This document shows positions 1-64,000 of a DNA stretch of 64,000 bases, one piece after another. The notes under the pieces are model-generated. The model did no database searches. It saw only the letters and a list, made by a program, of their open reading frames with translations, and was not told the origin of the DNA. The stretch comes from an uncultured Actinomycetes bacterium (GTDB lineage: Bacteria > Actinomycetota > Actinomycetes > Nanopelagicales > Nanopelagicaceae). Positions within the stretch are counted from its first letter, which is position 1. Every line of letters begins with the position of its first letter. The stretch covers positions 3,639 to 67,638 of the forward strand of contig CAIQNN010000036.1 in the NCBI GenBank assembly GCA_903873185.1. The letters are read 5' to 3'. The translations under genes and the position numbers were made by a program.

Positions 1-845
1 AGCGCTGCTTGTTCTAGCGCTTCAGCAACTGCGTAACGAGGTGCCTCGAGTTCACGGGCAATGCGACGCAAAGTGCGAGCGCGTGGATCTTCAGCACGAT
101 AAACGCGGTGACCAAAACCCATTAAACGTTCGCCGCGATCCATGATGCCTTTTACATATGCACGAGCATCGCCAGATTTTTCAACATCTTCGATCATTCC
201 AAGAACGCGAGATGGGGCACCGCCATGAAGTGGGCCAGACATTGCACCGATCGCACCAGAAAGTGCTGCGGCAGCATCGGCGCCGGTTGATGCAATAACG
301 CGAGAGGTAAATGTTGAAGCATTCATTCCATGTTCGGCGGCGGAAACTAAATAGGCATCGATTGCTTTTACATGCTTAGGGTCCGGCTCACCGCGCCAAC
401 GAATCATCATTCGCTCTACTGAGGTTGTGCCTTTATTAACTTCAGATTCTGGAACGGCTGGAAGGGAATCACCGCGAGCTGCTTGGGCAACATAAGAAAG
501 GAGAAGCGCAGAAGAGCGCGCCACATTGTCGCGGGCTTCTTCGATAGTTGAATCTAGAAGTGGCTTGAAGCCAAACTTTGGGGCGAGCAGCGCGATCGCG
601 GCTTGAACATCAGCGCGCACGTCGCCGGAATGAATAGGAAGGACTTCTGGTTCTGCGACTGGTAATCCGGGCGCGAACGAATCATCAACCAATAAACCCC
701 AGACCTTGCCGAATTCAACTTTGCCAACGAGGTCTTCGATATCTACTCCGCGATAGCGAAGGGAACTGCCCTCTTTATCGGGCTCGGCGATAACCGATTC
801 AAATGCAATTACACCCTCTAAACCTGGCTTGAAATCTTCGCCCAC
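1..845 (-). CDS. Citrate synthase (CitA/GltA family), C-terminal end cut by window edge
   Basis: Outside the supplied ORF track. My reverse-strand translation from GTG 845..843 (GGGGAG 6 nt upstream) gives VGEDFKPGLEGVIAFESVIAEPD... It contains the GFGHRVYR signature (about 98..121) and LHGGA. The frame stays open to base 1. Confidence 0.85.
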   Translation of the reverse strand, partial: MGEDFKPGLEGVIAFESVIAEPDKEGSSLRYRGVDIEDLVGKVEFGKVWGLLVDDSFAPGLPVAEPEVLPIHSGDVRADVQAAIALLAPKFGFKPLLDSTIEEARDNVARSSALLLSYVAQAARGDSLPAVPESEVNKGTTSVERMMIRWRGEPDPKHVKAIDAYLVSAAEHGMNASTFTSRVIASTGADAAAALSGAIGAMSGPLHGGAPSRVLGMIEDVEKSGDARAYVKGIMDRGERLMGFGHRVYRAEDPRARTLRRIARELEAPRYAVAEALEQAA

Positions 846-1000
846 AGCGCACTCCCCTTGGAAAATTAAACAATTCGACGCTCGTATTCTGCTCTTATAT
901 GTAGTCACTTCCAAACCATATTCGGCGCGAAAAAGGGGGAAAGCAAGTGACCTGCAATACATCCCGCGCTGATTCTGGTCGCTATGAGTAAGTTGTAGCC

Positions 1001-1657
1001 ATGACCGAATTGGATAAAGCTGCAATCGCTGCCATGCGCCGCTCATATGGCGAGACCGGATTGACGGAGAACCAAATTTCAACAGACCCAGTCACCCAAT
1101 TTCATACTTGGCTCCATGAGGCGGCTGCCAATGTCGTAATTGTCGAGGCAAATGCGATGGTGCTCTCCACGGTTGCCGATGGCCAACCCTCGAGCCGAAC
1201 CGTCCTGTTAAAAGAGTTATCCCCCGCGGGTTTTAGTTTCTTTACCAATTACGGCTCCCGAAAGGGACGGCAAATAGCAGGCAACCCCGCGGTTAGCTTG
1301 CTCTTTCCTTGGTATGCCATGGAACGACAGGTAATTGTCTTAGGCCAGGCTAAAAAGATTGCCGAAGCCGATTCCGATAACTATTTTGCGGGCCGGCCAT
1401 GGAGCAGTCAGATCGGTGCTTGGGCCAGTTCGCAATCTGAAGTGCTAGAGGATCGAAGTGAACTGGAAGGGAAATATCAGGAGTACGTCGCCAAATATCC
1501 CGAAGGAAGTTTGGTCCCCAGGCCGCCACATTGGGGCGGTTATGTGGTGGTCCCTACCAGCATCGAATTCTGGCAAGGGCGATATTCCAGGTTGCACGAT
1601 CGCATTAGGTACGAGGTCACAGCTAATGGTTGGAAGGTGCGTCGCTTCTACCCTTAG
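1001..1657 (+). CDS. pdxH: Pyridoxamine 5'-phosphate oxidase
   Basis: 218 aa. C-terminal IEFWQGRYSRLHDRIRY and the RTVLLK segment are typical of PNPOx. Confidence 0.9.
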   Translation: MTELDKAAIAAMRRSYGETGLTENQISTDPVTQFHTWLHEAAANVVIVEANAMVLSTVADGQPSSRTVLLKELSPAGFSFFTNYGSRKGRQIAGNPAVSLLFPWYAMERQVIVLGQAKKIAEADSDNYFAGRPWSSQIGAWASSQSEVLEDRSELEGKYQEYVAKYPEGSLVPRPPHWGGYVVVPTSIEFWQGRYSRLHDRIRYEVTANGWKVRRFYP

Positions 1658-2788
<1,131 letters not shown>

Positions 2789-2880
2789 GTACAACATGAA
2801 TTACAAGATCAGAAGAGTTGTGACCTTGGCGGTCTTAATTGGTCTAACTCTTCTGGTTTTGAGCGGCTACCGAAAGTAAA

Positions 2881-4095
2881 TTACTTGACCCTGGGATTCT
2901 TTTTAACAAAGCGCCAATAACCAAGCAACGCCGGAATCACGGTAAATAAACCACAGAACGCCAACGCTTCTCTGATTCCAATTTGAGTTGAAAGCCAACC
3001 GAGAAGTGGTGAGCCAAAAGGTGTGCCGCCGAGGAAGACCATCAAATACAAACCCATAACTCGTCCGCGCATTTCCGGGTCGGTCGTTGTTTGAACATAG
3101 GAATTTGCGGCGATCAATGTAGTCAGCGCCAACATGCCACACACCGGAAGTAACAGGGCGTAGTTGGCATAAGAAGGGGCCGATGACAAAACTATTTCGG
3201 AGCTGCCAAAAGCTGCCGCGAAGAACATGATGAACCTAGGACTTCGGCGCTTATCTAATTTGGCCGAAAGTAGGGCGCCCGCCAGCGAACCAATTGCCAA
3301 AATACTTCCCAGCCCGCCGTAAGAGGCAGCGCCTTTATTGAAAACCGTGGTTGCCATCAAAGCATTGAAGATTTGAAAATTCAGACCAAAGGTGGCGGTA
3401 AAGAAAACAGTTACCATCACGGCGATTATGTCGCGTCTAGTTTTTATGTATTTCAAGGCATCTCGAATCGCCGCCTTTGATTGCGGCTCTACTTCTATGT
3501 GCAGATCATTCTCTTTCATCATTAGCAAACCTGCGATAACAAAGAGGTAGGAAGCGGCATTAAGCATGAAGGAGGGACCAGTTCCAAACCACGCGATCAA
3601 CAACCCAGAAAGTCCAGGTCCAACCAGTCGGCCGGCATTAAAATTCGCCGAATTTAGGCTGATGGCATTTGCCACATCACTTTTGCCAACAATTTCAGAG
3701 TTAAATGCCTGACGTACTGGCGCATCAATTGCGCCGAATGCGCCAAGAGAGAGCGCCAAGAGATAAACGTGCCAAAGTTGAACGTTATGTGAAATGACCA
3801 ACGTGCCCAAAATCAGCGAAGTCAGTCCGCCGCCGATATTCGTCAGCAGCAAGAGCTTTCGCTTATTGAATCGATCCGCAAGTGAACCACCGTAAAGACT
3901 GAGCGCCAGCGAGGGCAAGAATTGCAGCCCAGTAACTAGCCCGAGATCACGACCGCTGTGGGTTAACTGCAGTACAAGCCAATCTTGGGCAACGCGTTGC
4001 GCCCAAGTTCCAATATTGGAGATCGAGTTGGCGGCGAAGAAGATTCGGAAATTTCGATGTCTGAAGGCTCGGAGCGAACCAGAGTCAGAGACCAT
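2881..4095 (-). CDS. MFS transporter (EntS/YbdA-like topology)
   Basis: 404 aa with about 12 hydrophobic segments. MFS loop motif GSLADRFNKRK between TM2 and TM3. Confidence 0.8.
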   Translation of the reverse strand: MVSDSGSLRAFRHRNFRIFFAANSISNIGTWAQRVAQDWLVLQLTHSGRDLGLVTGLQFLPSLALSLYGGSLADRFNKRKLLLLTNIGGGLTSLILGTLVISHNVQLWHVYLLALSLGAFGAIDAPVRQAFNSEIVGKSDVANAISLNSANFNAGRLVGPGLSGLLIAWFGTGPSFMLNAASYLFVIAGLLMMKENDLHIEVEPQSKAAIRDALKYIKTRRDIIAVMVTVFFTATFGLNFQIFNALMATTVFNKGAASYGGLGSILAIGSLAGALLSAKLDKRRSPRFIMFFAAAFGSSEIVLSSAPSYANYALLLPVCGMLALTTLIAANSYVQTTTDPEMRGRVMGLYLMVFLGGTPFGSPLLGWLSTQIGIREALAFCGLFTVIPALLGYWRFVKKNPRVK

Positions 4096-4131
4096 TACTT
4101 AAGGATAGCCACTTTCAATTAGGCTATTGCC

Positions 4132-4308
4132 ATGAGATCTCCGGTCTTCGCAATTATCGCAGGCACGATCCTGTGGGTCGTTGCCTTTGTTATTGCAATC
4201 GCAAGCAGCGCCGCCACAAATACGATTTGGATCTGCGTTAGTGGCGCCACATTAGGGCTGGTTGGATTGCGCTACACAATCAGACGTGGACGTCGCGGCC
4301 AACTTTAG
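4132..4308 (+). CDS. Small 2-TM membrane protein (DUF2530-like)
   Basis: 58 aa, below the ORF-track cutoff. Own translation: MRSPVFAIIAGTILWVVAFVIAIASSAATNTIWICVSGATLGLVGLRYTIRRGRRGQL. Two TM helices and a basic tail. Convergent with a long Csp, as in mycobacterial loci. No clear SD. Confidence 0.45.
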   Translation: MRSPVFAIIAGTILWVVAFVIAIASSAATNTIWICVSGATLGLVGLRYTIRRGRRGQL

Positions 4309-4314
4309 CAACAT

Positions 4315-4338
4315 AAACCGAACTAGTTCTTCGGGTTT
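4315..4338. terminator. Bidirectional hairpin terminator candidate (copy 1)
   Basis: aaaccgaactagttcttcgggttt: an A-tract and T-tract flank a stem containing the perfect 10-nt palindrome GAACTAGTTC. It lies between convergent genes. Confidence 0.5.
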
Positions 4339-4369
4339 ATCAACCCTCGAACTGTCCGGCTAGCAACAT

Positions 4370-4393
4370 AAACCGAACTAGTTCTTCGGGTTT
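4370..4393. terminator. Bidirectional hairpin terminator candidate (copy 2)
   Basis: Identical to 4315..4338. Lies immediately 3' of the csp stop codon (4395..4397). Confidence 0.5.
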
Positions 4394-4394
4394 A

Positions 4395-4790
4395 TCAACC
4401 CTCGAACTGTCCGGCGATGCCTCGCAACACCTTCGCTAATCGTTCAGCTTCGGCACCTTGGGGATGACGGCCATGTCGAAGACCATTTCCAACCTTGTCC
4501 AAAATTTTGATTGTGTCTTCGATCATCGTTGCCAAATCATCAGGATTGATCCGATTATTTTCCACGATCGAAGCTGGTGCTTCGATTATGCGAACGGAAA
4601 GCGCCTGTGGACCACGACGACCTTCTACGATTCCGAAATCTAATTTTGTTCCCGGCTTGATCGTTGTAATCCCATCAGGAAGCGCCGCGGCAGCAAGGTA
4701 AACATCTTCGCCCTCTTCGGAGGAGATAAAACCAAAACCCTTTTCGAGGCTAAACCATTTCACTCGACCAATTGGCATGGTGAACTCCAT
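4395..4790 (-). CDS. Cold-shock-domain protein with C-terminal extension (CspB-like, long form)
   Basis: 131 aa. N-terminal GRVKWFSLEKGFGFIS (RNP1 KGFGFI) and VYLAAAAL (RNP2-like), plus a ~60-aa tail. Confidence 0.85.
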   Translation of the reverse strand: MEFTMPIGRVKWFSLEKGFGFISSEEGEDVYLAAAALPDGITTIKPGTKLDFGIVEGRRGPQALSVRIIEAPASIVENNRINPDDLATMIEDTIKILDKVGNGLRHGRHPQGAEAERLAKVLRGIAGQFEG

Positions 4791-4868
4791 TCTTTTATTG
4801 CGCTGCGTTAGGCCGAATCAAATCGGGCAGAAGGTGAGTTTAACCCACGCCCATTGAATGGCGGGAGG

Positions 4869-5558
4869 TTATTCGGGAACTACTAAGGCTTCAGAATGAG
4901 CGCCGCAGCCGTGGTCAACTGAGACAACTCGGGCATCTTCGGGTGAAATCGCATTGGAGCAGACGCCAAAGGCAGAGCGAAGGGAGCCAGCAATCGGGAT
5001 AAAGAAGCCACATGAGGCGCAAGGCAGCGGTGCCGCCATGGCTAATGGTGATTTTGGACCGCGGTCGCCTTCGTACCAACGCTTGCTGGCTTGGTCGCGG
5101 CCAATGATAGAAAGGGTGCGGGCTCGCCCTAAGCCAAGTTCCCACAACGCAACTGCCTCGAGCTCTTCTTCGCCTGGAAGGGCGGCAAAACCCGGAACTA
5201 AACGCTCATCATCGGCAGAGGTCGGAACTATGTCCCCTACGCCCACATCGCCAGGCTGAATTCGATCGATATAAGGCACCCACTCTGGCGCAATAAGCGA
5301 TTGGGCGCCTGGAAGCAAGACAACATCGCACAGGGTTGCGGGTGAAGTTTCATCGACTTTTGCAACGGTTACCGCCCAGCGCCACCCACCATAACCTGGC
5401 AGGTTCGCTTCAAATAGATAGGTACCAATTCGCTCATCTTCAGAATCGATCGAAACTAATTGGCCAACAAATTCGGCGTTCTGGGCATCCTCGATGGCAG
5501 CGGCGCGCGCGATCGCAAGCGCCCCATAGAAATCCTGCTGACCTTTACCCTGTTTCAT
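4869..5558 (-). CDS. DUF3027-family protein
   Basis: 229 aa. C-terminal Cys/His cluster CASCGFFIPIAGSLRSAFGVCSN...DHGCGAHSE. Conserved neighbour of csp in actinobacteria. Confidence 0.7.
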   Translation of the reverse strand: MKQGKGQQDFYGALAIARAAAIEDAQNAEFVGQLVSIDSEDERIGTYLFEANLPGYGGWRWAVTVAKVDETSPATLCDVVLLPGAQSLIAPEWVPYIDRIQPGDVGVGDIVPTSADDERLVPGFAALPGEEELEAVALWELGLGRARTLSIIGRDQASKRWYEGDRGPKSPLAMAAPLPCASCGFFIPIAGSLRSAFGVCSNAISPEDARVVSVDHGCGAHSEALVVPE

Positions 5559-5570
5559 ACCTATACCTTA

Positions 5571-5605
5571 AAGCAAAAAGCCCCCGAGCAATTCGAGGGC
5601 TTTTT
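5571..5605 (-). terminator. Intrinsic terminator downstream of groEL
   Basis: Minus-strand reading: aaaaagccctcgaattgctcgggggcttttt, followed by gcttt. GC stem with one mismatch, then a U-run, 23 nt after the groEL stop. Confidence 0.7.
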
Positions 5606-5627
5606 GGCTTTAACGCTTAGGGGGACT

Positions 5628-7262
<1,635 letters not shown>

Positions 7263-7313
7263 TTATTCACTTCAAGTAAATCGATTGGGTTTATCTACCT
7301 CTGGCGGGGCGAG

Positions 7314-7340
7314 TTATCACTCACACCGTCCGAGTGCTAA
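7314..7340 (-). promoter_or_regulatory. CIRCE operator (HrcA binding site)
   Basis: TTATCACTC-N9-GAGTGCTAA against the consensus TTAGCACTC-N9-GAGTGCTAA (1 mismatch). Lies 67 nt upstream of the groEL start. Confidence 0.85.
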
Positions 7341-7430
7341 CGCCAAATCTAGGGCAGGGGCGAGCATTGGGCAAACTCAAATTGTGAAGGAAATTAGCTT
7401 TTCAGCCGGCGAAACTGGCTCTTATTGATT

Positions 7431-7727
7431 TCAGCCAGTGAAACTGGCAGAACGGGCGCTGGTCCGGGCTTCCCGAAGGCGGCGCAGGCGCTTAACCAGC
7501 ATTGGCTGGGCCAAAAGGGCATCTTCGCGGTCGATCAGGTTATTTAGAAGTTGGTAATAGGCAGGTGGATTGAGATCAAAGAGCTCTTTTACCGCGCTCT
7601 CCTTGGCTCCTGCGTAGCGCCACCATTGGCGTTCAAAATCCAGGATTCGAAGTTCAAGATCGGTCAAATTTACGACCGAGTTCCCCGCAGTGGCGAACTC
7701 CTGGGTAGTCAAAGCCAAGTTTTCCAT
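7431..7727 (-). CDS. DUF3263-family protein
   Basis: 98 aa. ILDFERQWWRYAGAKESAVKELFDLNPPAYYQLLNNLID matches the DUF3263 core as I remember it. Confidence 0.7.
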   Translation of the reverse strand: MENLALTTQEFATAGNSVVNLTDLELRILDFERQWWRYAGAKESAVKELFDLNPPAYYQLLNNLIDREDALLAQPMLVKRLRRLREARTSARSASFTG

Positions 7728-7804
7728 TCGCTAAGCATAGGAGGCGGGTGGGACAAATTTGGGCATTTCTGCCAGAACCAGCGTTTAATTTTCGATTCGA
7801 AAAA

Positions 7805-9157
7805 TCACAGCGTTTCTAGTATCGCTTCCAAATCGCTCTTCTTAGTCCATGGATTCACGATGGCAAATCGCAGAATTGGTTGCCCATGATGTGCCGAAGG
7901 CGTCACAAAACCAATCTGATCTTCCAATAATTTATCGGACCAGATTTGGTAGGCCGGCGCCGCCCAACCTTTTCGAGTGAAGGCGACAACGGACAAGGTT
8001 GGTTCAACAACTAGTTCCAAATTTGGATGGTTACGAATTAGATCGGCAGCGATTCGTGCCATCTCCATAGTGGCTTCGACCGCCTCTTCATACTCATTGG
8101 TGCCATGAGCTGCGAGTGAAAACCAAAATGGTAATCCGCGAGCGCGCCGGGTTAAGTGAATTGCGTAATCAGATGGATTCCATTCGCCATCATCATCCAA
8201 AGTATCAAGATATGCCGCATGTTGCAGATGTGCTTTTTTACCAAGTTCTGGATTTCGATAGATCAAGGCACAGGCGTCGAAGGGCGCAAAAAGCCATTTG
8301 TGTGGATCGACAATTAATGAGTCCGCCTTCTCCACCCCTTTAAAAAGTGGACGAACTTTTGGTGCGCAAAGCGCCGCTAAACCGTAGGCGCCATCGACAT
8401 GGAACCAGATTCCGCGCTCTTGTACGACATCGCCCACCGAATCTAAATTATCGATGATGCCTAAGTTTGTTGTTCCAGCAGTTGCAACAACGGCAAAGAT
8501 TTGATGGGTCGGATGCTTGGCATGATATGAATCGATTGCTGTTGCAACCGCTTCCCCTTGGAGTGAACCGTGTTTGTCCGGATCAATAAGAAGTATCTCG
8601 ACATCCATAACGTTTGCGGCCGCGGTGATTGATGAGTGCGCTTCCGAACTGGCTGCTACCACCCAACGTGTGACGCCACTTCGTTTTTCGCGAAAGTGAG
8701 TACGAGCCGCGACCAGCGCAGAAAGATTTCCGATCGTCCCACCCTGGACAAAAACACCACCCGCACTTTGAGGTAATCCGGCTAAATCTGAGATCCAGCG
8801 AAGTGCCTGGTTTTCGGCGAAGACCGCACCCGCACCTTCCAGCCAAGAGCCGCCGTACAAAGCAGTTGCGCCTACAACTAGATCAAAGAGGTTGGCATAC
8901 TCACTTGGAGCGCTGGGGATGAAGGCTAAATAGCGGGGATGATCGGTAGAGATACATGCTTTTGCTAAAACTTCACGAAACAACTCCATCGCAGCTGGGC
9001 CACCAAGGCCTTCGGGCGTGATGGTGTTTCCAGCCAAGGCAAAGAGTTCTTCTGGAGACTTTGGACCGTCTAACGGCGGATCCGATTTAAGCCGATACAG
9101 GCTGTATTCCATTACTTCAGCAGCAAGCGCTTCGACCTCGGCGTTAAATTCATGCAT
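7805..9157 (-). CDS. PLP-dependent group II amino-acid decarboxylase
   Basis: 450 aa. PLP-lysine context SLIVDPHKWLFAPFDAC and HVDGAYG. Confidence 0.8.
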   Translation of the reverse strand: MHEFNAEVEALAAEVMEYSLYRLKSDPPLDGPKSPEELFALAGNTITPEGLGGPAAMELFREVLAKACISTDHPRYLAFIPSAPSEYANLFDLVVGATALYGGSWLEGAGAVFAENQALRWISDLAGLPQSAGGVFVQGGTIGNLSALVAARTHFREKRSGVTRWVVAASSEAHSSITAAANVMDVEILLIDPDKHGSLQGEAVATAIDSYHAKHPTHQIFAVVATAGTTNLGIIDNLDSVGDVVQERGIWFHVDGAYGLAALCAPKVRPLFKGVEKADSLIVDPHKWLFAPFDACALIYRNPELGKKAHLQHAAYLDTLDDDGEWNPSDYAIHLTRRARGLPFWFSLAAHGTNEYEEAVEATMEMARIAADLIRNHPNLELVVEPTLSVVAFTRKGWAAPAYQIWSDKLLEDQIGFVTPSAHHGQPILRFAIVNPWTKKSDLEAILETL

Positions 9158-9190
9158 GGGCTGATTGTGCCAGTTAACTCATCAGGTTAA

Positions 9191-10705
9191 TCAATCGCCC
9201 TTTTTATTGCTCGCCTTTGCTTTCGCGCCCGCCTTAACCAAATTGCGGAGCATGGTTGGAAAAACGATCACATGAAAGGGAAGGATGACGAACCAGTAAA
9301 GCTGACCGCCAAGGCCGCGCGGGGAGAAGGTCGCCTCTTGCTCGACTTTGGTTTTGACCTTCCCGGCCTCCTCAATTTCAGAAATTCGGAACTCTAACCA
9401 CGCTTTGCCAGGTAAGACCATCTCGGCATACAAGCGCAACTTTGAATTTGGAACCACTTCTTCAACGCGCCAAAAATCTAAACTGTCGCCGACGCGCAAG
9501 TGAAGTGGATCGCGGCGGCCGCGGCGCAAGCCAACCCCACCGAAAATTCGATCCAAGAAGCCACGCAACCACCACAAGGTATCGGCGCCATACCAACCAG
9601 TGTCGCCACCAATTCGCTCGATCGCCGACCAGATATCAGCAATTGGAACTTCAACGACCTTGCGCTGATAGTCGCGATACATCGTTTCGCCAGCCCAATC
9701 GGGATCGCTTTGTGCTTTTTGCCACGGAACTGATGGGGCAGTCGCATCAGACCAACGAGTCTCAACTTGATTTGATGTGATTCGCGAAAGTGCCAGTTCG
9801 ATAGAAGTTTTCAGATCTACCAAGCCCTCTTTTGGGGGCGGAATAATGGCATCGATACTCTTCTTCGGGTCAGCAACAACTTCGCTGATTAGCGATCCAA
9901 CCAACGGGCGCGCCAAACTAGTTGGTACAGGTGTTACCAACCCGATCCAATGACTTGAGAAACCCGGCGTTAAAACTGGGACTTTGATAATTATTCTTCG
10001 CCGCAATCCCGATAGCTTCGCGAAAGTTTGCATCATCGCCTCGTAAGAGAGCACTTGGGGACCACCAATATCAAAAATTCCCGCCACTGGCTTCGGAAGT
10101 TTTACAATACCAGTTAGGTAATACAAAACATCACGAATCGCAATTGGTTGGGTGCGATTTGAAACCCACTTTGGCGTAATCATGATCGGCAATCGGTGCG
10201 TTAAATGGCGCAGCATTTCGAAAGAAGCAGAACCAGATCCAATAATTATTCCGGCCCGAAGTTCGGCAACTGGCACGGTACCTGCAGCTAAATCTGTGCC
10301 AGTCTGTTCGCGAGATTTTAAATGCTTACTTATGTGTTTATCGTTTGCGATTCCGCCCAGGTACACAATCTGCTTTACCTGCGAATCACTCGCAGCCTTT
10401 GCGAAGTTGCGCGCCATCGCTGATTCCAACTCATCGAAATTAGAACCTTGGCTCATCGAGTGAAGTAAGTAATAGACAGTATGTATACCAATCAGGGCCT
10501 TACTCACAGATTCGAAATTGTTGGCATTACCTTCGGCAATTTCCACTTCTCCAAACCAAGATTGTCCGGTGATCTTCTTTCCATCCCGCACAAAAACTCG
10601 AACCTGGAAACCTTCCGTTAACAATTGGCGGACTAATCGCCCACCTACATATCCAGATGCGCCTGTTACAAGTATTAGGCGGTTATTTTCGGAAGCTCGG
10701 CTCAT
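9191..10705 (-). CDS. NAD(P)-binding SDR/NmrA-like protein with C-terminal DUF2867-like domain
   Basis: 504 aa. Rossmann motif LVTGASGYVGGRLV at the N-terminus and a long C-terminal beta-rich domain. Confidence 0.7.
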   Translation of the reverse strand: MSRASENNRLILVTGASGYVGGRLVRQLLTEGFQVRVFVRDGKKITGQSWFGEVEIAEGNANNFESVSKALIGIHTVYYLLHSMSQGSNFDELESAMARNFAKAASDSQVKQIVYLGGIANDKHISKHLKSREQTGTDLAAGTVPVAELRAGIIIGSGSASFEMLRHLTHRLPIMITPKWVSNRTQPIAIRDVLYYLTGIVKLPKPVAGIFDIGGPQVLSYEAMMQTFAKLSGLRRRIIIKVPVLTPGFSSHWIGLVTPVPTSLARPLVGSLISEVVADPKKSIDAIIPPPKEGLVDLKTSIELALSRITSNQVETRWSDATAPSVPWQKAQSDPDWAGETMYRDYQRKVVEVPIADIWSAIERIGGDTGWYGADTLWWLRGFLDRIFGGVGLRRGRRDPLHLRVGDSLDFWRVEEVVPNSKLRLYAEMVLPGKAWLEFRISEIEEAGKVKTKVEQEATFSPRGLGGQLYWFVILPFHVIVFPTMLRNLVKAGAKAKASNKKGD

Positions 10706-10764
10706 GTAATTAACAGTAGACTCAGCACTACCTTTTCGACACTTGAAATGACGGGAATCACTTT

Positions 10765-11988
10765 ATGACTAAACCTCGCGTACTGATTCTCGGTGGTGGC
10801 TTCGGTGGCTTGGCCACAGCCAGAGCTCTGGGATCACGCGCGATAGTGACAGTGGTGGATAAGCACAACTATCAAACCTTTCTTCCTCTGCTTTACCAGG
10901 TTTCAACTGCTGGGCTGGCAGCAGATCACGTTGCCTATCCAATTCGCGGCGTGCTTCGAGAATTTCATGGCAACTTTCGAATGGGTTCACCAATTTCCCT
11001 TGATCACAAAAACAAAGCGGTGAAACTCGATAGCAGTGAGACGCTGGAATTCGATCATCTAGTTGTTGCGATGGGATCGGTTACTGCTGATTTTGGAATT
11101 CCGGGAGTCGCAGAAAATGCCCTTGGAATGAAGAGCATTCAGGAAGCGCTAGAGATTCGCGCCGAAGTCATGCGCCGTTTTGAAGACCTCTGTCGTTTTC
11201 AAGATGAGACCAGGCTCTCAATTGTTGTAGTCGGTGGCGGCCCAACCGGAGTTGAAATGGTTGGCGCTTTGGCCGAGCTAGTACGTGGCCCACTTAAGAA
11301 TGATGAAGCCCATGCCGCCAAACATATGGATATTTATCTGCTTGAGGCTGGCCCACGATTGTTACCGATGTTCTCGGAATCGCTCTCGGAAAAAACGAAG
11401 AAGACTCTTGAACGAATGGGCGTAACAGTCCTTACCAATACGGCCGTAAAAGCAGTGGAATCGCGAAAAATATTATTGGGCAGCGGTGAATATCTGCCTT
11501 CCGAGGTCACAATTTGGGCGGCGGGCGTTAAAGGATCGCCAGATTCAGAATTTCTTAATATCCCTCTGGCTGGCAACCGAGTCGATGTTGATGAAAACCT
11601 GCAGGTTCGGCACTATCCAAATATTTGGGCGGTCGGCGATATCGCCGGCGCCAAAGGTGCTGATGGGCGCTTTCTTCCAATGGTCGCACCAGTAGCAATG
11701 CAACAGGGTCGATTCGTTGCCGAGCAAATTATTCGAGCAAATAAAGGTTTAGAACTGAAGAAGTTTTCTTATAAAGATAAGGGTTCGATGGCCACAATCG
11801 GCCGAAACAAAGCCGTAGTCGAAGCTGGTCCAATTAAGTTTTCAGGACCATTGGCCTGGAGCGCTTGGCTTTTCCTTCACCTCTTTTATTTAATGGGCGG
11901 ACGAAATCGAATTGGAACCATTGCCGATTGGTTCTGGAATTACCTGACCTTCGACCGCGGCAATCGTCACATTCTGGATTCGATCTAG
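10765..11988 (+). CDS. ndh: Type II NADH dehydrogenase (NDH-2)
   Basis: 407 aa. Two dinucleotide folds, VLILGGGFGGLA and VVVGGGPTGVEM, plus AVGDIAG. Confidence 0.85.
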   Translation: MTKPRVLILGGGFGGLATARALGSRAIVTVVDKHNYQTFLPLLYQVSTAGLAADHVAYPIRGVLREFHGNFRMGSPISLDHKNKAVKLDSSETLEFDHLVVAMGSVTADFGIPGVAENALGMKSIQEALEIRAEVMRRFEDLCRFQDETRLSIVVVGGGPTGVEMVGALAELVRGPLKNDEAHAAKHMDIYLLEAGPRLLPMFSESLSEKTKKTLERMGVTVLTNTAVKAVESRKILLGSGEYLPSEVTIWAAGVKGSPDSEFLNIPLAGNRVDVDENLQVRHYPNIWAVGDIAGAKGADGRFLPMVAPVAMQQGRFVAEQIIRANKGLELKKFSYKDKGSMATIGRNKAVVEAGPIKFSGPLAWSAWLFLHLFYLMGGRNRIGTIADWFWNYLTFDRGNRHILDSI

Positions 11989-11990
11989 CT

Positions 11991-12797
11991 ATGTCCCAAT
12001 TACTAACTGCTGGGTACTTGGAGCTTCGAGGTCATAAGACTTGGAGCAAAGAGTGGGCTAACAATGGGGAACCTGCGCTGCTTTTGCATGGCGGTTTGAG
12101 CGCGACCGAAGATTGGGAAGAAGGCGCTCTTCCTGCAGTTGAAGATAAATTTCATGTTTTCGCCTACGACCGTACAGCTCATGGCCGAACCGGAATTCGC
12201 GAAGGCTTTTATCATTTTGATTTCCAATGCGACGAGGCGATCGCCTATATCGAAGATGTGATCGGCGCACCTACTCATCTGTTGGGCTGGAGCGATGGTG
12301 GCATTATTTCTTTATTGGTCGCACTGAAACGACCAGACTTGGTTAAATCTATTGTTGCGATTGGCACCAACTACCATTGGGATGCTGGAATGCCTTTTAA
12401 TGATGAACCCATAGTTGTCAACGTCAGCGAAGAAGATGCTGCGGAGTTTGCCGATCGTTCCCCTGATCCAGCTCACATTCAAGCCAGCATAATTCAGCGG
12501 GCTTTCGAAGTTTGGCGTACCGAACCGAATCTAACTCCATCCGATTTGGCAAAGATTAAATGTCCCGTACTAGTTCTGACGGGTGATGATGAACCATTTT
12601 CCAATCATCACACCGTTGAACTTTATGAGGCACTACCTAATGGTCGATTGGCAATAATTCCTGGGGCCTCACATTATGTAGTTAAAGAAAAGAATGAACT
12701 CGCGGTCGCAACAATCAAAGACTTTTACCAACACCCAGAATTTCCCATAACCAAAGCGCCAAGATTACGAGGGCGCGAAATTACTTCGGAAGCCTAA
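11991..12797 (+). CDS. Alpha/beta-fold hydrolase
   Basis: The track ORF 11865..12797 overlaps ndh, so I chose the internal ATG at 11991 (MSQLLTAGYLELRG...). HGGL oxyanion motif, nucleophile elbow GWSDGG, C-terminal PGASHY. Confidence 0.75.
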   Translation: MSQLLTAGYLELRGHKTWSKEWANNGEPALLLHGGLSATEDWEEGALPAVEDKFHVFAYDRTAHGRTGIREGFYHFDFQCDEAIAYIEDVIGAPTHLLGWSDGGIISLLVALKRPDLVKSIVAIGTNYHWDAGMPFNDEPIVVNVSEEDAAEFADRSPDPAHIQASIIQRAFEVWRTEPNLTPSDLAKIKCPVLVLTGDDEPFSNHHTVELYEALPNGRLAIIPGASHYVVKEKNELAVATIKDFYQHPEFPITKAPRLRGREITSEA

Positions 12798-14457
12798 GCG
12801 CACCAACTGCGTGGGCGGGCACAAAAGCGCTGTGTGGCGCTATCGCCGAGACCTTTTGGTAACTGAATGATTGAATCGGCCTAGGGTCAGCTTCGCCGCG
12901 GTTAGGCCACATTGAAAATGCGCGTTCGGCTTGCGCAGTAATTGTGAGTGATGGATTAACGCCCAGGTTTGCTGTGACGCTGGCGCCATCGACAATATGC
13001 ATTGTCGGATAGTTCCAGACGCGATGGTAAGGATCGATAACTCCGACGTCGGAGCTGGCACCAATAACGCAGCCGCCGACGAAGTGCGCCGTAAATGGTG
13101 CGTTTATTAAATTACCTAAGTTTCCGCCAGCAATGCCACCACGGTTTGCTGCTATTCGTCGCACAACTTCGTTGGCTTCTGGGATAAAGGTGGCGTTGGG
13201 ATGCTCGGAATTATTTTCCGATGTTAAACGCCATCCGAAAATGCCGCGCTTGCTTGAAATATTGACCGAAGAATCCACGTTCTGCATCACCAAAGCAATT
13301 ACCGTTCGTTGACTCCACTTGCGGACATCTAAAATTCGCAGCACTTGCGATGGATGACGAAAAGCTATCCCCCACCATTGACGCCGGCGATCTTTTGCCT
13401 TGGCGCCATCGGTCATTAACGTCTGCAGTCCACCCATCAAATTGCTGCCTTTGCCGTAACGAACTGGCTCAACGTGAGTGTGTTCATTGGGAAAGAATGA
13501 TGAAGTAATCGCAGAACCTTGACTGAAATCAACATCAGTATTGGGCATCAATGCACCAACCAGTGATTCGCTGTTAGTTCTTGAAAGTTTGCCAAGGAAG
13601 TTAGAAATATTTGGCAGAGTGCCGTCGGCTTTCATGCGATGAAGCAACTTCTGAGTGTTAAAAGTTCCAGCAGCGACTACGACTTGGCCACCAGTGAAAA
13701 TTCGCGATCGCCCAAACCAGGATGAGCTCTTGCGCGCTGAGATCCGCCAAGAACCATCAGCCAGTTCTTCGATTTTCGTAACGGTATGTTCTGGAAATAC
13801 TTGCGCCCCTGCACTCTCGGCCAACCCCAAATAATTTTTTGGTAACGTATTTTTTGCGTTGAACCGACAACCTGTCATGCAGCCACCGCATTGGGTGCAA
13901 CCATGTCGATCAGGTCCTACGCCCCCAAAGTATGGATCCGCGGCGAAGACACCTGAGCCTTCACCAAAGTGCACTCCCAATGGCGCCATTCGAAAGGTGT
14001 GGCCGACCCCCATTTCTTCGGCAACTTCTTTCATCGCTTGATCTGAGGGTGAAAAATAAGGGTTCTCTTCCACGCCCAACATGCGCGAAGCTTGGTCATA
14101 CCAAGGCAAGAGTTCAGCTTTCCAATCAGTAATCGAGCGCCACTGAGCATCGTTGAAGTAGGTATCTGGTGGCACGTACAAGGTATTGGCATAGACCAGC
14201 GAACCGCCACCCACACCGGCCCCAGCTAAAACCAGTACATCGGGAAGGGCATGAATTCGTTGAATGCCGCGAAGTCCCAAACGAGGAAGGAAGAGAAAAC
14301 GAGATATTCGCCAAGAAGTCTTTGGGAAATCCTTATCGGTGAAGCGCCGACCGGCTTCTAGAACGGCAACTTTGTACCCTTTTTCAGTTAGGCGAAGAGC
14401 TGCTACCGAGCCACCAAATCCTGAGCCAATGATTAGTACATCAAAATCCCGATCCAT
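12781..14457 (-). CDS. GMC-family FAD oxidoreductase (cholesterol-oxidase-like)
   Basis: 558 aa. DVLIIGSGFGGSVAALRLTEKGYKVAVLEAG. The C-terminal GMC region has HIVDGAS. Confidence 0.8.
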   Translation of the reverse strand: MDRDFDVLIIGSGFGGSVAALRLTEKGYKVAVLEAGRRFTDKDFPKTSWRISRFLFLPRLGLRGIQRIHALPDVLVLAGAGVGGGSLVYANTLYVPPDTYFNDAQWRSITDWKAELLPWYDQASRMLGVEENPYFSPSDQAMKEVAEEMGVGHTFRMAPLGVHFGEGSGVFAADPYFGGVGPDRHGCTQCGGCMTGCRFNAKNTLPKNYLGLAESAGAQVFPEHTVTKIEELADGSWRISARKSSSWFGRSRIFTGGQVVVAAGTFNTQKLLHRMKADGTLPNISNFLGKLSRTNSESLVGALMPNTDVDFSQGSAITSSFFPNEHTHVEPVRYGKGSNLMGGLQTLMTDGAKAKDRRRQWWGIAFRHPSQVLRILDVRKWSQRTVIALVMQNVDSSVNISSKRGIFGWRLTSENNSEHPNATFIPEANEVVRRIAANRGGIAGGNLGNLINAPFTAHFVGGCVIGASSDVGVIDPYHRVWNYPTMHIVDGASVTANLGVNPSLTITAQAERAFSMWPNRGEADPRPIQSFSYQKVSAIAPHSAFVPAHAVGALRLPK

Positions 14458-14495
14458 CCCCCAGTCTTACCACGCATTAGGCAGTAAATGAAGGA

Positions 14496-16073
14496 TTATT
14501 CGCTCTCTAACCAAAGATAGCGATTGCGATCACTTTGTTGCCCGGCCATAAGTTCAACATCAAATTCACCAGAACGACGCTGCCAATCATTGGCCGACAA
14601 TAACCGCGAAAGTCCCGCGAGGTTTACTGGGTTATCAAGATCAGAAACGGCAACTTCAAGTTCTACTGGACTCTGATGATCAAAAACCGAAGTAGCGATG
14701 ACAATCTTGGAATCGCTCTCTAAAATTTCAACGATGCGACCTTGCTGTGGCCAATCGATATTAGACGCGGTTTGAATATGCCAAAAACCGCGCTTGCCTT
14801 CGGCACCAATAAAGTCCACATGATGTTCATGGTTGTGTCCTGCTAGCCACAGAATTATTCGAGGCTCACTTAGAAGTAATTCATTCAATTCCACCTCACC
14901 GATTCGACTCTCGACACCCGTTGGTGAATAAAGGTTGAAGAGAGTGTCAGCCGGATGATGCGAGAGCAGTACAAAATACTTTGGCGCTGGATCCGATAAC
15001 TCCTGCTTCAGCCAATTAAATTGAGTCAAGCCAAGAGAACCTTGCCATCCACCGTGTTCGTTAACGGTATCCATTGAAATCAAGCGAACTTCGCCAATGT
15101 CCCGAGACCAATACTTCGTTCCAGCTTGTGCATTCTCCGTTTGGAGCCCATGCCCATGGCCGCACTCCAAGTGAATCTTGGCCCAATCAGCAGCCTGATT
15201 AATCCGCCGTGACTGATCAGCGGCGATATAACGAAAGGTTGAACCGGATGAATCTGGATAACTAGTAGGCCCAACCATTTGAAATTTGCCAAACATTTCA
15301 ACCAAGTCAAGATCGGGATCCAGAGCAGTGACTCTTCGATCCCCGGTTGCAAAATTGTTGATGTATTCATCGGCTGCGACGGTCCCCTGCAACAGCGCAT
15401 CATGATTGCCATGGGTTGCAAACCATTGATGTACTAAACCGGTTGCCTGAAATGGCTTGCGAACTGCGGCAAGCAAACCCGGAACGGTAGGCAATCCGTA
15501 AAGAGCGCGAGGAAAGTCTTCAGCGCATCCATGGGGGGTGCCTTCGGGGTTCCAGTAAGAAGGATCGTAATCGTGTGGATCAGTGGTGGCGACCCCCTCC
15601 CAGCGGTCTAAATTGCCAGAGTCAGGATGAACTAAGCCGCCATCCATAATCGATAAGTACCAAGAAAGTTCATTATTTTGTGCATTATCGGTTACATCGC
15701 CAGTTATCACGACCGCATCGATTGGGCGATCCGTAACGATTCCGGTCTTAATCGAGTTAATCGTTTGAACCATTGCTTCCAAGGTTTGCGTCGTCAATAT
15801 TTCTTGCGCTCGATACGTTCCAACATATTTAACGTATTGCGAGTAAGGATTATGTGGATCGGCAAATCGATCCAGAATTTCAACGCGCGCCGGAGATTGC
15901 GCATCGCAGATGTGTAGATCTGAGATGTGCACCAAACTTAAAACAGATTTGGCCCCGGGCTCAGGTGTTACACCAGTGAGTTCTTCACCTGCTTCAACCG
16001 TTAACGGCCGCCAACCTTTTTCATTTGCTTCGCCTCTTGCTAACCGACTAATTTGAGAATCTTGGTTAAGCAT
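14496..16073 (-). CDS. Large calcineurin-like metallophosphoesterase, no signal peptide
   Basis: 525 aa. Motifs HISDLHICD, ITGDVTDN, THGNHD, SHHP, GHNHEH. Its start overlaps the stop of the upstream ABC ATPase by 8 nt. Last gene of the phosphonate operon. Confidence 0.8.
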   Translation of the reverse strand: MLNQDSQISRLARGEANEKGWRPLTVEAGEELTGVTPEPGAKSVLSLVHISDLHICDAQSPARVEILDRFADPHNPYSQYVKYVGTYRAQEILTTQTLEAMVQTINSIKTGIVTDRPIDAVVITGDVTDNAQNNELSWYLSIMDGGLVHPDSGNLDRWEGVATTDPHDYDPSYWNPEGTPHGCAEDFPRALYGLPTVPGLLAAVRKPFQATGLVHQWFATHGNHDALLQGTVAADEYINNFATGDRRVTALDPDLDLVEMFGKFQMVGPTSYPDSSGSTFRYIAADQSRRINQAADWAKIHLECGHGHGLQTENAQAGTKYWSRDIGEVRLISMDTVNEHGGWQGSLGLTQFNWLKQELSDPAPKYFVLLSHHPADTLFNLYSPTGVESRIGEVELNELLLSEPRIILWLAGHNHEHHVDFIGAEGKRGFWHIQTASNIDWPQQGRIVEILESDSKIVIATSVFDHQSPVELEVAVSDLDNPVNLAGLSRLLSANDWQRRSGEFDVELMAGQQSDRNRYLWLESE

Positions 16074-17136
16074 TGGCGACCATGAGCTCCTCCGAAGTAA
16101 TTTTCACGGCAATACGACTACCGACATCGATTTTCTTTGCTTCTTGGCTGGTTAAGTTTACATAAACCAAGTTTTCGCCACCTAAATCTACGCCCAGTTT
16201 AGTCATTGGGCCCAGAAAAGACTTGGTGATGATCAAGCCAGCTTTTGATTCTGGATCAGCGTCGGAAGCGATCGCAATATTTTCCGGACGAACTAAGGCA
16301 ATAACCGCTGAACCGCTTCCAAAGGAAGCAGAATTTTGGGATAGCTCTATCTCTTGGTTGAAAACTTTGACTCGGCCACTGCCTTCAATTTGGGCTGAGA
16401 TCTTATTGGTGACACCGACGAACGAGGCAACGAAAGCACTCTTCGGCTTGTTGTACAGGTTGGAAGGTGAATCTATTTGTTCTAATTGGCCCGCGTTCAT
16501 TACGCCAACTCGATCCGAGACCGACATCGCTTCCTCTTGATCATGGGTAACGAAAAGCGTCGTTGTTTCAGTCTCAAGTTGAATGCGTCGGATTTCTTCC
16601 CGAATCTGAACTCGAACTTGCGCATCTAAAGCCGAGAGCGGCTCGTCAAGTAAAAGTACTTTAGGAGCGATTGCTAGGGCCCGAGCAAGCGCCACGCGCT
16701 GTTGTTGGCCACCAGAGAGTTGGTTGGGGTAAGCATCGGGGCGGTGGCTCAAATGCACCATCTCTAGTAGTTCCATGCTCTTCTTGCGCCGAATCTCTGG
16801 CGAAATTTTACGAACGCGCAGGCCATATTCAACATTTTCGATCACAGTCATATTTGGAAAGAGGGAGTAAGCCTGAAAGACCATTCCCATGTTGCGCTTA
16901 TCTGACGTGGAGCCCGTGATGTTCTCGCCATCGACAAAGATTTGGCCATCATGATGCGGATCCAATCCACCCAAAATTCGAAGTACTGTGGTTTTTCCGC
17001 AACCCGAAGGGCCAAGCAGCGAAACCATCTCGCCGGTCTGCATCTCTAAGGAGAAATCCTGAAGTGCAGCAACGGTTCCGTAGTGCTTGCTCAAATTCTG
17101 CAAACTTACTTTGGTTTCCAAATTCTTAGCACTCAC
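16066..17136 (-). CDS. ABC transporter ATP-binding protein (PotA/PhnT-like, 2-AEP type)
   Basis: 356 aa. Walker [10 protein letters not shown], signature [10 protein letters not shown], Walker [12 protein letters not shown], and a C-terminal TOBE-like domain. Confidence 0.9.
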
Positions 17137-17939
17137 AGCGCCACCTCTTCTAGTTCTATCTCTTCAGCGGTTCGCTTCAAGCGAATGCCTTTCCAGTTTT
17201 GTGCCGATTGAACAACAATTAAAAGCGTCCATGCGCCGATCAACGAGAACATGGATAAGGCAATGGAACCTAATACATTCCCTTGCGCAACTCGGGTAAT
17301 CCAAACTGGAAAAGTTTCCCAGTGGAGCAGCGAAGTCAACGTAAATTCGCCGAAAGATAAAGTGATTGCTAAGAAGAGCGCCGAGTTAATCGATCCTCTG
17401 ATGGCAGGAATGATTACCGATAGAACAGTGCGAGTGAAGCTAGCACCAAGACTTCGTGATGCTTCGACAAGAGTTTTCAATGGGATGGATGCCAGTCCAA
17501 CATTTAGAGATTGGAAGGTATATGGAATTGCAATAACAACATAGAAGAAGGCCAGCTCATATTCGGAGTTCTGGACAAAGAGCGGCATGGCTTTTTGGGC
17601 ACCAATTGCCAACGAAACGACGGGAACTACCAAAGGCAGAATCGCAAGAAATTCGAAAAACCGCTTAAATTTCTGGCCCTCTAAATGTAAGAAAACCACC
17701 GCAGGGACAACGGTAAGAAGCGTCAGTACGGCTGCCACGGCGGCAAGCCGGAGCGAAGTCGTGATGTTCGTAAAGAAATCATCTTGTTGAAAAATCCAAG
17801 AATAATTAGCCATTGTGTGGCCTTTATTCCCGTAACCCCGAAGGCTAAATTCAATCGCTGATGCCACAGGCAGAACGAAGAAGATTAATCCGGCGGCGAG
17901 AATTAAATAACGAGTTGCCTCAAAGATTCGAGTTTTCAT
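17133..17939 (-). CDS. ABC transporter permease
   Basis: Six TM segments and an EAA-like loop (EASRSLGASFTRTV). I prefer the ATG at 17939, which gives an ATGA overlap with the upstream stop. The track start at 17954 is the alternative. Confidence 0.85.
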   Translation of the reverse strand: MKTRIFEATRYLILAAGLIFFVLPVASAIEFSLRGYGNKGHTMANYSWIFQQDDFFTNITTSLRLAAVAAVLTLLTVVPAVVFLHLEGQKFKRFFEFLAILPLVVPVVSLAIGAQKAMPLFVQNSEYELAFFYVVIAIPYTFQSLNVGLASIPLKTLVEASRSLGASFTRTVLSVIIPAIRGSINSALFLAITLSFGEFTLTSLLHWETFPVWITRVAQGNVLGSIALSMFSLIGAWTLLIVVQSAQNWKGIRLKRTAEEIELEEVAL

Positions 17940-18820
17940 CGACCACGCGCCCATCGCAATGAGAAACCGTAGAAAATCATTACGATCGCAGACACCACAA
18001 CCATACCTACTGCTAGCGCATCGCCAAGGTTTGCCTGATCGGTGATCACGTTACCGTCAATCAACGAACCGATAACCAACGGCACTAATGCGACGCTTCC
18101 GCCGGTTAAAGCTCTTGCGGTAGCAAACGCAGAAAAGGCGCTGGCAAAGAGCAGAAGCGTTGAAGCAAGGAAAGCTGGAAAAAGAACGGGGATCAAAACC
18201 CAACGGATAAACTGTAAATTCGAGCCACCTAAAGAGTTATTCGCTTCGCGCCACTCGTTACGCATTCCGGCCAGTGCAGGAGTAAATACCAACAACATCA
18301 AGGGAATCTGGAAAAAGCTGTAAACCAGAACCAAACCACTGAAGCTATAGAGCGTGAAGCCGTGACCGTAAATATCAAAACCAAGTTTTTTCAAGATCGT
18401 GACGATCCCACCTTGGGCGCCAAAAGCCGCAATAAACATAAATGCGAGCGGTACGCCGCCAGAGTTCGCGAGCACACCAGAAAGCATTGCGATCCCAGAT
18501 TGCAGGGACTTGCTGCTCTTATGGACATAAAAGGCAATGATCGCCCCAATGAGTCCGGCGCTCAGCGCTGAGAAGAAGGAAAGTTGAAGTGAAACCGAAA
18601 AGGCATGCATATATGGCTTGGTAAACATCAAGCGATAAGCCCCAAGGTTGTAGTGACCTTTGCCATCAGAGATTGAATTCTTGATGATTTGAAAGATTGG
18701 CCAACAGAAGAAGAAGATGAAAACGAGCGAGAACGGGGCAAGCGGCAAAGTTTTGAAAATTGCCGAAGAACCACCACCCTTCCGAGTGGCGGTTCCGCGG
18801 TTAGTAGACATAACTGTCAT
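17936..18820 (-). CDS. ABC transporter permease
   Basis: 294 aa, six TM segments, EAA-like loop (EANNSLGGSNLQFIRWV). Confidence 0.85.
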   Translation of the reverse strand: MTVMSTNRGTATRKGGGSSAIFKTLPLAPFSLVFIFFFCWPIFQIIKNSISDGKGHYNLGAYRLMFTKPYMHAFSVSLQLSFFSALSAGLIGAIIAFYVHKSSKSLQSGIAMLSGVLANSGGVPLAFMFIAAFGAQGGIVTILKKLGFDIYGHGFTLYSFSGLVLVYSFFQIPLMLLVFTPALAGMRNEWREANNSLGGSNLQFIRWVLIPVLFPAFLASTLLLFASAFSAFATARALTGGSVALVPLVIGSLIDGNVITDQANLGDALAVGMVVVSAIVMIFYGFSLRWARGR

Positions 18821-18858
18821 CTATAGAAGAATCGTGGAAATTAATCCGCGAATTCGAC

Positions 18859-20061
18859 TTAGAGGTTTGGCCAAGCAGCTACGAGGATCTTCTTTGCAGC
18901 AGCTTGTGCATCTGCATTAGGAGTAACTGCAGCTAACTTGCCAGCGTAGGAAGTGATTGAAGCTGGTGGCGCTACATTCAACTTCTTGGCAACCATGGCA
19001 GGGAACTCAACAGGAGTTGCGCCACCGGTGATGAAGATGTTCTGTCCGCCGAGGATCTTGGCAAACAATGCAGAGCCAGAGAGCTTGAGGTCAGCAGCTG
19101 TTAGTTGGCTGGTGATCTTGCCCTTGTTCTGGGAGTACATGAATTCTTCCCACAAGCGAGCACATGCTGGGTGAGGTGCGGTCTTGTTGATTGCTTGGTT
19201 GTAAGGAGTTCCTTGAAGAACTGCATCGGAAGGAATAACGAACTTAACATCCTTGCCTAGCGCCTTAACAGCAGCGACAGTTCCTGGACCATTGAAGTTC
19301 CAGTTAAGAACAACCTTGAAGGCACCAGCAGCGAAGTTGGTTGAGTTTCCATTAACAGCAACAAAGTTGCCATTGGCCTTAAGAGCCTTGTAGAAATCAA
19401 TGCCAGGTTGGATGTTGTTTACTGATCCACCGTTGGCAACAGAAGCTGCGAATACGCTCATCAAAGCCTGTTGAGCCTGAGTTGGGTCACCAGAGATAGC
19501 AACCATTCCCTTGAATTCTGGCTTCAAAAGATCCTTGATTGACTTTGGTGCGACTGGGATTGATGTGTCGTACATGATCGCGATCTGACCGGCATAGTCA
19601 CCGTAGTACTTAGCGTTCAAGTTATCTTTGTAAGCGGCTGGGATGGCGCTCCAGGTCTGGACGCGGTATTCCGCGAAAATGTCGCTTCCGACTGCATCAT
19701 CCAAAACAGAAGTTCCAACGTCAACAACATCTGGCTGCTTCGAAGCAGGTGCAGTCTTGATGGTCTGAACTTCGTAAGCAGATGATCCATCTGGATTGTC
19801 ATCGTAGATCTTTACGCCGAAGGCCTTTGAAAACAGGTCCATGGCTTCGCCAAAGTTTGCCCAGTCACGAGGAAGGGTAATTACGTTTAGCTTTCCTTCT
19901 TTTTTACATGCTGTAACGAGGCCATTCATGCCTCCAGCAAAGTCTTTGACTGATGTTGCATCGGATGCCTTTACGGCTCCTACTGAGGCAGATGAAACTG
20001 CCACTGGGAGAATTGCAACAACGATTGCTGCAATTGCTCCAAAAGCTACATGCTTACGCAT
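18859..20061 (-). CDS. Extracellular solute-binding protein (Fe3+/polyamine/2-AEP PBP2 type)
   Basis: 400 aa. N-terminal signal/anchor MRKHVAFGAIAAIVVAILPVAVSSASVGA. Same operon as the permeases. Confidence 0.8.
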   Translation of the reverse strand: MRKHVAFGAIAAIVVAILPVAVSSASVGAVKASDATSVKDFAGGMNGLVTACKKEGKLNVITLPRDWANFGEAMDLFSKAFGVKIYDDNPDGSSAYEVQTIKTAPASKQPDVVDVGTSVLDDAVGSDIFAEYRVQTWSAIPAAYKDNLNAKYYGDYAGQIAIMYDTSIPVAPKSIKDLLKPEFKGMVAISGDPTQAQQALMSVFAASVANGGSVNNIQPGIDFYKALKANGNFVAVNGNSTNFAAGAFKVVLNWNFNGPGTVAAVKALGKDVKFVIPSDAVLQGTPYNQAINKTAPHPACARLWEEFMYSQNKGKITSQLTAADLKLSGSALFAKILGGQNIFITGGATPVEFPAMVAKKLNVAPPASITSYAGKLAAVTPNADAQAAAKKILVAAWPNL

Positions 20062-20095
20062 AAGTCCTCCTTGAGAGATGTAGGGGTAGCAAAGC

Positions 20096-20112
20096 CCTTG
20101 AAGTTTTCAAGG
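20096..20112 (-). other. Intercistronic hairpin between the HAD and SBP genes
   Basis: ccttgaa-gtt-ttcaagg: perfect 7-bp stem, extendable by one G-C pair. Lies in the 112-nt gap inside the operon. Possible attenuator or processing site. Confidence 0.3.
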
Positions 20113-20173
20113 AAGGGCGTTTTTGGGATTATTTTGGTTATCAGAAAGTTAACATTTGGATTCAATCTCAAGG

Positions 20174-20863
20174 CTAGCCAAGAAGTGAAAGTAACTCTGT
20201 ACTCCCGATCAATACGGTCGTAGCCCCGGCGGCAGCCAATTCCGTCGCAGAGTGAGCGCCAGATGTCACACCAACAACCAACGGCGCACCAGCTCGAACC
20301 CCACTTTGCATATCGGCCTGAGTATCGCCGACCACCACAATCTCTTCAGAAGAGACATTCGCCCCAGTAGTCACATTGAATAGTTCTATGGAGCGGAAGA
20401 TCATGTCTGGCGCTGGACGGCCTTCATCCACTTCCGAAGAAGCAACTGAGACATCGATCAAAGGCAACCAATTTAAATTGGTCAAAATTCGATCCAAGAT
20501 CTCCCTTGGGAAACCGGTGGTGATTGCAATCCCAATTCCGCGGTTACGTAATTCCCGAAAGAAATCACTGATTCCTTCAAATTCTTCAAGCTCGCCCGCT
20601 GAAACTAGCTCGATATATGCGGCGACAAATTTGTCATGCGCCTGATTGGCCAGATCTAAATCGCCATCAAAGAGATGTAGGAAGACATCAATCTTGCGCT
20701 GACCCATTGTGGCATTTACATAATCGGTCTTTTCCGCGAGATCGGCCGAATCGGGTTCGACACCCATCCCAATTACCGCCTTTTGAAAGGCGCGAACAAC
20801 CAGATCGTCATCCTTCGCAGTGGTTCCGGCAACATCAAAGATTGCTAGTTTAGTTAGCGCCAT
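20174..20863 (-). CDS. HAD-superfamily phosphonatase-like hydrolase (PhnX-like)
   Basis: 229 aa. Motif I IFDVAGTT (the DxAGT form is typical of phosphonoacetaldehyde hydrolase-like HADs) and motif IV VGDTQADMQSG. Confidence 0.75.
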   Translation of the reverse strand: MALTKLAIFDVAGTTAKDDDLVVRAFQKAVIGMGVEPDSADLAEKTDYVNATMGQRKIDVFLHLFDGDLDLANQAHDKFVAAYIELVSAGELEEFEGISDFFRELRNRGIGIAITTGFPREILDRILTNLNWLPLIDVSVASSEVDEGRPAPDMIFRSIELFNVTTGANVSSEEIVVVGDTQADMQSGVRAGAPLVVGVTSGAHSATELAAAGATTVLIGSTELLSLLG

Positions 20864-21972
20864 TGGATCATCGTCTCTTCCGCTATCGCAGGCGACAAGG
20901 TATTTCCTCGACCGCCACCACCTGTTACGACAATCGCGCCAGGTGCAATTGCCTTTCTAAAATATGTTTCGGAGCTGGTGGATTGGCTGTAAACACCATC
21001 CCATCGACGGGATACCACTGGGGCAGTTCGTCCAAAGATGGCGGAAATAACGCCTGAAAGATGCTCATAGGGCTCTTCCAAGATTTCGTGGTCAAAGGGT
21101 TCGTCATATTCATGTGTATCTCCAATGGTTAAAGTTCCATCTAATCGTTGGACCATGAGCAACTGCATCTTTCTTCGAGCTGCGATCTCCGATTGCGGCG
21201 GAAGCGCGGCAAGAGACAAATCTTTAAACGCCGGGTAATACCGAAGTGAATCGCCATCCGCTACTGAGTGACCAAGTTTTGCCGGCAGTGGGACGGTTGC
21301 GCCCATCTGCAATCGAACTCGACGGACAGGAGCATCGGCAAAGAAACTAGAAAGAAAGCCTTGGTGTGAGGAACCTGGGCACATAACCATCAAGTCGCCA
21401 GAAATAGTTTGGCCCTTTACATCGATTATGTGATTGCCAGTTTCACTGTGGTAGAAATCCATTACATCAAAATTCGGCATCCACCGATAATTTTCATCGG
21501 CTTTCAAATACTCGCGCAATGAAACCAGGAGTCGATTTGGTTCGGCAGCAGCGTCTTGGGTGCAGCGCAAACCCCCAATGAAATCTCCAGCCAGTACGGG
21601 CTCTAGAGCAGTAACTTCCTCTTTAACCAATAGCGAGAAGCCACGAAGATCGGCATCTGGCATGGCCGCTGCCTCTTGCAGCACTTGCCACTCGGCTTCA
21701 TTGCGAGCGATTGTGATTGAGCCATTTGCTCGAAAGCCAGTGGCTGGAACGGCAGCCCCGACTTCGCCCCAAATTTCTCGCGCCCGCAAAGCCATCTCGA
21801 GTTCGGCGCCAACTTCCCGGCCGCTAACCCAGATTAAGCCAAAATTGCGAATCGAAGCTGATCTGGCGATTTGTTCGCGTTCGCACTGAATTACGGAGTA
21901 ACCCTCTTTAAGTGCCAAATAGGCGTGCATAGTGCCGATAATTCCGCCACCCATGATCACGACTTTTTTCAT
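20854..21972 (-). CDS. FAD-dependent oxidoreductase (DAO family, phosphonate-cluster type)
   Basis: Start set at ATG 21972 (MKKVVIMGGGIIGTMHAY), with GGGGGAG 7 nt upstream. The track start at 22020 adds an implausible leader. Overlaps the HAD gene by 10 nt. Confidence 0.8.
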   Translation of the reverse strand: MKKVVIMGGGIIGTMHAYLALKEGYSVIQCEREQIARSASIRNFGLIWVSGREVGAELEMALRAREIWGEVGAAVPATGFRANGSITIARNEAEWQVLQEAAAMPDADLRGFSLLVKEEVTALEPVLAGDFIGGLRCTQDAAAEPNRLLVSLREYLKADENYRWMPNFDVMDFYHSETGNHIIDVKGQTISGDLMVMCPGSSHQGFLSSFFADAPVRRVRLQMGATVPLPAKLGHSVADGDSLRYYPAFKDLSLAALPPQSEIAARRKMQLLMVQRLDGTLTIGDTHEYDEPFDHEILEEPYEHLSGVISAIFGRTAPVVSRRWDGVYSQSTSSETYFRKAIAPGAIVVTGGGGRGNTLSPAIAEETMIQWR

Positions 21973-22033
21973 TTGATGCACTCCCCCTGATTTGGGAGTA
22001 AGTGGAACACGCCCAGGCAACGCGATATCAATC

Positions 22034-22055
22034 AGAAGGTGATCTTTAGGTGAAT
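22034..22055 (-). promoter_or_regulatory. PHO-box-like direct repeats upstream of the phosphonate operon
   Basis: Minus-strand reading: ATTCACCTAAA GATCACCTTCT, two 11-nt units resembling the actinobacterial PhoP/RegX3 unit GTTCACC-N4. Lies 62 nt upstream of ATG 21972. Confidence 0.35.
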
Positions 22056-22061
22056 TCTTTT

Positions 22062-22988
22062 TTAGCGATTACTCCGACTTTCGGCGGTGATAACTAGCAC
22101 CACACCTGTAATAACAATCGCGCCACCAATAAATATGGATGGACTGGCTTTTTCATGCAAGAAAATTGTTCCTAAGAAAACAGCGATCACTGGGTTTACA
22201 TAGGCATAAGTTGAGGTCAACGAAACTGGGGCATTGCTCGCCAGCCATAAGTAGGCGCTGTAAGCGACGATTGACCCAATTAAAACTAAATACAGCAAAG
22301 CCCACATCGATGAAGCAGATGCATGTGCGAAACTGCTAATCCGCTCACCCCGGATGAGCGCAACTATAAAAAGGCTCAATCCCCCTGCGAACATCTCATA
22401 TGTTGTCAGAACCAGCGCATTCTTCGGCAACGCAACTTTACGAGAGAGGAAAGTTCCCAAAGCCCAACCGATATTTCCAATAAGAATCATGACCATCCAG
22501 AACAATAATTTCCCATTGCTCGCTCCATTAATTGCATGGACCTGGCCTGGTTTGAGAAGTATCGCAACTCCGCAAAATCCGACAACTACGCCGATCCAAC
22601 TTAACTTAGCGGGGTGATCGCCAGTCATCGCGCGGAAGATAGCAATCCAAAAAGGCATGGCAGAAATTATGAGAGCCACAATTCCGCTCGGCACGGTGTG
22701 CTCGGCAAGTGAAACATTGCCAATACCAAATCCAAGCAGGAGAAATCCCATGATCGATGCTGCTGCAATTTCACGGCCTGGCACCTTGAGCGCCTTCCAA
22801 CCATCCTTCGCGATCAATACCAAACCCAAGATAACCCCGGCGCTCATAAAGCGGATTGCCATCGAGAGCAGTGAAGGCATAGTTTTTATAGCTATTGCGA
22901 TTGCAAAATAGGTCGATCCCCAAATCAAATAAACCGTCCAGAGGTTTATCCAAGTTGTTCGCTTTTTATTGATAGTAAAACCAACCAT
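22062..22988 (-). CDS. EamA/DMT-family transporter
   Basis: 308 aa, 10 TM segments in two EamA-like halves. Confidence 0.8.
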   Translation of the reverse strand: MVGFTINKKRTTWINLWTVYLIWGSTYFAIAIAIKTMPSLLSMAIRFMSAGVILGLVLIAKDGWKALKVPGREIAAASIMGFLLLGFGIGNVSLAEHTVPSGIVALIISAMPFWIAIFRAMTGDHPAKLSWIGVVVGFCGVAILLKPGQVHAINGASNGKLLFWMVMILIGNIGWALGTFLSRKVALPKNALVLTTYEMFAGGLSLFIVALIRGERISSFAHASASSMWALLYLVLIGSIVAYSAYLWLASNAPVSLTSTYAYVNPVIAVFLGTIFLHEKASPSIFIGGAIVITGVVLVITAESRSNR

Positions 22989-23007
22989 GCTTGATTGTAA
23001 AGGGTAT

Positions 23008-24438
23008 TTAGTTCGTGGCTGTTGCCACCATCAACCAATCGACGACGTCTGGTGCGCTCCAGCCTTCGGGGTGAAGCTTCAATAGCTCCTTTGATCCTTC
23101 AATATCCGATCCCAAGGTAACGATCGGGAGTTCGTCGTAACCACTACGACGGTGCTGACCCAATCCAATGTTTGCCGTTAGCCCATTGCACAAGCAATGT
23201 CTGCCGTGAGTCTCTTCAGCAATTCCGCCTTTTTTCACATACATATCTACTGGTTCACCAGGGCAGCGGTAATCGATACGGCCATTGGGATTCAAAAATG
23301 GTGTTCTCAAATATCCTAAATCACAGAGCGCACTTCGGTTTTCCATTGCGTCGGCATCAGTCAAACTTCCAGCTAGATGTGCAATTTTTATTGGAAATCC
23401 CGTTGGTGAAGCGGCTGCATCGGTAGCGATTTTTAAATGATCTAAACGAATTTCTTCCAATAACTGCGATCTAATTTCCTGCGCTAAACCAGAATCATTG
23501 CACAACGCAAATAAAGTACCGACTTGCACGCCTTTTGCGCCAAGAGCAAGCGCCTCTTTTAATTTATCTGGGGAGCCATATGCACCTGCCAACCAAAATG
23601 GAATTCCAAGCGTGGCCATCTTTACTAAGTTTGGCTCATCTCTATCGGTATAAATCGGCTCATTCTGCTCGTCATACTTCTTGCTACGCGGTGGCGCATT
23701 GTGACCGCCAGCGCGATGACCTTCAATCACGAAACCATCTGGTCGCGTTAGATCATCTTTTGCTAGGTATGAAGCTAAAACATCTGATGAAACGATAGCG
23801 ACAAATTTTGGCGCCACCATCTTTGGTAGGTGTGCACCCAATACAGCTTTTGGATCCAACTTAAGAACTACTGGATCAGTTCCGATCACTTCAACGTGTA
23901 TCGAACCTTCTTCTCCCGCCGCAAAATTCTTTATCAAACTAGGAATCTCTCGGGGAATTCCCGCGCCCATAAGAACATAATCGACGCCCGCCAACATGGC
24001 ACCCAAAATCGAGGCAGGTGTGGCCATTTGTATTTTTTCCAGAAAGTTAATTCCTACAACACCATCGTGACCTTCTTTTGCCAACCAAACTTCAGCAAAA
24101 TTACTGGCCACGACAAGTTCGGTTGCCTCTTGGCTAGGAGTCAATGAAGGTTTTGGAACAAGCATGTAGGTCTCATCATTTTTACGTGGCTCAGCACGGA
24201 AGTAACGAGTCAAAATTCGATTTGCGACCTCTTGTGATGGGAAGTGTGACAAGGCGCGACGAATGCTGCCATCCAGGTCACCATTTTGAAGTCGGCGAAC
24301 AATCACGGTATCTACCGCAGTCCCGGAGACCACGCCCATCTGACCTTTAAGTGCAACTGATTTGGCCAACGTCCAATTAGAGAGACCAACGCCCATTCCA
24401 CCTTGAATAATGGTCGGGAAGGTTTCAATTTGGCTCAT
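23008..24438 (-). CDS. Nitronate monooxygenase (NMO / 2-nitropropane dioxygenase-like) family flavoprotein
   Basis: Start set at ATG 24438 (MSQIETFPTIIQGGMGVG...). FMN-binding TIM-barrel motifs GGMGVG and AGGHN. Confidence 0.75.
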   Translation of the reverse strand: MSQIETFPTIIQGGMGVGLSNWTLAKSVALKGQMGVVSGTAVDTVIVRRLQNGDLDGSIRRALSHFPSQEVANRILTRYFRAEPRKNDETYMLVPKPSLTPSQEATELVVASNFAEVWLAKEGHDGVVGINFLEKIQMATPASILGAMLAGVDYVLMGAGIPREIPSLIKNFAAGEEGSIHVEVIGTDPVVLKLDPKAVLGAHLPKMVAPKFVAIVSSDVLASYLAKDDLTRPDGFVIEGHRAGGHNAPPRSKKYDEQNEPIYTDRDEPNLVKMATLGIPFWLAGAYGSPDKLKEALALGAKGVQVGTLFALCNDSGLAQEIRSQLLEEIRLDHLKIATDAAASPTGFPIKIAHLAGSLTDADAMENRSALCDLGYLRTPFLNPNGRIDYRCPGEPVDMYVKKGGIAEETHGRHCLCNGLTANIGLGQHRRSGYDELPIVTLGSDIEGSKELLKLHPEGWSAPDVVDWLMVATATN

Positions 24439-24817
24439 GTATGAACAGACCTTTCTTGCAGATAACAACGGCACCACAATAGAGAGTGACTGGTGAGTAG
24501 GAAAATCTAACTACCGAGCCACCACTCCTTCAGGCGACTTTACGCTTCAAAGGGGCTGCCGCGAAGTATTTAGTCAAAGATAAGCTTGATTGGCACAGCC
24601 TTTAGCGCCTAAGGATGTCGATGCGACCCTCTGGGCTTCAAAATTAGGTTTGGCAGGGCTGGGGCTGGAATATAACCACCGATGCGACTAAGTGCACCTA
24701 TGAACGCGGGCAGTTAGCAACCAATTCAGGTTACGATGGGATTATTGCCAAACCTTGTAGATTTGCTTTTTCTTATGTGGTTCTCAATCGTGCAATCGCC
24801 AAGTATTGGAGTAATCA

Positions 24818-25012
24818 ATGACCGAAAGAGTTCTTTCGTTAGTTGAACAAAGAGAGTCAAGTCATCTAGGTGCTAAGTTGATGAAAGTTATTCCGTATGA
24901 GTATCGGGATAATTTTTACAATGTGTTAAAAGAACATACAAAGGTCGAAGATTTACCCGAACCTTACAGAACTTATATGAGCAATCCGTTTCAAAGTTAT
25001 ATGAAAGAATAA
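24818..25012 (+). CDS. Hypothetical 64-aa protein in an AT-rich spacer
   Basis: Only ORF of 60 aa or more in 24478..25206. Its ATG overlaps (ATGA) the stop of a start-less 57-codon frame upstream. No recognisable motifs. Confidence 0.3.
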   Translation: MTERVLSLVEQRESSHLGAKLMKVIPYEYRDNFYNVLKEHTKVEDLPEPYRTYMSNPFQSYMKE

Positions 25013-25152
25013 TTCCGACACTCTTTTATGATAAAGAAAGTTCTAACGACCATGAATAGTTGCGTTAAGAATTGCGCTTTGTTTTACGACATTAACGGAT
25101 GCGCTAAAAGTTAGAAGTCGGACCCGAGTATTTCATCAGCCCGTGAATAGAT

Positions 25153-25193
25153 GGCGCCCATCAGGATTGAACTGACGACCTTCCCCTTACAAG
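25153..25193 (-). repeat. Partial copy of the 3' half of tRNA-Thr (att-like direct repeat)
   Basis: 25161..25184 is identical to 26401..26424 (24 nt: T-arm, variable region and part of the anticodon stem). About 36 of 41 positions match across 25153..25193 versus 26393..26433. The acceptor-stem part differs. Confidence 0.85.
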
Positions 25194-25206
25194 TCCACGC
25201 AACCTA

Positions 25207-26358
25207 TTAGTGAGCCGAATCAATAACTCTTCGTCTGAATGCAACGCTGCCAATTCGGGGCGATTGAGCCAGTACAAGAGTAAGCACTGACAGCGAAAGG
25301 GAGACAATTTGTTCACGGAGAATTTCATGGGGGTAAATTAGATTTACCCAGCCTTGACACAAGCTGATCGCAATTTGACCGAAAGCAACAAAATGAAAAA
25401 GATTCAAGTTCTTGAAGGAATGCACAATTACGAATAAATAGATTGTTAGAAAGAAGAAAAGTACGGGAATTATTAAAGACCCAATTTGAGATTGATCAAA
25501 CGATCCGTTTTGAAGTGAATTGCCATACTCGAAAGCTTTTATCCACCCTACGAATGGAGCGCCAAAAACGCCGGTCTGGTAATGATTTGGGAAGACATGA
25601 AATACCCCCTTTATGTACACATACCAAACTGAAAGAACTGGGATTCCTGCAATGATAGAAATTAATCGGATCATTCGCTTTTCAAAAAGAATCTTTCGAT
25701 TAAATGCAATCTCATAAATGAGGACCGTAAGAATCAAAATCACATATTGCTCTTTATCAAGACAAAGAAAAATGGATAGCAACATCAATATCCAGGCTTT
25801 GGTTTCATTCTTGACTACGAAATAAAGGAATGTTACGACGAGCGCCATTCCAATTGTTTCGGTAGTTGAATTAATGGCGGCATAGTAAATTCCAGGATTT
25901 GCAATAAATAAAAGCCCAAGCCATGGTGAGAGTTCAAAATGCATTGCCAGTTTAGAAAGATAATAAATCCCAACTCCAACTCCCGCGAGTGAAAGAAAAA
26001 CCAGTACGAGTGGCACAAATTTCGCATTTCCGAAAGAGAGGAGGTAAGCGAGCCAACCATGCAGAGGGTGCCCGTATCGGTAGGGAGCTTGATCGATCAA
26101 TTGATGAGCACGCGAAGTGGCGAGTGGATCAATACCAATTGCGTAGTAATAGACACCGTCGTAGTGAGATACGTTATTAACAAAAGCAAAATTGGCATCT
26201 GCCGCTCGCGCTAATGTGCCGTACGGTTCACCACTGAACATATGAATATAGGCGGAAGGGACGAGGCGCCAATTTGTGGCGGCGATGAGAGCCAGGAATG
26301 CGCCCAAGACTCCTAAGAGCGCAATTTTTACTTCCCGCACAGGGGCCTGATTTGTCAC
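25207..26358 (-). CDS. Polytopic membrane protein, possible GT-C-type glycosyltransferase/polymerase
   Basis: 383 aa with about 10-11 TM segments. N-terminal loop HYDGVYYYAIGIDPL...YRYGHPLHGWLAYLL resembles PIG-V/PMT-like GT-C motifs. Visibly more AT-rich than the flanking genes. Confidence 0.5.
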   Translation of the reverse strand: MTNQAPVREVKIALLGVLGAFLALIAATNWRLVPSAYIHMFSGEPYGTLARAADANFAFVNNVSHYDGVYYYAIGIDPLATSRAHQLIDQAPYRYGHPLHGWLAYLLSFGNAKFVPLVLVFLSLAGVGVGIYYLSKLAMHFELSPWLGLLFIANPGIYYAAINSTTETIGMALVVTFLYFVVKNETKAWILMLLSIFLCLDKEQYVILILTVLIYEIAFNRKILFEKRMIRLISIIAGIPVLSVWYVYIKGVFHVFPNHYQTGVFGAPFVGWIKAFEYGNSLQNGSFDQSQIGSLIIPVLFFFLTIYLFVIVHSFKNLNLFHFVAFGQIAISLCQGWVNLIYPHEILREQIVSLSLSVLTLVLAQSPRIGSVAFRRRVIDSAH

Positions 26359-26388
26359 GGAAGAAGTGTAAGTGTCATAAAACTAGAA

Positions 26389-26463
26389 TGGAGCCCCCCG
26401 TCAGGATTGAACTGACGACCTTCCGCTTACAAGGCGGATGCTCTACCACTGAGCTAGGGAGGC
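26389..26463 (-). tRNA. tRNA-Thr (anticodon UGU), CCA encoded
   Basis: Reverse complement: GCCTCCC TA GCTC AGTGGTA GAGC A TCCGC CTTGTAA GCGGA AGGTC GTCAG TTCAATC CTGAC GGGGGGC T CCA. Full cloverleaf with one G-U pair in the acceptor stem. Confidence 0.93.
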
Positions 26464-26566
26464 CAGGCCCGCAATTACGTCCAGGCCAGTGGGCAATTAT
26501 GACACGCTTCAATCAGAGCTGAGACCCCGCGCTTGGTCAGCGGGAAAATGCTAGTAAGTTCGGCTC

Positions 26567-27484
26567 ATGCGCTTAGGAGTTCTGGATGTCGGCTCAAATA
26601 CCGTTCATCTGCAGGTTGTGGACACCCATCCAGGCGCCCGACCAAACCCAACCTTTAACTATAAAGAGGAACTTCGCCTAACCGATTACCTAGATTCGGG
26701 AAATAACATCTCCGAGGAAGGAATCACACAACTGCGCCTCTGTATCAAGCATGCCGTTACTCAAGCAAAGTCGGTTCAAACTACAGAGCTCCTCCCATTT
26801 GCAACCTCGGCGCTTCGAGACGCGAACAATGGCGAGGCAATAATCAAGCAATTAAATACTGATTTCGAAATTGATCTGCAGGTTTTAACTGGGGAAGAAG
26901 AAGCAAAATTAACGTTTTTAGCCGCCAGGCGTTGGTTTGGTTGGTCTAGTGGCCGATTACTAGTGATTGATATTGGTGGCGGATCCCTCGAGATCGCCGT
27001 GGGGGTTGATGAATCTCCCGAAGTCGCCGTTTCGTTGCCGCTTGGTGCCGGGCGGTTGACTAAAAATCATTTAGTTGGCGATCCCCATACCGAAAAAAGT
27101 ATTCGTGCTTTAAGAGACCATATTGAATCGCAATTGGATGAAGTTTTGCCGGCGCTGGTGCATCATCAAGTTTCTGACCGAGCAATTGCGACCAGCAAAA
27201 CGCTGCGAACCTTGGCTCGATTGGCGGGAGATTGGTACGGCGGCAACGGCAAAGTTATAAAGGTCGATGCCATTAGAAAGATGTCCGTACGGCTGGCGGA
27301 GATGACGTTAGATGAACGGACCAGGCTGCCCGGAGTGTCCGCAAACCGAGCCCGCCAAATTGTTGCAGGAGCCTTCGTTACAGAGAGCGTGATGCGCAAT
27401 TTAGATCTTAATGAGCTGGAAATTTGCCCCTGGGCGCTGCGCGAGGGCGTAGTACTTAAATGGATGGATTGGATGGAATCTTAG
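26567..27484 (+). CDS. ppx: Ppx/GppA-family phosphatase (exopolyphosphatase)
   Basis: 305 aa. LGVLDVGSNTVHLQVVD and DIGGGSLEI (ASKHA phosphate-binding motifs). Confidence 0.85.
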   Translation: MRLGVLDVGSNTVHLQVVDTHPGARPNPTFNYKEELRLTDYLDSGNNISEEGITQLRLCIKHAVTQAKSVQTTELLPFATSALRDANNGEAIIKQLNTDFEIDLQVLTGEEEAKLTFLAARRWFGWSSGRLLVIDIGGGSLEIAVGVDESPEVAVSLPLGAGRLTKNHLVGDPHTEKSIRALRDHIESQLDEVLPALVHHQVSDRAIATSKTLRTLARLAGDWYGGNGKVIKVDAIRKMSVRLAEMTLDERTRLPGVSANRARQIVAGAFVTESVMRNLDLNELEICPWALREGVVLKWMDWMES

Positions 27485-27491
27485 AAAGTAT

Positions 27492-28382
27492 TTAGATCGT
27501 TGGGGCGGCTAATCGATCTACTTGAAAGACTTCCTTCTTGCGATGATGAACTACCCAGGCCTCACCTGGTAATAGCTTTGAATCCGGGAGTTCCACATCA
27601 ACTTTTCGCGTTAATTTCTCTAACATTCGTGGCAAAACTGGGTTGTGACTGCAGAGTAAAAGGGTCTCTTTTTTCTTAATCAAATCTTTAGCAAAATCAA
27701 TCGCCTTCTCTTTATTCCTTTTGAAGGTGTATTCGCTAAGTTGCTGGGCAACAATCGGCTCGATATTTAGCGCTTTTGCCATAAGTGAGACGGTATCCAT
27801 GCAACGTACGGCATCTGAAGTATAAATCTCTTCCAAACCAAATACTTGATACAGCGAGAGCATGCGTTTGGCTTGCAATTGTCCTGTTAGCTCCAGCGGT
27901 CGATCATCGTCATCGCCTTGCCACTCTTGGCGAGCCAACGCTTTAGCGTGGCGCAACATGATGAAGGCCTCAGAATCAAAGGGTGAATCAAGGAATTTTT
28001 GCAGGATCTCGCGATCACTTTCGCGGGTCAGTCGATCAAGTCCATCGGTAACCGATAGCCACTCCATGGCATCTACTTCGTTATTGGCGTGAAAGGCATG
28101 CTCTTCGCCGATAACTTTCGCAGACCAATAGCTAACTTCTTTCAATCCATCGGGCACGTAATATTCAACAGTTCCGATGAAGGGTCCCAACTTAATTTTA
28201 AGATTAGTTTCCTCCATTACTTCGCGGTAAGCGCAAGCAATAAGCGTCTCGCCAAGCTCCAATTTTCCTTTTGGTAGCGACCAATCGTCATAGCGAGGGC
28301 GATGAATTACCGCGACCGAGATTGATTCGTCCTCATTTGCACGCCAAACCACAGCGCCTGCGGCATAAATTGGAGAAGTCAT
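27492..28382 (-). CDS. mutT1: NUDIX hydrolase fused to a histidine-phosphatase (SixA-like) domain, MutT1-like
   Basis: 296 aa. Nudix box GKLELGETLIACAYREVMEETN and C-terminal LRHAKA...SHNPV. Overlaps the ppk1 stop by 4 nt, as in the mycobacterial ppk1-mutT1 pair. Confidence 0.8.
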   Translation of the reverse strand: MTSPIYAAGAVVWRANEDESISVAVIHRPRYDDWSLPKGKLELGETLIACAYREVMEETNLKIKLGPFIGTVEYYVPDGLKEVSYWSAKVIGEEHAFHANNEVDAMEWLSVTDGLDRLTRESDREILQKFLDSPFDSEAFIMLRHAKALARQEWQGDDDDRPLELTGQLQAKRMLSLYQVFGLEEIYTSDAVRCMDTVSLMAKALNIEPIVAQQLSEYTFKRNKEKAIDFAKDLIKKKETLLLCSHNPVLPRMLEKLTRKVDVELPDSKLLPGEAWVVHHRKKEVFQVDRLAAPTI

Positions 28383-30463
28383 CCGCGCGCTCGATAACGC
28401 TCAATAGAAAGGGTATGTAAATCTTCGAGCGGAGCACCCGCGGAATCCAATTTCGTTCTGCCCCAACCGCCGTAGTTATCCATACTCCAATGAGAAATCG
28501 CTGGAGAGAGGTAATCATCGATCGTTTGAATTAAGAATTTCTTGTGATCGGCCTGGACGATTTTGACCATGCTTTCGACTCTTCGATCTAAGTTTCGATG
28601 CATTAAGTCAGCACTACCGATCCATAATTCTTCTTCGCCACCATTTGCGAAGTGAAAAATTCTCGAGTGTTCTAAGAACCGTCCCAAAATCGAAAAAACT
28701 CTAATATTTTCCGAGAGCCCAGGAACGCCGGTTCGAATGGCGCATATGCCTCGAACTATTAAATCAACTTTAACGCCGGCAATTGATGCCTTATAAAGAT
28801 GCTCAATAAATTCTTCATCCAAGATCGAGTTTAATTTCATGCGAATATATGCCGGCTTGCCGGCTTTATGGTTCTCAATTTCTTTCTCAATGCGCTCGAG
28901 CAATCCGCTTCGAAGTGTTCGTGGCGCGACCAATAGTCGAGAAAAAGAAGTCTGAGGCGCGAATCCCGAAAGTTGGTTAAAAAGCTTATTGACATCGTCT
29001 CCGAGCACCGGATCAGCACTTAATATTCCAAAGTCTTCGTACGAGCGTGCGGTCTTAGGATTGTAATTACCGGTACCCATGTGGACATATCGCCGGATTC
29101 CCTTGGTTTCTTCGCGAACGACCAGTGATAATTTAGCGTGGGTCTTATAGCCAACCAGGCCATAAACCACATGTACGCCGACATCTTCAAGCGCCCTGGC
29201 CCAACGCACGTTAGCTAGTTCATCAAAGCGAGCTCGAATTTCGACAACGGCAAGAACTTGCTTTCCAGCTTCGGCAGCTTCGATCAAAGCTTGCACAATC
29301 GGAGAATCACCAGAGGTGCGATAAAGCGTTTGCTTAATGGCGAGTACATGAGGATCGCTTGCGGCAGCCTGAAGAAAGCGAACCACTGAAGAGGTAAATG
29401 ATTCGTAAGGATGGTGCAAAATAATTTCACGTCGACGAATCGCATCAAAGAAGTCATCATTTGAATCTGGGTCGACATCGCGAAGATCCGTAGCAACTTG
29501 ATTTCGAAATGCTGGAAACTTTAATTCTGGTCGATCAATATCGGCCACGCGAAAGAGGCCAGTTAAATCCAGTGGCTCTGGATATCGGCTGATTTCTTGC
29601 TCGCGAATTCCAAGCTCATCCATAAGTGTGCGAAGCAATTCCGGTTGAATTGAGGAATCAACTTCGAGTCGCACAGGTGGTCCAAATTTGCGGCGAAGTA
29701 ACTCTTGCTCCATTGAGGCCAGTAAGTTTTCAGATTCTTCTTCTTCAAGTTCAAGGTCCGCATTTCTGGTCAATCTAAAGGTGTAGTAATCCTTGATTTC
29801 CATTCCTGGAAAAAGCTCGGAAAGATTGGCGATGATTACTTGCTCAAGCGGAATGAATCGCTTTGCTTCGTACTGCGCGGCTTCTACAAATCGCGGTAAA
29901 TTTGAAGGCACCTTAACGCGCGCAAACAATTCCTGATCGCTATCGGGTTTGCGAACTACCACTGCCAGATTGAGTGATAGACCAGAAATATAGGGAAATG
30001 GATGCGATGGATCGACTGCTAGTGGCGTGAGAACTGGAAAGATTCGTTCGTGAAAAATTTTGTTAACGTAGTTCTTTTCTTCCGGATTTAAATCACTCCA
30101 CTTAGAGATTTCAATTCCCTCGGCGGCAAGCGCTGGCAAGATTTCACCGTGAAAAACTTTTGCCTGTCGATCGGTAAGTTCTTGAGTCTTGCGGGAGATC
30201 GCAGTCATTAATTGAGCCGGTGCGTAACCCGCCGTATTGATTTTTGTGATTCCTGCATCAAGCTTGCGCTTGAGTGTTGCAACCCGGATCATAAAGAAGT
30301 CATCGAGGTTTGCGGAGAAAATTGCGAGGAACCGACACCGTTCAAGCAGCGGCGTGGCTGGGTCTTCGGCTAGCTCTAAAACTCGCTCATTGAATGCGAG
30401 CCAACTCAACTCCCGATCGATAAGCCGCTCGCGCGGGTTTTCGGCGATCGAATGGGAAGACAT
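28379..30463 (-). CDS. ppk: Polyphosphate kinase 1
   Basis: Start set at ATG 30463 (MSSHSIAENPRERLIDRELSWLAFNERVLELAED). YKTHAKLSLVVR autophosphorylation-His region and two PLD-like domains. Confidence 0.92.
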   Translation of the reverse strand: MSSHSIAENPRERLIDRELSWLAFNERVLELAEDPATPLLERCRFLAIFSANLDDFFMIRVATLKRKLDAGITKINTAGYAPAQLMTAISRKTQELTDRQAKVFHGEILPALAAEGIEISKWSDLNPEEKNYVNKIFHERIFPVLTPLAVDPSHPFPYISGLSLNLAVVVRKPDSDQELFARVKVPSNLPRFVEAAQYEAKRFIPLEQVIIANLSELFPGMEIKDYYTFRLTRNADLELEEEESENLLASMEQELLRRKFGPPVRLEVDSSIQPELLRTLMDELGIREQEISRYPEPLDLTGLFRVADIDRPELKFPAFRNQVATDLRDVDPDSNDDFFDAIRRREIILHHPYESFTSSVVRFLQAAASDPHVLAIKQTLYRTSGDSPIVQALIEAAEAGKQVLAVVEIRARFDELANVRWARALEDVGVHVVYGLVGYKTHAKLSLVVREETKGIRRYVHMGTGNYNPKTARSYEDFGILSADPVLGDDVNKLFNQLSGFAPQTSFSRLLVAPRTLRSGLLERIEKEIENHKAGKPAYIRMKLNSILDEEFIEHLYKASIAGVKVDLIVRGICAIRTGVPGLSENIRVFSILGRFLEHSRIFHFANGGEEELWIGSADLMHRNLDRRVESMVKIVQADHKKFLIQTIDDYLSPAISHWSMDNYGGWGRTKLDSAGAPLEDLHTLSIERYRARG

Positions 30464-30485
30464 GAGGAGTAGTTTGCTAGAAAAG

Positions 30486-30503
30486 GGTGAACAACAGGTA
30501 ACC
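30486..30503 (-). promoter_or_regulatory. PHO-box-like repeats upstream of ppk1
   Basis: Minus-strand reading: GGTTACCTGTTGTTCACC (GTTACC then GTTCACC, about 10-11 nt apart), 23-40 nt upstream of ATG 30463. Confidence 0.25.
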
Positions 30504-30532
30504 AAATAGTCGTTATTGCCTGAATTGCCAGA

Positions 30533-31309
30533 TTAGGAGAGCAAAACGGGGGCGGAATGCTTAGCCGAGCGCCCATCCCCGGAAGACCTGCCCCGAATCC
30601 GACGCCACACCCATGGCAAGGCAAAGCCAACTAACCAGGAGAAATCAGCGCGGAAATCGGCGAAAAAGTGGGATTTTGGCGCCGGCGGTAATGGAATTTT
30701 CCAACCTGGGTCAAAGGGCGCGCCCAGAACTTCGAGCACTCCTTGGGCAACCCGCCAATGTCCGGCTTCGTTCAGATGCAATCGATCGGTGGCTAAGAAG
30801 CGGCGATCAGAGAGAAAGAGTGCCACATTCCATTCGATCAGCAGGGCGCCAGTTTCAGCGGCCACGCGTCGCACATTTTGGTTGAAATCTTTGAATCGAG
30901 TCTCCCAAAGTTCAGCGGTCTTACCTTTGCCAGTTGCCTTTTCGATCACGGTGAAGAGCATCAATGTCGCGCCAGTTTCGGCGAGCTCTTTTGCGCCGCG
31001 CTCGTATAACGCGAAAGTAATCTCGGGCCGGTAGTTGGGCCGCAAAACATCATTAGCGCCGGCATGAAAGGTGATCAAAGTTTGTGGTCCAGAAATATAT
31101 TTCTTAGCAATGGGGATTTGATCTTCGATTACTTGCCCCAATAATTTGCCGCGAATTGCCATATTAAAATAGGTGAATCCCGGCGAAAGCGTTGCCAAGG
31201 TGTCAGCAGTTCGATCGGCCCAGCCACGGTAATTGCCATCATGAATTTCATCGCACATGCCCTCGGTCATTGAATCTCCGAGGGCGATGTAACGATCAAA
31301 GGTCGGCAT
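30533..31309 (-). CDS. SGNH/GDSL-family hydrolase
   Basis: 258 aa. Block I IALGDSMTEG, block III GANDV, block V DRLHLN. Confidence 0.8.
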   Translation of the reverse strand: MPTFDRYIALGDSMTEGMCDEIHDGNYRGWADRTADTLATLSPGFTYFNMAIRGKLLGQVIEDQIPIAKKYISGPQTLITFHAGANDVLRPNYRPEITFALYERGAKELAETGATLMLFTVIEKATGKGKTAELWETRFKDFNQNVRRVAAETGALLIEWNVALFLSDRRFLATDRLHLNEAGHWRVAQGVLEVLGAPFDPGWKIPLPPAPKSHFFADFRADFSWLVGFALPWVWRRIRGRSSGDGRSAKHSAPVLLS

Positions 31310-32136
31310 TATTGTTTGGCTCGCTCCTGGGCAATCCAGTACATAACTACGGCAGTTGCAACACTGGCATTAAGTGATTCAACGGTGGACTCCATTGGAA
31401 TTGAAAGTACCAAGTCGCACTTTTCGCGAGCAAGGCGCGAAATTCCCTTACCTTCAGAGCCAACAATTAAGTAAACCGACTCGTTAGCCAATGAGAATGC
31501 GGCAAGTGATTCATCGCCTTCCGCATCTAGACCGACCACGAAGAAGCCAGCTTTCTTTGCATCTTCGATAGAGCGAACCATGTTGGTGACCTGCGAAATT
31601 GGCAATCGTGCTGCAGCACCTGCCGAAGATTTCCATGCCGAACCAGTCATTGAAGAGCTGCGACGTTCTGGAATAACCACACCATCGGCACCAAACGCCG
31701 CGGCACTTCGAACGATTGCACCTAAGTTATGTGGATCGGTGACGCCATCCAAGCCAATGATTAACGCTGGTTTTTTGGCATTTGAAATCAAATCGGTAAA
31801 AGGCTTGTATTGAAATGGCTTGATAACCAATGCAATACCTTGGTGCATGGTGGTACCAGTAAGTCCATCAATAACCCCGCGCGAAACTTCTTTGATGATC
31901 AAGTTCTGATTCTTGGCCAACCGAATTGCCTCAGCCATGCGCTCATCAATTTCAACTCGTTCGGCAATAACCAATTCCTTTGCCGGAATTTTGGCGCGAA
32001 GTGCCTCAACGACGCTATTGCGACCGGCAACAGCATCGGCATTGGGCCTTGTTTCTAGTCTGGTGGCGGGACGGCGATTGGAAGTGCGCTTTGGCGCTGC
32101 TTCGGCTTCGCGACGTTTTCTACCGGGACGCATCAA
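31309..32136 (-). CDS. rlmB: SpoU/TrmH-family 23S rRNA 2'-O-methyltransferase (RlmB-like)
   Basis: 275 aa. Basic N-terminal tail, SpoU substrate-binding domain and methylase motifs (LDGVTDPHNLGAIVRSA, GSEGKGISR). Follows cysS, as in mycobacteria. Confidence 0.85.
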   Translation of the reverse strand: MMRPGRKRREAEAAPKRTSNRRPATRLETRPNADAVAGRNSVVEALRAKIPAKELVIAERVEIDERMAEAIRLAKNQNLIIKEVSRGVIDGLTGTTMHQGIALVIKPFQYKPFTDLISNAKKPALIIGLDGVTDPHNLGAIVRSAAAFGADGVVIPERRSSSMTGSAWKSSAGAAARLPISQVTNMVRSIEDAKKAGFFVVGLDAEGDESLAAFSLANESVYLIVGSEGKGISRLAREKCDLVLSIPMESTVESLNASVATAVVMYWIAQERAKQ

Positions 32137-33518
32137 CGTACCAATGTCCAGCGAGGGCCTGAGGGCGTATCTTCAATGAGTATTCCTAACTCTAAAATCT
32201 GATCGCGAATTGCGTCAGCTGCGGCAAAGTCTTTTCGGGCACGTGCTGCTTCTCGTTGGGCAAGTGCCAAACTAACCAAACCATCCATCGCTGAATGTGA
32301 AGAAGATTCATCTACCGCAAAGGCGGGATCAAATGGGTCGCAACCCAATATTTGAAGGGCGCCGCGAATTTGAGCGGCGGTGCTGGCAATCATGGCCAAG
32401 TCATTGGCGGTTACTGCAGTATTTCCTTGGCGAAGAAGTTCGGAAATTTCTGCCAGACCCGCAGGAACAGCAAGGTCATCATTCATCGCAGCAGCAAAGG
32501 CTGGAGAAATATCAGAACCTGGTTGCGCTCCTAAAAGTTCTTCGGCGCGAAATAGAAAGCCCTCAATACGACGAAAGTTAACTACGGTTTCTTCGAGCGC
32601 TTCAAAAGAAAATTCCATCATTGAGCGATAGTGCGCACTACCCAGATACCAACGAAGTTCGATGCCTCTGACCTTTTGAACAATTTCTGAAACTAGCAAT
32701 GAATTACCCAAAGACTTGCTCATCTTTTCACCAGAGGCGGTGACCCAAGCATTGTGCATCCAAACCTTTGCAAATCCCCAACCGGCAGATTGGGACTGCG
32801 CAATTTCATTTTCGTGATGCGGGAAAATCAAATCGAGACCGCCACCATGAATATCAAATTCTGCACCTAGGTATGCGTGGGCCATGGCGGAACATTCGAG
32901 GTGCCAACCAGGTCGACCAGGGCCCCAAGGCGTTGGCCAGGATGGATCTCCGGGCTTGGCGCCTTTCCAGAGCGCGAAGTCGCGGGGATCTTTCTTGAAA
33001 GTTTCTTCGGAATCGTCAGCTGATTGGAGATCATCCAATTTCTGATTTGAAAGCGTTAAATAGGATTTAAGCGAGCGCACTGATAGATAGACATCGCCGT
33101 TACCAGGCGCATATGCCGAGCCGTTATCAATCAAAATCTGCATGAGTTCGACCATTTGGGTGATGTGACCAGTAGCGCGCGGTTCATAAGTCGGGGACAA
33201 GACATTTAGCCGTTGATACGCCCAAGTGAATGCTTGCTCATACTTCATTGCAACTGCCCACCACGGAATATTTTCGTGAACTGCTTTATGCAAAATCTTG
33301 TCATCAATATCAGTCACGTTACGAATGAAAGTTACATCAAAGCCTTCATGCGTTAACCAGCGGCGCAAAATATCGAAGTTAACACCGCTGCGAATATGGC
33401 CAATATGTGGCGCTCCTTGAACAGTTGCACCGCAAAGATAAATGCTGGCTTTGCCGGGAAGCAGCGGAACGAATTCGGAGACTTCGCGAGTTAAAGTGTT
33501 ATAAAGATTTATTGTCAT
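32133..33518 (-). CDS. cysS: Cysteine--tRNA ligase
   Basis: 461 aa. HIGH motif (APHIGHIRSG), KMSKS present, Zn ligand context HLECSAM. Confidence 0.95.
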   Translation of the reverse strand: MTINLYNTLTREVSEFVPLLPGKASIYLCGATVQGAPHIGHIRSGVNFDILRRWLTHEGFDVTFIRNVTDIDDKILHKAVHENIPWWAVAMKYEQAFTWAYQRLNVLSPTYEPRATGHITQMVELMQILIDNGSAYAPGNGDVYLSVRSLKSYLTLSNQKLDDLQSADDSEETFKKDPRDFALWKGAKPGDPSWPTPWGPGRPGWHLECSAMAHAYLGAEFDIHGGGLDLIFPHHENEIAQSQSAGWGFAKVWMHNAWVTASGEKMSKSLGNSLLVSEIVQKVRGIELRWYLGSAHYRSMMEFSFEALEETVVNFRRIEGFLFRAEELLGAQPGSDISPAFAAAMNDDLAVPAGLAEISELLRQGNTAVTANDLAMIASTAAQIRGALQILGCDPFDPAFAVDESSSHSAMDGLVSLALAQREAARARKDFAAADAIRDQILELGILIEDTPSGPRWTLVR

Positions 33519-33991
33519 AACTTGGTCACCAATGCGCTGGCCATCACGAAAATTCCTTCGCCGCGTCCAGTAAAACCAAGACCATCAGTTGTCGTTGCTG
33601 CAATCGAAACGGGCGCACCCAGCGCTTCGGTAAGAATGGCTTGTGCTTCAGCTCGCCGCGGTCCAATTTTTGGTTCCACTCCAACGATCTGCAGCGCAAC
33701 GTTATTAATTGAAAAATTATTTTCGGCAACAAATTTTCGCAAGTGCTCCAGCATCTTTACACCTGATGCGCCGGCCCATTCCGGCCGATCAACCCCAAAG
33801 AGCTCACCGATATCGCCCAACTGGCAGGCAGATAGGACGGCATCACAGAGCGCATGGACTGCAGCGTCGCCATCGGAATGTCCGACCAAGACCCTAGCTT
33901 CTGGCCAAATTAGGCCAGCCAGATGGCAGGGCCCGCTCTGCCCGTATTGGTGGGCATCAATTCCGACGCCAGTTCGATGGTTATCGATCAA
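33515..33991 (-). CDS. ispF: 2-C-methyl-D-erythritol 2,4-cyclodiphosphate synthase
   Basis: 158 aa. GVGIDAHQY and GHSDGDAAVHAL. The TTG start (33991..33989) overlaps the ptsH stop (TTGA). Confidence 0.92.
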   Translation of the reverse strand: MIDNHRTGVGIDAHQYGQSGPCHLAGLIWPEARVLVGHSDGDAAVHALCDAVLSACQLGDIGELFGVDRPEWAGASGVKMLEHLRKFVAENNFSINNVALQIVGVEPKIGPRRAEAQAILTEALGAPVSIAATTTDGLGFTGRGEGIFVMASALVTKL

Positions 33992-34266
33992 TGATCAACG
34001 CTTTCCACGATTACTTTGAGCGCAGCGGCAACTGAATCTTCTTCTGGACCGTCTACTTGAACGACGATCTGGTCGCCGAACTTAACTCCAAGGGTCATCA
34101 CGCGCAGCACGCTGGCGCCATCGACCGCGGCGGATAGCTCCCCGCTCTCAGAAACCTTAGCCAAACTCACCTTGCAGCCTGAGCTTTTGGCGCTGGCAGC
34201 AAAAAGAGCGGCTGGGCGCGCATGGAGTCCTACGGCGGCGGCAACGGCAGTTCGAAATTCTTTCAT
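33988..34266 (-). CDS. ptsH: Phosphocarrier protein HPr
   Basis: 92 aa. Active-site His context VGLHARPAA. Confidence 0.88.
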   Translation of the reverse strand: MKEFRTAVAAAVGLHARPAALFAASAKSSGCKVSLAKVSESGELSAAVDGASVLRVMTLGVKFGDQIVVQVDGPEEDSVAAALKVIVESVDH

Positions 34267-34347
34267 GGGTAAATCGTATCTGTAACGAAAGTAGTGTTTA
34301 ATGTGAACATCTATTCAAGCACTTGCACGAATGTGAAAGTAGGGAAA

Positions 34348-35349
34348 ATGGTCGCACAGTCCTTATTGATGGGTCATCCGCTCTCTTCGCCGGATCATGC
34401 CCGCCATGCCTTGCTATATATGTATCGTATTCGCAAATTCGAAGAAGCAGTAGAAGATCTATTCGGACGCGGCATGATGCACGGCACAATGCATTTATCG
34501 ATTGGGCAAGAAGCAGGTCCTACTGGAATGTGTTTGGCACTTCGTTTGGAAGATCAAATTACCTCCACCCACCGCGGACATGGCCATTGCATTGCAAAAG
34601 GCGCTGACCTAACGCGAATGATGGCGGAATTATTGGGAAAGAAGATCGGTTATTGCGGTGGCCGTGGCGGCTCAATGCACATTGCCGACGCTGAAACCGG
34701 AAACCTGGGTGCTAATGGGGTGGTTGGTGGCGGTATCCCAATCGCGGTTGGCGCAGCGCTAGCTTCAAAAATGCAACATAAGGGCACAGTGGCGGTCTCC
34801 TTCTTTGGCGATGGCGCTATGAATGAAGGTGCCTTCCATGAAGCTGCGAACTTGGCTGCCATTTGGAAACTGCCCGTAATTCTCTTTTGCGAAAATAATC
34901 ATTACGGAATGAGCTCTTCGACCGAAAAGGCATTTGCAATTGATCGCTTGGCTGATCGTGGCCTCGGCTACGGAATTCCTGGTGTCACCGTGGATGGCAA
35001 TGACGTCGTTGCCGTTTATGAAGCCTCTGAAGCTGCAGTTGCCCGCGCACGAAATGGCGAGGGTCCAACTTTGATTGAAGCAATTACTTATCGTTGGAAG
35101 GGACATTCGCGCTCGGATAAGAATTTGTATCGATCTAAGGAAGAGATTGACGAATGGAAAGATTTAGATCCAATCCCGAAATTCATTCATCGCGTTCTGG
35201 AAGCGAATCTTTTGCGTCAGGATGAAATTGATGCAATCCAAAAGCAAGCGACCGATCAGATTATTGAAGCGGTTAACAATGCTGCCGCAGCTGAGTCGGC
35301 CGAACCTTCGGGATTGCTCGAGGCAGTATTTAAGGCGGTAAGCGCATGA
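34348..35349 (+). CDS. acoA: TPP-dependent acetoin-dehydrogenase-type E1 alpha subunit
   Basis: Start set at ATG 34348; the track's GTG at 34294 is less likely. AcoA-type motifs [22 protein letters not shown] and the TPP motif [19 protein letters not shown]. Confidence 0.85.
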
Positions 35350-36344
35350 GCGATCGTATGTTGACCATGGCCGAAGCTCTGCGCGAAGCAATGGGTATCG
35401 CGATGGAGGAACGACCAGAAGTGTTCATCCTTGGCGAAGATATTGGAATTTACGGCGGCGCATTTGGCGTTACCGGCGATCTTTACCATCGCTTCTCGCC
35501 GCTTCGGGTACTAGATACCCCAATTTCAGAATTAGGAATTGTTGGTGCTGCTGTTGGCGCAGCGCTCTCAGGTATGCGTCCCATAGTCGAAATTCAGTTC
35601 TCGGACTTCACGGCACAGGCAATGGATCAGATTGCAAACCAAGCCGCGAAGATTCACTTCATGCTTGGCGGGGCGTTGCATGTTCCCCTAGTTCTTCGCA
35701 CCCCACAAGGTTCCGGAACTGGCGCTGCTGCTCAACATTCGCAAAACTTAGAAACTTGGTTTGCCAACGTTCCTGGGTTAAAAGTGGTTGTTCCATCTAA
35801 CCCGGCTGATGCAAAGGGACTGCTTCTCTCTGCGATTGATGATCCGAATCCGGTTATCTTCCTGGAACACAAATTGCTCTACAAGATTCCTGGTCGTGAT
35901 CCAGTTCCGGAAGGCGCCATCCGAATTCCGCTCGGAGTTTCCAAAGTTGTTCGCACCGGAAAAGATCTCACTTTGGTTGCAACCGGAATTATGGTTAACA
36001 AGGCTTTCGAAGTTACCGAAAAGTTGGAAGCAGAAGGAATTTCAATCACGTTGATTGATCCGCGAACGATTTCGCCTTTGGATATGTCACCGATTCTTGA
36101 GTCGGTCGAAAAGACTGGTCGCCTTCTTGTAGTTCAAGAGGGTCCATCTCATGGTGGCTTCATCAACGAGGTCATTGCCCGCGTAAGCGAGAGTTCCAGT
36201 TTTGGTTCCCTCATTGCCCCAATAAAACGACTAGCGGGGATGAACATTCCAATTCCATATGCGCCACAACTAGAGAAGGCCGCCGTTCCGCAGGTAGCAG
36301 ATATTGAAGTTGCGGCCCGCAATCTAGTTAAGGAATGGCGATGA
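35346..36344 (+). CDS. acoB: Acetoin-dehydrogenase-type E1 beta subunit
   Basis: 332 aa with an ATGA overlap onto E1 alpha. Transketolase-like pyrimidine-binding and C-terminal domains ([16 protein letters not shown]). Confidence 0.85.
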
Positions 36345-37429
36345 GTTTCCGCTATCCAGTAGTCATGCCGAAGATGAGCATGACTATGGAGACCGGGGAA
36401 CTAATTCTCTATCACGTTAAACCTGGCGACCGGGTTAGCTCCGGCGATGTGCTCTTTGAAGTTATGACTGACAAGATCGATATGGAGGTTGAGGCTCCGA
36501 CTGATGGCGTCATCGAACAATTAATCGGGGAGATCGGCATCGATATTCCAATCGGTACCCCGGTTTTAATTATGCAGACTGATACCGAAGTCATGGCTTT
36601 TGATTTTGGCGGCGAAGCGCCAACCATCCCGGCTCCACCAGAGGCGATCGTGGAACCAGTTGTTCTTCCAGAGCCCGTAATAGTTCCAGAGCCAGTTGTT
36701 GTTCCCGAACCCGTAATAGTTCCAGAGCCAGTTCGAGCTGAAGTCGGCGTCAAAGCGGTACCAAAGGCTCGTATTGTGGCCGCCCAGAAGGGGATCGACC
36801 TGCAATCGGTTGTAGCGACCGGTCCAGATAACACCATTATGTTGGCTGATGTAACACAAATCCGACCATCGGATGAAATTCAGCGGCGCCAGAGCGCAAA
36901 TAAAGCGCTGATTGCAAAAGGCTTGGAAATGACGCGGTTAATTCCTCAAAGTTCGTTCTCGCGTACTGTCTCCACTTCGGTCGATACCGCAGCTTTGCTT
37001 GCCGCATGGGCAAGTGTCTTGCGTTCGCGCCCCGAGCTAAATATTTCTCCTAAAGATGGCAGCGAACTTTCCTTCGTGGGTGTAGCCGTAATTATCGAAT
37101 CAAAATATGGGAGCGCGCTGCCCGTATTTAAGGATCCGGATTTACTTGGCGCCCTTGAACTTTCGGAATTGGTTTCAACTACAACCAGCGCAGCTGAAAA
37201 TGGAAAAGTTCCACTTTCCATGTTGAGCGGCGCGACCACGATAGTCTTTGATCTGCGTCGCTATCACATGAGCGCCACCACGCCACTTCTATTCCCAAAT
37301 CAGCTGACCTCGATAACTGTTGGCGAAAATATTGATGGCACGCAAATCATTTCGCTGACAATTGATCTGCGTTATTGTGACTTTTATGATGGCGCACTTT
37401 TGCTCGACCACCTTATTTCCGTACTCTAA
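36341..37429 (+). CDS. Lipoyl-domain E2-like protein with a degenerate acyltransferase domain
   Basis: Lipoyl-Lys motif [12 protein letters not shown], a PEPV-repeat linker and a PSBD-like segment [16 protein letters not shown]. The C-terminal domain is short, and the canonical DHRxxDG reads [10 protein letters not shown] (His to Leu). ATG 36341 gives an ATGA overlap; ATG 36335 is the alternative. Confidence 0.75.
36668..36739 (+). repeat. Imperfect 2 x 36 nt tandem repeat in the E2 linker ([12 protein letters not shown] / [12 protein letters not shown])
   Basis: ccagagcccgtaatagttccagagccagttgttgtt followed by cccgaacccgtaatagttccagagccagttcgagct. Confidence 0.85.
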
Positions 37430-37444
37430 CGAAAAGAGATTTGC

Positions 37445-39139
37445 GTGATCGCTCTTAATGGTGTTGCCGCAAGCTCTGGTGCGGCGCTGGGACAATTCTT
37501 TCTGCTGACCACTGAAATACCAGCAACCTCCCCTGCACCATCATCGCTAACTCCTGACGAAGAAAAACGATCTCTGACTGCCGCTATTGAATATGTCGGC
37601 GCCGATCTATCCGAGCGAGCAGAGCGTTCAACTGGCGAACTTCGCGACATTTTGTTAGCGGTCAGCGAAATTGCAACTGACCCAGCGCTGATCGAAGAAG
37701 CTCACACTTTTATCGATCAAGGCCACACCGCCAGTTTTTCGATCTCGCAGGCAACCAATATCTTCAAAGAACTCTTGGAATCATCCGGTGGTTATCTGGC
37801 CGAGCGTGTAAGCGACGTCGCCAATATCTGCGATCGCATTCTCTGCCGAATCGCGGGCGTGGAGTATCCAGAAATTCCTCACTTCCAACAGCCAACCATC
37901 TTGATCGCTCGTGATCTCTCGCCAGCCGACACCACTGATCTGCAATCAGAACAGATCCTGGCAATAGTCACAGAGGGCGGTGGACCAACGAGCCATACTG
38001 CGATTATCGCCAGATCTCGCAGCATTCCGGCAGTTGTTGCTTGCCCTGGAATCGTGGAATATGCCAAATCCCATTACGGGCAACTGCTCGCAGTCGAAGC
38101 GACAACGGGCGAAGTTATCTTCGATCCACCAACTGAAATTCAAAGTCGAATCATCGCCAAGATCGAGCGAATTCGAAAACGAAAAGAGCAACTGGTCACC
38201 CGCACTCCCTTTGGCTACCAAACGGTCGATGGCCGGACAATCCCGATCTATGCAAATATCGGTCGAGTTGCAGATACCAAAGTTGCAATTGAAGCGGGCG
38301 CTGATGGTGTTGGGCTGCTTCGAACCGAACTTCTATATTTGGATCGCGCGACCGCGCCTTCACTCGATGAACAAATTGAAATTTATACCCAACTCTTCCA
38401 ACCATTCGCAAGCCAAAAAGTTGTGATTCGAACTCTGGATGCCGGCGCTGATAAGCCAATGGCATTTATCAATTTCGATGATGAACCAAACCCAGCACTT
38501 GGAGTTCGCGGCTACCGAACCATCCACGAGCACGAAGATCTCATGCGCGTTCAGCTTCAAGCAATTGCGACCGCAATCAAAAATACTGGAACCGATGTAT
38601 GGGTGATGGCCCCCATGATCACGCTTCCAGAAGAGGCCCAAAATTTTGTTGACCTTGCACGAAGCTTCGGAATCAAAACTGTCGGCGTAATGATTGAAGT
38701 GCCTGCGGCGATTTTTCACGCCGATGAGATAACTAAAATCTGCGATTTTGTTTCGATTGGCACCAATGATTTAGGACAGTATCTCCACGCCGCTGATCGC
38801 GAGTCAGCACCACTGGCAGGATTTAACGATCCATGGCAACCGGCATTGCTCCGAGCCGTTCATTTGGTAGCCCAAGCCGGACTTCGCAACAACTGTCCAG
38901 TCGGTGTGTGTGGCGAAGCCGCTTCAGATGCCGCGCTTGCAGCCGTTCTGGTGGGACTTGGAGTCTCCAGCCTCTCATGCAGCGTTTCGACCTTACGCGA
39001 CGTGGCAGCTGGCGTAACGGCCTTAAGTTTTTCCGATCTTCAATTGGCGGCGGTCGCTGCGCTTGGTGCGCCCACTTCGCAAACTGCTAAAAATTTGGCG
39101 AGGGAGCATCTTCTTGCCCTCGAAGAGTTAGGTTTATAA
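37445..39139 (+). CDS. ptsI: PTS enzyme I (PEP-protein phosphotransferase)
   Basis: 564 aa with a GTG start 15 nt after the E2-like stop. Phospho-His motif GGPTSHTAIIARS and PEP-utilizer motif SIGTNDLGQY. Confidence 0.92.
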   Translation: MIALNGVAASSGAALGQFFLLTTEIPATSPAPSSLTPDEEKRSLTAAIEYVGADLSERAERSTGELRDILLAVSEIATDPALIEEAHTFIDQGHTASFSISQATNIFKELLESSGGYLAERVSDVANICDRILCRIAGVEYPEIPHFQQPTILIARDLSPADTTDLQSEQILAIVTEGGGPTSHTAIIARSRSIPAVVACPGIVEYAKSHYGQLLAVEATTGEVIFDPPTEIQSRIIAKIERIRKRKEQLVTRTPFGYQTVDGRTIPIYANIGRVADTKVAIEAGADGVGLLRTELLYLDRATAPSLDEQIEIYTQLFQPFASQKVVIRTLDAGADKPMAFINFDDEPNPALGVRGYRTIHEHEDLMRVQLQAIATAIKNTGTDVWVMAPMITLPEEAQNFVDLARSFGIKTVGVMIEVPAAIFHADEITKICDFVSIGTNDLGQYLHAADRESAPLAGFNDPWQPALLRAVHLVAQAGLRNNCPVGVCGEAASDAALAAVLVGLGVSSLSCSVSTLRDVAAGVTALSFSDLQLAAVAALGAPTSQTAKNLAREHLLALEELGL

Positions 39140-39254
39140 GAAGTTACTAATCGGTATCTAATTCTTAAGATTTTTCTCAAATAGTGGCGAAATATCCTTG
39201 AAACAATATGTTGCTTGCACCACACTTAGCGAAATGTTCAATGACTGAACGGAT

Positions 39255-40229
39255 GTGACGATTTTGAAGCAACGCGAAACGGAGCTCATCCTTCGCGCTG
39301 CCAGGCTCTATTACGAGGAGCATCAATCGCAAGACCAAGTCGCCTCCCTCATGGGAACCTCGAGATCGAACATTTCCCGCATGCTCTCCGATGCCAAGCG
39401 CCTGGGATACGTTGAAATTCGAGTCGTAGCCCCTATTACCCGCAACGAGGCGCTTTCATCGCAACTTCAGAATCTCCTGGGAGTCAAAGAGGTCCAGGTA
39501 ATAACCACGGATAAGAACGAACTTACCTTCAGCGCCGTCGGCCGCGCCGCAGCCACGACGCTCGTTAATAGCCTTAGTAACAATCAAACCATCGCGATCT
39601 CATGGGGCCGAGGTCTAGAAGCCACTGTCATAAATGTACGCAATGAAAGCTTTTCCGGCTTAAAGGTGACGCAGCTGATGGGCTCCCTCTCTTCGGTCAC
39701 CACCTCGGCCAGCGCCGAGGAAGTCGGTCGCAGGCTTGCTAAGAATCTCAATGCTCAGTTCATTCCTTTCCTGGCACCCGTCGTTGTCAGCAACTCCAAG
39801 ACCCGAGATTCCATGCTCGAAGAAGAGAGCATCGCAAAAACCCTAAAAATTGCCCGCAGTGCCGATATCGCACTTATCGGAATCGGATCTCGGACTTCTT
39901 CCTCTTCCGAAATGGTCTTTAGTGAATTTAAATTATCTAAGGCCGAAAAAGATGCGATCTATGACCGCTACGCCGGCGATGTAGCTGCCCGTTTTTACGA
40001 CATCAAGGGCCAAGCCCTAAATTCTAAAATGGATAAATGCGTACTTGGCTTAACGCTTGAAGAGATGTCGGCAATTCCAAAGGTGATCGCAGTTGCTTCT
40101 GGTGGCGAGAAAGTTCAAGGTGTAATCGGCGCAGCTCGTTCGGGAATGATCGATACGTTGATTGTTGACCTGGTCTGCGCAAATTCCATCATCAAATCCC
40201 TAGCCCCATCGGCGGTGAAGAGCGCGTGA
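39255..40229 (+). CDS. SorC/DeoR-type sugar-binding transcriptional regulator
   Basis: 324 aa. N-terminal HTH (QSQDQVASLMGTSRSNISRMLSDAKRLG) and a SorC-type sugar-phosphate-binding domain. Confidence 0.85.
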   Translation: MTILKQRETELILRAARLYYEEHQSQDQVASLMGTSRSNISRMLSDAKRLGYVEIRVVAPITRNEALSSQLQNLLGVKEVQVITTDKNELTFSAVGRAAATTLVNSLSNNQTIAISWGRGLEATVINVRNESFSGLKVTQLMGSLSSVTTSASAEEVGRRLAKNLNAQFIPFLAPVVVSNSKTRDSMLEEESIAKTLKIARSADIALIGIGSRTSSSSEMVFSEFKLSKAEKDAIYDRYAGDVAARFYDIKGQALNSKMDKCVLGLTLEEMSAIPKVIAVASGGEKVQGVIGAARSGMIDTLIVDLVCANSIIKSLAPSAVKSA

Positions 40230-40627
40230 CTTACTTAACCAAACTCCTTTTAGTTATCGCTGCAATGTGGGCATCGCAATTAGCGCTGGCTTACTTGCAA
40301 GCAAAGAAATTCCAAGCTGATCTCAGGTCGCTAAGACAATACGGAACCGTCGCCATTGGTATGGGTGGACGGCGTTATCGCGGTGGGCGGGCATTCGTTG
40401 CTCTGGCTGCCGATGAAAATGGCATGATCGTGACGGGATTGGTCCTTCGTGGGCTAACCGTTTTCGCGAAATCAAAGCCGCTCAATACCTACAACGGATT
40501 CTCACTGACCGACATAATCTCGGGTACCCGAGTTGTACTGGGTGAACCAAAGAAAGTGCAAGAGGCCACACAAATGGCAGCTCAGCACATTCAGGATCAT
40601 CTAGCACGGGTCGAGCAGGGAGAGTAA
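40226..40627 (+). CDS. gutM: Glucitol operon activator GutM-family protein
   Basis: 133 aa. One N-terminal TM, then ...LAYLQAKKFQ...GTVAIGMGG...RAFVALAADENG...GLTVFAK, matching the GutM family pattern. GTGA overlap with the SorC gene. Confidence 0.75.
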   Translation: MTYLTKLLLVIAAMWASQLALAYLQAKKFQADLRSLRQYGTVAIGMGGRRYRGGRAFVALAADENGMIVTGLVLRGLTVFAKSKPLNTYNGFSLTDIISGTRVVLGEPKKVQEATQMAAQHIQDHLARVEQGE

Positions 40628-40655
40628 TGATCGAGAAATTCCAGATGGATCGATC

Positions 40656-40671
40656 ATTGATGTACATCAAT
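40656..40671. promoter_or_regulatory. Perfect 16-bp palindrome ATTGATGTACATCAAT (candidate operator)
   Basis: Lies in the 73-nt gap between gutM and srlA, 30 nt upstream of the AGGAGG-GTG start of srlA. Confidence 0.35.
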
Positions 40672-40700
40672 CATGTCTTAACTTACTTAGGAGGTGTCTA

Positions 40701-41300
40701 GTGTTCCTGCATCAACTGATCACGCTATCAGCTGTAACAGTGGACAAACCAACGGGTGTTCTTGGCGCGTTGGCAACTGGCGCTGAAGACTTCATCAAGG
40801 TCTTCAACAAAGGTGGAACGGTTCTTCTCAGTCTTATGGGTGGAATCCTTCCAACGTTGATCGTTCTTCTGACTGCAGTAAATGCACTCGTAAGAATTAT
40901 CGGCGCAGAACGAATCGAAAATCTAGGCAAGGCTGCATCACGTCCTGGTCTCCAGTGGTATCCAGTTCGTTACATCATCCTTCCTTTTGTTGCCGTATTC
41001 GTTCTAACAAACCCAATGGCATACACAATGGGTCGCTTCCTTCCAGAACGCTTCAAGCCTGCGTTCTACGACTCCGCAGTTTCGTTTGTGCACCCAATCC
41101 TGGGAATTTTCCCACACGCTAACCCAGGTGAACTTTTCGTATACCTCGGTATCGCAACAGGTATCAAGGAACTCGGCTTCGGCTTGGGTGACTTGGCTAT
41201 CCGTTACCTACTTGTAGGTCTTGTTGTCATCTTCATCCGCGGAATCGTTACTGAACGAATCACCGCGCGAATGATGGCTAAAGCCGAAAGGAGTGCATAA
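40701..41300 (+). CDS. srlA: PTS glucitol/sorbitol-family EIIC component (SrlA-like)
   Basis: 199 aa. Collinear with E. coli SrlA as I recall it (FNKGG..., GRFLPERFKPAFYD, FPHANPGELFVYLGIA). Confidence 0.88.
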   Translation: MFLHQLITLSAVTVDKPTGVLGALATGAEDFIKVFNKGGTVLLSLMGGILPTLIVLLTAVNALVRIIGAERIENLGKAASRPGLQWYPVRYIILPFVAVFVLTNPMAYTMGRFLPERFKPAFYDSAVSFVHPILGIFPHANPGELFVYLGIATGIKELGFGLGDLAIRYLLVGLVVIFIRGIVTERITARMMAKAERSA

Positions 41301-41302
41301 CC

Positions 41303-41851
41303 ATGGAAGGTTTCACAAACTTAATCGTACGGATCGGCCGTGGCGTCGGTGGAGTAGTAGGAACTCTCTACCAGGCAGGTCGTGATTCGGTAGATACCGT
41401 AATCCGTAACGTCATTCCATTTATGGCGTTTATCTCCTTCATCATCGGTTTGATTCTGACAACCGGTATTGGTAACTGGATCGCTAAGGGACTAAAGGGC
41501 TCTGCCTCTTCACTTCCTGGCTTGCTACTTATCTCTATCGTCTGTGCAATTCCAATCCTGTCTCCTTTGCTTGGACCAGGTGCTGTTATTGCTCAGATCG
41601 TCGGAACCTTGCTCGGTGTTGAAATTGGTAAGGGAAATATCCCTGCGCAATACTCACTACCAGCACTATTCGCTATCAACCCACAGGTTGGTTGCGACTT
41701 CATTCCAGTAGGTCTAGCTCTCGGTGAAGCCGAGCCTGAGACGGTCGAAATCGGTGTTCCCGCGGTTCTGTTCTCCCGCGTTATCACCGGTCCATTGTCC
41801 GTAGTCATCGCATACTTCGCCAGCTTCGGCCTGTACCACACCAGTAAGTAA
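41303..41851 (+). CDS. srlE: PTS Gut-family EIIC' membrane domain (C-terminal half of SrlE as a separate gene)
   Basis: 182 aa. Matches the SrlE C-terminal part (LYQAGRDSVDTVIRNVIPFMAF..., LLGPGAVIAQIVG, LPALFAINPQVGCDFIPVGL). Confidence 0.85.
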   Translation: MEGFTNLIVRIGRGVGGVVGTLYQAGRDSVDTVIRNVIPFMAFISFIIGLILTTGIGNWIAKGLKGSASSLPGLLLISIVCAIPILSPLLGPGAVIAQIVGTLLGVEIGKGNIPAQYSLPALFAINPQVGCDFIPVGLALGEAEPETVEIGVPAVLFSRVITGPLSVVIAYFASFGLYHTSK

Positions 41852-41861
41852 GCACGATCGA

Positions 41862-41893
41862 AACCAAGGTGCGGGGCAACTCGCACCTTGGTT
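41862..41893 (+). other. Perfect 12-bp-stem hairpin inside the PTS operon
   Basis: aaccaaggtgcg-gggcaact-cgcaccttggtt, 11 nt after the EIIC' stop and with no following U-run. A 137-nt AT-rich gap precedes the EIIB gene. Confidence 0.6.
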
Positions 41894-41988
41894 ATCGCAA
41901 GGCAGTACGTTGAAACTCACATCCAAATTTAATTTTTACAACATATTCTTGGTTATCAAGATTCTTAACTAGTTCAAGGAGAACAAAA

Positions 41989-42360
41989 ATGGGCGAATAC
42001 AAGAGCGTCACTATTTCAGCCGGACGAGGCGGTTGGGGCGGTCCACTAACCATCACACCTACCGATGAAAAGCCGTACATCTATTCGGTAACCGGTGGCG
42101 GTATTCACGCTGTTGCGCAACGCATCGCCGACATTACCGGTGGAATTCCTTTCGATGGTTTCAAGAGCAGCGTGCCCTTCGACAAGATTGCCGTTGCCGT
42201 TATCGACTGTGGTGGAACTGCTCGAGTTGGCGTTTATCCAATGAAGAAAGTTTTAACCGTTGATATTCATGCGACCAGCCCTGCCGGACCGCTCGCCAAC
42301 TTTATTACCAAAGAACTCTTTGTCTCTGGCGTAAAAGCGGATGACATAAAGGAAGGTTAA
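41989..42360 (+). CDS. srlE: PTS Gut-family EIIB domain (N-terminal half of SrlE as a separate gene)
   Basis: 123 aa. GRGGWGGPLTITP and the phospho-Cys context VAVIDCGGTARVGVYP (E. coli: VAVIDCGGTLRCGIYP). Confidence 0.88.
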   Translation: MGEYKSVTISAGRGGWGGPLTITPTDEKPYIYSVTGGGIHAVAQRIADITGGIPFDGFKSSVPFDKIAVAVIDCGGTARVGVYPMKKVLTVDIHATSPAGPLANFITKELFVSGVKADDIKEG

Positions 42361-42363
42361 GTT

Positions 42364-42732
42364 TTGTCTAATCTTGTCTATGCAACAACCATTACAGCAG
42401 TTGGAGAACTTGTTCCCGATTTTCGGGAACAAGGAGTCTTGGTCTTCTTTGGTGAAAATGCACCCATTGAGCTTCACGAATTTTCAATCCTTCACAAACC
42501 TGATGTCGAAGTGCGAGCACCACTAACCGGTGACACCATTCGATTATCAAATAATGCATTTAACGTTTTAGCTGTGGGATCGGTCGCCAGCGACAACTTG
42601 CTCAACCTTGGCCACCTGGATCTAAAAGCAAATGGTCTTCCCGAGGCAGAGCTGCCTGGAGATGTAAACGTAGAAGCAGGCGAATTACCGATGGTCAAAG
42701 TAGGCGACCGTCTTGAAGTTTTTTCCGCCTAA
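42364..42732 (+). CDS. srlB: PTS glucitol/sorbitol-family EIIA component
   Basis: 122 aa with a TTG start. AVGSVASDNLLNLGHLDLK parallels E. coli SrlB AVGSVAEDNLRELGHVTLR (phospho-His). Confidence 0.85.
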   Translation: MSNLVYATTITAVGELVPDFREQGVLVFFGENAPIELHEFSILHKPDVEVRAPLTGDTIRLSNNAFNVLAVGSVASDNLLNLGHLDLKANGLPEAELPGDVNVEAGELPMVKVGDRLEVFSA

Positions 42733-42771
42733 TCGTTTTTCAAGCAGGACAACAGAAAAGAGATAAAAGAA

Positions 42772-44064
42772 GTGGCATATTCCTCGAAACTCAAAGCGCA
42801 CGCTGAAAAGCTGGGCCGCGATGTAAAAATTGCATTAGTGGGCGCTGGCCAGATGGGCCATGGTTTTGGCTGCCAAGTAGATCGCATGCCTGGTTTAACC
42901 GTCTCGCTAGTAATAGATATCGATCCGGCTCGAATTATGGCGCTTTACGCTGACTTAGGTGAAAACAATCCAGTAATCAGCACCGACCAAAATGAAATTG
43001 CGGCAGCGATTTCTGCCGGCAAGCGAGTCGGAACCACCACCTCTGCATTCCTATCAGAACTGCCAATCGACTTTGTTGTCGAAGCAACTGGTGTCCCAGA
43101 AATTGGCGCCCAAATCACTTACTCCTGCTTAAAAGCCAAGATGGATGTCGCCGTATTGAATGTCGAAATGGATGTAACCATTGGGCCGCTGCTTCATAAA
43201 ATTGCGGTCGAAAATGGCGTGGTTTACACCGTCTGCCATGGCGATGAGCCAATTGAAGCCAAAGTGCTAGTTGACTTTGCGCGCGATCTAAATTTTGAAG
43301 TTATCGCCGCCGGCAAAGGCAAGAACAATCCATTTGAACCGCTCAGCAACCCTGATTCAGTTCGGGCAACTGCAACTGCAAAAAACATGAACCCAAAGAT
43401 GCTTTGTTCTTTCACTGATGGCTCAAAGACCATGACCGAGATGGTGGCGCTTTCAAATACCACCGGCATTCCGCTTTCAAAGCGTGGAATGAACGGCCCA
43501 GCTGCCACTGTTAAAACCCTTCAAAATGTCTTTGCTCCCAAAGAAGATGGTGGAATTTTGGATAAGAAGGGTGTCATCGATTATTGCACTGGCGATGTTG
43601 CCCCTGGTGTATTCGTCATCGTAAAGAGCGATTCCAAATACATCAATCATGAGATGAGCTACCTAGGTATGGGCCCTGGCCCTTACTTCGCGCTCTACCG
43701 TCCGTATCACTTAGCTTCGGTTGAAGCTCCACTATCGGTCGCCCGAGCTGTTGTAGACCGTGAGTCATCGCTATTCGCTACTCACTTAATCTCTGAAGTT
43801 GTAGCAATGACTAAAAAGGATTTAAAAGCTGGCGACAAGATCGACGGCATTGGTGGCTACACCGTTCGTGGTTACGCCGACATCGCCGCAGATGCCCGTC
43901 GCGATAATTTGGTACCGATTGGGCTGATTCAAAATGCGATTGTCAAAAACGATGTTCCAGTTGGAACACTTCTGACTTACGATGATGTAGAACTCGATGC
44001 AACTAGCTTGATAGTGAAACTGCGCAAAGAACAAGACGATATGGGCCTCACCTACGCTAGCTAA
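42772..44064 (+). CDS. NAD(P)-dependent oxidoreductase, homoserine-dehydrogenase-like Rossmann domain plus C-terminal SAF domain (COG4091-type)
   Basis: 430 aa with a GTG start. KIALVGAGQMGHG dinucleotide fold and a SAF-like C-terminal region (KKDLKAGDKIDGIGGYTVRG...VPVGTLLTYDDV). Occupies the operon position of SrlD. Confidence 0.7.
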   Translation: MAYSSKLKAHAEKLGRDVKIALVGAGQMGHGFGCQVDRMPGLTVSLVIDIDPARIMALYADLGENNPVISTDQNEIAAAISAGKRVGTTTSAFLSELPIDFVVEATGVPEIGAQITYSCLKAKMDVAVLNVEMDVTIGPLLHKIAVENGVVYTVCHGDEPIEAKVLVDFARDLNFEVIAAGKGKNNPFEPLSNPDSVRATATAKNMNPKMLCSFTDGSKTMTEMVALSNTTGIPLSKRGMNGPAATVKTLQNVFAPKEDGGILDKKGVIDYCTGDVAPGVFVIVKSDSKYINHEMSYLGMGPGPYFALYRPYHLASVEAPLSVARAVVDRESSLFATHLISEVVAMTKKDLKAGDKIDGIGGYTVRGYADIAADARRDNLVPIGLIQNAIVKNDVPVGTLLTYDDVELDATSLIVKLRKEQDDMGLTYAS

Positions 44065-44369
44065 TCGGTTTCTTCTTTAGGATCTGGAATATGGCTAGTT
44101 AGTCCAAGCTCTTCCATTAAACGTCGCTGGCGTTTGGTTAGCGGGTCGCGAACCTTCTTGGGTTTTGCGGCCCGTTCGCTTTGATTAACTGAAACTTCGT
44201 CGTGAACAACTGGCCGATTCCCTCGCAGCCCAAGCTCTTCCATCAATTCCTCTTGGGCTGGCGTAAATAGCCCCTGAGAGCTCCGCTTTGCAGCATGTTT
44301 TGCCTTTATCTTTGCCGCTCGCTCTTCTGGAGTGTGCTGGGCAAAGCCAAATTTGCTCCGAAGTGACAT
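44061..44369 (-). CDS. Small highly charged protein with two LMEELGL repeats
   Basis: 102 aa. TPAQEELMEELGLRG and TKRQRRLMEELGLTS. Lys/Arg/Glu-rich with no TM segment. Confidence 0.55.
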   Translation of the reverse strand: MSLRSKFGFAQHTPEERAAKIKAKHAAKRSSQGLFTPAQEELMEELGLRGNRPVVHDEVSVNQSERAAKPKKVRDPLTKRQRRLMEELGLTSHIPDPKEETD

Positions 44370-44395
44370 AACGGCAAGTCTGACACAATTGCCCC

Positions 44396-45097
44396 ATGAA
44401 ATCCGAAATGCGCGTTGCGGTAGTGGTTCTCGCCGCCGGCTCGGGTTCGCGTTTTGGACATGTAACTAACAAGGTCTGGTTGCCTCTGAGCGGACGACGA
44501 ATCATCTCCCGATCCATCGCAAACGCCGCCAGGAGCTTCCGTGGCTGCCGAACCATTTTGGTGATCAGTCCAGATGATTCCGAACTCGCCCGTGCCACCT
44601 TGGAGCGCGAAGTTTCTAACATCACCGTTGAAATAGTTCTCGGCGGGGCAACTAGGCACGACTCGGAATACCGAGCGCTTCAATACTTGGCGCCGCAAAT
44701 CGAAGCTGAGGAAATCAATGTGGTCCTGATTCACGACGGTGCTCGGCCTTTGGCGACCAGTTCGCTCTTCAAGAAGATTGCCGAGGCGGCACATCGTCAC
44801 GGAGGTGCACTTCCTGCAATTCGAGTCTCCGCAAAAGAGATGGATATTCAAAGCAACGAAGTGGTCGTGCGGGTCCAAACCCCACAGGCCTTTTCGGCGC
44901 AGGAACTGCTAACGGCGTATCGTCAGGCTTTCATAGATAACTTTCATGGCACCGATACCGCCGCCTGTATGGAAAAATATTTTCCAGATATTCATACAAT
45001 GGCAGTCTCAGGTGAAGTTGCCAATGTGAAAATTACCTATCCCCAAGATTTAGCGATTGCCGAACATGTTTTAGAGAAGCGGAGGTACAAAGATTGA
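44396..45097 (+). CDS. ispD: 2-C-methyl-D-erythritol 4-phosphate cytidylyltransferase
   Basis: 233 aa. VLAAGSGSRFG, VVLIHDGARPL, VQTPQAF, NVKITYPQDL. ATG 44408 is an alternative start. Confidence 0.9.
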   Translation: MKSEMRVAVVVLAAGSGSRFGHVTNKVWLPLSGRRIISRSIANAARSFRGCRTILVISPDDSELARATLEREVSNITVEIVLGGATRHDSEYRALQYLAPQIEAEEINVVLIHDGARPLATSSLFKKIAEAAHRHGGALPAIRVSAKEMDIQSNEVVVRVQTPQAFSAQELLTAYRQAFIDNFHGTDTAACMEKYFPDIHTMAVSGEVANVKITYPQDLAIAEHVLEKRRYKD

Positions 45098-45405
45098 GCA
45101 ACGAAGAGCTCGATGTGCCACTTCACTGCACGCAATGTCAACAAGAGACAGTGCATCACCTTCGCTATGCCGGCCGACTCTTGGTATCCACAACCTGTTC
45201 AATCTGCAAAACGCAGGTAAAGCATGAAGATCATGATTTGCGTCTCCATTACACAAAAGATCTACAGCATCGAATTGCTACGAAACCTTGGCGGCTTTGG
45301 AAGCGATTTTGGCGGGCACCAAAGGCGGTCTTCTGGTCCTTTCCAAAGAAAGCGCTAGGGCAACCATTCAAGATTTGGCGCGAGTATCGCAATATTGGGC
45401 GCTAG
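45094..45405 (+). CDS. Small zinc-ribbon protein with a basic Trp-rich tail
   Basis: 103 aa. CTQC...CSIC pairs. The TTG start overlaps the ispD TGA (TTGA). Confidence 0.5.
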   Translation: MSNEELDVPLHCTQCQQETVHHLRYAGRLLVSTTCSICKTQVKHEDHDLRLHYTKDLQHRIATKPWRLWKRFWRAPKAVFWSFPKKALGQPFKIWREYRNIGR

Positions 45406-45421
45406 TTATTAAGATCAGACT

Positions 45422-46678
45422 GTGCCTAATGAGAATTTCAAACGCCAGTTTCCGCGCCCTAAAGATCTAACTCCACTTCTTCAATTTCAACTTCCCACAA
45501 TTCACCGAAAGCGGCGCCGGCTGGAAAAGGCGCTTACGATCTGGGACCTTCGAGAGATTGCAAAACGGCGAACCCCAAAGGGACCATTTGATTACACCGA
45601 TGGTGCCGCCGAGACTGAAGTTAGTTTGGAACGTTCACGTCAGGCATTTCTAGATATTGAATTCCAGCCCAATATTTTGCAAGACGTTTCCAAGATCGAT
45701 ATGTCGCGTAAAACGTTGGGGGAAACCTTCGCCTTACCTTTTGGCATTGCTCCGACGGGTTTTACTCGAATGATGCACTCCGAAGGTGAACGTGCTGGCG
45801 CTCGCGCTGCCGAAAAATTTGGCATTCCATTCACACTTTCAACACTTGGAACAACAACAATCGAAGATGTAGTTGCAGCCGCTCCCAATGGCACCAATTG
45901 GTTCCAGTTATATATGTGGAAAGACCGCGAAGGCAGCATGGCATTAGTTGAACGTGCGCAAAAGATGGGCGTTAAGAATTTAATGTTGACGGTTGACGTT
46001 CCAGCCTCCGGTTACCGAATGCGCGATTACCGAAACGGCTTGACTGTGCCACCGCGATTAAATGCATCCACGATCGCCAACGCGCTACCCCGCCCGGAAT
46101 GGATTTGGAACTTTCTCACCACCCCGCCGATTAGTTTTGCCTCGTTATCAAACTGGCCCGGCACCGTTGGTGAGTTATTGGATTACATGTTCGACCCAAC
46201 CATGACATTCGAAGATTTGAAATGGGTGCGCAAGCAGTGGAAGGGTACTTTGACCATCAAGGGTATTCAAACGCTCGAAGATGCAAAGCGCTGCGCCAAA
46301 TATGGGGTAGATGCAGTGTTGCTTTCAAATCACGGTGGCCGCCAGCTTGATCGTGCGCCAGTTCCATTGCATTTGTTAGGAGCAGTTCGTAAGGAGCTAA
46401 AGAGCGACCTCGAAGTTCACTTGGACACCGGCATCATGCACGGCGCCGATGTTTTGGCGGCTATCGCTCATGGTGCGCAGTACACCTACGTTGGCCGCGC
46501 TTATCTCTATGGCTTAATGGCTGGTGGTCAAGAAGGCGTAGAACGTGCACTTGAGATCATGAAGACTCAAATGGCTCGTTCCATGAAATTGTTGGGTGTC
46601 AGTTCATTGGATGAATTAGAACCCAAGCACGCAAAATTCTTGGCTACCCATCAAGGTCTTGGATCACTGCCGAAGTAA
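45422..46678 (+). CDS. FMN-dependent alpha-hydroxy-acid oxidase/dehydrogenase (LldD-like)
   Basis: 418 aa with a GTG start. Signature SNHGGRQLD and a TIM-barrel FMN dehydrogenase layout. Confidence 0.85.
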   Translation: MPNENFKRQFPRPKDLTPLLQFQLPTIHRKRRRLEKALTIWDLREIAKRRTPKGPFDYTDGAAETEVSLERSRQAFLDIEFQPNILQDVSKIDMSRKTLGETFALPFGIAPTGFTRMMHSEGERAGARAAEKFGIPFTLSTLGTTTIEDVVAAAPNGTNWFQLYMWKDREGSMALVERAQKMGVKNLMLTVDVPASGYRMRDYRNGLTVPPRLNASTIANALPRPEWIWNFLTTPPISFASLSNWPGTVGELLDYMFDPTMTFEDLKWVRKQWKGTLTIKGIQTLEDAKRCAKYGVDAVLLSNHGGRQLDRAPVPLHLLGAVRKELKSDLEVHLDTGIMHGADVLAAIAHGAQYTYVGRAYLYGLMAGGQEGVERALEIMKTQMARSMKLLGVSSLDELEPKHAKFLATHQGLGSLPK

Positions 46679-47353
46679 TTAACGCGCTACCGTTTGTTGC
46701 CAATGCAAGAACGACTCCAATAGCGATAGTTCGTCTTCGGAATTCACGCGAATTGATTCTGGATCAGAATCCACGTAACCAATTCGCGCTGATTTTGTCA
46801 GTGGCAAGAACCAACCAGTACATTTCTTGGCATCCTGTAACTTAAAATCAATGGCGCTCATTCGGTAAATCTCTGGTGTTGAAATCCGACGAATCGAAGT
46901 CCGATCGATCGTGTACTCAATTAATTCGGCTTCAGATACCGATTTCAAAGTTTCTGTAAATGCCGAAGCTGCCCGGACCGCATCCACTTCGGTCAGCAGC
47001 GCTTCAAGCGTGCGGTGAAATTGTGCCAACCTGGTCAGCGGTCGATTGGAATCATGTACTGCAACCAGTTCAAAGAGCGAGCGCTCTGGGGCTAATGCAG
47101 CAGCAAGCTCGATTGGGTTACTGGGATCGCAAATCAAAGGGATGAAATCTATTTTGGCGCCGACCAATTGAGTAACCACGGCATCGGAAAGATTGCCCGG
47201 CATGGCAACACTAATGGCAGATTTTTGCCCCGTCGCCCGCGCAAAATCACGGGCAACAGTGGCAGCGCAAACCAGGACTGAACTTTCGCCAAGTTTGGCG
47301 AGCGCCGTCGCCGAAGTCACGGCAAGAATGACCTTTAGCGGTGGAATACTCAC
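46679..47353 (-). CDS. IspD-fold paralogue lacking the nucleotide-binding signature (degenerate cytidylyltransferase-like)
   Basis: 224 aa. Retains VAVHDSNRPL, IDRTSIRRISTPEIY and SIRVNSEDELSLLESFL. The N-terminal AAGxGxR(x)G...K motif is replaced by ILAVTSATALAKLGESS, and NxK(V/I)T reads SIRVN. Sits in the syntenic ispD slot after carD. Confidence 0.7.
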   Translation of the reverse strand: MSIPPLKVILAVTSATALAKLGESSVLVCAATVARDFARATGQKSAISVAMPGNLSDAVVTQLVGAKIDFIPLICDPSNPIELAAALAPERSLFELVAVHDSNRPLTRLAQFHRTLEALLTEVDAVRAASAFTETLKSVSEAELIEYTIDRTSIRRISTPEIYRMSAIDFKLQDAKKCTGWFLPLTKSARIGYVDSDPESIRVNSEDELSLLESFLHWQQTVAR

Positions 47354-47373
47354 GATGGCTTATTCGTGGGGAT

Positions 47374-47856
47374 TTAAGAAGCTAGAACCTCGTCGAGGAT
47401 GATCCCGGCTTTTTCTTCATCAGTACGCTCCGCGAGCGCCAATTCCGAGACGAGAATCTGCTTGGCCTTGGAGAGCATTCGCTTCTCGCCGGCAGAAAGC
47501 CCACGATCTAAATCACGACGGTAAAGGTCGCGAACAACTTCAGCTACCTTGATGACATCACCAGAGGCGAGCTTTTCGACATTTGCCTTGTAGCGGCGAG
47601 ACCAGTTGGTTGGCTCCTCGGTATATGGCTGACGCAGTACATTGAAGACCTTATCCAGGCCGGCGCTGTCAACGACATCGCGAACGCCAACAAGATCGAC
47701 ATTTTCGGCTGGAACTCGGACGGTGAGATCGCCTTGGGCAACCTTTAAAACTAGGTAAATCTTGTCTTCGCCTTTGATGGTCCGGGTCTCAATAGCTTCT
47801 ATGAGAGCCGCTCCGTGATGGGGATAAACAACGGTTTCGCCGACCTTAAATGACAT
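47374..47856 (-). CDS. carD: RNA polymerase-binding transcription factor CarD
   Basis: 160 aa. [25 protein letters not shown]. Confidence 0.95.
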
Positions 47857-47967
47857 TCAATGGCCTTTCGGTAGGGACCAAGGATACCAGTAGTGAGAGT
47901 GGGGTCTCTAGCCACCCTTGAGAGTCTATTTTCGGCTTATTCACGCTCAGTTGATAGCCTTCCCCCC

Positions 47968-48510
47968 ATGTCTTCAACCTTTAGCTTCGCAAAGTTCGGT
48001 GGCGCAAAACGAACAATTGGCGCCCTTGGTTTGAGCGCTTTGCTCGCCATCTCATTGACCGGTTGTGGCGCTACGGGCTCAGATGCCCCGACTCGCAACA
48101 TCAAGAAAGTTACCGATGGCGCCGAAGGTGATTCGGGCGCAGCCAAGGTTCGCGATCTACTGATTGTTGCCCAACCAGATGGCTCTGGCGCACTCGTGGG
48201 AACTTTTCTTAACGATGCAACTGCTGATCAGTTAGTCAGCATCACTGCAAACGGAATTCCACTTGCTTCCTCGCTGCCACTGCCGCTAATTGTGAACAAG
48301 CCCGTTATTTTTTCTGGTGACTCTGCTAATGCCACCGGATCATTCCCTGGACTAAACCAGCCAGCAGGAAATCGCGTCCAAGTTGTTGTTACTTTCGCAA
48401 CTGCCGCGCCACTTACATTGAATGTAATGGTTCGCGACAAGACCGATTACTTCGCCAGCGTTGGCGACGCAGTAGCTAGCGCTACGCCTTCGCCAAGCGC
48501 CAGCAAGTAA
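47968..48510 (+). CDS. Lipoprotein, LpqE-like
   Basis: Start set at ATG 47968. Signal peptide plus lipobox LSALLAISLTGC. Divergent from carD, like mycobacterial lpqE. Confidence 0.65.
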   Translation: MSSTFSFAKFGGAKRTIGALGLSALLAISLTGCGATGSDAPTRNIKKVTDGAEGDSGAAKVRDLLIVAQPDGSGALVGTFLNDATADQLVSITANGIPLASSLPLPLIVNKPVIFSGDSANATGSFPGLNQPAGNRVQVVVTFATAAPLTLNVMVRDKTDYFASVGDAVASATPSPSASK

Positions 48511-48513
48511 TTC

Positions 48514-49194
48514 TTAATCGTCGAACTTATAGCCCAACCCACGCACGGTCTGAATAAATACTGGGTTGGCTGGATCTGATTCGATCTTGGCGCGCAAGCG
48601 CTTGATGTGAACATCCAAAGTCTTGGTATCGCCGAAGTAGTCGCTTCCCCAGACGCGATCGATCAATTGCGAACGAGTAAGTACGCGACCTGAATTTCTA
48701 ATCAGAAATTCCAGTAACTCAAATTCTTTAAGTGGCAATGGCTGTGTTGCGCCATTAATGGTGACGATGTGTCGCTCTACATCCATGCGAACTGGACCAG
48801 CCGCTAAAACGCCATCGGCGATGCTGTCTTCTTCACCATGACGACGAAGTACGGCGCGAATTCGGGCAACCAATTCCCGAGAAGAGTAAGGCTTAGTTAC
48901 ATAATCATCGGCACCGAGTTCTAGACCAACGACCTTATCGACTTCGGTGTCTTTGGCTGTGAGCATTATGACTGGCACATTTGAACGAGTGCGAAGTTGG
49001 CGACAAACTTCAGTACCTGGCAGGCCGGGCAACATAAGATCAAGCAACACTAAATCAGCGCCGTGACGATCAAATTCTTCAATCGCCGAAATGCCATTGT
49101 CAGCTACTGAAACATCAAAACCTTCGCGACCCAAAAGGTAAGCGAGGGCATCCGAGAACGATGCTTCATCTTCGACAACGAGGATTTTTGTCAT
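48514..49194 (-). CDS. regX3: OmpR-family response regulator (RegX3-like)
   Basis: 226 aa. Receiver domain with VLLDLMLPG and a winged-helix C-terminus (VRGLGYKF). 4-nt overlap with the kinase gene. Confidence 0.88.
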   Translation of the reverse strand: MTKILVVEDEASFSDALAYLLGREGFDVSVADNGISAIEEFDRHGADLVLLDLMLPGLPGTEVCRQLRTRSNVPVIMLTAKDTEVDKVVGLELGADDYVTKPYSSRELVARIRAVLRRHGEEDSIADGVLAAGPVRMDVERHIVTINGATQPLPLKEFELLEFLIRNSGRVLTRSQLIDRVWGSDYFGDTKTLDVHIKRLRAKIESDPANPVFIQTVRGLGYKFDD

Positions 49195-50303
49195 TGGTTT
49201 GCCTCCACGGCAGTTATTTGTGGCAAAGAGTTAGCCTCTTCGCGAAGTAAAGGGAGCCTGATGGTGAATGTGCTTCCAGCGCCTTCAACGCTCCAGACGG
49301 TTACATCGCCGCCATGATTGGCAGCAACATGTTTTACGATTGACAGGCCCAATCCGGTTCCGCCAGTTAAACGTGAACGAGCCGGATCTACCCGATAAAA
49401 GCGTTCGAAAATCCGCTCAAGGTCACGTTCGGGAATTCCAATTCCTTGATCCGAAATGGAAACTTCACACAGACCATCATTACTTCGAAGCGCAACAGCC
49501 ACCCGAGTTCCTTCCGGGCTGTAGTTGATCGCATTCTCAATTAAATTATGAATTGCCATGGTGATCTGATTGCGATCGCCCTGCACTTTGGCTTCCGATT
49601 GGGCGCTATAAACAATGGTTATTCCGCGTGCAGCTGAAGTTAATCGAGATTGATCAATCGCTTCCTGAACAAGATCACTCATAACAAAGGTTTTAGCATC
49701 CTTTAGCGGGTCATCATCTTGCAATCTGGAAAGGTCGATGATCTCCTGCACTAAATCGGTCAAACGCTTCGCTTCGGTCTGCATCCGATTGGCAAATCGG
49801 GTGATTGCTTCTGGATCATCACTGGCGCCAAGAACTGCTTCGCTAAGGATCGAAAGGGCACCGATTGGAGTCTTTAATTCGTGCGAAATGTTTGCCACGA
49901 AATCGCGGCGAATTGAATCCAGGCGACGCATTTCGCTGTCATCGAAAATCAGAATTGCAATTAGACCGAGTTGTCCGATGGGAAGAACGCGAACCAACAG
50001 GTCATGGGTTCCAGCACCGATCGGGCCTCGGGGTAGTTCAAGAGTCGCTTCCTGCAAATGCCCAGATCTGCGAACGGCGCGGACCAACAAGATCAATGAA
50101 TCATTCAGAAGCGCTTGCTCACGAACCAAATTGAAGGTCGCAATTCCCGCCGATGCATGAATCACCAGTTCGCCCGGGGCGACCACAATGGTTTCGGCAT
50201 CAATACTTTGAAGTAGATCCAGCAGTTCGGGGCTTAACTTGAATTTCGGGCTGGCCTCAACAATCTCGGGCTCCGAGACCATCATCCGCTTTATCCAAGA
50301 CAC
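49191..50303 (-). CDS. senX3: Sensor histidine kinase (SenX3-like), no predicted TM segments
   Basis: 370 aa. H-box FVANISHELKTP, N-box NLIENAINYS, G-boxes DQGIGI and GGTGLGLSIV. Confidence 0.88.
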   Translation of the reverse strand: MSWIKRMMVSEPEIVEASPKFKLSPELLDLLQSIDAETIVVAPGELVIHASAGIATFNLVREQALLNDSLILLVRAVRRSGHLQEATLELPRGPIGAGTHDLLVRVLPIGQLGLIAILIFDDSEMRRLDSIRRDFVANISHELKTPIGALSILSEAVLGASDDPEAITRFANRMQTEAKRLTDLVQEIIDLSRLQDDDPLKDAKTFVMSDLVQEAIDQSRLTSAARGITIVYSAQSEAKVQGDRNQITMAIHNLIENAINYSPEGTRVAVALRSNDGLCEVSISDQGIGIPERDLERIFERFYRVDPARSRLTGGTGLGLSIVKHVAANHGGDVTVWSVEGAGSTFTIRLPLLREEANSLPQITAVEANQ

Positions 50304-50445
50304 AGCCCAATCGTAGGAGGCAACTGAGTGTCAAACCTTCAAATTACCCCTTTCAGGCTCAGATAGCGCCAACTCTTTACCTCTTGTTTGGGACTTGTTC
50401 ACCGATCGCGCCTGATCTGCTGCTTTAACCCATTATTCTTTCGGT

Positions 50446-51099
50446 ATGCGTAATGCCTTTCACGATGAGCTCTACTCGATGCGGACCGACTTGCTTCGGA
50501 TGGCCCAGTTAGTCGAGAGCGCCATGGGTAAAGCCTCACAGGCGTTGCTCGGCGCGGATTTAACTTTGGCCGAAGAAGTTATTGCCGAGGATGTAGCGAT
50601 CGATGACATCCAGCACGACCTTGATGCTCGAACGATCAACGTGATGGCCCGCCAGCAGCCAGTAGCTTCTGACCTGCGCACCTTGGTAGTTGGCCTGCGC
50701 ATGAGCGCTGACCTCGAGCGAATGGGCGACCTGGCCGATCACATTGCAAAACTGGCTCGGATGCGTTTCCCAAGCACTGCAGTTCCACCAGAACTCACAA
50801 TGACCATTGATGAGATGGGTAAGTGCGCCGGTCGGATCATAAACAAGATGGCCTCTGTCATTGAGCACCGCGACATCGTTCGGGCGCTAGAAATTGAAGT
50901 TGACGATGATGAGATGGATATCTTGCATCGCAAGATTATTTCCACGCTTTTAGATGATAACTGGACGCATGGAATTGAGACTGCCATTGATATGACTTTG
51001 CTTGCTCGATATTACGAGCGCTGCGCCGATCATGCGGTTTCGATTGCTCGCCGGGTCTACTTCTTGGTCACCGGCGAATATTCACCTATACGTCCTTAA
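50446..51099 (+). CDS. phoU: Phosphate signalling complex protein PhoU
   Basis: 217 aa. Two PhoU repeats (ADLERMGDLADHIA and RYYERCADHAVSIA). Confidence 0.9.
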   Translation: MRNAFHDELYSMRTDLLRMAQLVESAMGKASQALLGADLTLAEEVIAEDVAIDDIQHDLDARTINVMARQQPVASDLRTLVVGLRMSADLERMGDLADHIAKLARMRFPSTAVPPELTMTIDEMGKCAGRIINKMASVIEHRDIVRALEIEVDDDEMDILHRKIISTLLDDNWTHGIETAIDMTLLARYYERCADHAVSIARRVYFLVTGEYSPIRP

Positions 51100-51108
51100 T
51101 TTAAAAGG

Positions 51109-51855
51109 TTACTTCTTCCCCTGATTTGCAACCGCTTCGATTGCTTCGCGAGCGGCTTCCGGATCTAGGTATTGACCACCGGTTTTAACGGGGGTGAAAT
51201 CGTCATTGAGTTCATAGACCAACGGAATCCCAGTTGGAATATTTAAACCAGCGATCGCTTCATCTGAAATACCATCCAAATGTTTTACCAATGCGCGCAA
51301 TGAGTTTCCATGTGCTGTAACCAACACAGTATTGCCCGCAGCTAAATCCGGAACGATGGCATCAAACCAATAGGGCAACATGCGATCGATAACATCTTTA
51401 AGGCATTCGGTCTTTGGAAATTGCGAACCTAAATCGGCATAGCGTGGATCTCCGAACTGGCTGTACTTATCGTTATCGGCAATCGGTGGTGGTGGCACGT
51501 CGAATGAACGTCGCCACAACATAAATTGCTCTTCGCCATATTCGGCCAATGTCGCTTTCTTATCTTTTCCTTGCAGCGCGCCATAGTGGCGTTCATTAAG
51601 GCGCCATGATCGTTTCACTGGTATCCAGTGGCGATCAGCAACATCCAACGCAAGCTGCGAAGTATGGATCGCGCGACGCAGTAACGAGGTATGCAGAACA
51701 TCGGGAAGCAAGCCAGCCGCTTTGAGAAGTTCGCCGCCGCGACGGGCCTCTACCTCACCCTTTTCTGATAGTCGAACATCCACCCAACCAGTAAAAAGAT
51801 TGAGGGCATTCCATTCACTCTCGCCATGGCGAAGCAGGATCAAAGTTGAGGTCAT
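51109..51855 (-). CDS. gpmA: 2,3-bisphosphoglycerate-dependent phosphoglycerate mutase
   Basis: Start set at ATG 51855 ([16 protein letters not shown]). Also contains RLNERHYG and [10 protein letters not shown]. Confidence 0.93.
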
Positions 51856-51879
51856 GGTGGGATTCTGCCACACCAGTTA

Positions 51880-52359
51880 TTACTTTATTAAATGGGTAAA
51901 AGCCGCCAAATTTGCGAGTGATTCGCCGCGAGAAACTCGCCAAGCCCACTCTCTGCGAATCGCAGTCGCGAAGCCCAACTCCAGCAGCGGGTTAAAGGAA
52001 GAGTCGGAATATTGAAGCACAGCACCGATAATTCGATCCAACTCTTGATCAGAGACTGCGGTAAGTGGCAGCCTTCCAACCAAGAAAATGTCACCAACTT
52101 CGTTTATGGCAAAGGTAACCGCATACATCGAGGCATTTTTCTGCAATAACCAGGCGTGGACTTCCGCCAGATTCTCGTCAGGTTTGCGAATCACAAAGGC
52201 GTTGATGCTAAGCGAATGGTCGCCAATAATCAGAGCACAATGGGTCTGCAATTTCTTTTCCCCAGGCAAGGTCAGCAAAAAAGTATTGGGAGTCGAACGC
52301 TCAAACTCTAAATCATGGGATTCAAGAAACTCTTCAATTATTGAAACTGGATCGAGCAT
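51880..52359 (-). CDS. YbjN-domain protein (conserved mshA neighbour)
   Basis: 159 aa. Layout and position downstream of mshA as in other actinobacteria. Confidence 0.65.
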   Translation of the reverse strand: MLDPVSIIEEFLESHDLEFERSTPNTFLLTLPGEKKLQTHCALIIGDHSLSINAFVIRKPDENLAEVHAWLLQKNASMYAVTFAINEVGDIFLVGRLPLTAVSDQELDRIIGAVLQYSDSSFNPLLELGFATAIRREWAWRVSRGESLANLAAFTHLIK

Positions 52360-52365
52360 GAAAAG

Positions 52366-53631
52366 TTATGCCAACCAGAGTGATTGGGCACGCGGTTGTG
52401 AAATAACTTGATCATAAACTTCTAAGGTGCGCCGGGCAGTTGCTTCCCAACCAAAGTGCGAAGCGTGATCAACGGCGCCAATCGATAACATAACACGGCG
52501 TTGTGGCTCGGCGATCAATCGCGAGATAACGGCAGACCATGCTTTTGGATCGTGACCATCGACTAATGAACCAGAAATACCGTCAGCTACGGCGGTGCGC
52601 AGGCCGCCAACAGCAGTTGCAACTACTGGCGTTGCGCAAGCCTGAGCTTCTAATGCAACCAGACCAAATGATTCGCTATATGAAGGTACGCAAACTAAAT
52701 CAGAGGCGCGATACCACTCGGGCAATTGATCGCGAGTAACCGGTGGCTTGAAATGAATAATATCTTCGACGCCCAAGAACCTTGCCAAATTCTTTAACCG
52801 GTCTGGTTCGGTTGAGCCGCTTCCAGAAGCACCACCAATAATTACTAAAGCTAACTTTGCGCGCAGGTGCGGGCTATGGGAAATCATTTCTGCAACGGCT
52901 CGAACCAAAACTTCTGGCCCCTTGTGTGGCTGAATTCGGCCGACAAAGGTAAGCATGATGGCGTCGGGTGCAATGTTTAACGCTTTGCGTGCTGCAGCGC
53001 GACCATGGCCCGGTGTGAAGCGACCCAAGTCCACGCCAGGAGTAACAACAAAAACATTATCTGGGCAGGCGTTGTACATCGAAACCAAACTGGCAGCTTC
53101 CGAATCGGTGTTGGCAATCAAAGCGCTGGCGGCTCTCACAACTTGTTCTTCGCCCACCGCGCGGGTGTTTGGTTCTGGAGCTTCGCCTTCGGCGAGCGCT
53201 TGATTCTTTACCTTTGCCATGGTGTGCATGGTGTGAACCAATGGAATTCCGGTGCGCTCACTAACCATCCAGCCAAGCTGCCCAGATAGCCAATAGTGCG
53301 AGTGAATCACGTCGTAATAATCGGCTGGAAATTTTGATTGCAAATGCATGAAACTGGAAGTCAGCGCACATAGTTGCGAAGGTAACTCCTCTTTGGAAAT
53401 TCCTTCGTACGGTCCCGCCTCTAAATGGCGAACTGTTACACCTGGGGCGATTACTACGGCTTCGGGTAGATCAGATTTGGTGGCTCGGGTAAAAATATCT
53501 ACTTCAATTCCAGCTGCCGCCATCTTCATAGCGCTCTCGACGACATAGATATTCATTCCGCCAGCATCGCCAATTCCGGCTTGCTCCAGCGGCGAGGTAT
53601 GCACCATCAAAGTCGCAACCCGGGAAGTCAT
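52366..53631 (-). CDS. mshA: D-inositol-3-phosphate glycosyltransferase (mycothiol biosynthesis)
   Basis: 421 aa GT4 enzyme. N-terminal HTSPLEQAGIGDAGGMNIYV and C-terminal PSYSESFGLVALEAQACATPVVA. Confidence 0.9.
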   Translation of the reverse strand: MTSRVATLMVHTSPLEQAGIGDAGGMNIYVVESAMKMAAAGIEVDIFTRATKSDLPEAVVIAPGVTVRHLEAGPYEGISKEELPSQLCALTSSFMHLQSKFPADYYDVIHSHYWLSGQLGWMVSERTGIPLVHTMHTMAKVKNQALAEGEAPEPNTRAVGEEQVVRAASALIANTDSEAASLVSMYNACPDNVFVVTPGVDLGRFTPGHGRAAARKALNIAPDAIMLTFVGRIQPHKGPEVLVRAVAEMISHSPHLRAKLALVIIGGASGSGSTEPDRLKNLARFLGVEDIIHFKPPVTRDQLPEWYRASDLVCVPSYSESFGLVALEAQACATPVVATAVGGLRTAVADGISGSLVDGHDPKAWSAVISRLIAEPQRRVMLSIGAVDHASHFGWEATARRTLEVYDQVISQPRAQSLWLA

Positions 53632-53664
53632 AGGCCAAAGTCTAGACCCGCTACTTATTTGGCG

Positions 53665-54615
53665 CTAAAGGAGCGCTTTCATCGTGCCAACTACCCGATC
53701 CCCGCCCATTACCGCGACGGTTTCATCGGGTGTACTAATCCCCCAAAGCTCAAAAGCCGCTTGAATTATTGGACCTAGAGCCCGTAGCCCGCCATCAATT
53801 ACCTTGAAAGCCAAGGTGCGGCCATCTGGCAAGGTCGCAACCAATACCGCTTCGGCGCCCTCTTTCATAAAGAGCCCGGGGATGGCTTGCATCATGCGGG
53901 TGGCTAGTCGACCATTGCCAGCAACTAATTCAGGATGTGCTTTGCAGGCGGCGATTATCGCTTGATGAATTGGATCCGTTGAAATCGTCAGGGCGCGAAA
54001 GGCCGTTGCAATTCCTAGCGTTGATAATGCAAATAACGGCGCACCACAACCGTCAGCAGTGACGGTTGAAACTCTCTCGCCTGCCAAAGCTTCGATCTCT
54101 TGCAAGATCAGTTGTTGAAGTGGATGAGAAGGAAGAAGGTAACTTTCCAAATCCCAACCCTTATGGGCAGTCGCCGCCAACATGCCAGCATGCTTGCCAC
54201 TGCAATTTTGCGTTAACCGAGTTGGTGCTTTTTCGCCCCAAGCTTTTCGTTCCTCATCGCCTAATGGTTTATCTACGGCATTGCGAAGTTGATCAATCGT
54301 TAAACCATTATCAGACAAAATCGTTTCAACCACTGCAATGTGTTCTGCAGATCCGGCATGACTGGCGCACATCAGGGCCAACTGCTTTGAATTAACTTTC
54401 ACCCCGGTCCGAAGTACCCCAGCCGCTTGCAACGCTTTAAGTGCGGAGCGACCATAAATTGGAAGTTCGATTGCGCCCTTTGATTTGAAGACCGAGCCAT
54501 CACTATTGAGTGCTACAAAATGGCCCGAATGAATTGATTCAACCAAACCGTCGCGAGTCAGTTGCGCCAAGACCTCGCCTTGGCTTCGACTCTGATGAAG
54601 TGGCAACAAAGTCAT
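53665..54615 (-). CDS. Asparaginase (asparaginase_II family)
   Basis: Start set at ATG 54615 (TGATG overlap with the upstream stop). Motifs HSGHFVAL and CSGKHAGMLA. Confidence 0.75.
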   Translation of the reverse strand: MTLLPLHQSRSQGEVLAQLTRDGLVESIHSGHFVALNSDGSVFKSKGAIELPIYGRSALKALQAAGVLRTGVKVNSKQLALMCASHAGSAEHIAVVETILSDNGLTIDQLRNAVDKPLGDEERKAWGEKAPTRLTQNCSGKHAGMLAATAHKGWDLESYLLPSHPLQQLILQEIEALAGERVSTVTADGCGAPLFALSTLGIATAFRALTISTDPIHQAIIAACKAHPELVAGNGRLATRMMQAIPGLFMKEGAEAVLVATLPDGRTLAFKVIDGGLRALGPIIQAAFELWGISTPDETVAVMGGDRVVGTMKALL

Positions 54616-55124
54616 CAAATAACGTTCTCGGTTTGGCGTTCCATGCTCGACCAAATGTGAGCTTGTAAAGTCTGACCCTCAGCGGCCATGTCATAAGCAA
54701 AGAAGAGTTCACCTTCGACCAATCCGTATAAGCGGCTGCCACCTGTCACGATCTTTGCCGTTGGTGCGGAGTAACCCTGATCCATTGCTAATTGAATTTT
54801 GGGGCCATCCATTACGCCGACCCAGCCTTCGGAAATTCCAGTGTTATGGGCGAGCACAACTTCTAAGACCTTGTTTGGCTTTGGTCGCCAAAAACCAACC
54901 TCGGAGGCGGCAGGTCGAATGATCTCGTTGTTGGAATCAATGATCCAAGAGCGCGAAAAATAATTTAGGAATGGTCGACCATCGTGATTGAAACTAACTT
55001 CTTGGGCAAATTCAAAGGGCTCAATACCTGGGTACTCCCCGCGACCTTTGCCGCGCCAGGTACCAACCAGCCAAGCCAGCGGATTCAAATCTGGATGTAG
55101 CCCCTCGGGAATCGTAAATACCAT
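54615..55124 (-). CDS. Nitrobindin/FABP-like heme-binding beta-barrel protein (DUF1794)
   Basis: 169 aa. LNPLAWLVGTWRGKGRGEYPGIEPFEF is typical of this family. Confidence 0.75.
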   Translation of the reverse strand: MVFTIPEGLHPDLNPLAWLVGTWRGKGRGEYPGIEPFEFAQEVSFNHDGRPFLNYFSRSWIIDSNNEIIRPAASEVGFWRPKPNKVLEVVLAHNTGISEGWVGVMDGPKIQLAMDQGYSAPTAKIVTGGSRLYGLVEGELFFAYDMAAEGQTLQAHIWSSMERQTENVI

Positions 55125-55126
55125 TT

Positions 55127-55252
55127 CTAGCCCTTTCGGTTTCGCTCATCTTCACGCCAACTCCGGATAACGCCACGAACTCCTAAGAAGATCATGGCGA
55201 GCCCCATTATTAGCGCGGCAGCAATTAATAAAACTGAGGTTAGCGTCTCCAT
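55127..55252 (-). CDS. 41-aa single-TM membrane peptide
   Basis: METLTSVLLIAAALIMGLAMIFLGVRGVIRSWREDERNRKG. GGAGG lies 8 nt upstream of the ATG. This is the only plausible part of the 116-aa track ORF. Confidence 0.4.
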   Translation of the reverse strand: METLTSVLLIAAALIMGLAMIFLGVRGVIRSWREDERNRKG

Positions 55253-55297
55253 CGCGCTGCCTCCATAACGGTAAGCGTATCGGGCTAGAGTTGAGAT

Positions 55298-55660
55298 ATG
55301 GCATCGAAACTTGTTGTGAAGGTCATGGTGGGTGTGAACGATCCCGAACGCTGCGCCCAGGCTTTTACGGTGGCGACAACCGCGTTGGCATCGGGCGTTG
55401 AAGTCTCGTTGTGGTTGACGGGTGAAGCAGCCTGGTTTGCGCTGCCTGGCAAGGCGGAAGAATTTGAACTTCCACATTCGGCGCCACTTTCTCAGTTACT
55501 TGAAAGCCTTTTGCTGGCCGGAACCGTCACCCTTTGCACGCAATGCGCAGTTCGCCGAGGAATTGAATCCAAAGATCTAATCCCTGGGGTTGTGATTGCT
55601 GGCGCCGCCTCGTTTGTCGAGGAGATTATGGCCGATGGAACGAAGGTTTTGGTTTACTAA
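55298..55660 (+). CDS. DsrE/DsrF-like family protein
   Basis: 120 aa. VKVMVGVNDPERCAQAFTVATTALASGVEVSLWLTGEA and CTQC. Confidence 0.7.
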   Translation: MASKLVVKVMVGVNDPERCAQAFTVATTALASGVEVSLWLTGEAAWFALPGKAEEFELPHSAPLSQLLESLLLAGTVTLCTQCAVRRGIESKDLIPGVVIAGAASFVEEIMADGTKVLVY

Positions 55661-56556
55661 ACCAAGATCTCTTGGGAAGCTGGAATTCCTTCGGTAGTTA
55701 GCACCGCATCAGCTGGCACATTTCGCTTGATAATAGCCAACGCAATTGGACCTAACTCGTAGTGACGCGAAACCGAACCAATGTAGCCGACCTCTTTGCC
55801 TTCCCATTCAACTTTGCTGCCGTGGGATGGAAGTTCAACCATGCTGCCATCCAAATGAAGGCGAACTAAGCGACGGGGTGGTTGGCCTAAATTAAAAACT
55901 TTAGCGACCGTCTCTTGCCCGCGGTAGCAACCTTTATTCATGTGGACCGCGTTATTTAAAAAACCTAATTCGTTGGGAATTGATTTGTAATCGGTTTCGA
56001 AAAGTAATCGAGCTCGTCCAGCGGCAATTCTTTCAGCTTCTAGTGCCCACATTCCAACTTTGGTGTTGGTTTGGTTAAAAGCTTCGGCGGTGTCATGTAG
56101 CTCATCGCGCGGCACCAACGCATACGGGCCACCTAATTCATCAGCAAGACCCGGAGCACGAAGCACGGCATAATCTTCCGATCGATCGCGAACTTCTACG
56201 CGCATCATAAATTTCATTTTTTCAAGATAAGGAAGAAGATCTGCAACTCGCTCTTTTTCTAAGTGCAACCAAGTAGTCGTGCCATCATCAACCAGAAAAA
56301 ATTGATGTTCAATCCGGCCATTGGGATCCAGAATTAACGCCGTGCTCCATTGTCCAACCGGCAATTTCTCAAGATGTTGGGTAGTGAGCGCATGAAGCCA
56401 AGTAAGTCGATCTTCACCCGTTATCGAAACCACCGCACGATGCGAAAGGTCAGCCCACGCACTTCCAGCAGCGAGCGCTCGTTGCTCATGGTTGGGTTCG
56501 CCTGAATGCCAAACTGCGCCGGCATCAGGTCCGCTTTCAATTAGAACTTCGGTCAT
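55657..56556 (-). CDS. ygfZ: Folate-binding YgfZ/GcvT-like protein
   Basis: 299 aa. Signature KGCYRGQETVAKV. Confidence 0.85.
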   Translation of the reverse strand: MTEVLIESGPDAGAVWHSGEPNHEQRALAAGSAWADLSHRAVVSITGEDRLTWLHALTTQHLEKLPVGQWSTALILDPNGRIEHQFFLVDDGTTTWLHLEKERVADLLPYLEKMKFMMRVEVRDRSEDYAVLRAPGLADELGGPYALVPRDELHDTAEAFNQTNTKVGMWALEAERIAAGRARLLFETDYKSIPNELGFLNNAVHMNKGCYRGQETVAKVFNLGQPPRRLVRLHLDGSMVELPSHGSKVEWEGKEVGYIGSVSRHYELGPIALAIIKRNVPADAVLTTEGIPASQEILV

Positions 56557-56966
56557 AGCGGGAGTTGGCAGTTTTCGCAGAGACCGTAGATCGCAAAGTG
56601 CGAGACATCAGTCTTAAAGCCATAATCATCGGCAAGTGATTGGACGAAATTTGCAGCCGCTTCGATTGGCGCATCGCCAACAGAACCACACTTGCTGCAA
56701 ACTAAATGGAGATGGGTCAACTCTTCAGCGGCGTGATAAGTCGCGCCACCATGTCCCAAGTGGGTGTGTTGAACCAAGCCAACATTCTCTAAGGTCTCGA
56801 GATTTCGGTAGACCGTTGAAAGGTTAATTCCAGGATGAGTTAACCGAACTTTCTCGGCCACCTCTTCTGGAGTTGCATGCCCTAGATCGCGGACCGCAGC
56901 CAAGACCAGCTCGCGCTGAGGCGTTAGGCGAAGACCCTTTTCGCGAAGTTCATGTGGTTCGGCCAT
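56553..56966 (-). CDS. Fur-family transcriptional regulator
   Basis: 137 aa. LRLTPQRELVL HTH region, HHAA...HLHLVCSKCG and CENC metal sites. Confidence 0.85.
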   Translation of the reverse strand: MAEPHELREKGLRLTPQRELVLAAVRDLGHATPEEVAEKVRLTHPGINLSTVYRNLETLENVGLVQHTHLGHGGATYHAAEELTHLHLVCSKCGSVGDAPIEAAANFVQSLADDYGFKTDVSHFAIYGLCENCQLPL

Positions 56967-56975
56967 GGCGCAATA

Positions 56976-57434
56976 CTACCGATTAGTGGCGCGAGCAATT
57001 AGCAGGTAAAGCTCGCAGCCTAGGCAGAAATTGAAGGCGGCGTTGAGGAAGGCAGCGGCCAAAGCGAAGCTGGTTGCAACCGCAAAGAGCACCGGCGCGC
57101 TCAAAATCGCGCCACTTAACGCGGTCACGGCAAACAAGAAGCCGATCTTCTGCGCAAATTGAGGTGGTCGAACATCTTCAGTTGGCACATCGCCAGAAAG
57201 GCGTGGCTTTACAAACTTCTTATAGATCAATGCGTATGGACTCTTCTGTGGTCCGAGAAAGGCACCAGTTGCAAAAACCAATAACTGCAGACCGATAAGG
57301 ACCGCCGAATGAGTTACTAACGCGACTGCAAGGACTGCAGTTGTAATCACTGCGCCAAAACGTGGACCTCGAGCATCGATTAGTCGAGCGCTCTTATTTT
57401 CAGTTGCTTCTAAATTACGATTAATTGTTGCCAT
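56976..57434 (-). CDS. DUF4395-family membrane protein
   Basis: 152 aa with 4 TM segments. ARGPRFGAVITTAVL and C-terminal FCLGCELY. Confidence 0.65.
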   Translation of the reverse strand: MATINRNLEATENKSARLIDARGPRFGAVITTAVLAVALVTHSAVLIGLQLLVFATGAFLGPQKSPYALIYKKFVKPRLSGDVPTEDVRPPQFAQKIGFLFAVTALSGAILSAPVLFAVATSFALAAAFLNAAFNFCLGCELYLLIARATNR

Positions 57435-57461
57435 TTAATTTTCCTTTGGTCGAATGGGATG

Positions 57462-57493
57462 AACTAAAAAGAATTACTAATAGTTTTTTAGTT
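57462..57493. promoter_or_regulatory. AT-rich inverted repeat upstream of the DUF4395-fur-ygfZ operon
   Basis: AACTAAAAA-N14-TTTTTAGTT, with an inner ACTAaTAGT palindrome. Lies 28-59 nt upstream of the ATG at 57434. Confidence 0.3.
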
Positions 57494-57639
57494 ATTGCAT
57501 TCGACATAACGAACCAGCCAGGCGCCCGAAATCAATTATGCGGCGCTTGGTGAAATGCACTGGCTCGTGGTTAATCACTTGCTTAGAATAAATAATCAAA
57601 ACCTAAAAGACTAATTGCGATGAATTCGCAGTTGCACTT

Positions 57640-58062
57640 TTAGAGCTTTATCGCCGCGAGCGCACTGATAACTTGATCCCGCTTGGGGGCGCCAACGGCT
57701 CGGCCGATCTCTAGGCCATTTCGATCCAATATCAAGGTAGTCGGCGTCGATCTAATATCTAATTTGCGAACTAATTCCAGATGACTTTCGGCATCAATAT
57801 CTACGTGGACGATATCGGGCTGGTCAGCAGTGATATCGGTAAGCAGCGCCCTGGTCGCACGGCAGGGGGAACAAAAAGCCGAAGAGAACTGGACCAGAGT
57901 TCCGCGCGTGCCAAGTTCGACCCCGATCTGCGCTGGGGTCAACCCCAAAGGCTGCGATTCTGGGGCTTTTTTAGCCACGACGCGGCCACGGGTACGTCGA
58001 TACCAGAAGCCATAGGCAGCGGAGATTGCAAGCACGAAGGCGAGTGGAGCGAGAGTTCTCAC
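57640..58062 (-). CDS. Membrane-anchored thioredoxin-like protein
   Basis: 140 aa. N-terminal TM segment and CxxC motif FCSPCR. Confidence 0.75.
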
Positions 58063-58082
58063 ATGAGTATTCTTTCACTCTT

Positions 58083-58796
58083 ATGGCACGCATTCTACTT
58101 TTGACGAACACCCAAGGCGCCAGCGCCGAGGTGCTCCCTAGCCTGGCGCTGTTGCAGCACCAAGTTCGAGTAATGCCCGCCGAAGCCTCAATCTTGGTCG
58201 ATGTTCCAGAAGTTGATTGCCTATTTATGGATGCCCGTCGTGATCTTCCAGCAGCAAAGTCGCTAACGCGATTGTTGAAATCAACCGGAATTGATTGCCC
58301 AATAATCTGCATTGCAACTGAAGGTGGCTTATCCGCGATGAACGCCGATTGGGGAATCAGCGATGTCATTTTGGATACTGCTGGCCCAGCCGAAGTTGAA
58401 GCCCGAATTCGTTTAGTCACTGGCCGCCAAGAACTAGAGCGCGTTGCCACTGATCCATCGCTTCGCGAAATTCGCACCGGCGATATCGTGATTGATGAAA
58501 ATTCTTACACCGCCAAAGTCCGCGGCCGCACGTTGGATTTAACTTTCAAAGAGTTTGAATTACTAAAGTTTTTGGCTCAGCACCCCGGTCGCGTCTTTAC
58601 TCGAGCGCAACTGCTTCAGGAAATTTGGGGCTACGACTATTTCGGTGGCACCCGTACCGTAGATGTTCATATCCGCCGCCTGCGCTCCAAGCTTGGTCCA
58701 GAATTTGAAGCCCTGATCGGAACTGTTCGAAATGTTGGCTACCGTTTCACACTTCCAAATTCTGCCAAAGAGAACAACATCTCCGAACTCGTCTAG
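58083..58796 (+). CDS. Atypical orphan OmpR/GlnR-type response regulator
   Basis: Start set at ATG 58083 ([12 protein letters not shown]). The receiver lacks the acidic DD pocket. Winged-helix C-terminus ([22 protein letters not shown]). Sits upstream of mshD, like mycobacterial GlnR. Confidence 0.7.
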
Positions 58797-59716
58797 TGCA
58801 ATATTTACTGCATCTAGATGATGAGCATCGCGCCGGTGTTCTCGCCTTAATAACCGCAGCGCTGGATCACGATGGCGTGCCGCCAATATCCGAACACGTA
58901 TTACTTCACCTTCGCCATGGTGGTGATAAAGCCGACTGCCACATCATCTCCTGCGATGGCCCAACTGTCGTTGGCTATGCCCATCTGGATCTAACTGATG
59001 AAGTCGAAGGACCAAGCGCGGAAATTGTGATTCATCCGCAGTACCGTGGCAAAGGCTTTGCCCAACAGATTCTTACAAAGGCGCGCGAGGTTGCCGGCGA
59101 TCGAATTCGGTTGTGGTCACATGGCGATCTACCAGCTGCGCGCGAACTCGCAGTTCACAATGGTTTCAAACGAAGCCGCACTGTGATTCAAATGCGTCGC
59201 TCGCTAGCTGAGCCATTACCAGCGATCGATAATCAAATTGCAATTCGAACCTTCTTGCCCGACATGGATAACGAAGAGTGGCTCCAACTAAATAATCGCA
59301 TCTTCGTTGGGCATCCGGATCAAGGTAAATGGGAAGCCAAAGACCTTGCGATTCGCACCCAAGAGGATTGGTTTCAACCAACTGGATTCTTTATCGCAAC
59401 GGCCGCCACAAAGATGGCCGGATTTTGTTGGACCAAGATCCACGGTGGCCATTCTCATGAGCATGAGGGTGCGGCCGGCCAGCACGACCACGATCCCATC
59501 GGCGAAATTTACATAATGGGAGTTGACCCCGCCTTTGCTGGCCAGGGCTTAGGCCGAACCATTACCTTGGCCGGTCTGCGCTATCTGCGCCAAAATGGTT
59601 TGCTTTCGGCCATGCTTTACGTGGACTCCGACAACGAAGCTGCCCTAGCGCTTTATAGCAACCTTGGGTTTACCGAATTCGGTCGCGATGTTTTATATCG
59701 TTTAGACGCTAACTAG
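58796..59716 (+). CDS. mshD: Mycothiol synthase (acetyltransferase MshD)
   Basis: 306 aa. Two GNAT domains (HPQYRGKGFAQ and DPAFAGQGLGR). Start overlaps the upstream stop by 1 nt. Confidence 0.85.
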   Translation: MQYLLHLDDEHRAGVLALITAALDHDGVPPISEHVLLHLRHGGDKADCHIISCDGPTVVGYAHLDLTDEVEGPSAEIVIHPQYRGKGFAQQILTKAREVAGDRIRLWSHGDLPAARELAVHNGFKRSRTVIQMRRSLAEPLPAIDNQIAIRTFLPDMDNEEWLQLNNRIFVGHPDQGKWEAKDLAIRTQEDWFQPTGFFIATAATKMAGFCWTKIHGGHSHEHEGAAGQHDHDPIGEIYIMGVDPAFAGQGLGRTITLAGLRYLRQNGLLSAMLYVDSDNEAALALYSNLGFTEFGRDVLYRLDAN

Positions 59717-61060
59717 TTCGGCACAAATTGCTCTAAACGCTGCCGTATGTGCATCGACTTCAGCGGCGGTAGTTTCGGGACACATCAGCGCCATATTGTG
59801 AAAGGGCGTTAAGAGAAAACCATCATTTAGCAAACGCAAGTGGATGTATTGCTCTAACTCAAAGTCACCTGCAGCGGCCGCTTCAGCACCCGTACGTGGC
59901 GCCGTTGCTTGGAACAAATATTCCCCGCGCGCACCCAAACGGCTGCAATACCAAGGCAGATCAAATTCTTTGATCGCAGCATCGACCCCATCGCACCAAC
60001 GGTTACCTAAAGCTTTCATATCAACAAAAGCTGCATCGGTTAGGACTTGGGTTAACGTTGCGCGCATTGCCGCCAAGCTCAACGCATTGCCAGCCAAGGT
60101 GCCACCAATTCCACCGGTGTCGATAATTTCGCGCTCCACCTTTGCCTTAATGCGATCAGCAACCTCAGTTGTCATGCCAAAGGTTCCGGTTGGAATTCCA
60201 CCTGCGATTGCTTTACCAATTGTTAAAAAGTCTGGCTTTAAATTGAACATCGCAGTCATGCCACCAGGACCAACTGAAATCGTGTGCGTCTCATCGATAA
60301 TCAACATCGTGCCGTATTTTGTGGCCAACTTTCGAACTTCATCCAAATAACTGTCATCTGGCAACACAATCCCAATGTTGGTCATGGCTGGTTCCATCAA
60401 GATTGCCGCAACATCACCATGCGCCAGCGCCGCATCCATTGCAGCCAAATCGTTGAACTCGACGACGCGGGTGGTTTGATCCAACGCAACCGGCGCACCC
60501 AAATTTCCTTCGCGAACCACGGTGTTGCCATTTGAATCCAGCGTTGCAAAAGTTTCATCGACGCTGCCGTGATAGCACTTATCAATCACTACGATCTTTG
60601 ATCGACCAGTTATTAAGCGGCTGTAGCGAATAACGTGGCGATTGGCATCGGTGGCTGAAACTGTGAACTGCCAAAACGGCAACCCAAACCGACGCGCTAA
60701 TTCATTAGAAACCGTTACCGCATCTGCCGTCGGCAACATCGCGGTGATTCCAATTTTTAATTGCTCATTGATAGCAACGACCGTAGCGGCTGGGGAATGT
60801 CCGGTCATTGAGCCGGTATCACCCAAACAAAAATCAATATATTCGTGGCCATCAACATCAGTGAAGCGTGCGCCATTGGCTGAGGCTACGAAGATCGGAT
60901 ACTTGCCCGGCCATTTCGCCATCCAAGACATCGGCACGCCACCTGGCATCACCTTTGAAGCTTGCGCAAAAAGTTCACCCGATTTTGGATGAAGTTCCAA
61001 AAAGCGGGCTTCTTCTCTCGCGGTTAGATTCTTTAGATGTTCGCGATTTATGGTTTTCAT
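59702..61060 (-). CDS. Class III PLP aminotransferase (GSA-aminomutase-like)
   Basis: 452 aa. IIDETHT and PLP-Lys context FLTIGKAIAGG. Confidence 0.8.
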   Translation of the reverse strand: MKTINREHLKNLTAREEARFLELHPKSGELFAQASKVMPGGVPMSWMAKWPGKYPIFVASANGARFTDVDGHEYIDFCLGDTGSMTGHSPAATVVAINEQLKIGITAMLPTADAVTVSNELARRFGLPFWQFTVSATDANRHVIRYSRLITGRSKIVVIDKCYHGSVDETFATLDSNGNTVVREGNLGAPVALDQTTRVVEFNDLAAMDAALAHGDVAAILMEPAMTNIGIVLPDDSYLDEVRKLATKYGTMLIIDETHTISVGPGGMTAMFNLKPDFLTIGKAIAGGIPTGTFGMTTEVADRIKAKVEREIIDTGGIGGTLAGNALSLAAMRATLTQVLTDAAFVDMKALGNRWCDGVDAAIKEFDLPWYCSRLGARGEYLFQATAPRTGAEAAAAGDFELEQYIHLRLLNDGFLLTPFHNMALMCPETTAAEVDAHTAAFRAICAELVSV

Positions 61061-61066
61061 TTGAGA

Positions 61067-61831
61067 TTAATCCTCCGAAAAAGTGAAGAGCGCTTCAAGG
61101 TAATGATCGCCAACGATGCCCAGGTTCTCGGCATCAGGTGGCGCAGTCTGTGGTTCAACGGCAATGCCCTCGGTATCTTCATCGTAAACCGTCCACCATG
61201 GGGCATCGGATTCAATTGTTAAGCGAGCGGCGCCGCCCCAAACGATGGTGGGAACGCCCTTGATTTCAGTGAAGCAGTCATCCCATGGTCCTTTAGGCAT
61301 CGGGACTAATTCACCAGTTGGCAGGCCATCTTCATCGCGCAACAACATCTTGCCCGCGCTAAATTCAAGTTCCGCTTCATCGCCGCGTGAAAGTTCCCGA
61401 GGAAACCAAGGATGCATCCCAAGCCATGCCGGCAAGGTGCAACCGTTCGCGTCGTATTCCAGAATCCAACGCACCGCATCATCCAAAATTTCAATCGTTT
61501 GATTCACAACGGCACCGTTATATGGCGCCGGTAATTCCAATCGTGCTCGGCCGTGGCCAGTCTCTTCCCATGATGAAACAAAGCCATAGCCATGAATCGC
61601 ATTTGGTGGATCCCAAGAAGTTGGCAAGGTGTGGACTTCGCCAGCGCCATCAACGATTAAGCCATCGCGAATTCGTCCAGCCCAAGGCGCCATTGGATAC
61701 CAACCCCACGAAAGCGGTGTGCCGCGAAAGGGAACCGAAAATTGCAGATCGCGCCATTGCAGCGATGCAATCCGCCCACCTTGATCTAAATCGATCGATA
61801 CCGAAATCTCGGCGCCATCCATGTGTTGCAT
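61067..61831 (-). CDS. Aldose 1-epimerase-family protein
   Basis: 254 aa with a mutarotase-like beta-sandwich pattern (NAIHGYGF..., GMHPWF). Confidence 0.65.
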   Translation of the reverse strand: MQHMDGAEISVSIDLDQGGRIASLQWRDLQFSVPFRGTPLSWGWYPMAPWAGRIRDGLIVDGAGEVHTLPTSWDPPNAIHGYGFVSSWEETGHGRARLELPAPYNGAVVNQTIEILDDAVRWILEYDANGCTLPAWLGMHPWFPRELSRGDEAELEFSAGKMLLRDEDGLPTGELVPMPKGPWDDCFTEIKGVPTIVWGGAARLTIESDAPWWTVYDEDTEGIAVEPQTAPPDAENLGIVGDHYLEALFTFSED

Positions 61832-62740
61832 TTAGTCCTCTAATTCTGCCGAAGTCGGGGGCTTCGCCCCGGCCCTGGAACAGGTAATCGACGCGGCTTT
61901 TGCCGCTCGAGCCAATACTTTCGAAAGTTCGTCGCCGCGTAAATTCGCCAAACCATATTTGAGCAGACCTTCAACCACCACAGCACCAACGGTATCCCCT
62001 GCGCCAACCGTGTCTACTACAACGGTTGAAACTCCAGGCACCGATAAAACGCCATCAGCTGTTACCCCCACCAAACCCGCAGCGCCCTTTGTGATCACCA
62101 CAAGCGCAACACCTTCGCTTATCCATTCTTGCGCAATCTCAATCTCATTGCGCCCCGGAAAAAGCCAAGCTAAATCATCATCGCTCACCTTTATCACCGA
62201 TGAGATCCCGGCCCACTTTGCCACCGCAGCTTCGTACAGATCTCGATCGCCCAAAACCGAGGAACGAACATTGGGATCGAAAACGATCGGCGCATACTCG
62301 GCAACTTTGCTGGCCCATTCGTGCAGAATCCCAGCGCCTGGTTCGATGATCGTGGCCAACGTTCCGATATGCAGCACGGCCGGTGGCGAAGTAACTGGAT
62401 CAGGTAACCAGTGATGAGAAAAATCAAAAGTTGCGGTTCCATTGATTGTGAAAATGTAAGAGGCGCTTCCCTTTTCATCCAGCGAAACATCAGCAGTACA
62501 GGTTGGCAGATCAGAAAACTTTACATAATCTAACTTCACGCCATCGGCCAAAAGTTCGGCTTTGGCGCTTTGCCCATAATCATCGGTAGATATGCCATCG
62601 ATAAAGTGCGAATCAAAACCTAACCGCGCCAACGCCTTTGCGGTATTGGCTGGGCCACCACCAACGACCGCTAATTTTCCCGAACCGCTTGGGATTAGGT
62701 CAATTAGAACTTCACCACAGACCCAGATCTCCTTGCTCAC
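61832..62740 (-). CDS. PfkB-family carbohydrate kinase
   Basis: 302 aa. GGGPANTA and C-terminal VVDTVGAGDTVGA. Confidence 0.85.
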   Translation of the reverse strand: MSKEIWVCGEVLIDLIPSGSGKLAVVGGGPANTAKALARLGFDSHFIDGISTDDYGQSAKAELLADGVKLDYVKFSDLPTCTADVSLDEKGSASYIFTINGTATFDFSHHWLPDPVTSPPAVLHIGTLATIIEPGAGILHEWASKVAEYAPIVFDPNVRSSVLGDRDLYEAAVAKWAGISSVIKVSDDDLAWLFPGRNEIEIAQEWISEGVALVVITKGAAGLVGVTADGVLSVPGVSTVVVDTVGAGDTVGAVVVEGLLKYGLANLRGDELSKVLARAAKAASITCSRAGAKPPTSAELED

Positions 62741-63222
62741 TGCATTTCGCCTTTGCGCGCCAAATATTCAGTCAGAACTTCAATGCCGAATAGATGATCT
62801 TCAACTTGCGGAATGCCACTCACTAACAAAATACCTTGCACTCCTAAACCAGTTACGCGAAGCGCCTGGGCGCCGCCGTGGATTGCATAATCAGCTTCGG
62901 AGAAACCATAAGTTTCGTGCCAATTGATTCCTTGCTCTTCAGCCAAGACCCGTTCGAACATCGTGGAGTGGCCGCGGGCCATAACAACGCGGGCTTTACG
63001 AGCAATCCATTGATCGTTCTCGGGTTTTGAACCCGGCAGGCTGGCGTGAAATACCGTCCAATCGCCCAATCGCACTTCAATTGCCAGCGGTAGTGAACGC
63101 GCCAAACCCAGCGCCACCCCGATCTCGCCAATCTCAAGCGCATCGGCCATTGACAGCGAGGGAAGGGTTAAAAGCTCCTCTTCGCGCGCCAATTCCAAGC
63201 TGGTGAAGCCGCCAGTAGTCAT
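62737..63222 (-). CDS. UPF0303 / GlcG-HbpS-like (heme-degrading-domain) protein
   Basis: 161 aa. Size and pattern fit the UPF0303 family. First gene of the 4-gene minus-strand operon. Confidence 0.6.
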   Translation of the reverse strand: MTTGGFTSLELAREEELLTLPSLSMADALEIGEIGVALGLARSLPLAIEVRLGDWTVFHASLPGSKPENDQWIARKARVVMARGHSTMFERVLAEEQGINWHETYGFSEADYAIHGGAQALRVTGLGVQGILLVSGIPQVEDHLFGIEVLTEYLARKGEMQ

Positions 63223-63280
63223 GGGTAAACCTTATCGGGTTCGATTTTCCACCTCTGCCCGAGTAGTGCAGAATCTCGGC

Positions 63281-64000
63281 ATGAGCCAATTAATCACCAT
63301 CCCGCAGACCGATCTTAAAGTCCATCCGCTTTGCCTTGGGGGCAATGTCTTTGGCTGGAGCGCCAGTGAAGCTGAATCTTTCGAAGTACTAGATGCCTAT
63401 GTTGCTGCCGGCGGCAATTTTATCGACACCGCAGATATCTACTCCGAATGGAAAACTGGCAACTCTGGCGGAGAGAGCGAGACGATCATTGGGAACTGGA
63501 TGAAGGCCCGCGGAAATCGGAGCCAAATTGTGATTGCAACTAAGGTCGCTAAATATTCCAAACGCCCAGGTTTATCAGCCGAAAATATTCGCAGCGCCGC
63601 CCAAGATTCTTTACGCCGACTTCAGACTGATTACATTGATCTTTACTACGCACACGAAGATGATCCGAAAGTTTCAATGGTCGAAACCTTGGGAACATTT
63701 AATGAATTAGTGACGCAAGGAAAGGTTCGCTACCTGGGCGCTTCAAACTTTAATTCGATTCGGCTGCGCGAGGCGCTACAAACTTCGGAGGAAAGTGGCT
63801 TCGCTAAATATTCCGTCATTCAAAATCAATACAACTTATTGGACCGCAAACCTTATGAAACTGATATGGCCCCAACCTTGAAAGAATTCGGAATCACTTC
63901 ATTGCCGTTCTATGGCTTAGCCCGAGGTTTTCTAACTGGAAAATATCGCGAAGGCGTCAGCGTTAATTCCGTTAGAGCCGGTGGCGTGGCCGATTATCAA
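63281..64000 (+). CDS. Aldo/keto reductase, C-terminal end cut by window edge
   Basis: Outside the ORF track. Own translation from ATG 63281: MSQLITIPQTDLKVHPLCLGGNVFGW...NFIDTADIYS...IDLYYAHEDD...VRYLGASNF...QNQYNLL. Open to base 64000. Confidence 0.85.
   Translation, partial: MSQLITIPQTDLKVHPLCLGGNVFGWSASEAESFEVLDAYVAAGGNFIDTADIYSEWKTGNSGGESETIIGNWMKARGNRSQIVIATKVAKYSKRPGLSAENIRSAAQDSLRRLQTDYIDLYYAHEDDPKVSMVETLGTFNELVTQGKVRYLGASNFNSIRLREALQTSEESGFAKYSVIQNQYNLLDRKPYETDMAPTLKEFGITSLPFYGLARGFLTGKYREGVSVNSVRAGGVADYQ

Follow-up and report, generated by a model that had tools for sequence, protein, structure and literature searches.

A conserved module that splits the carD-ispD-ispF block of a freshwater actinobacterium and its possible role at the entry of the MEP pathway

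In a freshwater actinobacterium (Ca. Nanopelagicaceae), the carD-ispD-ispF block is interrupted by a conserved module of 12.7 kb, made up of an importer of the sugar-alcohol type, a DXR-like and a pyruvate-dehydrogenase-like enzyme, and a second IspD. The module seems to have taken over from the first two enzymes of isoprenoid precursor synthesis, the genes of which were deleted from the genome. With modest conviction, we lean to the view that a functional module broke up the block at an early date and is today the entry point to the MEP (isoprenoid precursor) pathway. The substrate that it supplies would be methylerythritol, deoxyxylulose, or DXP (the 5-phosphate of 1-deoxy-D-xylulose) made by the E1αβ proteins of the module itself. 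The genes are listed in Table 1, with positions counted from the first letter of the window, which is the whole stretch of 64,000 nucleotides that was analysed.

Interruption of the carD-ispD-ispF-cysS block

The preliminary description proposed that about 12.7 kb splits the block, and all its coordinates proved correct: 12,691 bp separate carD and the adjoining IspD-family ORF from the ispF-cysS-rlmB-SGNH run. Synteny comparison confirmed that the ancestral unit, carD-ispD-ispF-cysS-rlmB, is contiguous in other genera of the family and in other families (G009, G013, G014, G019, G023, G024, G025 and G035 for carD-ispD-ispF), where ispD and ispF are often fused; the split arrangement occurs in G001–G008 and G012. 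Since other genera of Ca. Nanopelagicaceae have the contiguous order, the block is truly split here. An old event had also been suggested, as one of two possibilities, which agrees with the presence of the split in 9/9 genomes of the genus and in many other lineages, as well as with a fully ameliorated composition. There is no GC shift (0.498 for the block, 0.496 for the genome), and in tetranucleotide composition the block's distance from the genome mean lies at the 8th percentile of 169 segments of the same size. As noted earlier, no integrase was detected among the called genes by Pfam search, and a search of the block borders gave no flanking direct repeats.

The possibility that the block is arbitrary or generic cargo was considered and rejected, because of its link to the MEP pathway and because loss of dxr and dxs goes along with its presence. 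In two genomes (G045 and G046), dxs itself is located between ispF and DRL, which is the slot of the PTS and E1 genes here.

Table 1 Features of the interrupted block and its flanks
Feature	Position	Strand	Evidence or remark
SGNH/GDSL hydrolase	30533..31309	-	Pfam Lipase_GDSL_2, 68 bits; end of ispF-cysS-rlmB-SGNH run; syntenic in relatives
rlmB-type SpoU rRNA methylase	31309..32136	-	Pfam SpoU_methylase, 135 bits
cysS, cysteinyl-tRNA synthetase	32133..33518	-	Pfam tRNA-synt_1e, 391 bits
ispF (MEcPP synthase)	33515..33991	-	Pfam YgbB, 163 bits; TIGR00151, 152 bits, above cut-off
TTGA overlap, ispF start TTG / ptsH stop TGA	33988..33991	-	junction read; putative translational coupling site
ptsH (HPr)	33988..34266	-	Pfam PTS-HPr, 69 bits
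Divergent control region, ptsH vs E1α operon	34267..34347	.	
E1α, PDH-type, TPP-dependent	34294..35349	+	Pfam E1_dh, 302 bits; TIGR03182, 356 bits, below cut-off (394)
E1β	35346..36344	+	Pfam Transket_pyr and Transketolase_C; NF006667, 349 bits, above cut-off
E2-like protein	36335..37429	+	Pfam; lipoyl domain, Pro-rich linker, E1/E3-binding domain, degenerate catalytic domain
ptsI (Enzyme I)	37445..39139	+	Pfam PEP-utilizers domains
SorC-family regulator (sorC)	39255..40229	+	Pfam Sugar-bind, 183 bits
GutM-type activator (gutM)	40226..40627	+	Pfam GutM, 76 bits
srlA (Gut-family EIIC1)	40701..41300	+	Pfam EII-GUT, 239 bits
SrlE membrane (C-terminal) half	41303..41851	+	Pfam EIIBC-GUT_C, 161 bits
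SrlE EIIB (N-terminal) half	41989..42360	+	Pfam EIIBC-GUT_N, 168 bits
srlB (EIIA-Gut)	42364..42732	+	Pfam PTSIIA_gutA, 101 bits
DRL / DXR type II	42772..44064	+	Pfam DRL_cat, 204 bits
orf102, small charged protein	44061..44369	-	41-89% identity in relatives, weakly conserved
IspD2	44396..45097	+	Pfam IspD, 137 bits
orf103, small Cys4 (zinc-ribbon-like) protein	45094..45405	+	sequence
FMN-dependent α-hydroxy-acid dehydrogenase	45422..46678	+	Pfam FMN_dh, 420 bits
ispDlike, IspD-fold pseudo-enzyme in ancestral ispD slot	46679..47353	-	Pfam IspD, 43 bits, residues 95-176 only
carD	47374..47856	-	97-99% identical within genus; syntenic in all relatives; homologues in related contigs called CarD_TRCF_RID

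Probable replacement of dxr by DRL

The DRL protein is homologous over its full length to the DRL (DXR type II) of Brucella abortus (3UPL, 3UPY; PMC3847144), with 40% identity and an E value of 2e-91 to 3UPY. Lys191, Lys193 and Thr229, which anchor fosmidomycin and the substrate in the Brucella enzyme, are kept together with Gly121, Arg320 and Tyr322, whereas His250 is replaced by Asn or Tyr. As with DXR-II in Brucella, the gene is found in MEP-pathway genomes without DXR-I, but here it ends a Gut-PTS operon and many host genomes also lack DXS, which has not been reported for DXR-II organisms. In a survey published in 2013, no actinobacterial sequence was listed in the DXR-II clade, those listed from actinobacteria being placed under DLO1 or DLO2 (Carretero-Paulet et al.; PMC3847144).

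DRL and canonical dxr are perfectly anticorrelated. Among the relatives, PF02670 (canonical DXR) is missing in the 11 genomes of the DRL lineage and present in the other 30, and it is missing in 24/24 further DRL genomes, which brings the absence of canonical dxr to 35/35. DRL_cat was detected in the same dxr-less genomes, except for one that is 72% complete and gave no match (G001). A distant DRL_cat copy, 30% identical, occurs alongside a retained dxr in G027. In the genome studied here dxr is cleanly deleted: the o458 homologue and rseP, between which the gene lies in G023, are 139 bp apart. These distributions are consistent with DRL taking the place of DXR.

Loss of dxs and the possible source of the pathway substrate

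The dxs gene is also cleanly deleted, leaving 12 bp between fadB and acn at the site of dxs in G023. It is missing in 24/36 genomes with the full module, in 1/22 with only DRL, IspD2 and ispDlike, and in 0/30 without DRL. Parsimony gives nine changes of dxs state on the DRL tree; Fisher p is 4.6e-6, and a test by phylogenetically independent pairs, which had three contrasts only, was not significant. Since 12 of the 36 full-module genomes retain dxs, presence of the module does not compel its loss. The remainder of the pathway is in place: ispF, ispG and ispH are retained here, IspG is found in 24/24 genomes and IspH in 12/12, and HMG-CoA reductase, sought as a marker of the mevalonate pathway, occurs in 0/12 genomes.

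EI, HPr and EII have one copy each, confined to the module, which makes them the only PTS of the genome. As compared to the enterobacterial gut/srl operon srlAEBD-gutM-srlR (TC 4.A.4), the SrlA, SrlE, SrlB and GutM domains and an adjoining regulator are shared. However, SrlE is encoded in two pieces, of which the membrane half comes first (an order that is identical in all related loci), EI and HPr lie within the locus, the regulator is of the SorC type, and the SDR-type SrlD is missing, its position in the E. coli gut operon being taken by DRL as the last gene. According to its title, a paper by Testa et al. (2004; J Bacteriol 186:473) describes transport of 2-C-methyl-D-erythritol by the sorbitol PTS of Salmonella.

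The genes upstream of ptsI share with pyruvate and acetoin dehydrogenase complexes a heteromeric TPP-dependent E1α and E1β and an E2-type protein with lipoyl and subunit-binding domains, but they are in the same operon as ptsI and no E3 gene is present in the locus. The start of E1α is probably the ATG at 34348, since alignments in relatives begin at ORF residues 18-23; no sigma-70 consensus site was found in 34267..34347. The E2-like protein retains the lipoyl-lysine motif TDKID. At the position of the acyltransferase motif DHRxxDG, it has a ten-residue stretch in which the catalytic His has given way to Leu, as in protein X (E3BP), and its PDB matches span residues 8-179 only. The protein is classed as non-catalytic. 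Such an E2 is at odds with a simple DXP-synthase role and also with that of a simple dehydrogenase complex.

In the scheme that we favour, the PTS would most likely import and phosphorylate 2-C-methyl-D-erythritol (to MEP) or 1-deoxy-D-xylulose (to DXP), and E1αβ would make or cleave the acyloin bond of DXP, linking the pool to pyruvate and GAP. This activity on DXP may have made dxs dispensable.

An unlikely but serious alternative is that E1αβ is a non-orthologous DXP synthase (pyruvate + GAP to DXP), with DRL and IspD2 completing an endogenous pathway and with a PTS for an unrelated polyol, linked to it by history only. There is precedent for a PDH E1 making DXP, since mutant aceE proteins do so in vivo and rescue E. 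coli dxs mutants (PMC3424233). The dN/dS values of E1α and E1β (0.015-0.022), the presence of dxs in the same slot in G045 and G046, and the very strong constraint on DRL in dxs-less genomes, which is expected if DXP is still an intermediate, agree with this explanation as well. It does not account, however, for DRL as the last gene of the EII operon, for the predicted co-transcription of ptsI with E1αβ-E2 and the ptsH-ispF coupling, or for retention of a lipoyl-bearing E2-like protein. Furthermore, module genes are present in all 24 dxs-less genomes, which have E1αβ as well as EII wherever the contig extends to them (the content being incomplete for G078/L097, G001 and G002), so that the components cannot be separated, and the single genome with E1αβ but without EII genes (G065) keeps dxs.

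With regard to DRL itself, methylerythritol imported as MEP would make this enzyme unnecessary for biosynthesis, yet in genomes without dxs no gene is more strongly constrained (dN/dS 0.015 for DRL). This constraint calls for a catabolic or DXP-based explanation.

It is very unlikely that the block is purely catabolic. This would mean uptake of a polyol (methylerythritol or some other sugar alcohol), its oxidation or isomerisation by the enzyme of the DRL family and its cleavage by E1αβ/E2 to yield carbon and energy, with the location within the MEP cluster and the dxs loss being incidental. The gut-operon-like layout with DRL in the SrlD position would suit such a function, as would the full catalytic E2 of a soil operon (L179), and DXP is a methyl ketol of the acetoin type that may well fit an acetoin-dehydrogenase-like E1. 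On the other hand, the loci with only DRL, IspD2 and ispDlike have neither PTS nor E1 and belong to genomes that also lack dxr, so that DRL must work biosynthetically there. The losses of dxs are non-random, with just one in a genome without the full module; the E2 of the present locus has no catalytic His; and a complete catalytic set is found in just one IspD of the genome, IspD2.

A probably divided IspD

Both IspD paralogues have the fold of the canonical homodimeric enzymes (E. coli 1INI/1I52, M. tuberculosis 2XWN, B. subtilis 5DDT), with TM scores of 0.7-0.8 to IspD structures for ispDlike (Foldseek). The latter occupies the slot of mycobacterial ispD after carD, and mycobacterial IspD proteins are its top sequence matches in the PDB. 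Residue comparison upheld the earlier suggestion of a functional-looking ispD inside the block: IspD2 is catalytically canonical, has the full CTP/MEP set of strictly conserved residues, and is invariant in the P-loop, HDGARP, RVQTPQ and NxKITY. Its β-arm, in contrast, is shortened by 9-10 residues and lacks the DTxK motif and an equivalent of Arg157. The pattern is reversed in ispDlike, which keeps the β-arm and MEP-binding residues but lacks the CTP site (P-loop and Lys27 equivalent) and has Arg for Lys213. The 13 positions at which it does not vary are concentrated in the arm, where FTETLK and DR are invariant. An AF2 model of ispDlike (pLDDT 89.6) contains the arm hairpin, which is missing from the model of IspD2. 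Thr140 and Arg157 of E. coli IspD are said, in work by Richard and co-workers from 2001, to act in trans. In IspD the dimer is attached through the β-arm, which also holds the MEP site, with Arg157 and Lys213 binding MEP (PMC11770629) and Thr140 binding the ME hydroxyls (PMC3111433).

The residues of one active site are thus divided between two proteins, as compared to canonical IspD. IspD2 would carry the catalytic site, and ispDlike, the old resident IspD turned non-catalytic partner, would donate the β-arm with the Thr140 and Arg157 equivalents, giving a heterodimer with one complete active site. Such a heterodimer is likely because the two genes are again found next to carD in actinobacteria with 50-75% GC; convergent IspD2-partner pairs adjoin carD in L168, L171, L176, L178 and L181 (51-75% GC). 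The subtrees of IspD2 and ispDlike are congruent, and the IspD tree did not resolve the origin of either protein. In soil contig L179, an IspD2-type gene lies in a Gut-PTS/E1 operon without an adjacent partner, and enzymes of this type may therefore work alone.

The carD-adjacent ORF had been described as a degenerate ispD-like gene. That ispDlike is a slowly decaying relic, kept by chance or for the structure of the carD operon, next to an ordinary IspD2 homodimer, is hardly probable: its lost CTP-binding loop and Lys27 equivalent, the change of Lys213, a rate of evolution between species that is 2-3 times that of IspD2, and the partnerless gene of L179 would agree with it, but ispDlike has a dN/dS of 0.033 at dS 1.06 (0.036 for IspD2), an intact frame in every locus examined, invariant arm residues and a confident AF2 model, changed location along with DRL and IspD2 when those genes departed from the site at carD, and is paired with IspD2-type genes also in actinobacteria of 70-75% GC. 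Of the preliminary interpretation, the true and old interruption, the canonical IspD2 and the gene overlap stand, and the ORF beside carD is not in decay.

The ptsH-ispF junction and accessory genes

The overlap of the ptsH stop with the ispF start was found as first described. On the minus strand, the junction reads ...GAT CAT TGA, with the ptsH stop at 33990-33988 and the ispF TTG at 33991-33989, and an in-frame TGA two codons upstream of this TTG leaves no other canonical ispF start. The TTGA overlap is kept in 17 loci (9/9 of the genus and 8 of other lineages); a relative with 75% GC has ATGA instead. The ancestral ispD/ispF junctions, which the ptsH/ispF overlap replaces, are ATGA overlaps as well. 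In our scheme ispF, once ATGA-coupled to ispD, would now be co-transcribed and translationally coupled with ptsH, which has a dN of 0 as compared to G007.

Of the small proteins, orf102 had no match in Pfam or NCBIfam. The orf103 gene (dN/dS 0.021) is limited to full-module loci and is missing where only DRL, IspD2 and ispDlike are present. The FMN_dh gene is lineage-specific cargo: it occurs only in G000 and G007, and an aldo-keto reductase and a Rieske protein are encoded at that spot in G005 and G008.

The block and its borders

A preliminary description had a conserved carD-ispD-ispF-cysS order split by an insert of ~12.7 kb, with ptsH coupled to ispF. The gene order was confirmed by an ORF map and Pfam scans (see the table), and reading of the minus-strand junction (GAT CAT TGA) confirmed that the ptsH stop TGA (33990-33988) overlaps the ispF start TTG (33991-33989). 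Since an in-frame TGA lies two codons 5' of this TTG, it is the sole canonical start of ispF. The TTGA overlap is kept in all nine loci of the genus and in eight loci of other lineages; in more distant lineages, a short gap separates a TAA stop from an ATG start. In relatives without a fusion, the overlap of ispD and ispF is ATGA. Co-transcription of ispF and ptsH is likely, to judge from this conserved overlap. A sigma-70/terminator scan of 30400-34500 gave no minus-strand match, such a scan being uninformative for actinobacterial promoters.

Features of the block (33988-46678) and its flanks
Feature	Position	Strand	Remarks
SGNH	30533-31309	minus	left of block (ORF map, Pfam)
SpoU methylase	31309-32136	minus	left of block (ORF map, Pfam)
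cysS	32133-33518	minus	left of block (ORF map, Pfam)
ispF	33515-33991	minus	left side (ORF map, Pfam)
ptsH	33988-34266	minus	left side, overlaps ispF (ORF map, Pfam)
E1α, E1β, E2-like, ptsI, sorC, gutM, srlA, two srlE pieces, srlB		plus	in this order inside block
DRL-family oxidoreductase	42772-44064	plus	Pfam DRL_cat 204 bits, SAF domain
IspD2	44396-45097	plus	Pfam IspD 137 bits
orf103	45094-45405	plus	after IspD2
FMN-dependent dehydrogenase	45422-46678	plus	right end of block (Pfam)
orf102		minus	inside block
ispDlike	46679-47353	minus	Pfam IspD 43 bits, profile positions 93-174 only
carD	47374-47856	minus	right of ispDlike

The integrase, tRNA target, flanking direct repeats and atypical composition of a classical genomic island are all absent from the block. 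No integrase occurs among the called genes (ORF map and Pfam), repeats flanking the borders are chance-level matches only, the GC content is 0.498 as compared to 0.496 for the genome, and by k-mer composition the block is unremarkable, its tetranucleotide profile being nearer to the genome mean than that of 92% of equal-sized windows. The lack of an integrase, of flanking repeats and of a GC shift had already been pointed out, and the suggestion of an old, ameliorated insertion was right.

Distribution and history

The genome that carries the block measures 1.63 Mb and belongs to a lineage that we take to be freshwater acI. When the window proteins were mapped by tblastn to 20-kb stretches around ispF in 20 relatives, the split arrangement was common to all genomes of the same genus (G001-G008) and to G012, and a contiguous carD-ispD-ispF-cysS-rlmB order was found in other genera of the family (G009, G013, G014, G019, G023, G024) and in other families (G025, G035), with ispD and ispF in several cases fused into one frame of ~380 aa. 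Thus, not all relatives are split, and the claim that a conserved order was interrupted stands.

A scan of ~185,000 species genomes with an alignment of DRL, the putative DXR type II enzyme of the block, yielded 296 relatives, of which 80 loci were kept; almost all of their record titles read Nanopelagicaceae, Planktophila or uncultured actinobacterium. Four arrangements occur among these loci: that of the window, with ispF and ispDlike-carD on either side of a full module (A), DRL and IspD2 alone at that place (B), a full module including ispDlike at another site (C), and DRL-IspD2-ispDlike alone at the latter site (D). C and D have the same flanks, ice-binding/sortase genes at one end and a GNAT gene at the opposite end, and in G011, which has arrangement C, carD and ispF are directly adjacent. 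In the DRL tree, the root of which depends on a single, very long outgroup branch, A forms a paraphyletic group at the base in which B is nested, and D lies within C. Under this root, the simplest history has the full module acquired once at the carD site, and afterwards reduced by partial losses and relocated once. Initial acquisition of DRL and IspD2, with the PTS and E1 genes joining later, was rejected because on the same long-branch-rooted tree the reduced forms are nested in the basal full module. In two genomes (G045, G046), dxs lies between ispF and DRL, the slot of the PTS/E1 genes in the window. In two Planktophila-type genomes (L131, 8013-9974; also L139), relocation of dxs into the cluster has given cysS and ispF on one strand, dxs, DRL and IspD2 on the other, and ispDlike and carD again on the first, which is a compact MEP supercluster.

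Loss of the first two enzymes of the MEP pathway

It is commonly assumed that the MEP pathway must be entered through DXS and DXR, which are also regarded as drug targets; in a few pathogens, DRL is known to take the place of DXR. Canonical DXR (PF02670) was found in 30/30 relatives with a contiguous-type genome; searches found none in the nine genomes of the genus, in G011 or in G012. The DRL catalytic domain (PF21135) is present in eight of these nine genus genomes and in G011 and G012, the exception (G001) being 72% complete. Canonical DXR was likewise not found in any of the 24 genomes tested among the 80 DRL loci. Hosts of DXR type II have the MEP pathway and may be without canonical DXR (DXR-I), a pattern matched here, with DXR-I absent from 35/35 DRL genomes overall and IspG and IspH present. 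One relative, G027, carries a 30% identical DRL_cat protein alongside dxr; it was treated as a DLO-type relative outside the DXR-II clade in view of this identity and the coexisting dxr.

The window DRL (residues 7-424) aligns to residues 14-435 of the Brucella abortus enzyme (3UPY) with an E value of 2.3e-91 (phmmer) and 40% identity. It has kept Lys191, Lys193 and Thr229, which anchor fosmidomycin, as well as Gly121, Arg320 and Tyr322, which tell DXR-II apart from DLO relatives (PMC3847144), whereas V351 is replaced by Ile and H250 by Asn (Tyr in the consensus). Its dN/dS in dxs-less genomes is 0.015, and this very strong constraint argues that DXP would still be an intermediate, made or consumed.

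Both losses in the window genome are clean deletions. At the dxr site, 139 bp separate o458 from rseP-ispG-proS, the order in G023 being o458-dxr-rseP-ispG-proS, and at the dxs site, fadB and acn are 12 bp apart, G023 having fadB-dxs-acn (in each case the contig spans the site). Among genomes with a full module (n=36), dxs is absent from 24, full-length in seven and an internally deleted form of ~600 aa in five. With DRL-IspD2-ispDlike only (n=22), it is absent from one and full-length in 21, and in the genomes without DRL (n=30) it is full-length throughout, the ~600-aa form occurring in neither of these groups. All but one of the dxs-less genomes thus have the full module, and three that lack both dxs and dxr are single-record chromosome assemblies (MKE-26, RE-8, MZLE-14). 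The raw association of module and dxs loss has a Fisher p of 4.6e-6; dxs changes state nine times on the DRL tree by parsimony, and a strict independent-contrast test, with three contrasts, was not significant. Judged from gene content, the block appears to be a functional front end of the MEP pathway, the presence of which would explain the loss of dxr in all cases and that of dxs in most genomes.

The ~600-aa DXS is an intact frame that misses ~45 residues of the N-terminal domain (profile ~185-231); it occurs in G011 (C2:301264-301947), G059, G061, G072 and G077, with the module at the non-carD site, and may be either functional without the loop or at the beginning of decay.

The remainder of the pathway is kept, with ispG in 24/24 and ispH in 12/12 genomes, and a search for HMG-CoA reductase was negative in 12 of 12 genomes. 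Consequently, the lower MEP pathway operates in the absence of both textbook enzymes of its entry.

The PTS and E1/E2 genes

EI, HPr and all EII components occur in one copy each in the window genome, in the module only. The EII genes match SrlA, SrlE, SrlB and GutM of the Gut-family PTS (TC 4.A.4), with PF03608, PF07663, PF03612, PF03829 and PF06923 above their cut-offs. The sorC-gutM-srlA-srlE-srlB operon ends with DRL, which begins 39 nt beyond srlB and so takes the position that SrlD, an SDR-type sorbitol-6-phosphate dehydrogenase, has in the gut operon of E. coli; a Pfam scan found no SDR gene in the block. E1α and E1β are of the PDH type. The E2-like protein has kept the lipoyl-lysine motif and the subunit-binding domain, but unlike E2 of 2-oxoacid and acetoin dehydrogenases it carries Leu for the catalytic His of the DHRxxDG motif; solved E2 structures are matched by its residues 8-179 only, it scores 22.5 bits with the 2-oxoacid_dh Pfam model, below the cut-off, and an E3 gene, as in those complexes, is lacking at the module locus.

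These genes could supply the pathway in two ways: the PTS may take up methylerythritol or deoxyxylulose, or E1αβ may make DXP. By the title of a 2004 paper of Testa and co-workers, the sorbitol PTS of Salmonella is said to transport 2-C-methyl-D-erythritol. Mutant PDH E1 can form DXP in vivo in amounts sufficient to rescue E. coli dxs mutants (PMC3424233). A link of the PTS and E1 genes to the MEP pathway is plausible on these two grounds. All 24 dxs-less genomes carry module genes, with both E1αβ and EII wherever the contig reaches, one of the two sets lying beyond the contig or fetched stretch in G078 (L097), G001 and G002. Only G065 has E1αβ in the absence of EII, and this genome has kept dxs. 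Where ptsI is missing from the module, a different EI is encoded outside it, so that uptake by the PTS and synthesis by E1 are not told apart by such variants.

A predicted catalytic IspD and its putative partner

The residues that are strictly conserved in IspD (G18, R20, K27, G82, D106, R109 and K213 in E. coli numbering; PMC11770629) correspond to G17, R19, K26, G83/G84, D114, R117 and K212 of IspD2, the IspD inside the block, and are invariant in 29 sequences; further invariant motifs are the P-loop, HDGARP, RVQTPQ, GTDT and NxKITY. Its β-arm is shorter by 9-10 residues than that of canonical IspD and has neither the DTxK motif (Thr140) nor an equivalent of Arg157, and the protein scores 151 bits against TIGR00453, below the cut-off of 181. 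The ispDlike protein, encoded next to carD, departs from canonical IspD at the CTP site, with AVTSATALAK for the P-loop, no Lys27 equivalent and an invariant Arg at 213, and matches it on the MEP side, where D101, R104, T135 and R151 correspond to D106, R109, T140 and R157. Residues invariant in 29 orthologues (mean column identity 53%) are R127, F132, E134, L136, K137, D150, R151, P160, E161, I168, W181 and R202, almost all in or beside the β-arm, and D101, R104 and T135 are nearly invariant.

This gene had been called a degenerate ispD, which does not hold: besides the clustering of invariant residues at the β-arm, its frame is intact in every locus and its dN/dS is 0.033 (at dS 1.06, against G007), with 0.036 for IspD2. 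From these data, ispDlike is a predicted pseudo-enzyme under constraint and not a relic.

In E. coli IspD, the arm (residues 137-159) is where the dimer is held together and also harbours the MEP site, MEP being bonded to Arg157 and Lys213 (PMC11770629) and the ME hydroxyls to Thr140 (PMC3111433). Most of the dimer interface is formed by the β-meander (PMC5099578). In confident AlphaFold models of both proteins (pLDDT ~90; 89.6 for ispDlike), ispDlike has the arm hairpin and IspD2 does not. Richard and co-workers reportedly found in 2001 that the arm residues of IspD act on the active site of the partner subunit. If this is right, an IspD2:ispDlike heterodimer would have exactly one complete active site, and we infer that such a heterodimer is formed.

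In the IspD tree, resident IspD, IspD2 and ispDlike form an unresolved three-way split, with congruent IspD2 and ispDlike subtrees; the best 120 homologues of IspD2 are all orthologues and silent on its origin, which may have been by transfer or by duplication. The ispDlike model matches IspD structures with TM scores of 0.7-0.8, the top sequence identities (20-23%) being with mycobacterial IspD. We read ispDlike as the probable resident IspD turned partner, because it is always in the ispD slot after carD, has its best PDB matches with mycobacterial IspD and is kept through every reduction of the module.

A search against 1.84 billion cluster representatives places IspD2 in a distinct IspD subfamily of 98 clusters at E ≤ 1e-30, the nearest being 40-50% identical. 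The DTxK/Arg157 arm motif is missing in 29 of the 30 nearest aligned clusters, P0152 with a canonical arm being the exception. Contigs of ten subfamily members were looked up, and in the five that are long enough (L168, L171, L176, L178 and L181, with GC contents of 0.51, 0.70, 0.72, 0.71 and 0.75, respectively), a second, convergent IspD-family gene directly adjoins carD; L168 also carries EIIB, EIIA and DRL, and the shorter contigs L169 and L173 have a convergent partner too. The distant partners have all kept the HD and DT[LIV]K motifs and have no P-loop. There are two counter-examples: in a soil contig (L179), the IspD2-type gene ends a Gut-PTS/HPr/EI/SorC/E1αβ/full-E2 operon with no adjacent partner, and one more distant member adjoins an FGGY kinase gene. 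By its distribution, the pair is apparently older than the Nanopelagicaceae.

Implications

We found no published description of this arrangement in acI/Nanopelagicaceae. Taken together, and as a tentative reading that we consider possible rather than probable, many of these bacteria would make isoprenoids without DXS or DXR, either by PTS-DRL-E1αβ salvage of methylerythritol or deoxyxylulose from the environment, which would make them precursor auxotrophs, or from DXP made by a PDH-type E1, and the IspD reaction would need an obligate heterodimer, in which a pseudo-enzyme lends its β-arm to a catalytic IspD2 that has none, a division of the active site that would be conserved across Actinomycetota. 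If a widespread natural lineage has deleted dxs and dxr and kept ispD, ispF, ispG and ispH, the MEP pathway would have a third way in. Whether DXP or MEP can be reached by other routes is a long-standing question, which a defined set of genes now makes directly testable. The lineage is abundant in freshwater, and acI-type lake bacteria are hard to culture; under the salvage route, they would be expected to rely on phototrophs for methylerythritol or deoxyxylulose as nutrients. In the IspD2/ispDlike pair, a catalytic paralogue and a pseudo-enzyme would share a single active site, which would make the pair a clean example of such a division.

Minor features of the locus and its relatives

Among the scored candidates, 958 clusters (90% identity) belong to the ispDlike family. 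In the source collections (NCBI, JGI), members that bear a name are called '2-C-methyl-D-erythritol 4-phosphate cytidylyltransferase' or 'hypothetical protein' despite the missing CTP-binding residues, the former label being an annotation error. In L181 (757-1529; 75% GC), a ptsH-ispF ATGA overlap lies by IspD2-partner-carD, with no PTS gene between the overlap and IspD2; the HPr gene may have been retained there since translation of ispF would depend on it.

The srlE gene (41303-42360) is split and permuted, with the membrane half first, the EIIB half second and a gap of 137 nt, an order common to all related loci. For srlA and the membrane half of srlE (40701-41851), dS is 0.04-0.06 against G007 and 0.27-0.36 against G003 and G004, as compared to 0.4-1.0 and >1.3 for the neighbouring genes, which suggests recent between-species recombination of the segment or constraint on synonymous sites. 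A perfect 16-bp palindrome, ATTGATGTACATCAAT, is present at 40656-40671 between gutM and srlA. Its sole near-copy in the window, inside ispF (33946-33961, three mismatches), was dismissed as not significant, since 7 of 100 shuffles were equal and it encodes the IDAH motif. The E2-like protein evolves fast (dN/dS 0.11) and differs in length between species; its PEPV-rich linker is encoded by an 18-nt tandem repeat at 36653-36742.

The junction of orf103 and ispDlike (45422-46678; 416-2032 in L077) is a variable site for oxidoreductase cargo, with an FMN-dependent α-hydroxy-acid dehydrogenase in the window genome and G007, an aldo-keto reductase and a Rieske protein in G005 and G008, and no oxidoreductase gene in G003, G004 and G006. 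The small orf103 protein, with a CxxC...CxxC pattern and a basic tail, is strongly constrained (dN/dS 0.021) and confined to full PTS/E1 module loci, never occurring in DRL-IspD2-ispDlike-only loci. ORFs of 113-128 aa follow the IspD2-type genes of L168, L170 and L179 in the position of orf103, matched by place and not by sequence.

Follow-up and report, generated by a model that had tools for sequence, protein, structure and literature searches.

Enzymes of the DXR-II/DRL family convert DXP to MEP, and residues K191, K193 and T229 anchor fosmidomycin or the substrate in these proteins (Carretero-Paulet 2013, PMC3847144). An earlier note on the DNA analysed here mentioned a report that the sorbitol PTS of Salmonella imports methylerythritol; that report exists (Testa 2004, as cited in PMC3994034). 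The window, by which we mean the whole analysed stretch of 64,000 nucleotides, belongs to the genome of a freshwater actinobacterium of the acI group (Nanopelagicales) and contains a DRL gene, a Gut-family PTS, an acetoin-dehydrogenase-like E1 and genes of the MEP pathway (Table 1). All the genes that the earlier note named are real and lie at or near where it placed them, with strong family matches; what it overlooked are the gene for HPr, a pair of small ORFs and a second, degenerate copy of ispD.

Table 1. Features of the window, in order of position, with their profile matches or placement
Feature	Coordinates	Strand	Evidence or remark
rlmB	31309-32136		last in the ispF-cysS-rlmB string
cysS	32133-33518		downstream member of the string, in which ispF is first
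ispF (MEcPP synthase)	33515-33991	minus	TIGR00151 152 bits (cut-off 116); PF02542 7.8e-48
HPr phosphocarrier	33988-34266	minus	PF00381 4e-19; TIGR01003 70 bits (cut-off 48)
E1alpha, ThDP-dependent, AcoA-like	34294-35349	plus	PF00676 3.3e-90
E1beta	35346-36344	plus	PF02779 3.6e-43; PF02780 2.2e-35
E2-like lipoyl carrier	36335-37429	plus	PF00364 5e-14; PF02817 2e-7
PTS enzyme I (EI)	37445-39139	plus	TIGR01417 366 bits (cut-off 342)
SorC-family sugar-phosphate-binding regulator	39255-40229	plus	PF04198 8.9e-54
GutM operon activator	40226-40627	plus	PF06923 2.4e-21
EIIC, SrlA-type, Gut family	40701-41300	plus	PF03608 4.5e-71
Second EIIC membrane part (SrlE C-terminal part)	41303-41851	plus	PF07663 7e-48
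EIIB (SrlE N-terminal part, separate protein)	41989-42360	plus	PF03612 2e-49, profile positions 1-116
EIIA (SrlB), Gut family	42364-42732	plus	PF03829 5.9e-29
DXR-II/DRL NAD(P)-dependent oxidoreductase, 430 aa	42772-44064	plus	PF21135 DRL_cat 1.6e-60; SAF domain
102-aa ORF, two LMEELGL repeats	44061-44369	minus	between DRL and ispD
IspD (MEP cytidylyltransferase)	44396-45097	plus	PF01128 1.3e-39; catalytically intact by motifs
103-aa CxxC...CxxC protein	45094-45405	plus	directly after ispD
Relic ispD, degenerate, ancestral actinobacterial copy	46679-47353	minus	PF01128 43 bits, profile positions 93-174 only
carD	47374-47856		PF21095 4e-37; adjoins relic ispD

Over its full length (residues 7-424), the 430-aa oxidoreductase matches the Brucella DRL structures 3UPY/3UPL with an E-value of 2e-91. 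This match, the PF21135 domain and the conserved K191, K193 and T229 bear out the earlier suggestion of a DXR-like enzyme: judged by sequence, it is a member of the DRL family. Residues G121, D167, E168, K191, K193, T229 and R320 are invariant in 77 of 77 acI copies. Position 250, however, is Tyr or Asn rather than His, and position 174 is Val rather than Glu; together these substitutions set the acI DRLs apart from nearly all other DXR-II proteins.

With the HPr gene found, the PTS of the window is complete. The active-site motifs are all present: GGPTSHTAIIAR with TSHTAIIAR in EI, the His15 motif GLHARPA in HPr and the cysteine motif DCGGT in EIIB. SrlE is split in two and permuted, its C-terminal part preceding the N-terminal part (EIIB), an order that we also observed in loci L082, L098, L111, L128 and L166. 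The last 4 bases of the HPr gene are also the first 4 of ispF; within acI, the HPr gene is restricted to PTS-carrying loci, with a remnant left in L079.

The ispF and ispD flanks are the result of an insertion into an ancestral actinobacterial carD-ispD-ispF-cysS-rlmB operon. In acI layouts A and B, ispF keeps a syntenic position, divergently adjacent. The original ispD of the operon is, by its motifs, decayed: the N-terminus reads VTSATALAKLG in place of the CTP loop, and the closest solved structure is the mycobacterial IspD 2XWN (E 7e-6). Dozens of related genomes conserve the gene arrangement of the locus, which rules out chance or an assembly artefact. The intact ispD, which the earlier note called canonical, falls short of the NCBIfam trusted cut-off of TIGR00453 (151 bits against 181), but its product has the motifs LAAGSGSRFG (the GSGSRFG loop), IHDGARP and TPQAF. 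Its best solved relatives are 4KT7 (89 bits) and 5DDT (86 bits), compared with 54 bits for mycobacterial IspD.

The IspD family includes ribitol-5-P cytidylyltransferases, and the window IspD scores 78 bits against the ribitol-enzyme profile NF001183. A polyol phosphate from the PTS might be activated by a TarI-like IspD-family enzyme for a cell-envelope polymer, with DRL as the matching reductase; IspD-family genes adjoin PTS-DRL in L098, L108, L114 and L161, as they do in the acI loci, and CDP-glucitol synthesis is known from Campylobacter (PMC10918830). We consider such a route highly improbable, since the protein scores nearly twice as high as IspD as it does as a ribitol enzyme and is the sole intact IspD encoded at the locus, the ancestral copy being dead. 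Furthermore, loci that lack the PTS still retain this ispD together with DRL, ispF and dxs, and the surroundings contain no gene for a glycosyl- or polyol-phosphate transferase.

Our acI comparison set comprised 80 species-level relatives, with adjacency judged in loci long enough to show it. In every such locus ispD follows DRL. The PTS and E1/E2 genes are missing in about half of the relatives, and in the PTS-less loci the stop of DRL overlaps the ispD start. In two species dxs takes the place of the PTS/E1 genes: L050 has a true dxs directly upstream of DRL (TIGR00204, 606 bits), and the tblastn map of L058 gives the same signal. Given that DRL-ispD is kept, that PTS/E1 is absent in about half and that dxs lies upstream in two, DRL and ispD form a conserved MEP core, and DRL, together with ispD, most likely supplies DXR activity (DXP to MEP) for the whole acI lineage. 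DRL is more than a substitute for SrlD, for the DRL-ispD pair is invariant in acI while PTS and E1 are dispensable. Of the two small genes, the 102-aa ORF has tblastn matches in 33 acI loci, all PTS-bearing, and the 103-aa CxxC gene, whose product has no match in Pfam or NCBIfam, is confined within acI to PTS-bearing loci and has homologues adjoining DRL in L098, L100 and L166.

The window E1alpha scores 356 bits against TIGR03182 (PDH E1alpha), under the cut-off of 394. It is 57-63% identical to the DRL-adjacent E1alpha of Priestia, Rhizobium, Aminobacter and L088, with which it shares GGSMHIAD and a 13-letter motif, and E1beta is 55-61% identical to module E1beta from other phyla. The E2-like protein joins lipoyl and E3-binding domains to a degenerate acyltransferase core, which reaches just 22.5 bits with PF00198, under its cut-off. 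In the window, DLRYCDF stands in place of the catalytic DHRxxDG, and none of the 30 acI copies examined has the His (they read DL[RN]), whereas the E2 of non-acI modules retains DHR. No E3 was found within the acI cluster. Six acI relatives lack EI while retaining the remainder of the block, and one genome lacks the EII genes. Taken together, these defects make the acI module look eroded.

E1 and DXS are homologous ThDP enzymes, as weak DXS profile matches on the window E1 reflect, and the E1alpha/beta pair could in principle be a non-canonical DXP synthase feeding DRL, the two making up an alternative DXS/DXR pair. The place held by dxs in L050 and, by tblastn, in L058 would suit this idea, as would the aceE mutations that can rescue loss of dxs in E. 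coli (PMC3424233). However, a lipoyl E2 always accompanies E1, with E3 in Priestia and L088, which is the mark of an oxidative, cleaving system and not of a carboligase. The E1/E2 genes are accessory; they sit on plasmids and share their regulation with the transporter, and acI species without E1 still keep DRL-ispD. The earlier suggestion that E1 replaces DXS thus finds no support, and we attach very little probability to it.

Neighbour genes were detected by tblastn, which divergent genes escape. Of 80 diverse metagenomic loci, 23 have Gut PTS genes adjoining DRL; DRL identity to the window is 38-48%, except for L166 at 62%, and GC spans 30-70%. Of these 23 loci, 7 have E1alpha/beta, 4 have IspD-like genes and several have EI/HPr. 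A Eubacteriales MAG has the identical order GutM-SrlA-SrlE_C-SrlE_N-SrlB-DRL, and L088 reads SorC GutM SrlA SrlE SrlB DRL x E1a E1b E2 E3. Plasmids of Priestia (Gut PTS / E1a E1b E2 Lpd SorC MFS SorC DRL), Rhizobium (GutM IIC IIB IIA EI SorC DRL E1a E1b E2) and Aminobacter (DRL E1a E1b AcoC ... GutM IIC IIB IIA EI) combine Gut PTS, EI, SorC, DRL, E1alpha/beta and E2 in differing orders. The module therefore reaches across Actinomycetota, Bacillota and Alphaproteobacteria, in many cases accompanied by an E1alpha/beta-E2 of AcoAB type and in some by an IspD-like gene, and the earlier note's question of whether the neighbourhood recurs is answered positively, with Gut PTS and DRL together in three phyla.

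Could an unrelated PTS/acetoin island have been inserted beside the MEP genes once and been inherited vertically since? A single event could explain all acI occurrences, the PTS and E1 genes are dispensable there, and promoter and terminator scans returned nothing tying the genes together. But DRL is linked to the same gene set in unrelated genomes, and in our trees, which are neighbour-joining only, the branching of the DRL-linked EIICs is congruent with that of the DRLs, while the acI DRL is nested among PTS-linked DRLs. Chance adjacency is largely refuted by this recurrence, and its probability seems to us close to negligible; recurrence in three phyla and a separate clade of DRL-linked transporters likewise make unlikely the earlier null hypothesis of an ordinary PTS beside an unrelated acetoin operon. 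Genomes with the PTS are found on either side of the acI root, and the outgroup L166 has it too, so the PTS-less layouts represent losses.

An ordinary hexitol operon deserves closer consideration. Here the Gut PTS would take up sorbitol or another hexitol, DRL would be a non-orthologous replacement of the SDR that makes fructose-6-P or a ketose phosphate like it, acI would make use of DXR activity as a second job of this enzyme, and E1/E2 would work on later substrates such as pyruvate or acetoin. DRL does follow EIIA, where the dehydrogenase would belong, and no SDR sorbitol-6-P dehydrogenase or other dehydrogenase was found among the window genes. Listeria and Ligilactobacillus (L. salivarius) have Gut PTS, SorC and DRL with no SDR, and the minimal Listeria operon (SorC, DRL, GutM and EII only) matches exactly the expectation for an ordinary hexitol operon whose dehydrogenase is non-orthologous. 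In L. salivarius, fsa and tkt follow the DRL-type operon, which suits a hexose-6-P product, and fsa trails classic SDR-type sorbitol operons as well. The largest DRL clade belongs to generic sugar-alcohol operons (SorC-SIS-ZnADH-DRL-FGGY kinase), and the window SrlA is about equally similar to E. coli SrlA (48%) and to DRL-linked SrlAs (49-60%). Against this, DRL-linked EIICs, the window SrlA among them, and four SDR-linked sorbitol EIICs form separate clades (bootstrap 92/100), and two SrlA matches on one L. salivarius plasmid suggest another Gut PTS that serves a different substrate. Nor does a hexitol operon give a reason for the order-independent linkage with AcoAB-like E1alpha/beta-E2 in three phyla or for the IspD-like genes, and no variation is seen in the residues binding fosmidomycin, an analogue of DXP. 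We regard a hexitol operon as a possible but doubtful explanation.

We hypothesize instead, and give the proposal an even chance, that the locus combines an MEP core with a mobile PTS/E1 module through which a polyol, methylerythritol being the best candidate, feeds the MEP pathway. The core is DRL and the intact ispD, inverted inside the carD-ispD-ispF-cysS-rlmB operon. DRL is immediately preceded, on its own strand, by a conserved, horizontally mobile accessory module made up of a complete Gut PTS (HPr, EI, EIIA, EIIB, EIIC), SorC, GutM, acetoin-dehydrogenase-like E1alpha/beta and a lipoyl carrier, of which DRL would be an ancestral member. The acI ancestor may have gained the PTS-DRL module and come to rely on its DRL and on the ispD beside it; roughly half of the species would later have dropped the transporter and E1 genes while retaining DRL-ispD.

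AcoAB cleaves methyl-ketols. The PTS would take up the polyol and deliver its phosphate, 2-C-methyl-D-erythritol giving MEP. In a salvage branch MEP could pass directly to IspD; in a catabolic branch DRL would run in reverse, from MEP to DXP, and E1 would split DXP in acetoin fashion into an acetyl unit on lipoate and glyceraldehyde-3-P. Because the DXR reaction favours MEP, the reverse direction must be pulled by E1. The sequence methylerythritol, MEP, DXP, acetyl plus glyceraldehyde-3-P is the most economical reading, with the substrate a candidate. The presence of the module in three phyla points to a pathway not yet described, one through which methylerythritol may enter or leave the MEP pathway. 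Classic sorbitol operons have a GutR or SrlR regulator, whereas a SorC-type regulator lies beside the DRL-linked Gut operon in every isolate examined.

Profile searches and a listing of open reading frames recovered the gene string that the earlier note had read at this locus. Every gene it named is present, and one was overlooked, a gene for the PTS phosphocarrier HPr next to ispF.

Genes and other features of the locus and its surroundings, in window coordinates
Feature	Position	Strand	Match or remark
tRNA	26392-26463	minus	
Ppx/GppA phosphatase	26567-27484	plus	polyphosphate cluster
NUDIX/histidine-phosphatase fusion	27492-28382	minus	polyphosphate cluster
Polyphosphate kinase	28379-30505	minus	polyphosphate cluster
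rlmB	31309-32136	minus	
cysS	32133-33518	minus	
ispF	33515-33991	minus	TIGR00151, 152.2 bits (cut-off 116.45)
PTS HPr	33988-34266	minus	stop overlapping ispF start
E1alpha	34294-35349	plus	PF00676, 3e-90
E1beta	35346-36344	plus	PF02779 and PF02780
E2-like protein, lipoyl/E3-binding	36335-37429	plus	
PTS enzyme I (EI)	37445-39139	plus	
SorC regulator	39255-40229	plus	
GutM	40226-40627	plus	
EIIC (SrlA)	40701-41300	plus	
SrlE membrane C-part	41303-41851	plus	SrlE split, C-part ahead of N-part
SrlE EIIB N-part	41989-42360	plus	
EIIA	42364-42732	plus	
430-aa oxidoreductase (DRL)	42772-44064	plus	PF21135, 1.6e-60; PF08666 (SAF), 7.5e-8
102-aa basic ORF	44061-44369	minus	antisense, between DRL and ispD
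IspD	44396-45097	plus	PF01128, 136.7 bits
103-aa CxxC protein	45094-45405	plus	
FMN-dependent alpha-hydroxyacid dehydrogenase or oxidase	45422-46678	plus	PF01070, 9e-126
Degenerate IspD-family gene	46679-47353	minus	
carD	47374-47856	minus	

All members of the Gut-family PTS set (PF03608, PF03612 with PF07663, PF03829, and GutM) were matched, with E values from 2e-21 to 4.5e-71, and HPr, EI and EIIB retain their active-site and phospho-transfer motifs. No gene for an SDR-type sorbitol-6-phosphate dehydrogenase was found at the locus, nor were butanediol or acetoin genes found near it, and annotation of the rest of the window found no dxs, dxr, ispE, ispG or ispH. The run HPr-ispF-cysS-rlmB occupies the minus strand, and the genes from E1alpha onward diverge from it on the plus strand. 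A scan of positions 33400-47000 for promoter and terminator consensus sequences gave sites fewer than, or no more than, those in shuffled sequence, and thus says nothing on operon structure; an Rfam scan of the whole window returned one tRNA only, with no riboswitch near the operon.

Several neighbouring genes are recorded here for completeness. The 102-aa antisense ORF carries two 'LMEELGL' repeats and was found only in acI genomes with a PTS; genomes that lack it have overlapping DRL and ispD genes. The 103-aa protein is of the form CxxC...CxxC and zinc-ribbon-like, with a basic, aromatic-rich tail and no family match, and accompanies PTS-DRL modules both in acI and at three unrelated metagenomic loci (L098, 6576-6887; L100, 2279-2614; L166, 4657-4923). 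The FMN-dependent gene is confined to the window and its closest relative, L001, and is a recent addition lying outside the module. The polyphosphate cluster at 26567-30505 has ordinary gene content.

In a phmmer search, the 430-aa oxidoreductase matched the structures of the Brucella abortus DRL (3UPY and 3UPL) with an E value of 2e-91 over query residues 7-424; it is approximately 47% identical to the solved enzyme over its full length and has the three-domain architecture of Rossmann, DRL_cat and SAF. No NCBIfam model matched it. DXR-II enzymes interconvert DXP and MEP, and 11 members of the DXR-II clade make MEP in complementation tests, whereas the paralogous clades DLO1 and DLO2 do not (Carretero-Paulet et al. 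2013, PMC3847144). In Brucella numbering, K191, K193 and T229 anchor fosmidomycin or substrate, and the positions that set DXR-II apart include G121, H250, R320 and V351 (PMC3847144). The window protein has G121, D167, E168, K191, K193, T229, R320 and Y322, and all of these except Y322 were scored as invariant in 77 of 77 acI homologues. It departs from the Brucella enzyme in N250 (for H250) and V174 (for E174); among the 77 acI copies, tyrosine occupies position 250 in 72, asparagine in 4 and phenylalanine in 1, and E174 is replaced by V, while H250 is kept in 76 of 81 non-acI DXR-II-type proteins. Among 1.84 billion cluster representatives searched, the nearest relative outside acI is 55% identical and the next are 38-47% identical, with the DXR-II signature, and weaker matches carry other residues at 168, 191/193 and 229. 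In a neighbour-joining tree computed with no bootstrap and no labelled DLO1 or DLO2 sequences, the acI clade falls inside the group containing the Brucella DRL and apart from lower-scoring representatives with Q168, N191 or T193, and a residue other than threonine at 229. Judged by its sequence, the window oxidoreductase belongs to the DXR-II (DRL) family.

A scan of one genome per species yielded 80 relatives of the oxidoreductase (63-98% identical), nearly all labelled as uncultured freshwater Actinomycetota, mostly Ca. Nanopelagicaceae or Planktophila (acI), and including complete genomes of 1.33-1.43 Mb. In a tblastn synteny map, IspD follows DRL in every acI locus long enough to tell. The window layout, with PTS and E1/E2 genes upstream of DRL, is found in approximately 42 species; approximately 22 have a compact layout, ppk-GDSL-rlmB-cysS-ispF / DRL-ispD-relic ispD-carD, devoid of PTS and E1/E2 genes, in which the DRL stop overlaps the ispD start; and approximately 15 have DRL-ispD in another context. 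In one relative, L050, dxs (TIGR00204, 606 bits against a cut-off of 466) lies between ispF and DRL, giving ispF / dxs-DRL-ispD, and the tblastn map of a second, L058, has the same dxs signal upstream of DRL. Other genomes form an erosion series: EI is missing in six (L007, L015, L020, L021, L023 and L024), L012 has lost its EII genes and keeps E1/E2, EI and SorC, and L079 retains only HPr beside DRL. Given that DRL and ispD are invariant across the acI layouts, we regard them as a core that behaves like a housekeeping MEP operon. That the acI DRL catalyses DXP to MEP is indicated indirectly, by its operon with ispD, and with ispF or dxs, across the 80 relatives. The DXR-I motifs GSTGS[IVL]G and P[VI]DSEH occur neither in the window nor in 176 fetched loci, a sample that at approximately 21 kb per genome cannot show absence. 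DRL is inferred to be the only DXR of the acI lineage. These results are the first indication that acI, which are among the most abundant freshwater bacteria, make isoprenoids via DXR-II, and it bears on the biology of fosmidomycin-type inhibitors and on genome-scale models of the lineage.

The partner of DRL, the plus-strand IspD, scores above the PF01128 cut-off and below that of TIGR00453 (151 bits against 181.3), and contains the motifs GSGSRFG, HDGARP and TPQAF. Its nearest solved relatives are 4KT7 (89 bits) and 5DDT (86 bits), with mycobacterial IspDs at 54 bits. The minus-strand relic, by comparison, has mycobacterial IspD as its nearest solved relatives; it keeps VHDSNRP and has lost the N-terminal GxGxR CTP loop, reading VTSATALAKLG instead. 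The inverted second ispD appears to have replaced the function of the resident one. The alternative that the plus-strand protein is a TarI-type ribitol-5-phosphate enzyme was rejected as the main reading on the score ratio and on the decay of the resident ispD. The relic persists as an ORF in almost all of the 80 acI relatives, and so probably has a remaining or new role.

Outside acI, distant DXR-II contexts were examined in three ways: on the contigs of cluster representatives, by a metagenome scan, and in annotated plasmid records of cultured strains. Among the cluster representatives, a Eubacteriales MAG encodes SorC / Zn-dependent alcohol dehydrogenase (Zn-ADH), 2-hydroxyacid dehydrogenase, GutM, SrlA, SrlE C-part, SrlE N-part, SrlB, DRL, class II aldolase and alcohol dehydrogenases, and shares the gene order of the window, including the split and permuted SrlE. 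The metagenome scan, for which the query was an alignment of non-acI DXR-II proteins, gave 80 loci of 30-70% GC, with DRLs 38-48% identical to that of the window except at L166 (62%). Gut-PTS genes lie directly beside DRL at 23 of these loci and a Zn-ADH directly upstream of it at approximately 35; E1alpha/beta genes occur at 7, IspD-like genes at 4, dxs at 2, and EI or HPr at several (the gene content of the high-GC loci L108 and L163 is from tblastn maps). One metagenomic locus, L088, contains SorC, GutM, SrlA, SrlE, SrlB, DRL, an acetamidase-family protein, E1alpha, E1beta, a complete E2 with DHR, E3 and a further ThDP enzyme.

The plasmid records extend the association to cultured bacteria. 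In Rhizobium sp. B230/85 the order is GutM, IIC, IIB, IIA, EI, SorC, DRL, E1alpha, E1beta and E2, then thiCOSGED; in Aminobacter niigataensis DRL, E1alpha, E1beta and E2 are followed, approximately 8 kb further on, by GutM, IIC, IIB, IIA and EI; and on a mobilizable plasmid of Priestia aryabhattai XT37, IIA-IIB-IIC-GutM diverge from E1alpha, E1beta, E2, LpdA, SorC, MFS, SorC, DRL and an FGGY kinase. Smaller sets are found in Ligilactobacillus salivarius S01 (DRL, IIA, IIC, IIB, GutM, SorC, fsa, tkt) and in Listeria monocytogenes (SorC, DRL, GutM, IIC, IIB, IIA, with no SDR), where the operon adjoins an lmo0549-family gene and is presumably the lmo0542-0547 region. That one ten-gene set occurs in three phyla, and in at least four different orders, bears the mark of selection for linkage. 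DRL does not have the PTS and E1 genes as neighbours by chance, and the functional linkage proposed in the earlier note, like its family assignment, is supported.

Other DRL contexts were also observed. The largest clade of all among DXR-II-type genes is devoid of PTS genes and lies in SorC-SIS isomerase-Zn-ADH-DRL-FGGY kinase-FucI-like isomerase operons (for example L133, 654-7596, and L106, 8217-12752; approximately 35 of loci L087-L166), which look like kinase-dependent catabolic operons for sugar alcohols. A split transketolase overlaps DRL in another cluster representative. Such an overlap, with the DRL start, stands among sugar-phosphate genes at L085 (8208-11305) and L086 (936-4033), where the two parts are either transketolase halves or DXS-like N and C subunits. 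At 8 of the 80 metagenomic loci DRL is paired with this ThDP enzyme, the second type to recur beside it. In Thermaerobacter sp. (L083/L084, 6740-11308), DRL is directly preceded by genes for an MFS sugar transporter, a metallophosphatase and a HAD hydrolase, an arrangement that could serve dephosphorylation of the product, e.g. to free methylerythritol. On the Rhizobium plasmid (L171, 16774-21266), the thiamine operon (thiC, thiO-like, thiS, thiG, thiE, thiD) follows two opposite-strand hypothetical genes. The thiazole synthase ThiG uses DXP, and this neighbourhood could be a functional hint or a coincidence.

We compared the transporters with those of reference sorbitol operons, namely srlAEBD-gutM-srlR of E. 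coli and SDR-GutR-GutM-IIC-IIB-IIA of Pediococcus parvulus pPP1, L. salivarius UCC118 and E. faecium, of which the E. coli and Pediococcus operons are studied systems. Both the transporter and the DRL trees are neighbour-joining trees, with bootstrap on the former only. In the transporter tree (SrlA and the membrane part of SrlE), the four SDR-linked sorbitol systems form one split apart from all DRL-linked transporters (bootstrap 92/100), and the acI transporters group with L166 (100/100), then with L098, L111, L128 and L108 (94/100). The unbootstrapped DRL tree gives the same relations, with the acI clade, L166 and the 55% representative nested among PTS-linked DRLs; those linked to Zn-ADH make up a further large clade, and the Brucella DRL falls with high-GC loci, both dxs-adjacent and E1-linked. 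These topologies suggest that transporter and DRL co-evolve. Given that PTS-bearing acI lie on both sides of the root and that the outgroup L166 also has the PTS, the PTS-less acI layouts are best interpreted as the outcome of secondary loss. Some L. salivarius megaplasmid records have at least two SrlA matches, one in a DRL-linked operon, and strain UCC118 has an SDR-linked sorbitol operon. Since L. salivarius carries both types of transporter, the two are likely to have different substrates.

The E1 genes are not those of a housekeeping pyruvate dehydrogenase (PDH), a reading that we rejected: E1alpha scores 356.2 bits against the PDH E1alpha equivalog TIGR03182, below its cut-off of 393.85, and E1 is absent from half of the acI species. 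Window E1alpha and E1beta are 55-63% identical to the module E1s of other loci, as against only 40-47% for DRL, and the E1alpha motifs, including GGSMHIAD, are common to the window and the non-acI module E1s. We take GGSMHIAD and its companion motif to be of AcoA character. The Pfam matches place E1alpha/beta among the heteromeric ThDP enzymes of the 2-oxoacid/acetoin dehydrogenase family, and the orthologues in Rhizobium and Aminobacter are annotated by NCBI as 'thiamine pyrophosphate-dependent dehydrogenase E1 component subunit alpha'. The E2-like protein of the window reads DLRYCDF where an active E2 has DHRxxDG, and the catalytic histidine is missing from every acI copy examined (DLR, or DLN in some); in this it resembles the inactive E3-binding protein of mammalian PDH. 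No E3 gene was found in the window cluster, whereas non-acI modules have a competent E2 (DHR or AcoC-type), with E3 in those of Priestia and L088. With no catalytic histidine in E2 and no E3 nearby, discharge of an acetyl group in acI would need the housekeeping E2/E3. The E1 of acetoin dehydrogenase cleaves methyl-ketols; we know of no case of E1-type cleavage of DXP.

A Gut PTS of Salmonella can import 2-C-methyl-D-erythritol (Testa, Cornish and Poulter 2004, as cited in PMC3994034). From the gene content of the module we put forward, as a tentative proposal that we hold with more doubt than confidence, a new pathway for methylerythritol, or for another polyol akin to it (branched or 1-deoxy), in which a dedicated Gut-PTS clade imports the substrate as MEP, DXR-II works in reverse, an AcoAB-like E1-E2(-E3) system acts as a 'reverse DXS' to yield acetyl-CoA and glyceraldehyde-3-phosphate, and IspD offers optional salvage. 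The PTS would convert methylerythritol and PEP to MEP. In the salvage branch, IspD would convert MEP to CDP-ME; in the catabolic branch, DRL would oxidize MEP with NAD(P)+ to DXP, from which E1 would form acetyl-dihydrolipoyl-E2 and glyceraldehyde-3-phosphate, the acetyl group then being passed to CoA. Such a scheme would use every enzyme of the module, need none besides and lose no carbon, and would account for the occasional IspD-like neighbour. It would also explain why DXR-II is found on plasmids, beside DXR-I, and in genera such as Finegoldia and Anaerococcus that lack the MEP pathway entirely, an occurrence remarked on as puzzling in PMC3847144. The scheme has weak points: the minimal Listeria operon, and fsa and tkt in L. 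salivarius, are equally compatible with an ordinary hexitol as substrate, and the module is decaying in several acI genomes. The methylerythritol chemistry is an attractive but hypothetical interpretation. The earlier note had also placed the oxidoreductase in the slot of SrlD, the E. coli sorbitol-6-phosphate dehydrogenase; this reading is incomplete, because DRL-ispD is a housekeeping core in acI.

If the methylerythritol pathway is real, catabolism or salvage would be the original job of DXR-II, and acI would have co-opted a catabolic enzyme as its only DXR. Such an origin would explain the patchy distribution of DXR-II, its presence on plasmids, its co-presence with DXR-I and its MEP-less hosts. 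The module E1 is a candidate enzyme for the cleavage of DXP by oxidation, which is not known from any organism so far, and the module a possible microbial sink for methylerythritol and methyltetrols. Plants and algae release these compounds, which also form from atmospheric isoprene. Culturable hosts of the module are Listeria, Priestia, Rhizobium and Aminobacter.

DXR-II, the Gut PTS and an acetoin-type E1 are each of a known kind; their conserved association is not described in the literature that we searched. Within the partial coverage of that search, we found neither DXR-II in Actinobacteria or as a conserved partner of ispD in acI, nor DXR-II with a dedicated Gut-PTS clade and AcoAB-like complexes. 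The texts searched made no mention of linkage of DXR-II to Gut PTS, Zn-ADH, transketolase or E1, and no pertinent paper turned up on the catabolism of methylerythritol, the pairing of DXR-II with glucitol or PTS, PTS or isoprenoid genes of acI, or substrates of Listeria lmo0542-0547. A 2026 review states that no defining pattern of Dxr-II distribution is known (PMC13001223). Our results offer a concrete, testable answer to the question of why some bacteria carry DXR-II in addition to DXR-I, and others although they lack the MEP pathway.

Comparison with known systems places these observations in context. The strains in Table 1 of the 2013 DXR-II survey include no Actinobacteria (PMC3847144). 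The acI copies share with known DXR-II enzymes the architecture, K191/K193/T229 and linkage to MEP genes; they differ in having Y or N at position 250 and V at 174, and the window gene is placed after a Gut PTS. The order carD-ispD-ispF-cysS-rlmB is the ancestral actinobacterial operon, of which Rv3583c-Rv3579c of Mycobacterium tuberculosis is an example. The window retains carD, an ispD-family gene, ispF, cysS and rlmB on one strand in the ancestral order; however, approximately 12.7 kb of opposite-strand genes separate ispF from the ispD-family gene, and this resident ispD has no CTP-binding loop.

With the sorbitol operons (srlAEBD, gutFRMCBA) the locus has in common the SrlA/SrlE/SrlB family, GutM and a dehydrogenase gene directly before or after the EII genes. 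In contrast to them, its dehydrogenase is of the DRL type and not an SDR, its regulator is of the SorC type and not SrlR or GutR, its SrlE is split and permuted, EI and HPr are in the cluster, and its transporter belongs to a separate clade. In the Salmonella sorbitol system, as cited in PMC3994034, methylerythritol taken up by a Gut-family PTS reaches IspD as MEP, so that DXS and DXR are bypassed, and this uptake is a side activity seen in engineered strains; the genetic linkage of the window transporter to DXR-II and ispD suggests, by contrast, that its role is a dedicated one. The module shares with the acetoin dehydrogenase system (AcoA/B/C/L) a heterotetramer-type ThDP E1alpha/beta and a lipoyl-bearing partner, and NCBI annotates the E2 of the Aminobacter module as an acetoin dehydrogenase acetyltransferase subunit. 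It differs in that the acI E2 core has no catalytic histidine and the cluster no E3 gene, and in its coupling to a PTS and DXR-II instead of acetoin or butanediol genes; its proposed substrate would be DXP, a phosphorylated methyl-ketol.

Follow-up and report, generated by a model that had tools for sequence, protein, structure and literature searches.

A catalytically degenerate E2-like lipoyl protein in an actinobacterial cluster with DXR-II and PTS genes, and its possible part in DXP formation

We analyzed a stretch of 64,000 nucleotides (the window) from an uncultured member of the Nanopelagicaceae, in which an E2-like lipoyl protein lies between the genes for E1 alpha/beta and that for PTS enzyme I (EI). 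The question raised by this locus is what an E2-like protein without its catalytic histidine does in such company. A sequence-only reading had proposed that the protein is an E3BP-like lipoyl carrier or scaffold instead of an acyltransferase, and that an unusual operon fusion couples PEP-derived pyruvate to E1. The relevant context was missed in that reading: DXR-II and ispD/ispF close by, and a genome with neither dxs nor dxr. The features, with coordinates in the window, are as follows.

33515-33991, minus strand: ispF, flank of the inserted block (TIGR00151, 152 bits)
33988-34266, minus strand: ptsH (HPr), with the GLHARPA His15 motif (PF00381, 68.9 bits; TIGR01003, 70 bits)
34348-35349, plus strand: TPP-dependent E1 alpha (PF00676, 302 bits; TIGR03182, 356 bits, below the cut-off of 394)
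35346-36344, plus strand: E1 beta (PF02779 and PF02780; 280 bits to Geobacillus PdhB, PDB 1W85/3DUF)
36341-37429, plus strand: E2-like protein, predicted to be catalytically dead, consisting of the following four parts
36341-36586, plus strand: lipoyl domain (PF00364, Biotin_lipoyl, 52 bits)
36593-36745, plus strand: flexible Pro/Val/Glu-rich linker with PEPV repeats (pLDDT <50 at residues 85-135)
36749-36865, plus strand: PSBD (PF02817, E3_binding, 31.5 bits against a cut-off of 23.7)
36872-37426, plus strand: degenerate CAT-fold core domain (orthologue-anchored alignment; Foldseek matches to E2 cores)
37445-39139, plus strand: ptsI, PTS enzyme I (TIGR01417, 366 bits, above the cut-off of 341.7; PF05524, PF00391, PF02896)
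39255-40627, plus strand: SorC-family regulator (39255-40229; PF04198, 183 bits) and GutM activator (40226-40627; PF06923, 76 bits)
40701-42732, plus strand: Gut-family PTS enzyme II (PF03608, PF07663, PF03612; TIGR00849), made up of EIIC (40701-41300), the C-terminal half of EIIBC (41303-51), the N-terminal half of EIIB (41989-42360) and EIIA (42364-42732)
42772-44064, plus strand: DXR-II / DRL-type DXP reductoisomerase (310 bits and 40% identity to Brucella DRL, PDB 3UPL/3UPY)
44396-45097, plus strand: ispD, full length (TIGR00453, 151 bits)
45094-45405, plus strand: conserved Cys-rich protein of 103 aa (synteny)

Domains and active site of the E2-like protein

The E2-like gene starts with ATG at 36341, in an ATGA overlap with the E1 beta stop, and ends with TAA at 37427-37429; the MSF start is common to the protein and its homologues. 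Pfam matches and the structural model bore out the lipoyl domain, PEPV linker and PSBD recognized earlier from the letters alone. The lipoyl domain contains a lipoylatable lysine, Lys45 (codon 36473-36475), in a TDK motif, and T43, D44 and K45 were invariant in 30 sequences. The linker varies in length across the family, and the PSBD helices occupy residues 141-150 and 168-172 of the model. The C-terminal domain is about 185 aa long, close to the 190 aa first estimated.

This C-terminal domain scored 22.5 and 23.3 bits against 2-oxoacid_dh (PF00198), which is borderline at a cut-off of 23, and matched positions 63-180 of the 232 in the profile. In the orthologue-anchored alignment, DLRYCDF fell without gaps on DHRVADG of the true orthologues; therefore, the catalytic His is replaced by Leu343 (37367-37369) and the Gly of the DG motif by Phe348. 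The sequence-only reading was right about the His-to-Leu change but not about the extra residues that it placed in the motif, as the YDGA three residues further on only mimics DGA. That reading had also missed the loss of the catalytic Ser/Thr-Asn pair, where Phe303-Asp304 (37247-37252) stands in place of the expected GGTFT[IV][ST]N motif. Both the His-to-Leu and the Ser-Asn-to-Phe-Asp replacements were invariant in 30 family members, and the Gly-to-Phe change is invariant too. Alignment with the orthologues showed three further deletions, namely of a beta-hairpin, of some of the N-terminal helix region and of the C-terminal tail. Because both catalytic residues have been lost, it is predicted that the protein cannot act as a normal CoA acyltransferase.

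The AlphaFold model had a pLDDT of 77 overall and of 80-94 in the C-terminal domain. Foldseek searches with this model returned E2 catalytic cores (target-normalised TM 0.6-0.69, E 1e-11 to 1e-13), and the domain is predicted to keep the CAT-like fold. We found more than 1000 homologues, and dN/dS relative to the closest orthologue was 0.02 in the lipoyl domain, 0.08 in the PSBD and 0.08 in the C-terminal domain, indicating that the observation is not due to chance. We regard the protein as a working pseudo-enzyme because strong purifying selection acts on all three domains. With a lipoyl domain, a PSBD and a His-less core domain under selection, it has the make-up expected of an E3BP-like subunit, and these data support the original proposal of a conserved lipoyl- and PSBD-bearing scaffold analogous to E3BP.

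Eukaryotic E3BP (protein X) likewise combines a lipoyl domain, a PSBD and a CAT-fold core without the catalytic His in a structural or carrier subunit, and the E3BP structures 6H60 and 7R5M were among the fold matches. However, common descent with E3BP was rejected: the proteins nearest to the E2-like one are the catalytic E2s found in the actinobacterial cluster to which it belongs, so the loss occurred independently. The E2-like protein also differs from E3BP in that the hairpin and C-terminal tail are deleted and that no catalytic E2 is encoded beside it. In the PDH/ODH supercomplex of Corynebacterium glutamicum, E2 cores are trimer-only and one enzyme borrows the lipoyl domains of another in trans. 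AceF cores from this AceF/OdhA supercomplex (PDB 6ZZI etc.), which belongs to the same phylum, were among the fold matches too; that system has a catalytic domain without lipoyl domains, whereas the present one has a lipoyl protein without catalysis.

The E2 orthologues of Kocuria, Streptomyces and others keep DHR, and the His loss is therefore derived in Planktophila-type Nanopelagicaceae. PF00198 scores decay from 181 bits in Kocuria to 104 in Streptomyces, 78 and 37 in other Nanopelagicales and 22-35 in the E2-like protein. Across the actinobacterial clusters, identity is 61-69% for E1 and just 28-35% for E2.

The conserved cluster around E1 and the E2-like protein

A cluster of a Gut-type PTS, DXR-II, E1 alpha/beta, E2 and usually ispD adjoins ispD/ispF in Actinobacteria, often immediately upstream of ispD-o103-ispF. 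It is conserved in Streptomyces, Tamaricihabitans, Acidothermus, Kocuria, Cryobacterium, Brachybacterium, Micropruina and Propionicimonas, and ispD and the 103-aa Cys-rich protein travel with it throughout the Actinobacteria. This combination of sugar-alcohol importer, DXR-II and E1 genes is undescribed, and the E2-like protein is, judged by its sequence relationships, the degenerate E2 subunit of the cluster.

For E1 alpha, the longest open reading frame starts at 34294, and the 333-aa homologues favour a start at 34348. The protein retains its TPP motif (GDG...NN) and, within GHS, the catalytic His, and is 61-66% identical to the cluster orthologues of Streptomyces and Kocuria. E1 beta has kept the Glu that activates TPP as well as the catalytic His, and conservation is strong at the two lipoyl-directed His of E1. 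An invariant cluster-specific loop of E1 alpha, TYRW[KR]GHS[KR]SDKN[LR] (L in 21/22), sets basic residues beside the catalytic His (GHS[KR]SDKN, against GHSMSDPG in human PDHA1), a weak hint that the substrate may be phosphorylated. Membership of E1 alpha/beta in the DXS family was rejected (TIGR00204: 70 bits for E1 beta and 21 bits for E1 alpha against a cut-off of 466); if E1 does act like DXS, this would be a case of analogy and not of homology. With a heteromeric TPP-dependent E1 and a lipoyl E2 in the order E1a-E1b-E2, the locus resembles acetoin dehydrogenase (AcoA/AcoB/AcoC/AcoL), which cleaves a methyl ketol and not a 2-oxoacid, the chemistry proposed here for DXP. In contrast to that system, the cluster holds no acoL/lpd, its E2 is dead, its setting is Gut-PTS/DXR-II/ispD, and its substrate is one that we infer.

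The sequence-only reading had noted that the window lacks lpd, and the best TIGR01350 match in the 64 kb indeed reached only 58 bits, with the cut-off at 409. On another contig, a true lpd (490 bits) adjoins a canonical housekeeping E2; this shared copy elsewhere in the genome explains why the cluster has no E3. AceE, LipA, LipB and canonical E2s are also encoded in the genome and, with Lpd, are available for lipoylation and trans-unloading.

The ptsI gene starts with GTG at 37445, 15 nt past the E2-like stop and in the same orientation, as was read at first, with an AAGAG ribosome-binding site ahead. The short gap and the absence of a terminator favour co-transcription of the two genes; at 37362-37390 there is a weak resemblance to a promoter (9 of 12). 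The product has the GGPTSH active-site motif and all three EI domains of a PTS enzyme I. The ptsH gene diverges from E1 alpha and overlaps, with its 3' end, the start of ispF. The enzyme II genes resemble the enterobacterial srl/gut sorbitol PTS operon in their Gut-family GutM, EIIC, EIIBC and EIIA; however, an SDR-type sorbitol-6-P dehydrogenase is absent, SrlE is split and permuted, and DXR-II, E1 alpha/beta with the E2-like protein, EI and HPr are added.

DRL is the last gene of this PTS operon and is linked to E1 alpha/beta-E2, unlike Brucella abortus DRL. Its product conserves K191, K193 and T229, which anchor the substrate, the dimer residues R320 and Y322, and G121, has Asn for H250, and is identical at 22 of the 28 DXR-II-diagnostic positions, which places it within DXR-II / DRL; the 2013 DXR-II set contained no actinobacterial members (PMC3847144).

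Distribution of dxs and the two DXP reductoisomerases

Searches of the whole genome recovered ispD, E, F, G and H. They gave no dxr, no HMG-CoA reductase and no dxs, for which the best match (70 bits) was E1 beta of this locus. We then counted these genes in 151 related genomes; the counts for dxs and DXR are not phylogenetically independent, with about 4-5 loss events underlying them. DRL occurred without DXR-I in 34 genomes and DXR-I alone in 115, with both in one and neither in one whose contig ends there (Fisher p = 2e-31); this genomic complementarity shows DRL as the apparent replacement of DXR-I among the relatives. On the same non-independent sample, dxs was absent from 10 of 18 carriers of the E2-like gene, and at most 1 of the 133 genomes without that gene lacked it (Fisher p = 4e-10); the losses of dxs are spread over at least three clades. 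It was also missing in 5 of 8 other cluster-carrying Nanopelagicales MAGs, which were reached through their loci and may be incomplete. All 17 DRL-only genomes keep dxs, adjacent to DRL in two of them. As dxs is also kept in 8/18 block carriers, the block of E1 alpha/beta and the E2-like protein alone does not make dxs dispensable.

Planktophila warneckei RE-8, with a closed genome of 1,409,984 bp, carries the cluster and lacks dxs and dxr. It was isolated by dilution-to-extinction in defined media whose listed compositions contain no methylerythritol, deoxyxylulose or sorbitol (PMC12381374); a catalase preparation, not a chemically pure ingredient, was part of the defined medium. Since the listed media supply none of these compounds, DXP must be made inside the RE-8 cell.

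A possible route to DXP and its alternatives

We hypothesized that E1 alpha/beta interconverts DXP with GAP and a C2 unit and thereby replaces DXS, with the E2-like protein as its lipoyl and docking scaffold; we give this a probability of roughly 45%. E1 would act at the DXP node as acetoin dehydrogenase does on acetoin. The PTS would import a polyol, our best guess being 2-C-methyl-D-erythritol (ME), which would enter as MEP and be oxidised to DXP by DRL; the substrates of both the PTS and E1 are ones that we infer. When the polyol is available, the lipoyl arm of the E2-like protein would receive the acetyl unit from E1, and the housekeeping E2 and Lpd encoded elsewhere would then unload it in trans. 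In the absence of polyol, E1 would decarboxylate pyruvate, hydroxyethyl-TPP and GAP would give DXP, and DRL and IspD would take this into the MEP pathway. With DXP made by E1 and with DRL and IspD at hand, dxs and dxr could be lost. The E2-like protein would be an E3BP-like carrier and E1-docking scaffold but no enzyme. A conserved lipoyl domain and lipoyl-directed His would be needless in a pure DXP synthase; therefore, oxidation must retain some importance, and for this a putative trans-acting transferase would be required.

Reportedly, Yokota and Sasajima saw 1-deoxyketoses formed by PDH and acetoin dehydrogenase in 1986. Like DXS and the E. coli AceE suppressors, E1 is a TPP enzyme that would turn pyruvate into hydroxyethyl-TPP and could add it to GAP; here, however, such a replacement would occur naturally, through a heteromeric enzyme tied to a lipoyl protein. 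Point mutants of aceE (PDH E1) rescue dxs loss in E. coli (PMC3424233). AceE could similarly be an alternative source of DXP, in which case the association with the block needs another cause. Somewhat more tentatively, E1 alpha/beta docked on the E2-like protein may be the physiological DXP former in dxs-less Planktophila-type freshwater actinobacteria, derived from an undescribed ME-degrading pathway with two steps reversed.

Alternatively, E1 and the E2-like protein may be purely catabolic and break down a PTS-derived compound (e.g., ME via MEP and DXP to GAP and acetyl), with the E2-like protein as an E3BP-like carrier feeding the housekeeping E2/E3 and dxs loss offset otherwise, e.g., by AceE side activity. 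Most orthologues outside the Nanopelagicales retain a catalytic E2, and in Brachybacterium hainanense the cluster occurs in a genome that encodes HMG-CoA reductase but lacks dxs, where it seems unlikely to serve MEP-pathway isoprenoids. The conserved lipoyl domain and lipoyl-directed His, and the presence of AceE, a canonical E2 and Lpd, agree with catabolism as well. However, AceE is probably universal, and the restriction of dxs loss to block carriers would go unexplained, as would the DXP supply of RE-8 in ME-free medium. We consider this reading unlikely, though a serious candidate.

The dxs-less strains might also be salvage auxotrophs that import MEP (from methylerythritol) or DXP (from deoxyxylulose) through the Gut-type PTS, with E1 and the E2-like protein taking no part in precursor supply. 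The sorbitol PTS of Salmonella reportedly takes up methylerythritol (Testa et al. 2004), a precedent for salvage and for the proposed route alike; the PTS accompanies the block in every dxs-less genome, and the variant without EII genes (L081 / G085) retains dxs. Against this, RE-8 was isolated in media listing no such compound, and DRL, which ME salvage alone would not need, is retained in all assessable dxs-less genomes. Such auxotrophy appears rather improbable.

The coupling first proposed, in which EI-made pyruvate is channelled to E1 with the E2-like protein as a bridge, did not hold up. The 15-nt junction speaks for it, as does the position of ptsI directly after the E2-like gene in 40 of 49 species-level loci, and a DXP-forming E1 would probably take its C2 unit from pyruvate. 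However, in the other 9/49 loci (one genus-level clade) SorC directly follows the E2-like gene and ptsI is on another contig; in the same cluster of other Actinobacteria, ptsI either stands between EIIA and DRL, follows DRL, or is missing altogether. No domain or motif suggesting an interaction was found, and ptsI encodes the sole EI in this genome and in each carrier genome examined. Because it is the sole EI and stands beside HPr and a complete Gut-type EII, ptsI is the general PTS component of the cluster and no special partner of E1, and we consider the coupling very improbable. That the E2-like protein is a functionless decaying remnant, as its missing catalytic residues, deletions and threshold PF00198 score might suggest, deserves hardly any credence, since the selection analysis already contradicts it: the dead domain has a dN/dS of 0.08, dozens of residues stay invariant across more than 1000 homologues, and the frame is intact throughout.

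The organisms that carry this cluster with the E2-like gene are abundant freshwater actinobacteria, often without the normal first two genes for isoprenoid precursors.

The catalytic domain of the E2-like protein

The E2-like lipoyl protein (E2*) is encoded in a same-strand run with genes for a TPP-dependent E1alpha and E1beta (together E1ab) and ptsI, and an HPr gene lies upstream of E1alpha in divergent orientation:

34348-35349, same strand as E2*: E1alpha
35346-36344, same strand as E2*: E1beta
36341-37429 (+): E2*
37445-39139, same strand as E2*: ptsI, encoding PTS enzyme I (EI)

E2* starts at ATG 36341 in an ATGA overlap with the E1beta stop, and the GTG start of ptsI, preceded by the ribosome-binding site AAGAG, follows the E2* TAA by 15 nt, as the sequence-only reading had stated. 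In Pfam searches, the lipoyl domain scored 52 bits and the PSBD 31.5 bits; the E2 catalytic domain matched only at threshold (22.5 bits vs a cut-off of 23; profile positions 63-180 of 232). In PDB sequence searches, the N-terminal half aligned to PDH E2 and E3BP, whereas the C-terminal half barely aligned. An AlphaFold model from 30 family members (pLDDT 77; C-domain 80-94) is predicted to keep a CAT-like E2 core fold, with Foldseek E values of 1e-11 to 1e-13 and target-normalised TM scores of 0.6-0.69 to E2p, E2o, E2b and E3BP cores.

We aligned E2* with same-cluster orthologues of other Actinobacteria and two canonical E2s of the same genome. DHRVADG of the orthologues paired gap-free with DLRYCDF of E2*, placing Leu343 at the catalytic His and Phe at the Gly of DG; Phe303-Asp304 occupied the Ser/Thr-Asn of GGTFT[IV][ST]N. 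In the Azotobacter enzyme, the replaced residues correspond to Ser558 and His610 (entry titles 1DPB/1DPC/1DPD), and both replacements are invariant across the E2* family. The catalytic His is therefore gone, as first proposed, and the "extra residues" once seen at the motif are not real: YDGA merely happens to come after DLRYCDF. E2* has also lost its C-terminal tail, a beta-hairpin and some of the N-terminal helical region. E2* is not a decaying protein, because it has >1000 homologues, dozens of invariant residues within the dead domain, and dN/dS values against the closest orthologue of 0.02 (lipoyl), 0.08 (PSBD) and 0.08 (C-domain). This constraint, together with the replacement of both catalytic residues, supports the proposed scaffold role, and its automatic annotation as "pyruvate dehydrogenase E2" is misleading. 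E2* is likened to E3BP, as a new bacterial variant of E3BP-type pseudo-E2.

PF00198 scores dropped stepwise among cluster E2s, from 181 bits in Kocuria, 148 in Tamaricihabitans and 104 in Streptomyces (Ser already gone) to 78 and 37 in other Nanopelagicales (His retained, Ser and DG gone) and 22-35 in E2*, indicating that the pseudo-enzyme state of E2* is derived. Identity across actinobacterial clusters was 61-69% for E1a and E1b and only 28-35% for E2. Streptomyces cluster E2s (loci L100-L103 and L093, Streptomyces sp. 8N114) carry Tyr-Asp where the catalytic Ser-Asn is expected, and that of L093 reads DRR in place of DHR, an independent loss of His.

The absence of an E3 gene from the 64 kb held, and the genome search proposed with it found lpd outside the window (490 bits, adjoining an E2 with two lipoyl domains) as well as LipA and LipB; therefore, E2* can be lipoylated and could share E3. 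The genome also encodes a second canonical E2, an OdhA-type fusion and AceE (1394 bits); with AceE, a canonical E2 and Lpd present, E1ab-E2* as the housekeeping PDH of the cell is ruled out.

Gene neighborhood and related clusters

Judged from spacing, E2* and ptsI are likely co-transcribed; a consensus scan of the junction gave no decisive promoter or terminator signal and one weak promoter-like match inside the E2* 3' end. ptsI directly follows E2* in 40 of 49 species-level loci, with gaps of ~14-67 nt; in the other nine, all of one clade, SorC follows E2* and ptsI is on another contig. In homologous clusters of other Actinobacteria, ptsI lies between EIIA and DRL (a DXR-II-type DXP reductoisomerase), lies after DRL, or is absent. 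Each E2*-carrying genome examined has exactly one EI. In the window, ptsI is accompanied by genes for HPr, SorC and GutM and by all components of a Gut-family EII, and its product is the PTS enzyme I of the cluster. The functional coupling of EI to E1 that had been suggested is not supported, given this variable position and a sole EI beside a complete PTS, and we found nothing pointing to a specific EI-E1 coupling.

The genes further downstream are as follows:

41303-41851: membrane half of a SrlE-type EIIBC
41989-42360: EIIB half of the same
42772-44064: DRL, last gene of the PTS operon
44061-44369 (-): charged 102-aa ORF, antisense between DRL and ispD
44396-45097 (+): ispD, full length
45094-45405 (+): o103, a 103-aa Cys-rich, zinc-ribbon-like protein
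45422-46678 (+): FMN-dependent alpha-hydroxyacid dehydrogenase, LldD-like
46679-47353 (-): degenerate IspD-like gene

DRL matched Brucella DRL (3UPL/3UPY) at 310 bits and 40% identity, conserved K191, K193, T229, R320 and Y322, and was identical at 22/28 DXR-II-specific positions (Carretero-Paulet et al., PMC3847144). ispD comes after DRL and ispF flanks the opposite side. Related genomes without the block have ispF beside (dxs)-DRL-ispD; the block, made up of HPr and E1a-E1b-E2*-ptsI-SorC-GutM-EII, is an insertion that separates ispF from DRL. In two DRL-only relatives (G058:C19:13421-16644 and G063:C9:24069-27265), dxs lies immediately upstream, forming a compact dxs-DRL-ispD operon.

Of the two IspD-like genes, that after DRL (151 bits to TIGR00453) likely encodes the working IspD; that in the ancestral carD-ispD slot matches at 47 bits over residues 95-177 only. 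o103 has no family match and travels with ispD and the cluster in Kocuria, Tamaricihabitans and Acidothermus (two ispD-o103 pairs in Acidothermus). The 102-aa ORF, also without a family match, shows 40-60% identity in most Nanopelagicaceae loci and is absent from loci of the g4 type. EIIBC is split and permuted, membrane half first, in the same order as in related Nanopelagicaceae loci; more distant Actinobacteria have EIIC-EIIBn-EIIBCc. Only in this genus does the ispD-o103 pair precede the alpha-hydroxyacid dehydrogenase gene, whose product scores 298 bits against PRK11197.

We scanned one genome per species for the cluster. A common set of EII, DRL, E1a, E1b, E2, SorC and HPr, often with ptsI, ispD and the 103-aa protein, was found in Streptomyces, Tamaricihabitans, Acidothermus, Kocuria, Cryobacterium, Brachybacterium, Micropruina and Propionicimonas, frequently fused to ispD-ispF-cysS. 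Brachybacterium hainanense (locus L109, genome G164) has EII-DRL-E1ab-E2 with DHR in its E2, an HMG-CoA reductase (279 bits) and no full dxs; it is probably a mevalonate-pathway organism, which would fit a catabolic origin of the cluster. The groundwater MAG at L081 (G085/G151, ~8000-17000) has the block without GutM and all EII genes, in the order HPr, then E1a-E1b-E2*-PtsI-SorC-DRL-IspD, and retains dxs, split over two contig ends. At L037 (G138, of the g12 genus), HPr lies beside ispF, E1ab-E2* and the EII genes are missing from the site, and dxs is retained, an arrangement that looks like a block deletion. Accession arithmetic and locus-tag annotation suggest a putative DXR-II beside a sorbitol PTS in Listeria. 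Neither the cluster nor methylerythritol catabolism nor Nanopelagicales without dxs was described in the literature that we searched.

Loss of dxs and the source of DXP

The genome of the window (97.7% complete) has ispD, ispE, ispF, ispG and ispH, and we found in it no dxr, no HMG-CoA reductase and no dxs, for which E1beta of this locus matched best, at 70 bits vs a cut-off of 466. Among 151 genomes of the same family, 34 had DRL only, 115 the usual DXR-I only, one both and one neither (contig edge), an almost perfect exclusion (Fisher p = 2e-31). dxs was absent from 10/18 E2* genomes and from at most 1/133 genomes without E2* (Fisher p = 4e-10, with few independent loss events behind it); the losses are spread over at least three clades. 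It was kept in the remaining 8/18 carriers and in 17/17 DRL-only genomes. Among more distant Nanopelagicales MAGs with the cluster, 5/8 lacked dxs.

The dxs-less carriers include three closed isolate genomes. One is Planktophila warneckei RE-8 (G013, OZ248350.1), obtained in defined artificial lake-water media through dilution-to-extinction; among the ingredients listed for these media are sugars, amino acids, organic acids, vitamins and catalase, and methylerythritol, deoxyxylulose and sorbitol are not among them (PMC12381374). Therefore, DXP in RE-8 must be made endogenously and independently of DXS, and we consider a natural DXS bypass probable in the dxs-less carriers. AceE could be an alternative source of DXP, as point mutants of E. 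coli aceE rescue dxs mutants (PMC3424233). Salvage of methylerythritol by the PTS as the sole cause of dxs loss is disfavored by the defined media of RE-8 and by the fact that DRL is retained throughout. A motif scan for other DXP routes (RuBisCO-like protein, RibB, YajO) found none, a weak negative since it used regular expressions only. A mevalonate bypass lacks its enzyme, HMG-CoA reductase being found in 0/16 dxs-less genomes. Loss of the E2 His is no precondition for dxs loss: the five dxs-less MAGs keep DHR in their E2 (catalytic Ser gone), and five His-less carriers of another genus retain dxs.

A candidate route at the DXP/MEP node

The context of E2* points to an undescribed pathway at the DXP/MEP node. 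E1ab is the only enzyme of the block with suitable chemistry: its TPP motif, its activating Glu and the two His that serve in reductive acylation of lipoamide are all retained. Like acetoin, DXP is a methyl ketol, and PDH and acetoin dehydrogenase have both been reported to form 1-deoxyketoses. An acetoin-dehydrogenase-type E1 would split DXP into hydroxyethyl-TPP and GAP; reversal of this split, primed by pyruvate decarboxylation, is the DXS reaction. A PDH-type E1 is capable of it, as the rescue of E. coli dxs mutants by aceE point mutations shows. The E1alpha loop next to the catalytic His is cluster-specific, invariant and basic (GHS[KR]SDKN vs GHSMSDPG in human PDHA1), which hints weakly at a phosphorylated substrate.

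On the simplest reading of the full cluster, the PTS would import a polyol, DRL would oxidize MEP to DXP, E1ab-E2-E3 would cleave DXP, and IspD would draw MEP into isoprenoid synthesis. Methylerythritol is our best guess for the polyol because the Salmonella sorbitol PTS reportedly imports it and DXR-II interconverts MEP and DXP. In Nanopelagicales, the E2 transferase decayed and E1ab and the lipoyl arm were kept. E2* would then act as lipoyl carrier and E1-docking scaffold, and the housekeeping E2/E3 would take off any acetyl load in trans. Since the lipoyl system is strongly conserved, the oxidative half-reaction probably remains important. Without polyol import, E1ab would supply DXP, which would have allowed the loss of dxs. 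We infer this mechanism as a whole from gene content and sequence comparison.

If true, E2* would be the counterpart of E3BP in bacteria, a lipoyl scaffold and pseudo-enzyme of independent origin, and the series from Kocuria through Streptomyces and other Nanopelagicales to Planktophila shows a multienzyme core being dismantled while the swinging arm is kept. The physiological setting of DXR-II would be a pathway around DXP and MEP that is linked to a PTS. DXS is regarded as universal at the entry to the MEP pathway, where it controls flux, and as an antibacterial target. A lineage with the MEP pathway and without DXS, DXR-I or the mevalonate route would represent a third way into isoprenoid synthesis, and pathway reconstructions would misleadingly label the MEP pathway of such genomes incomplete. 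The Planktophila-type lineage is among the most abundant lake bacteria, and with RE-8 as a cultured representative the bypass is directly testable.
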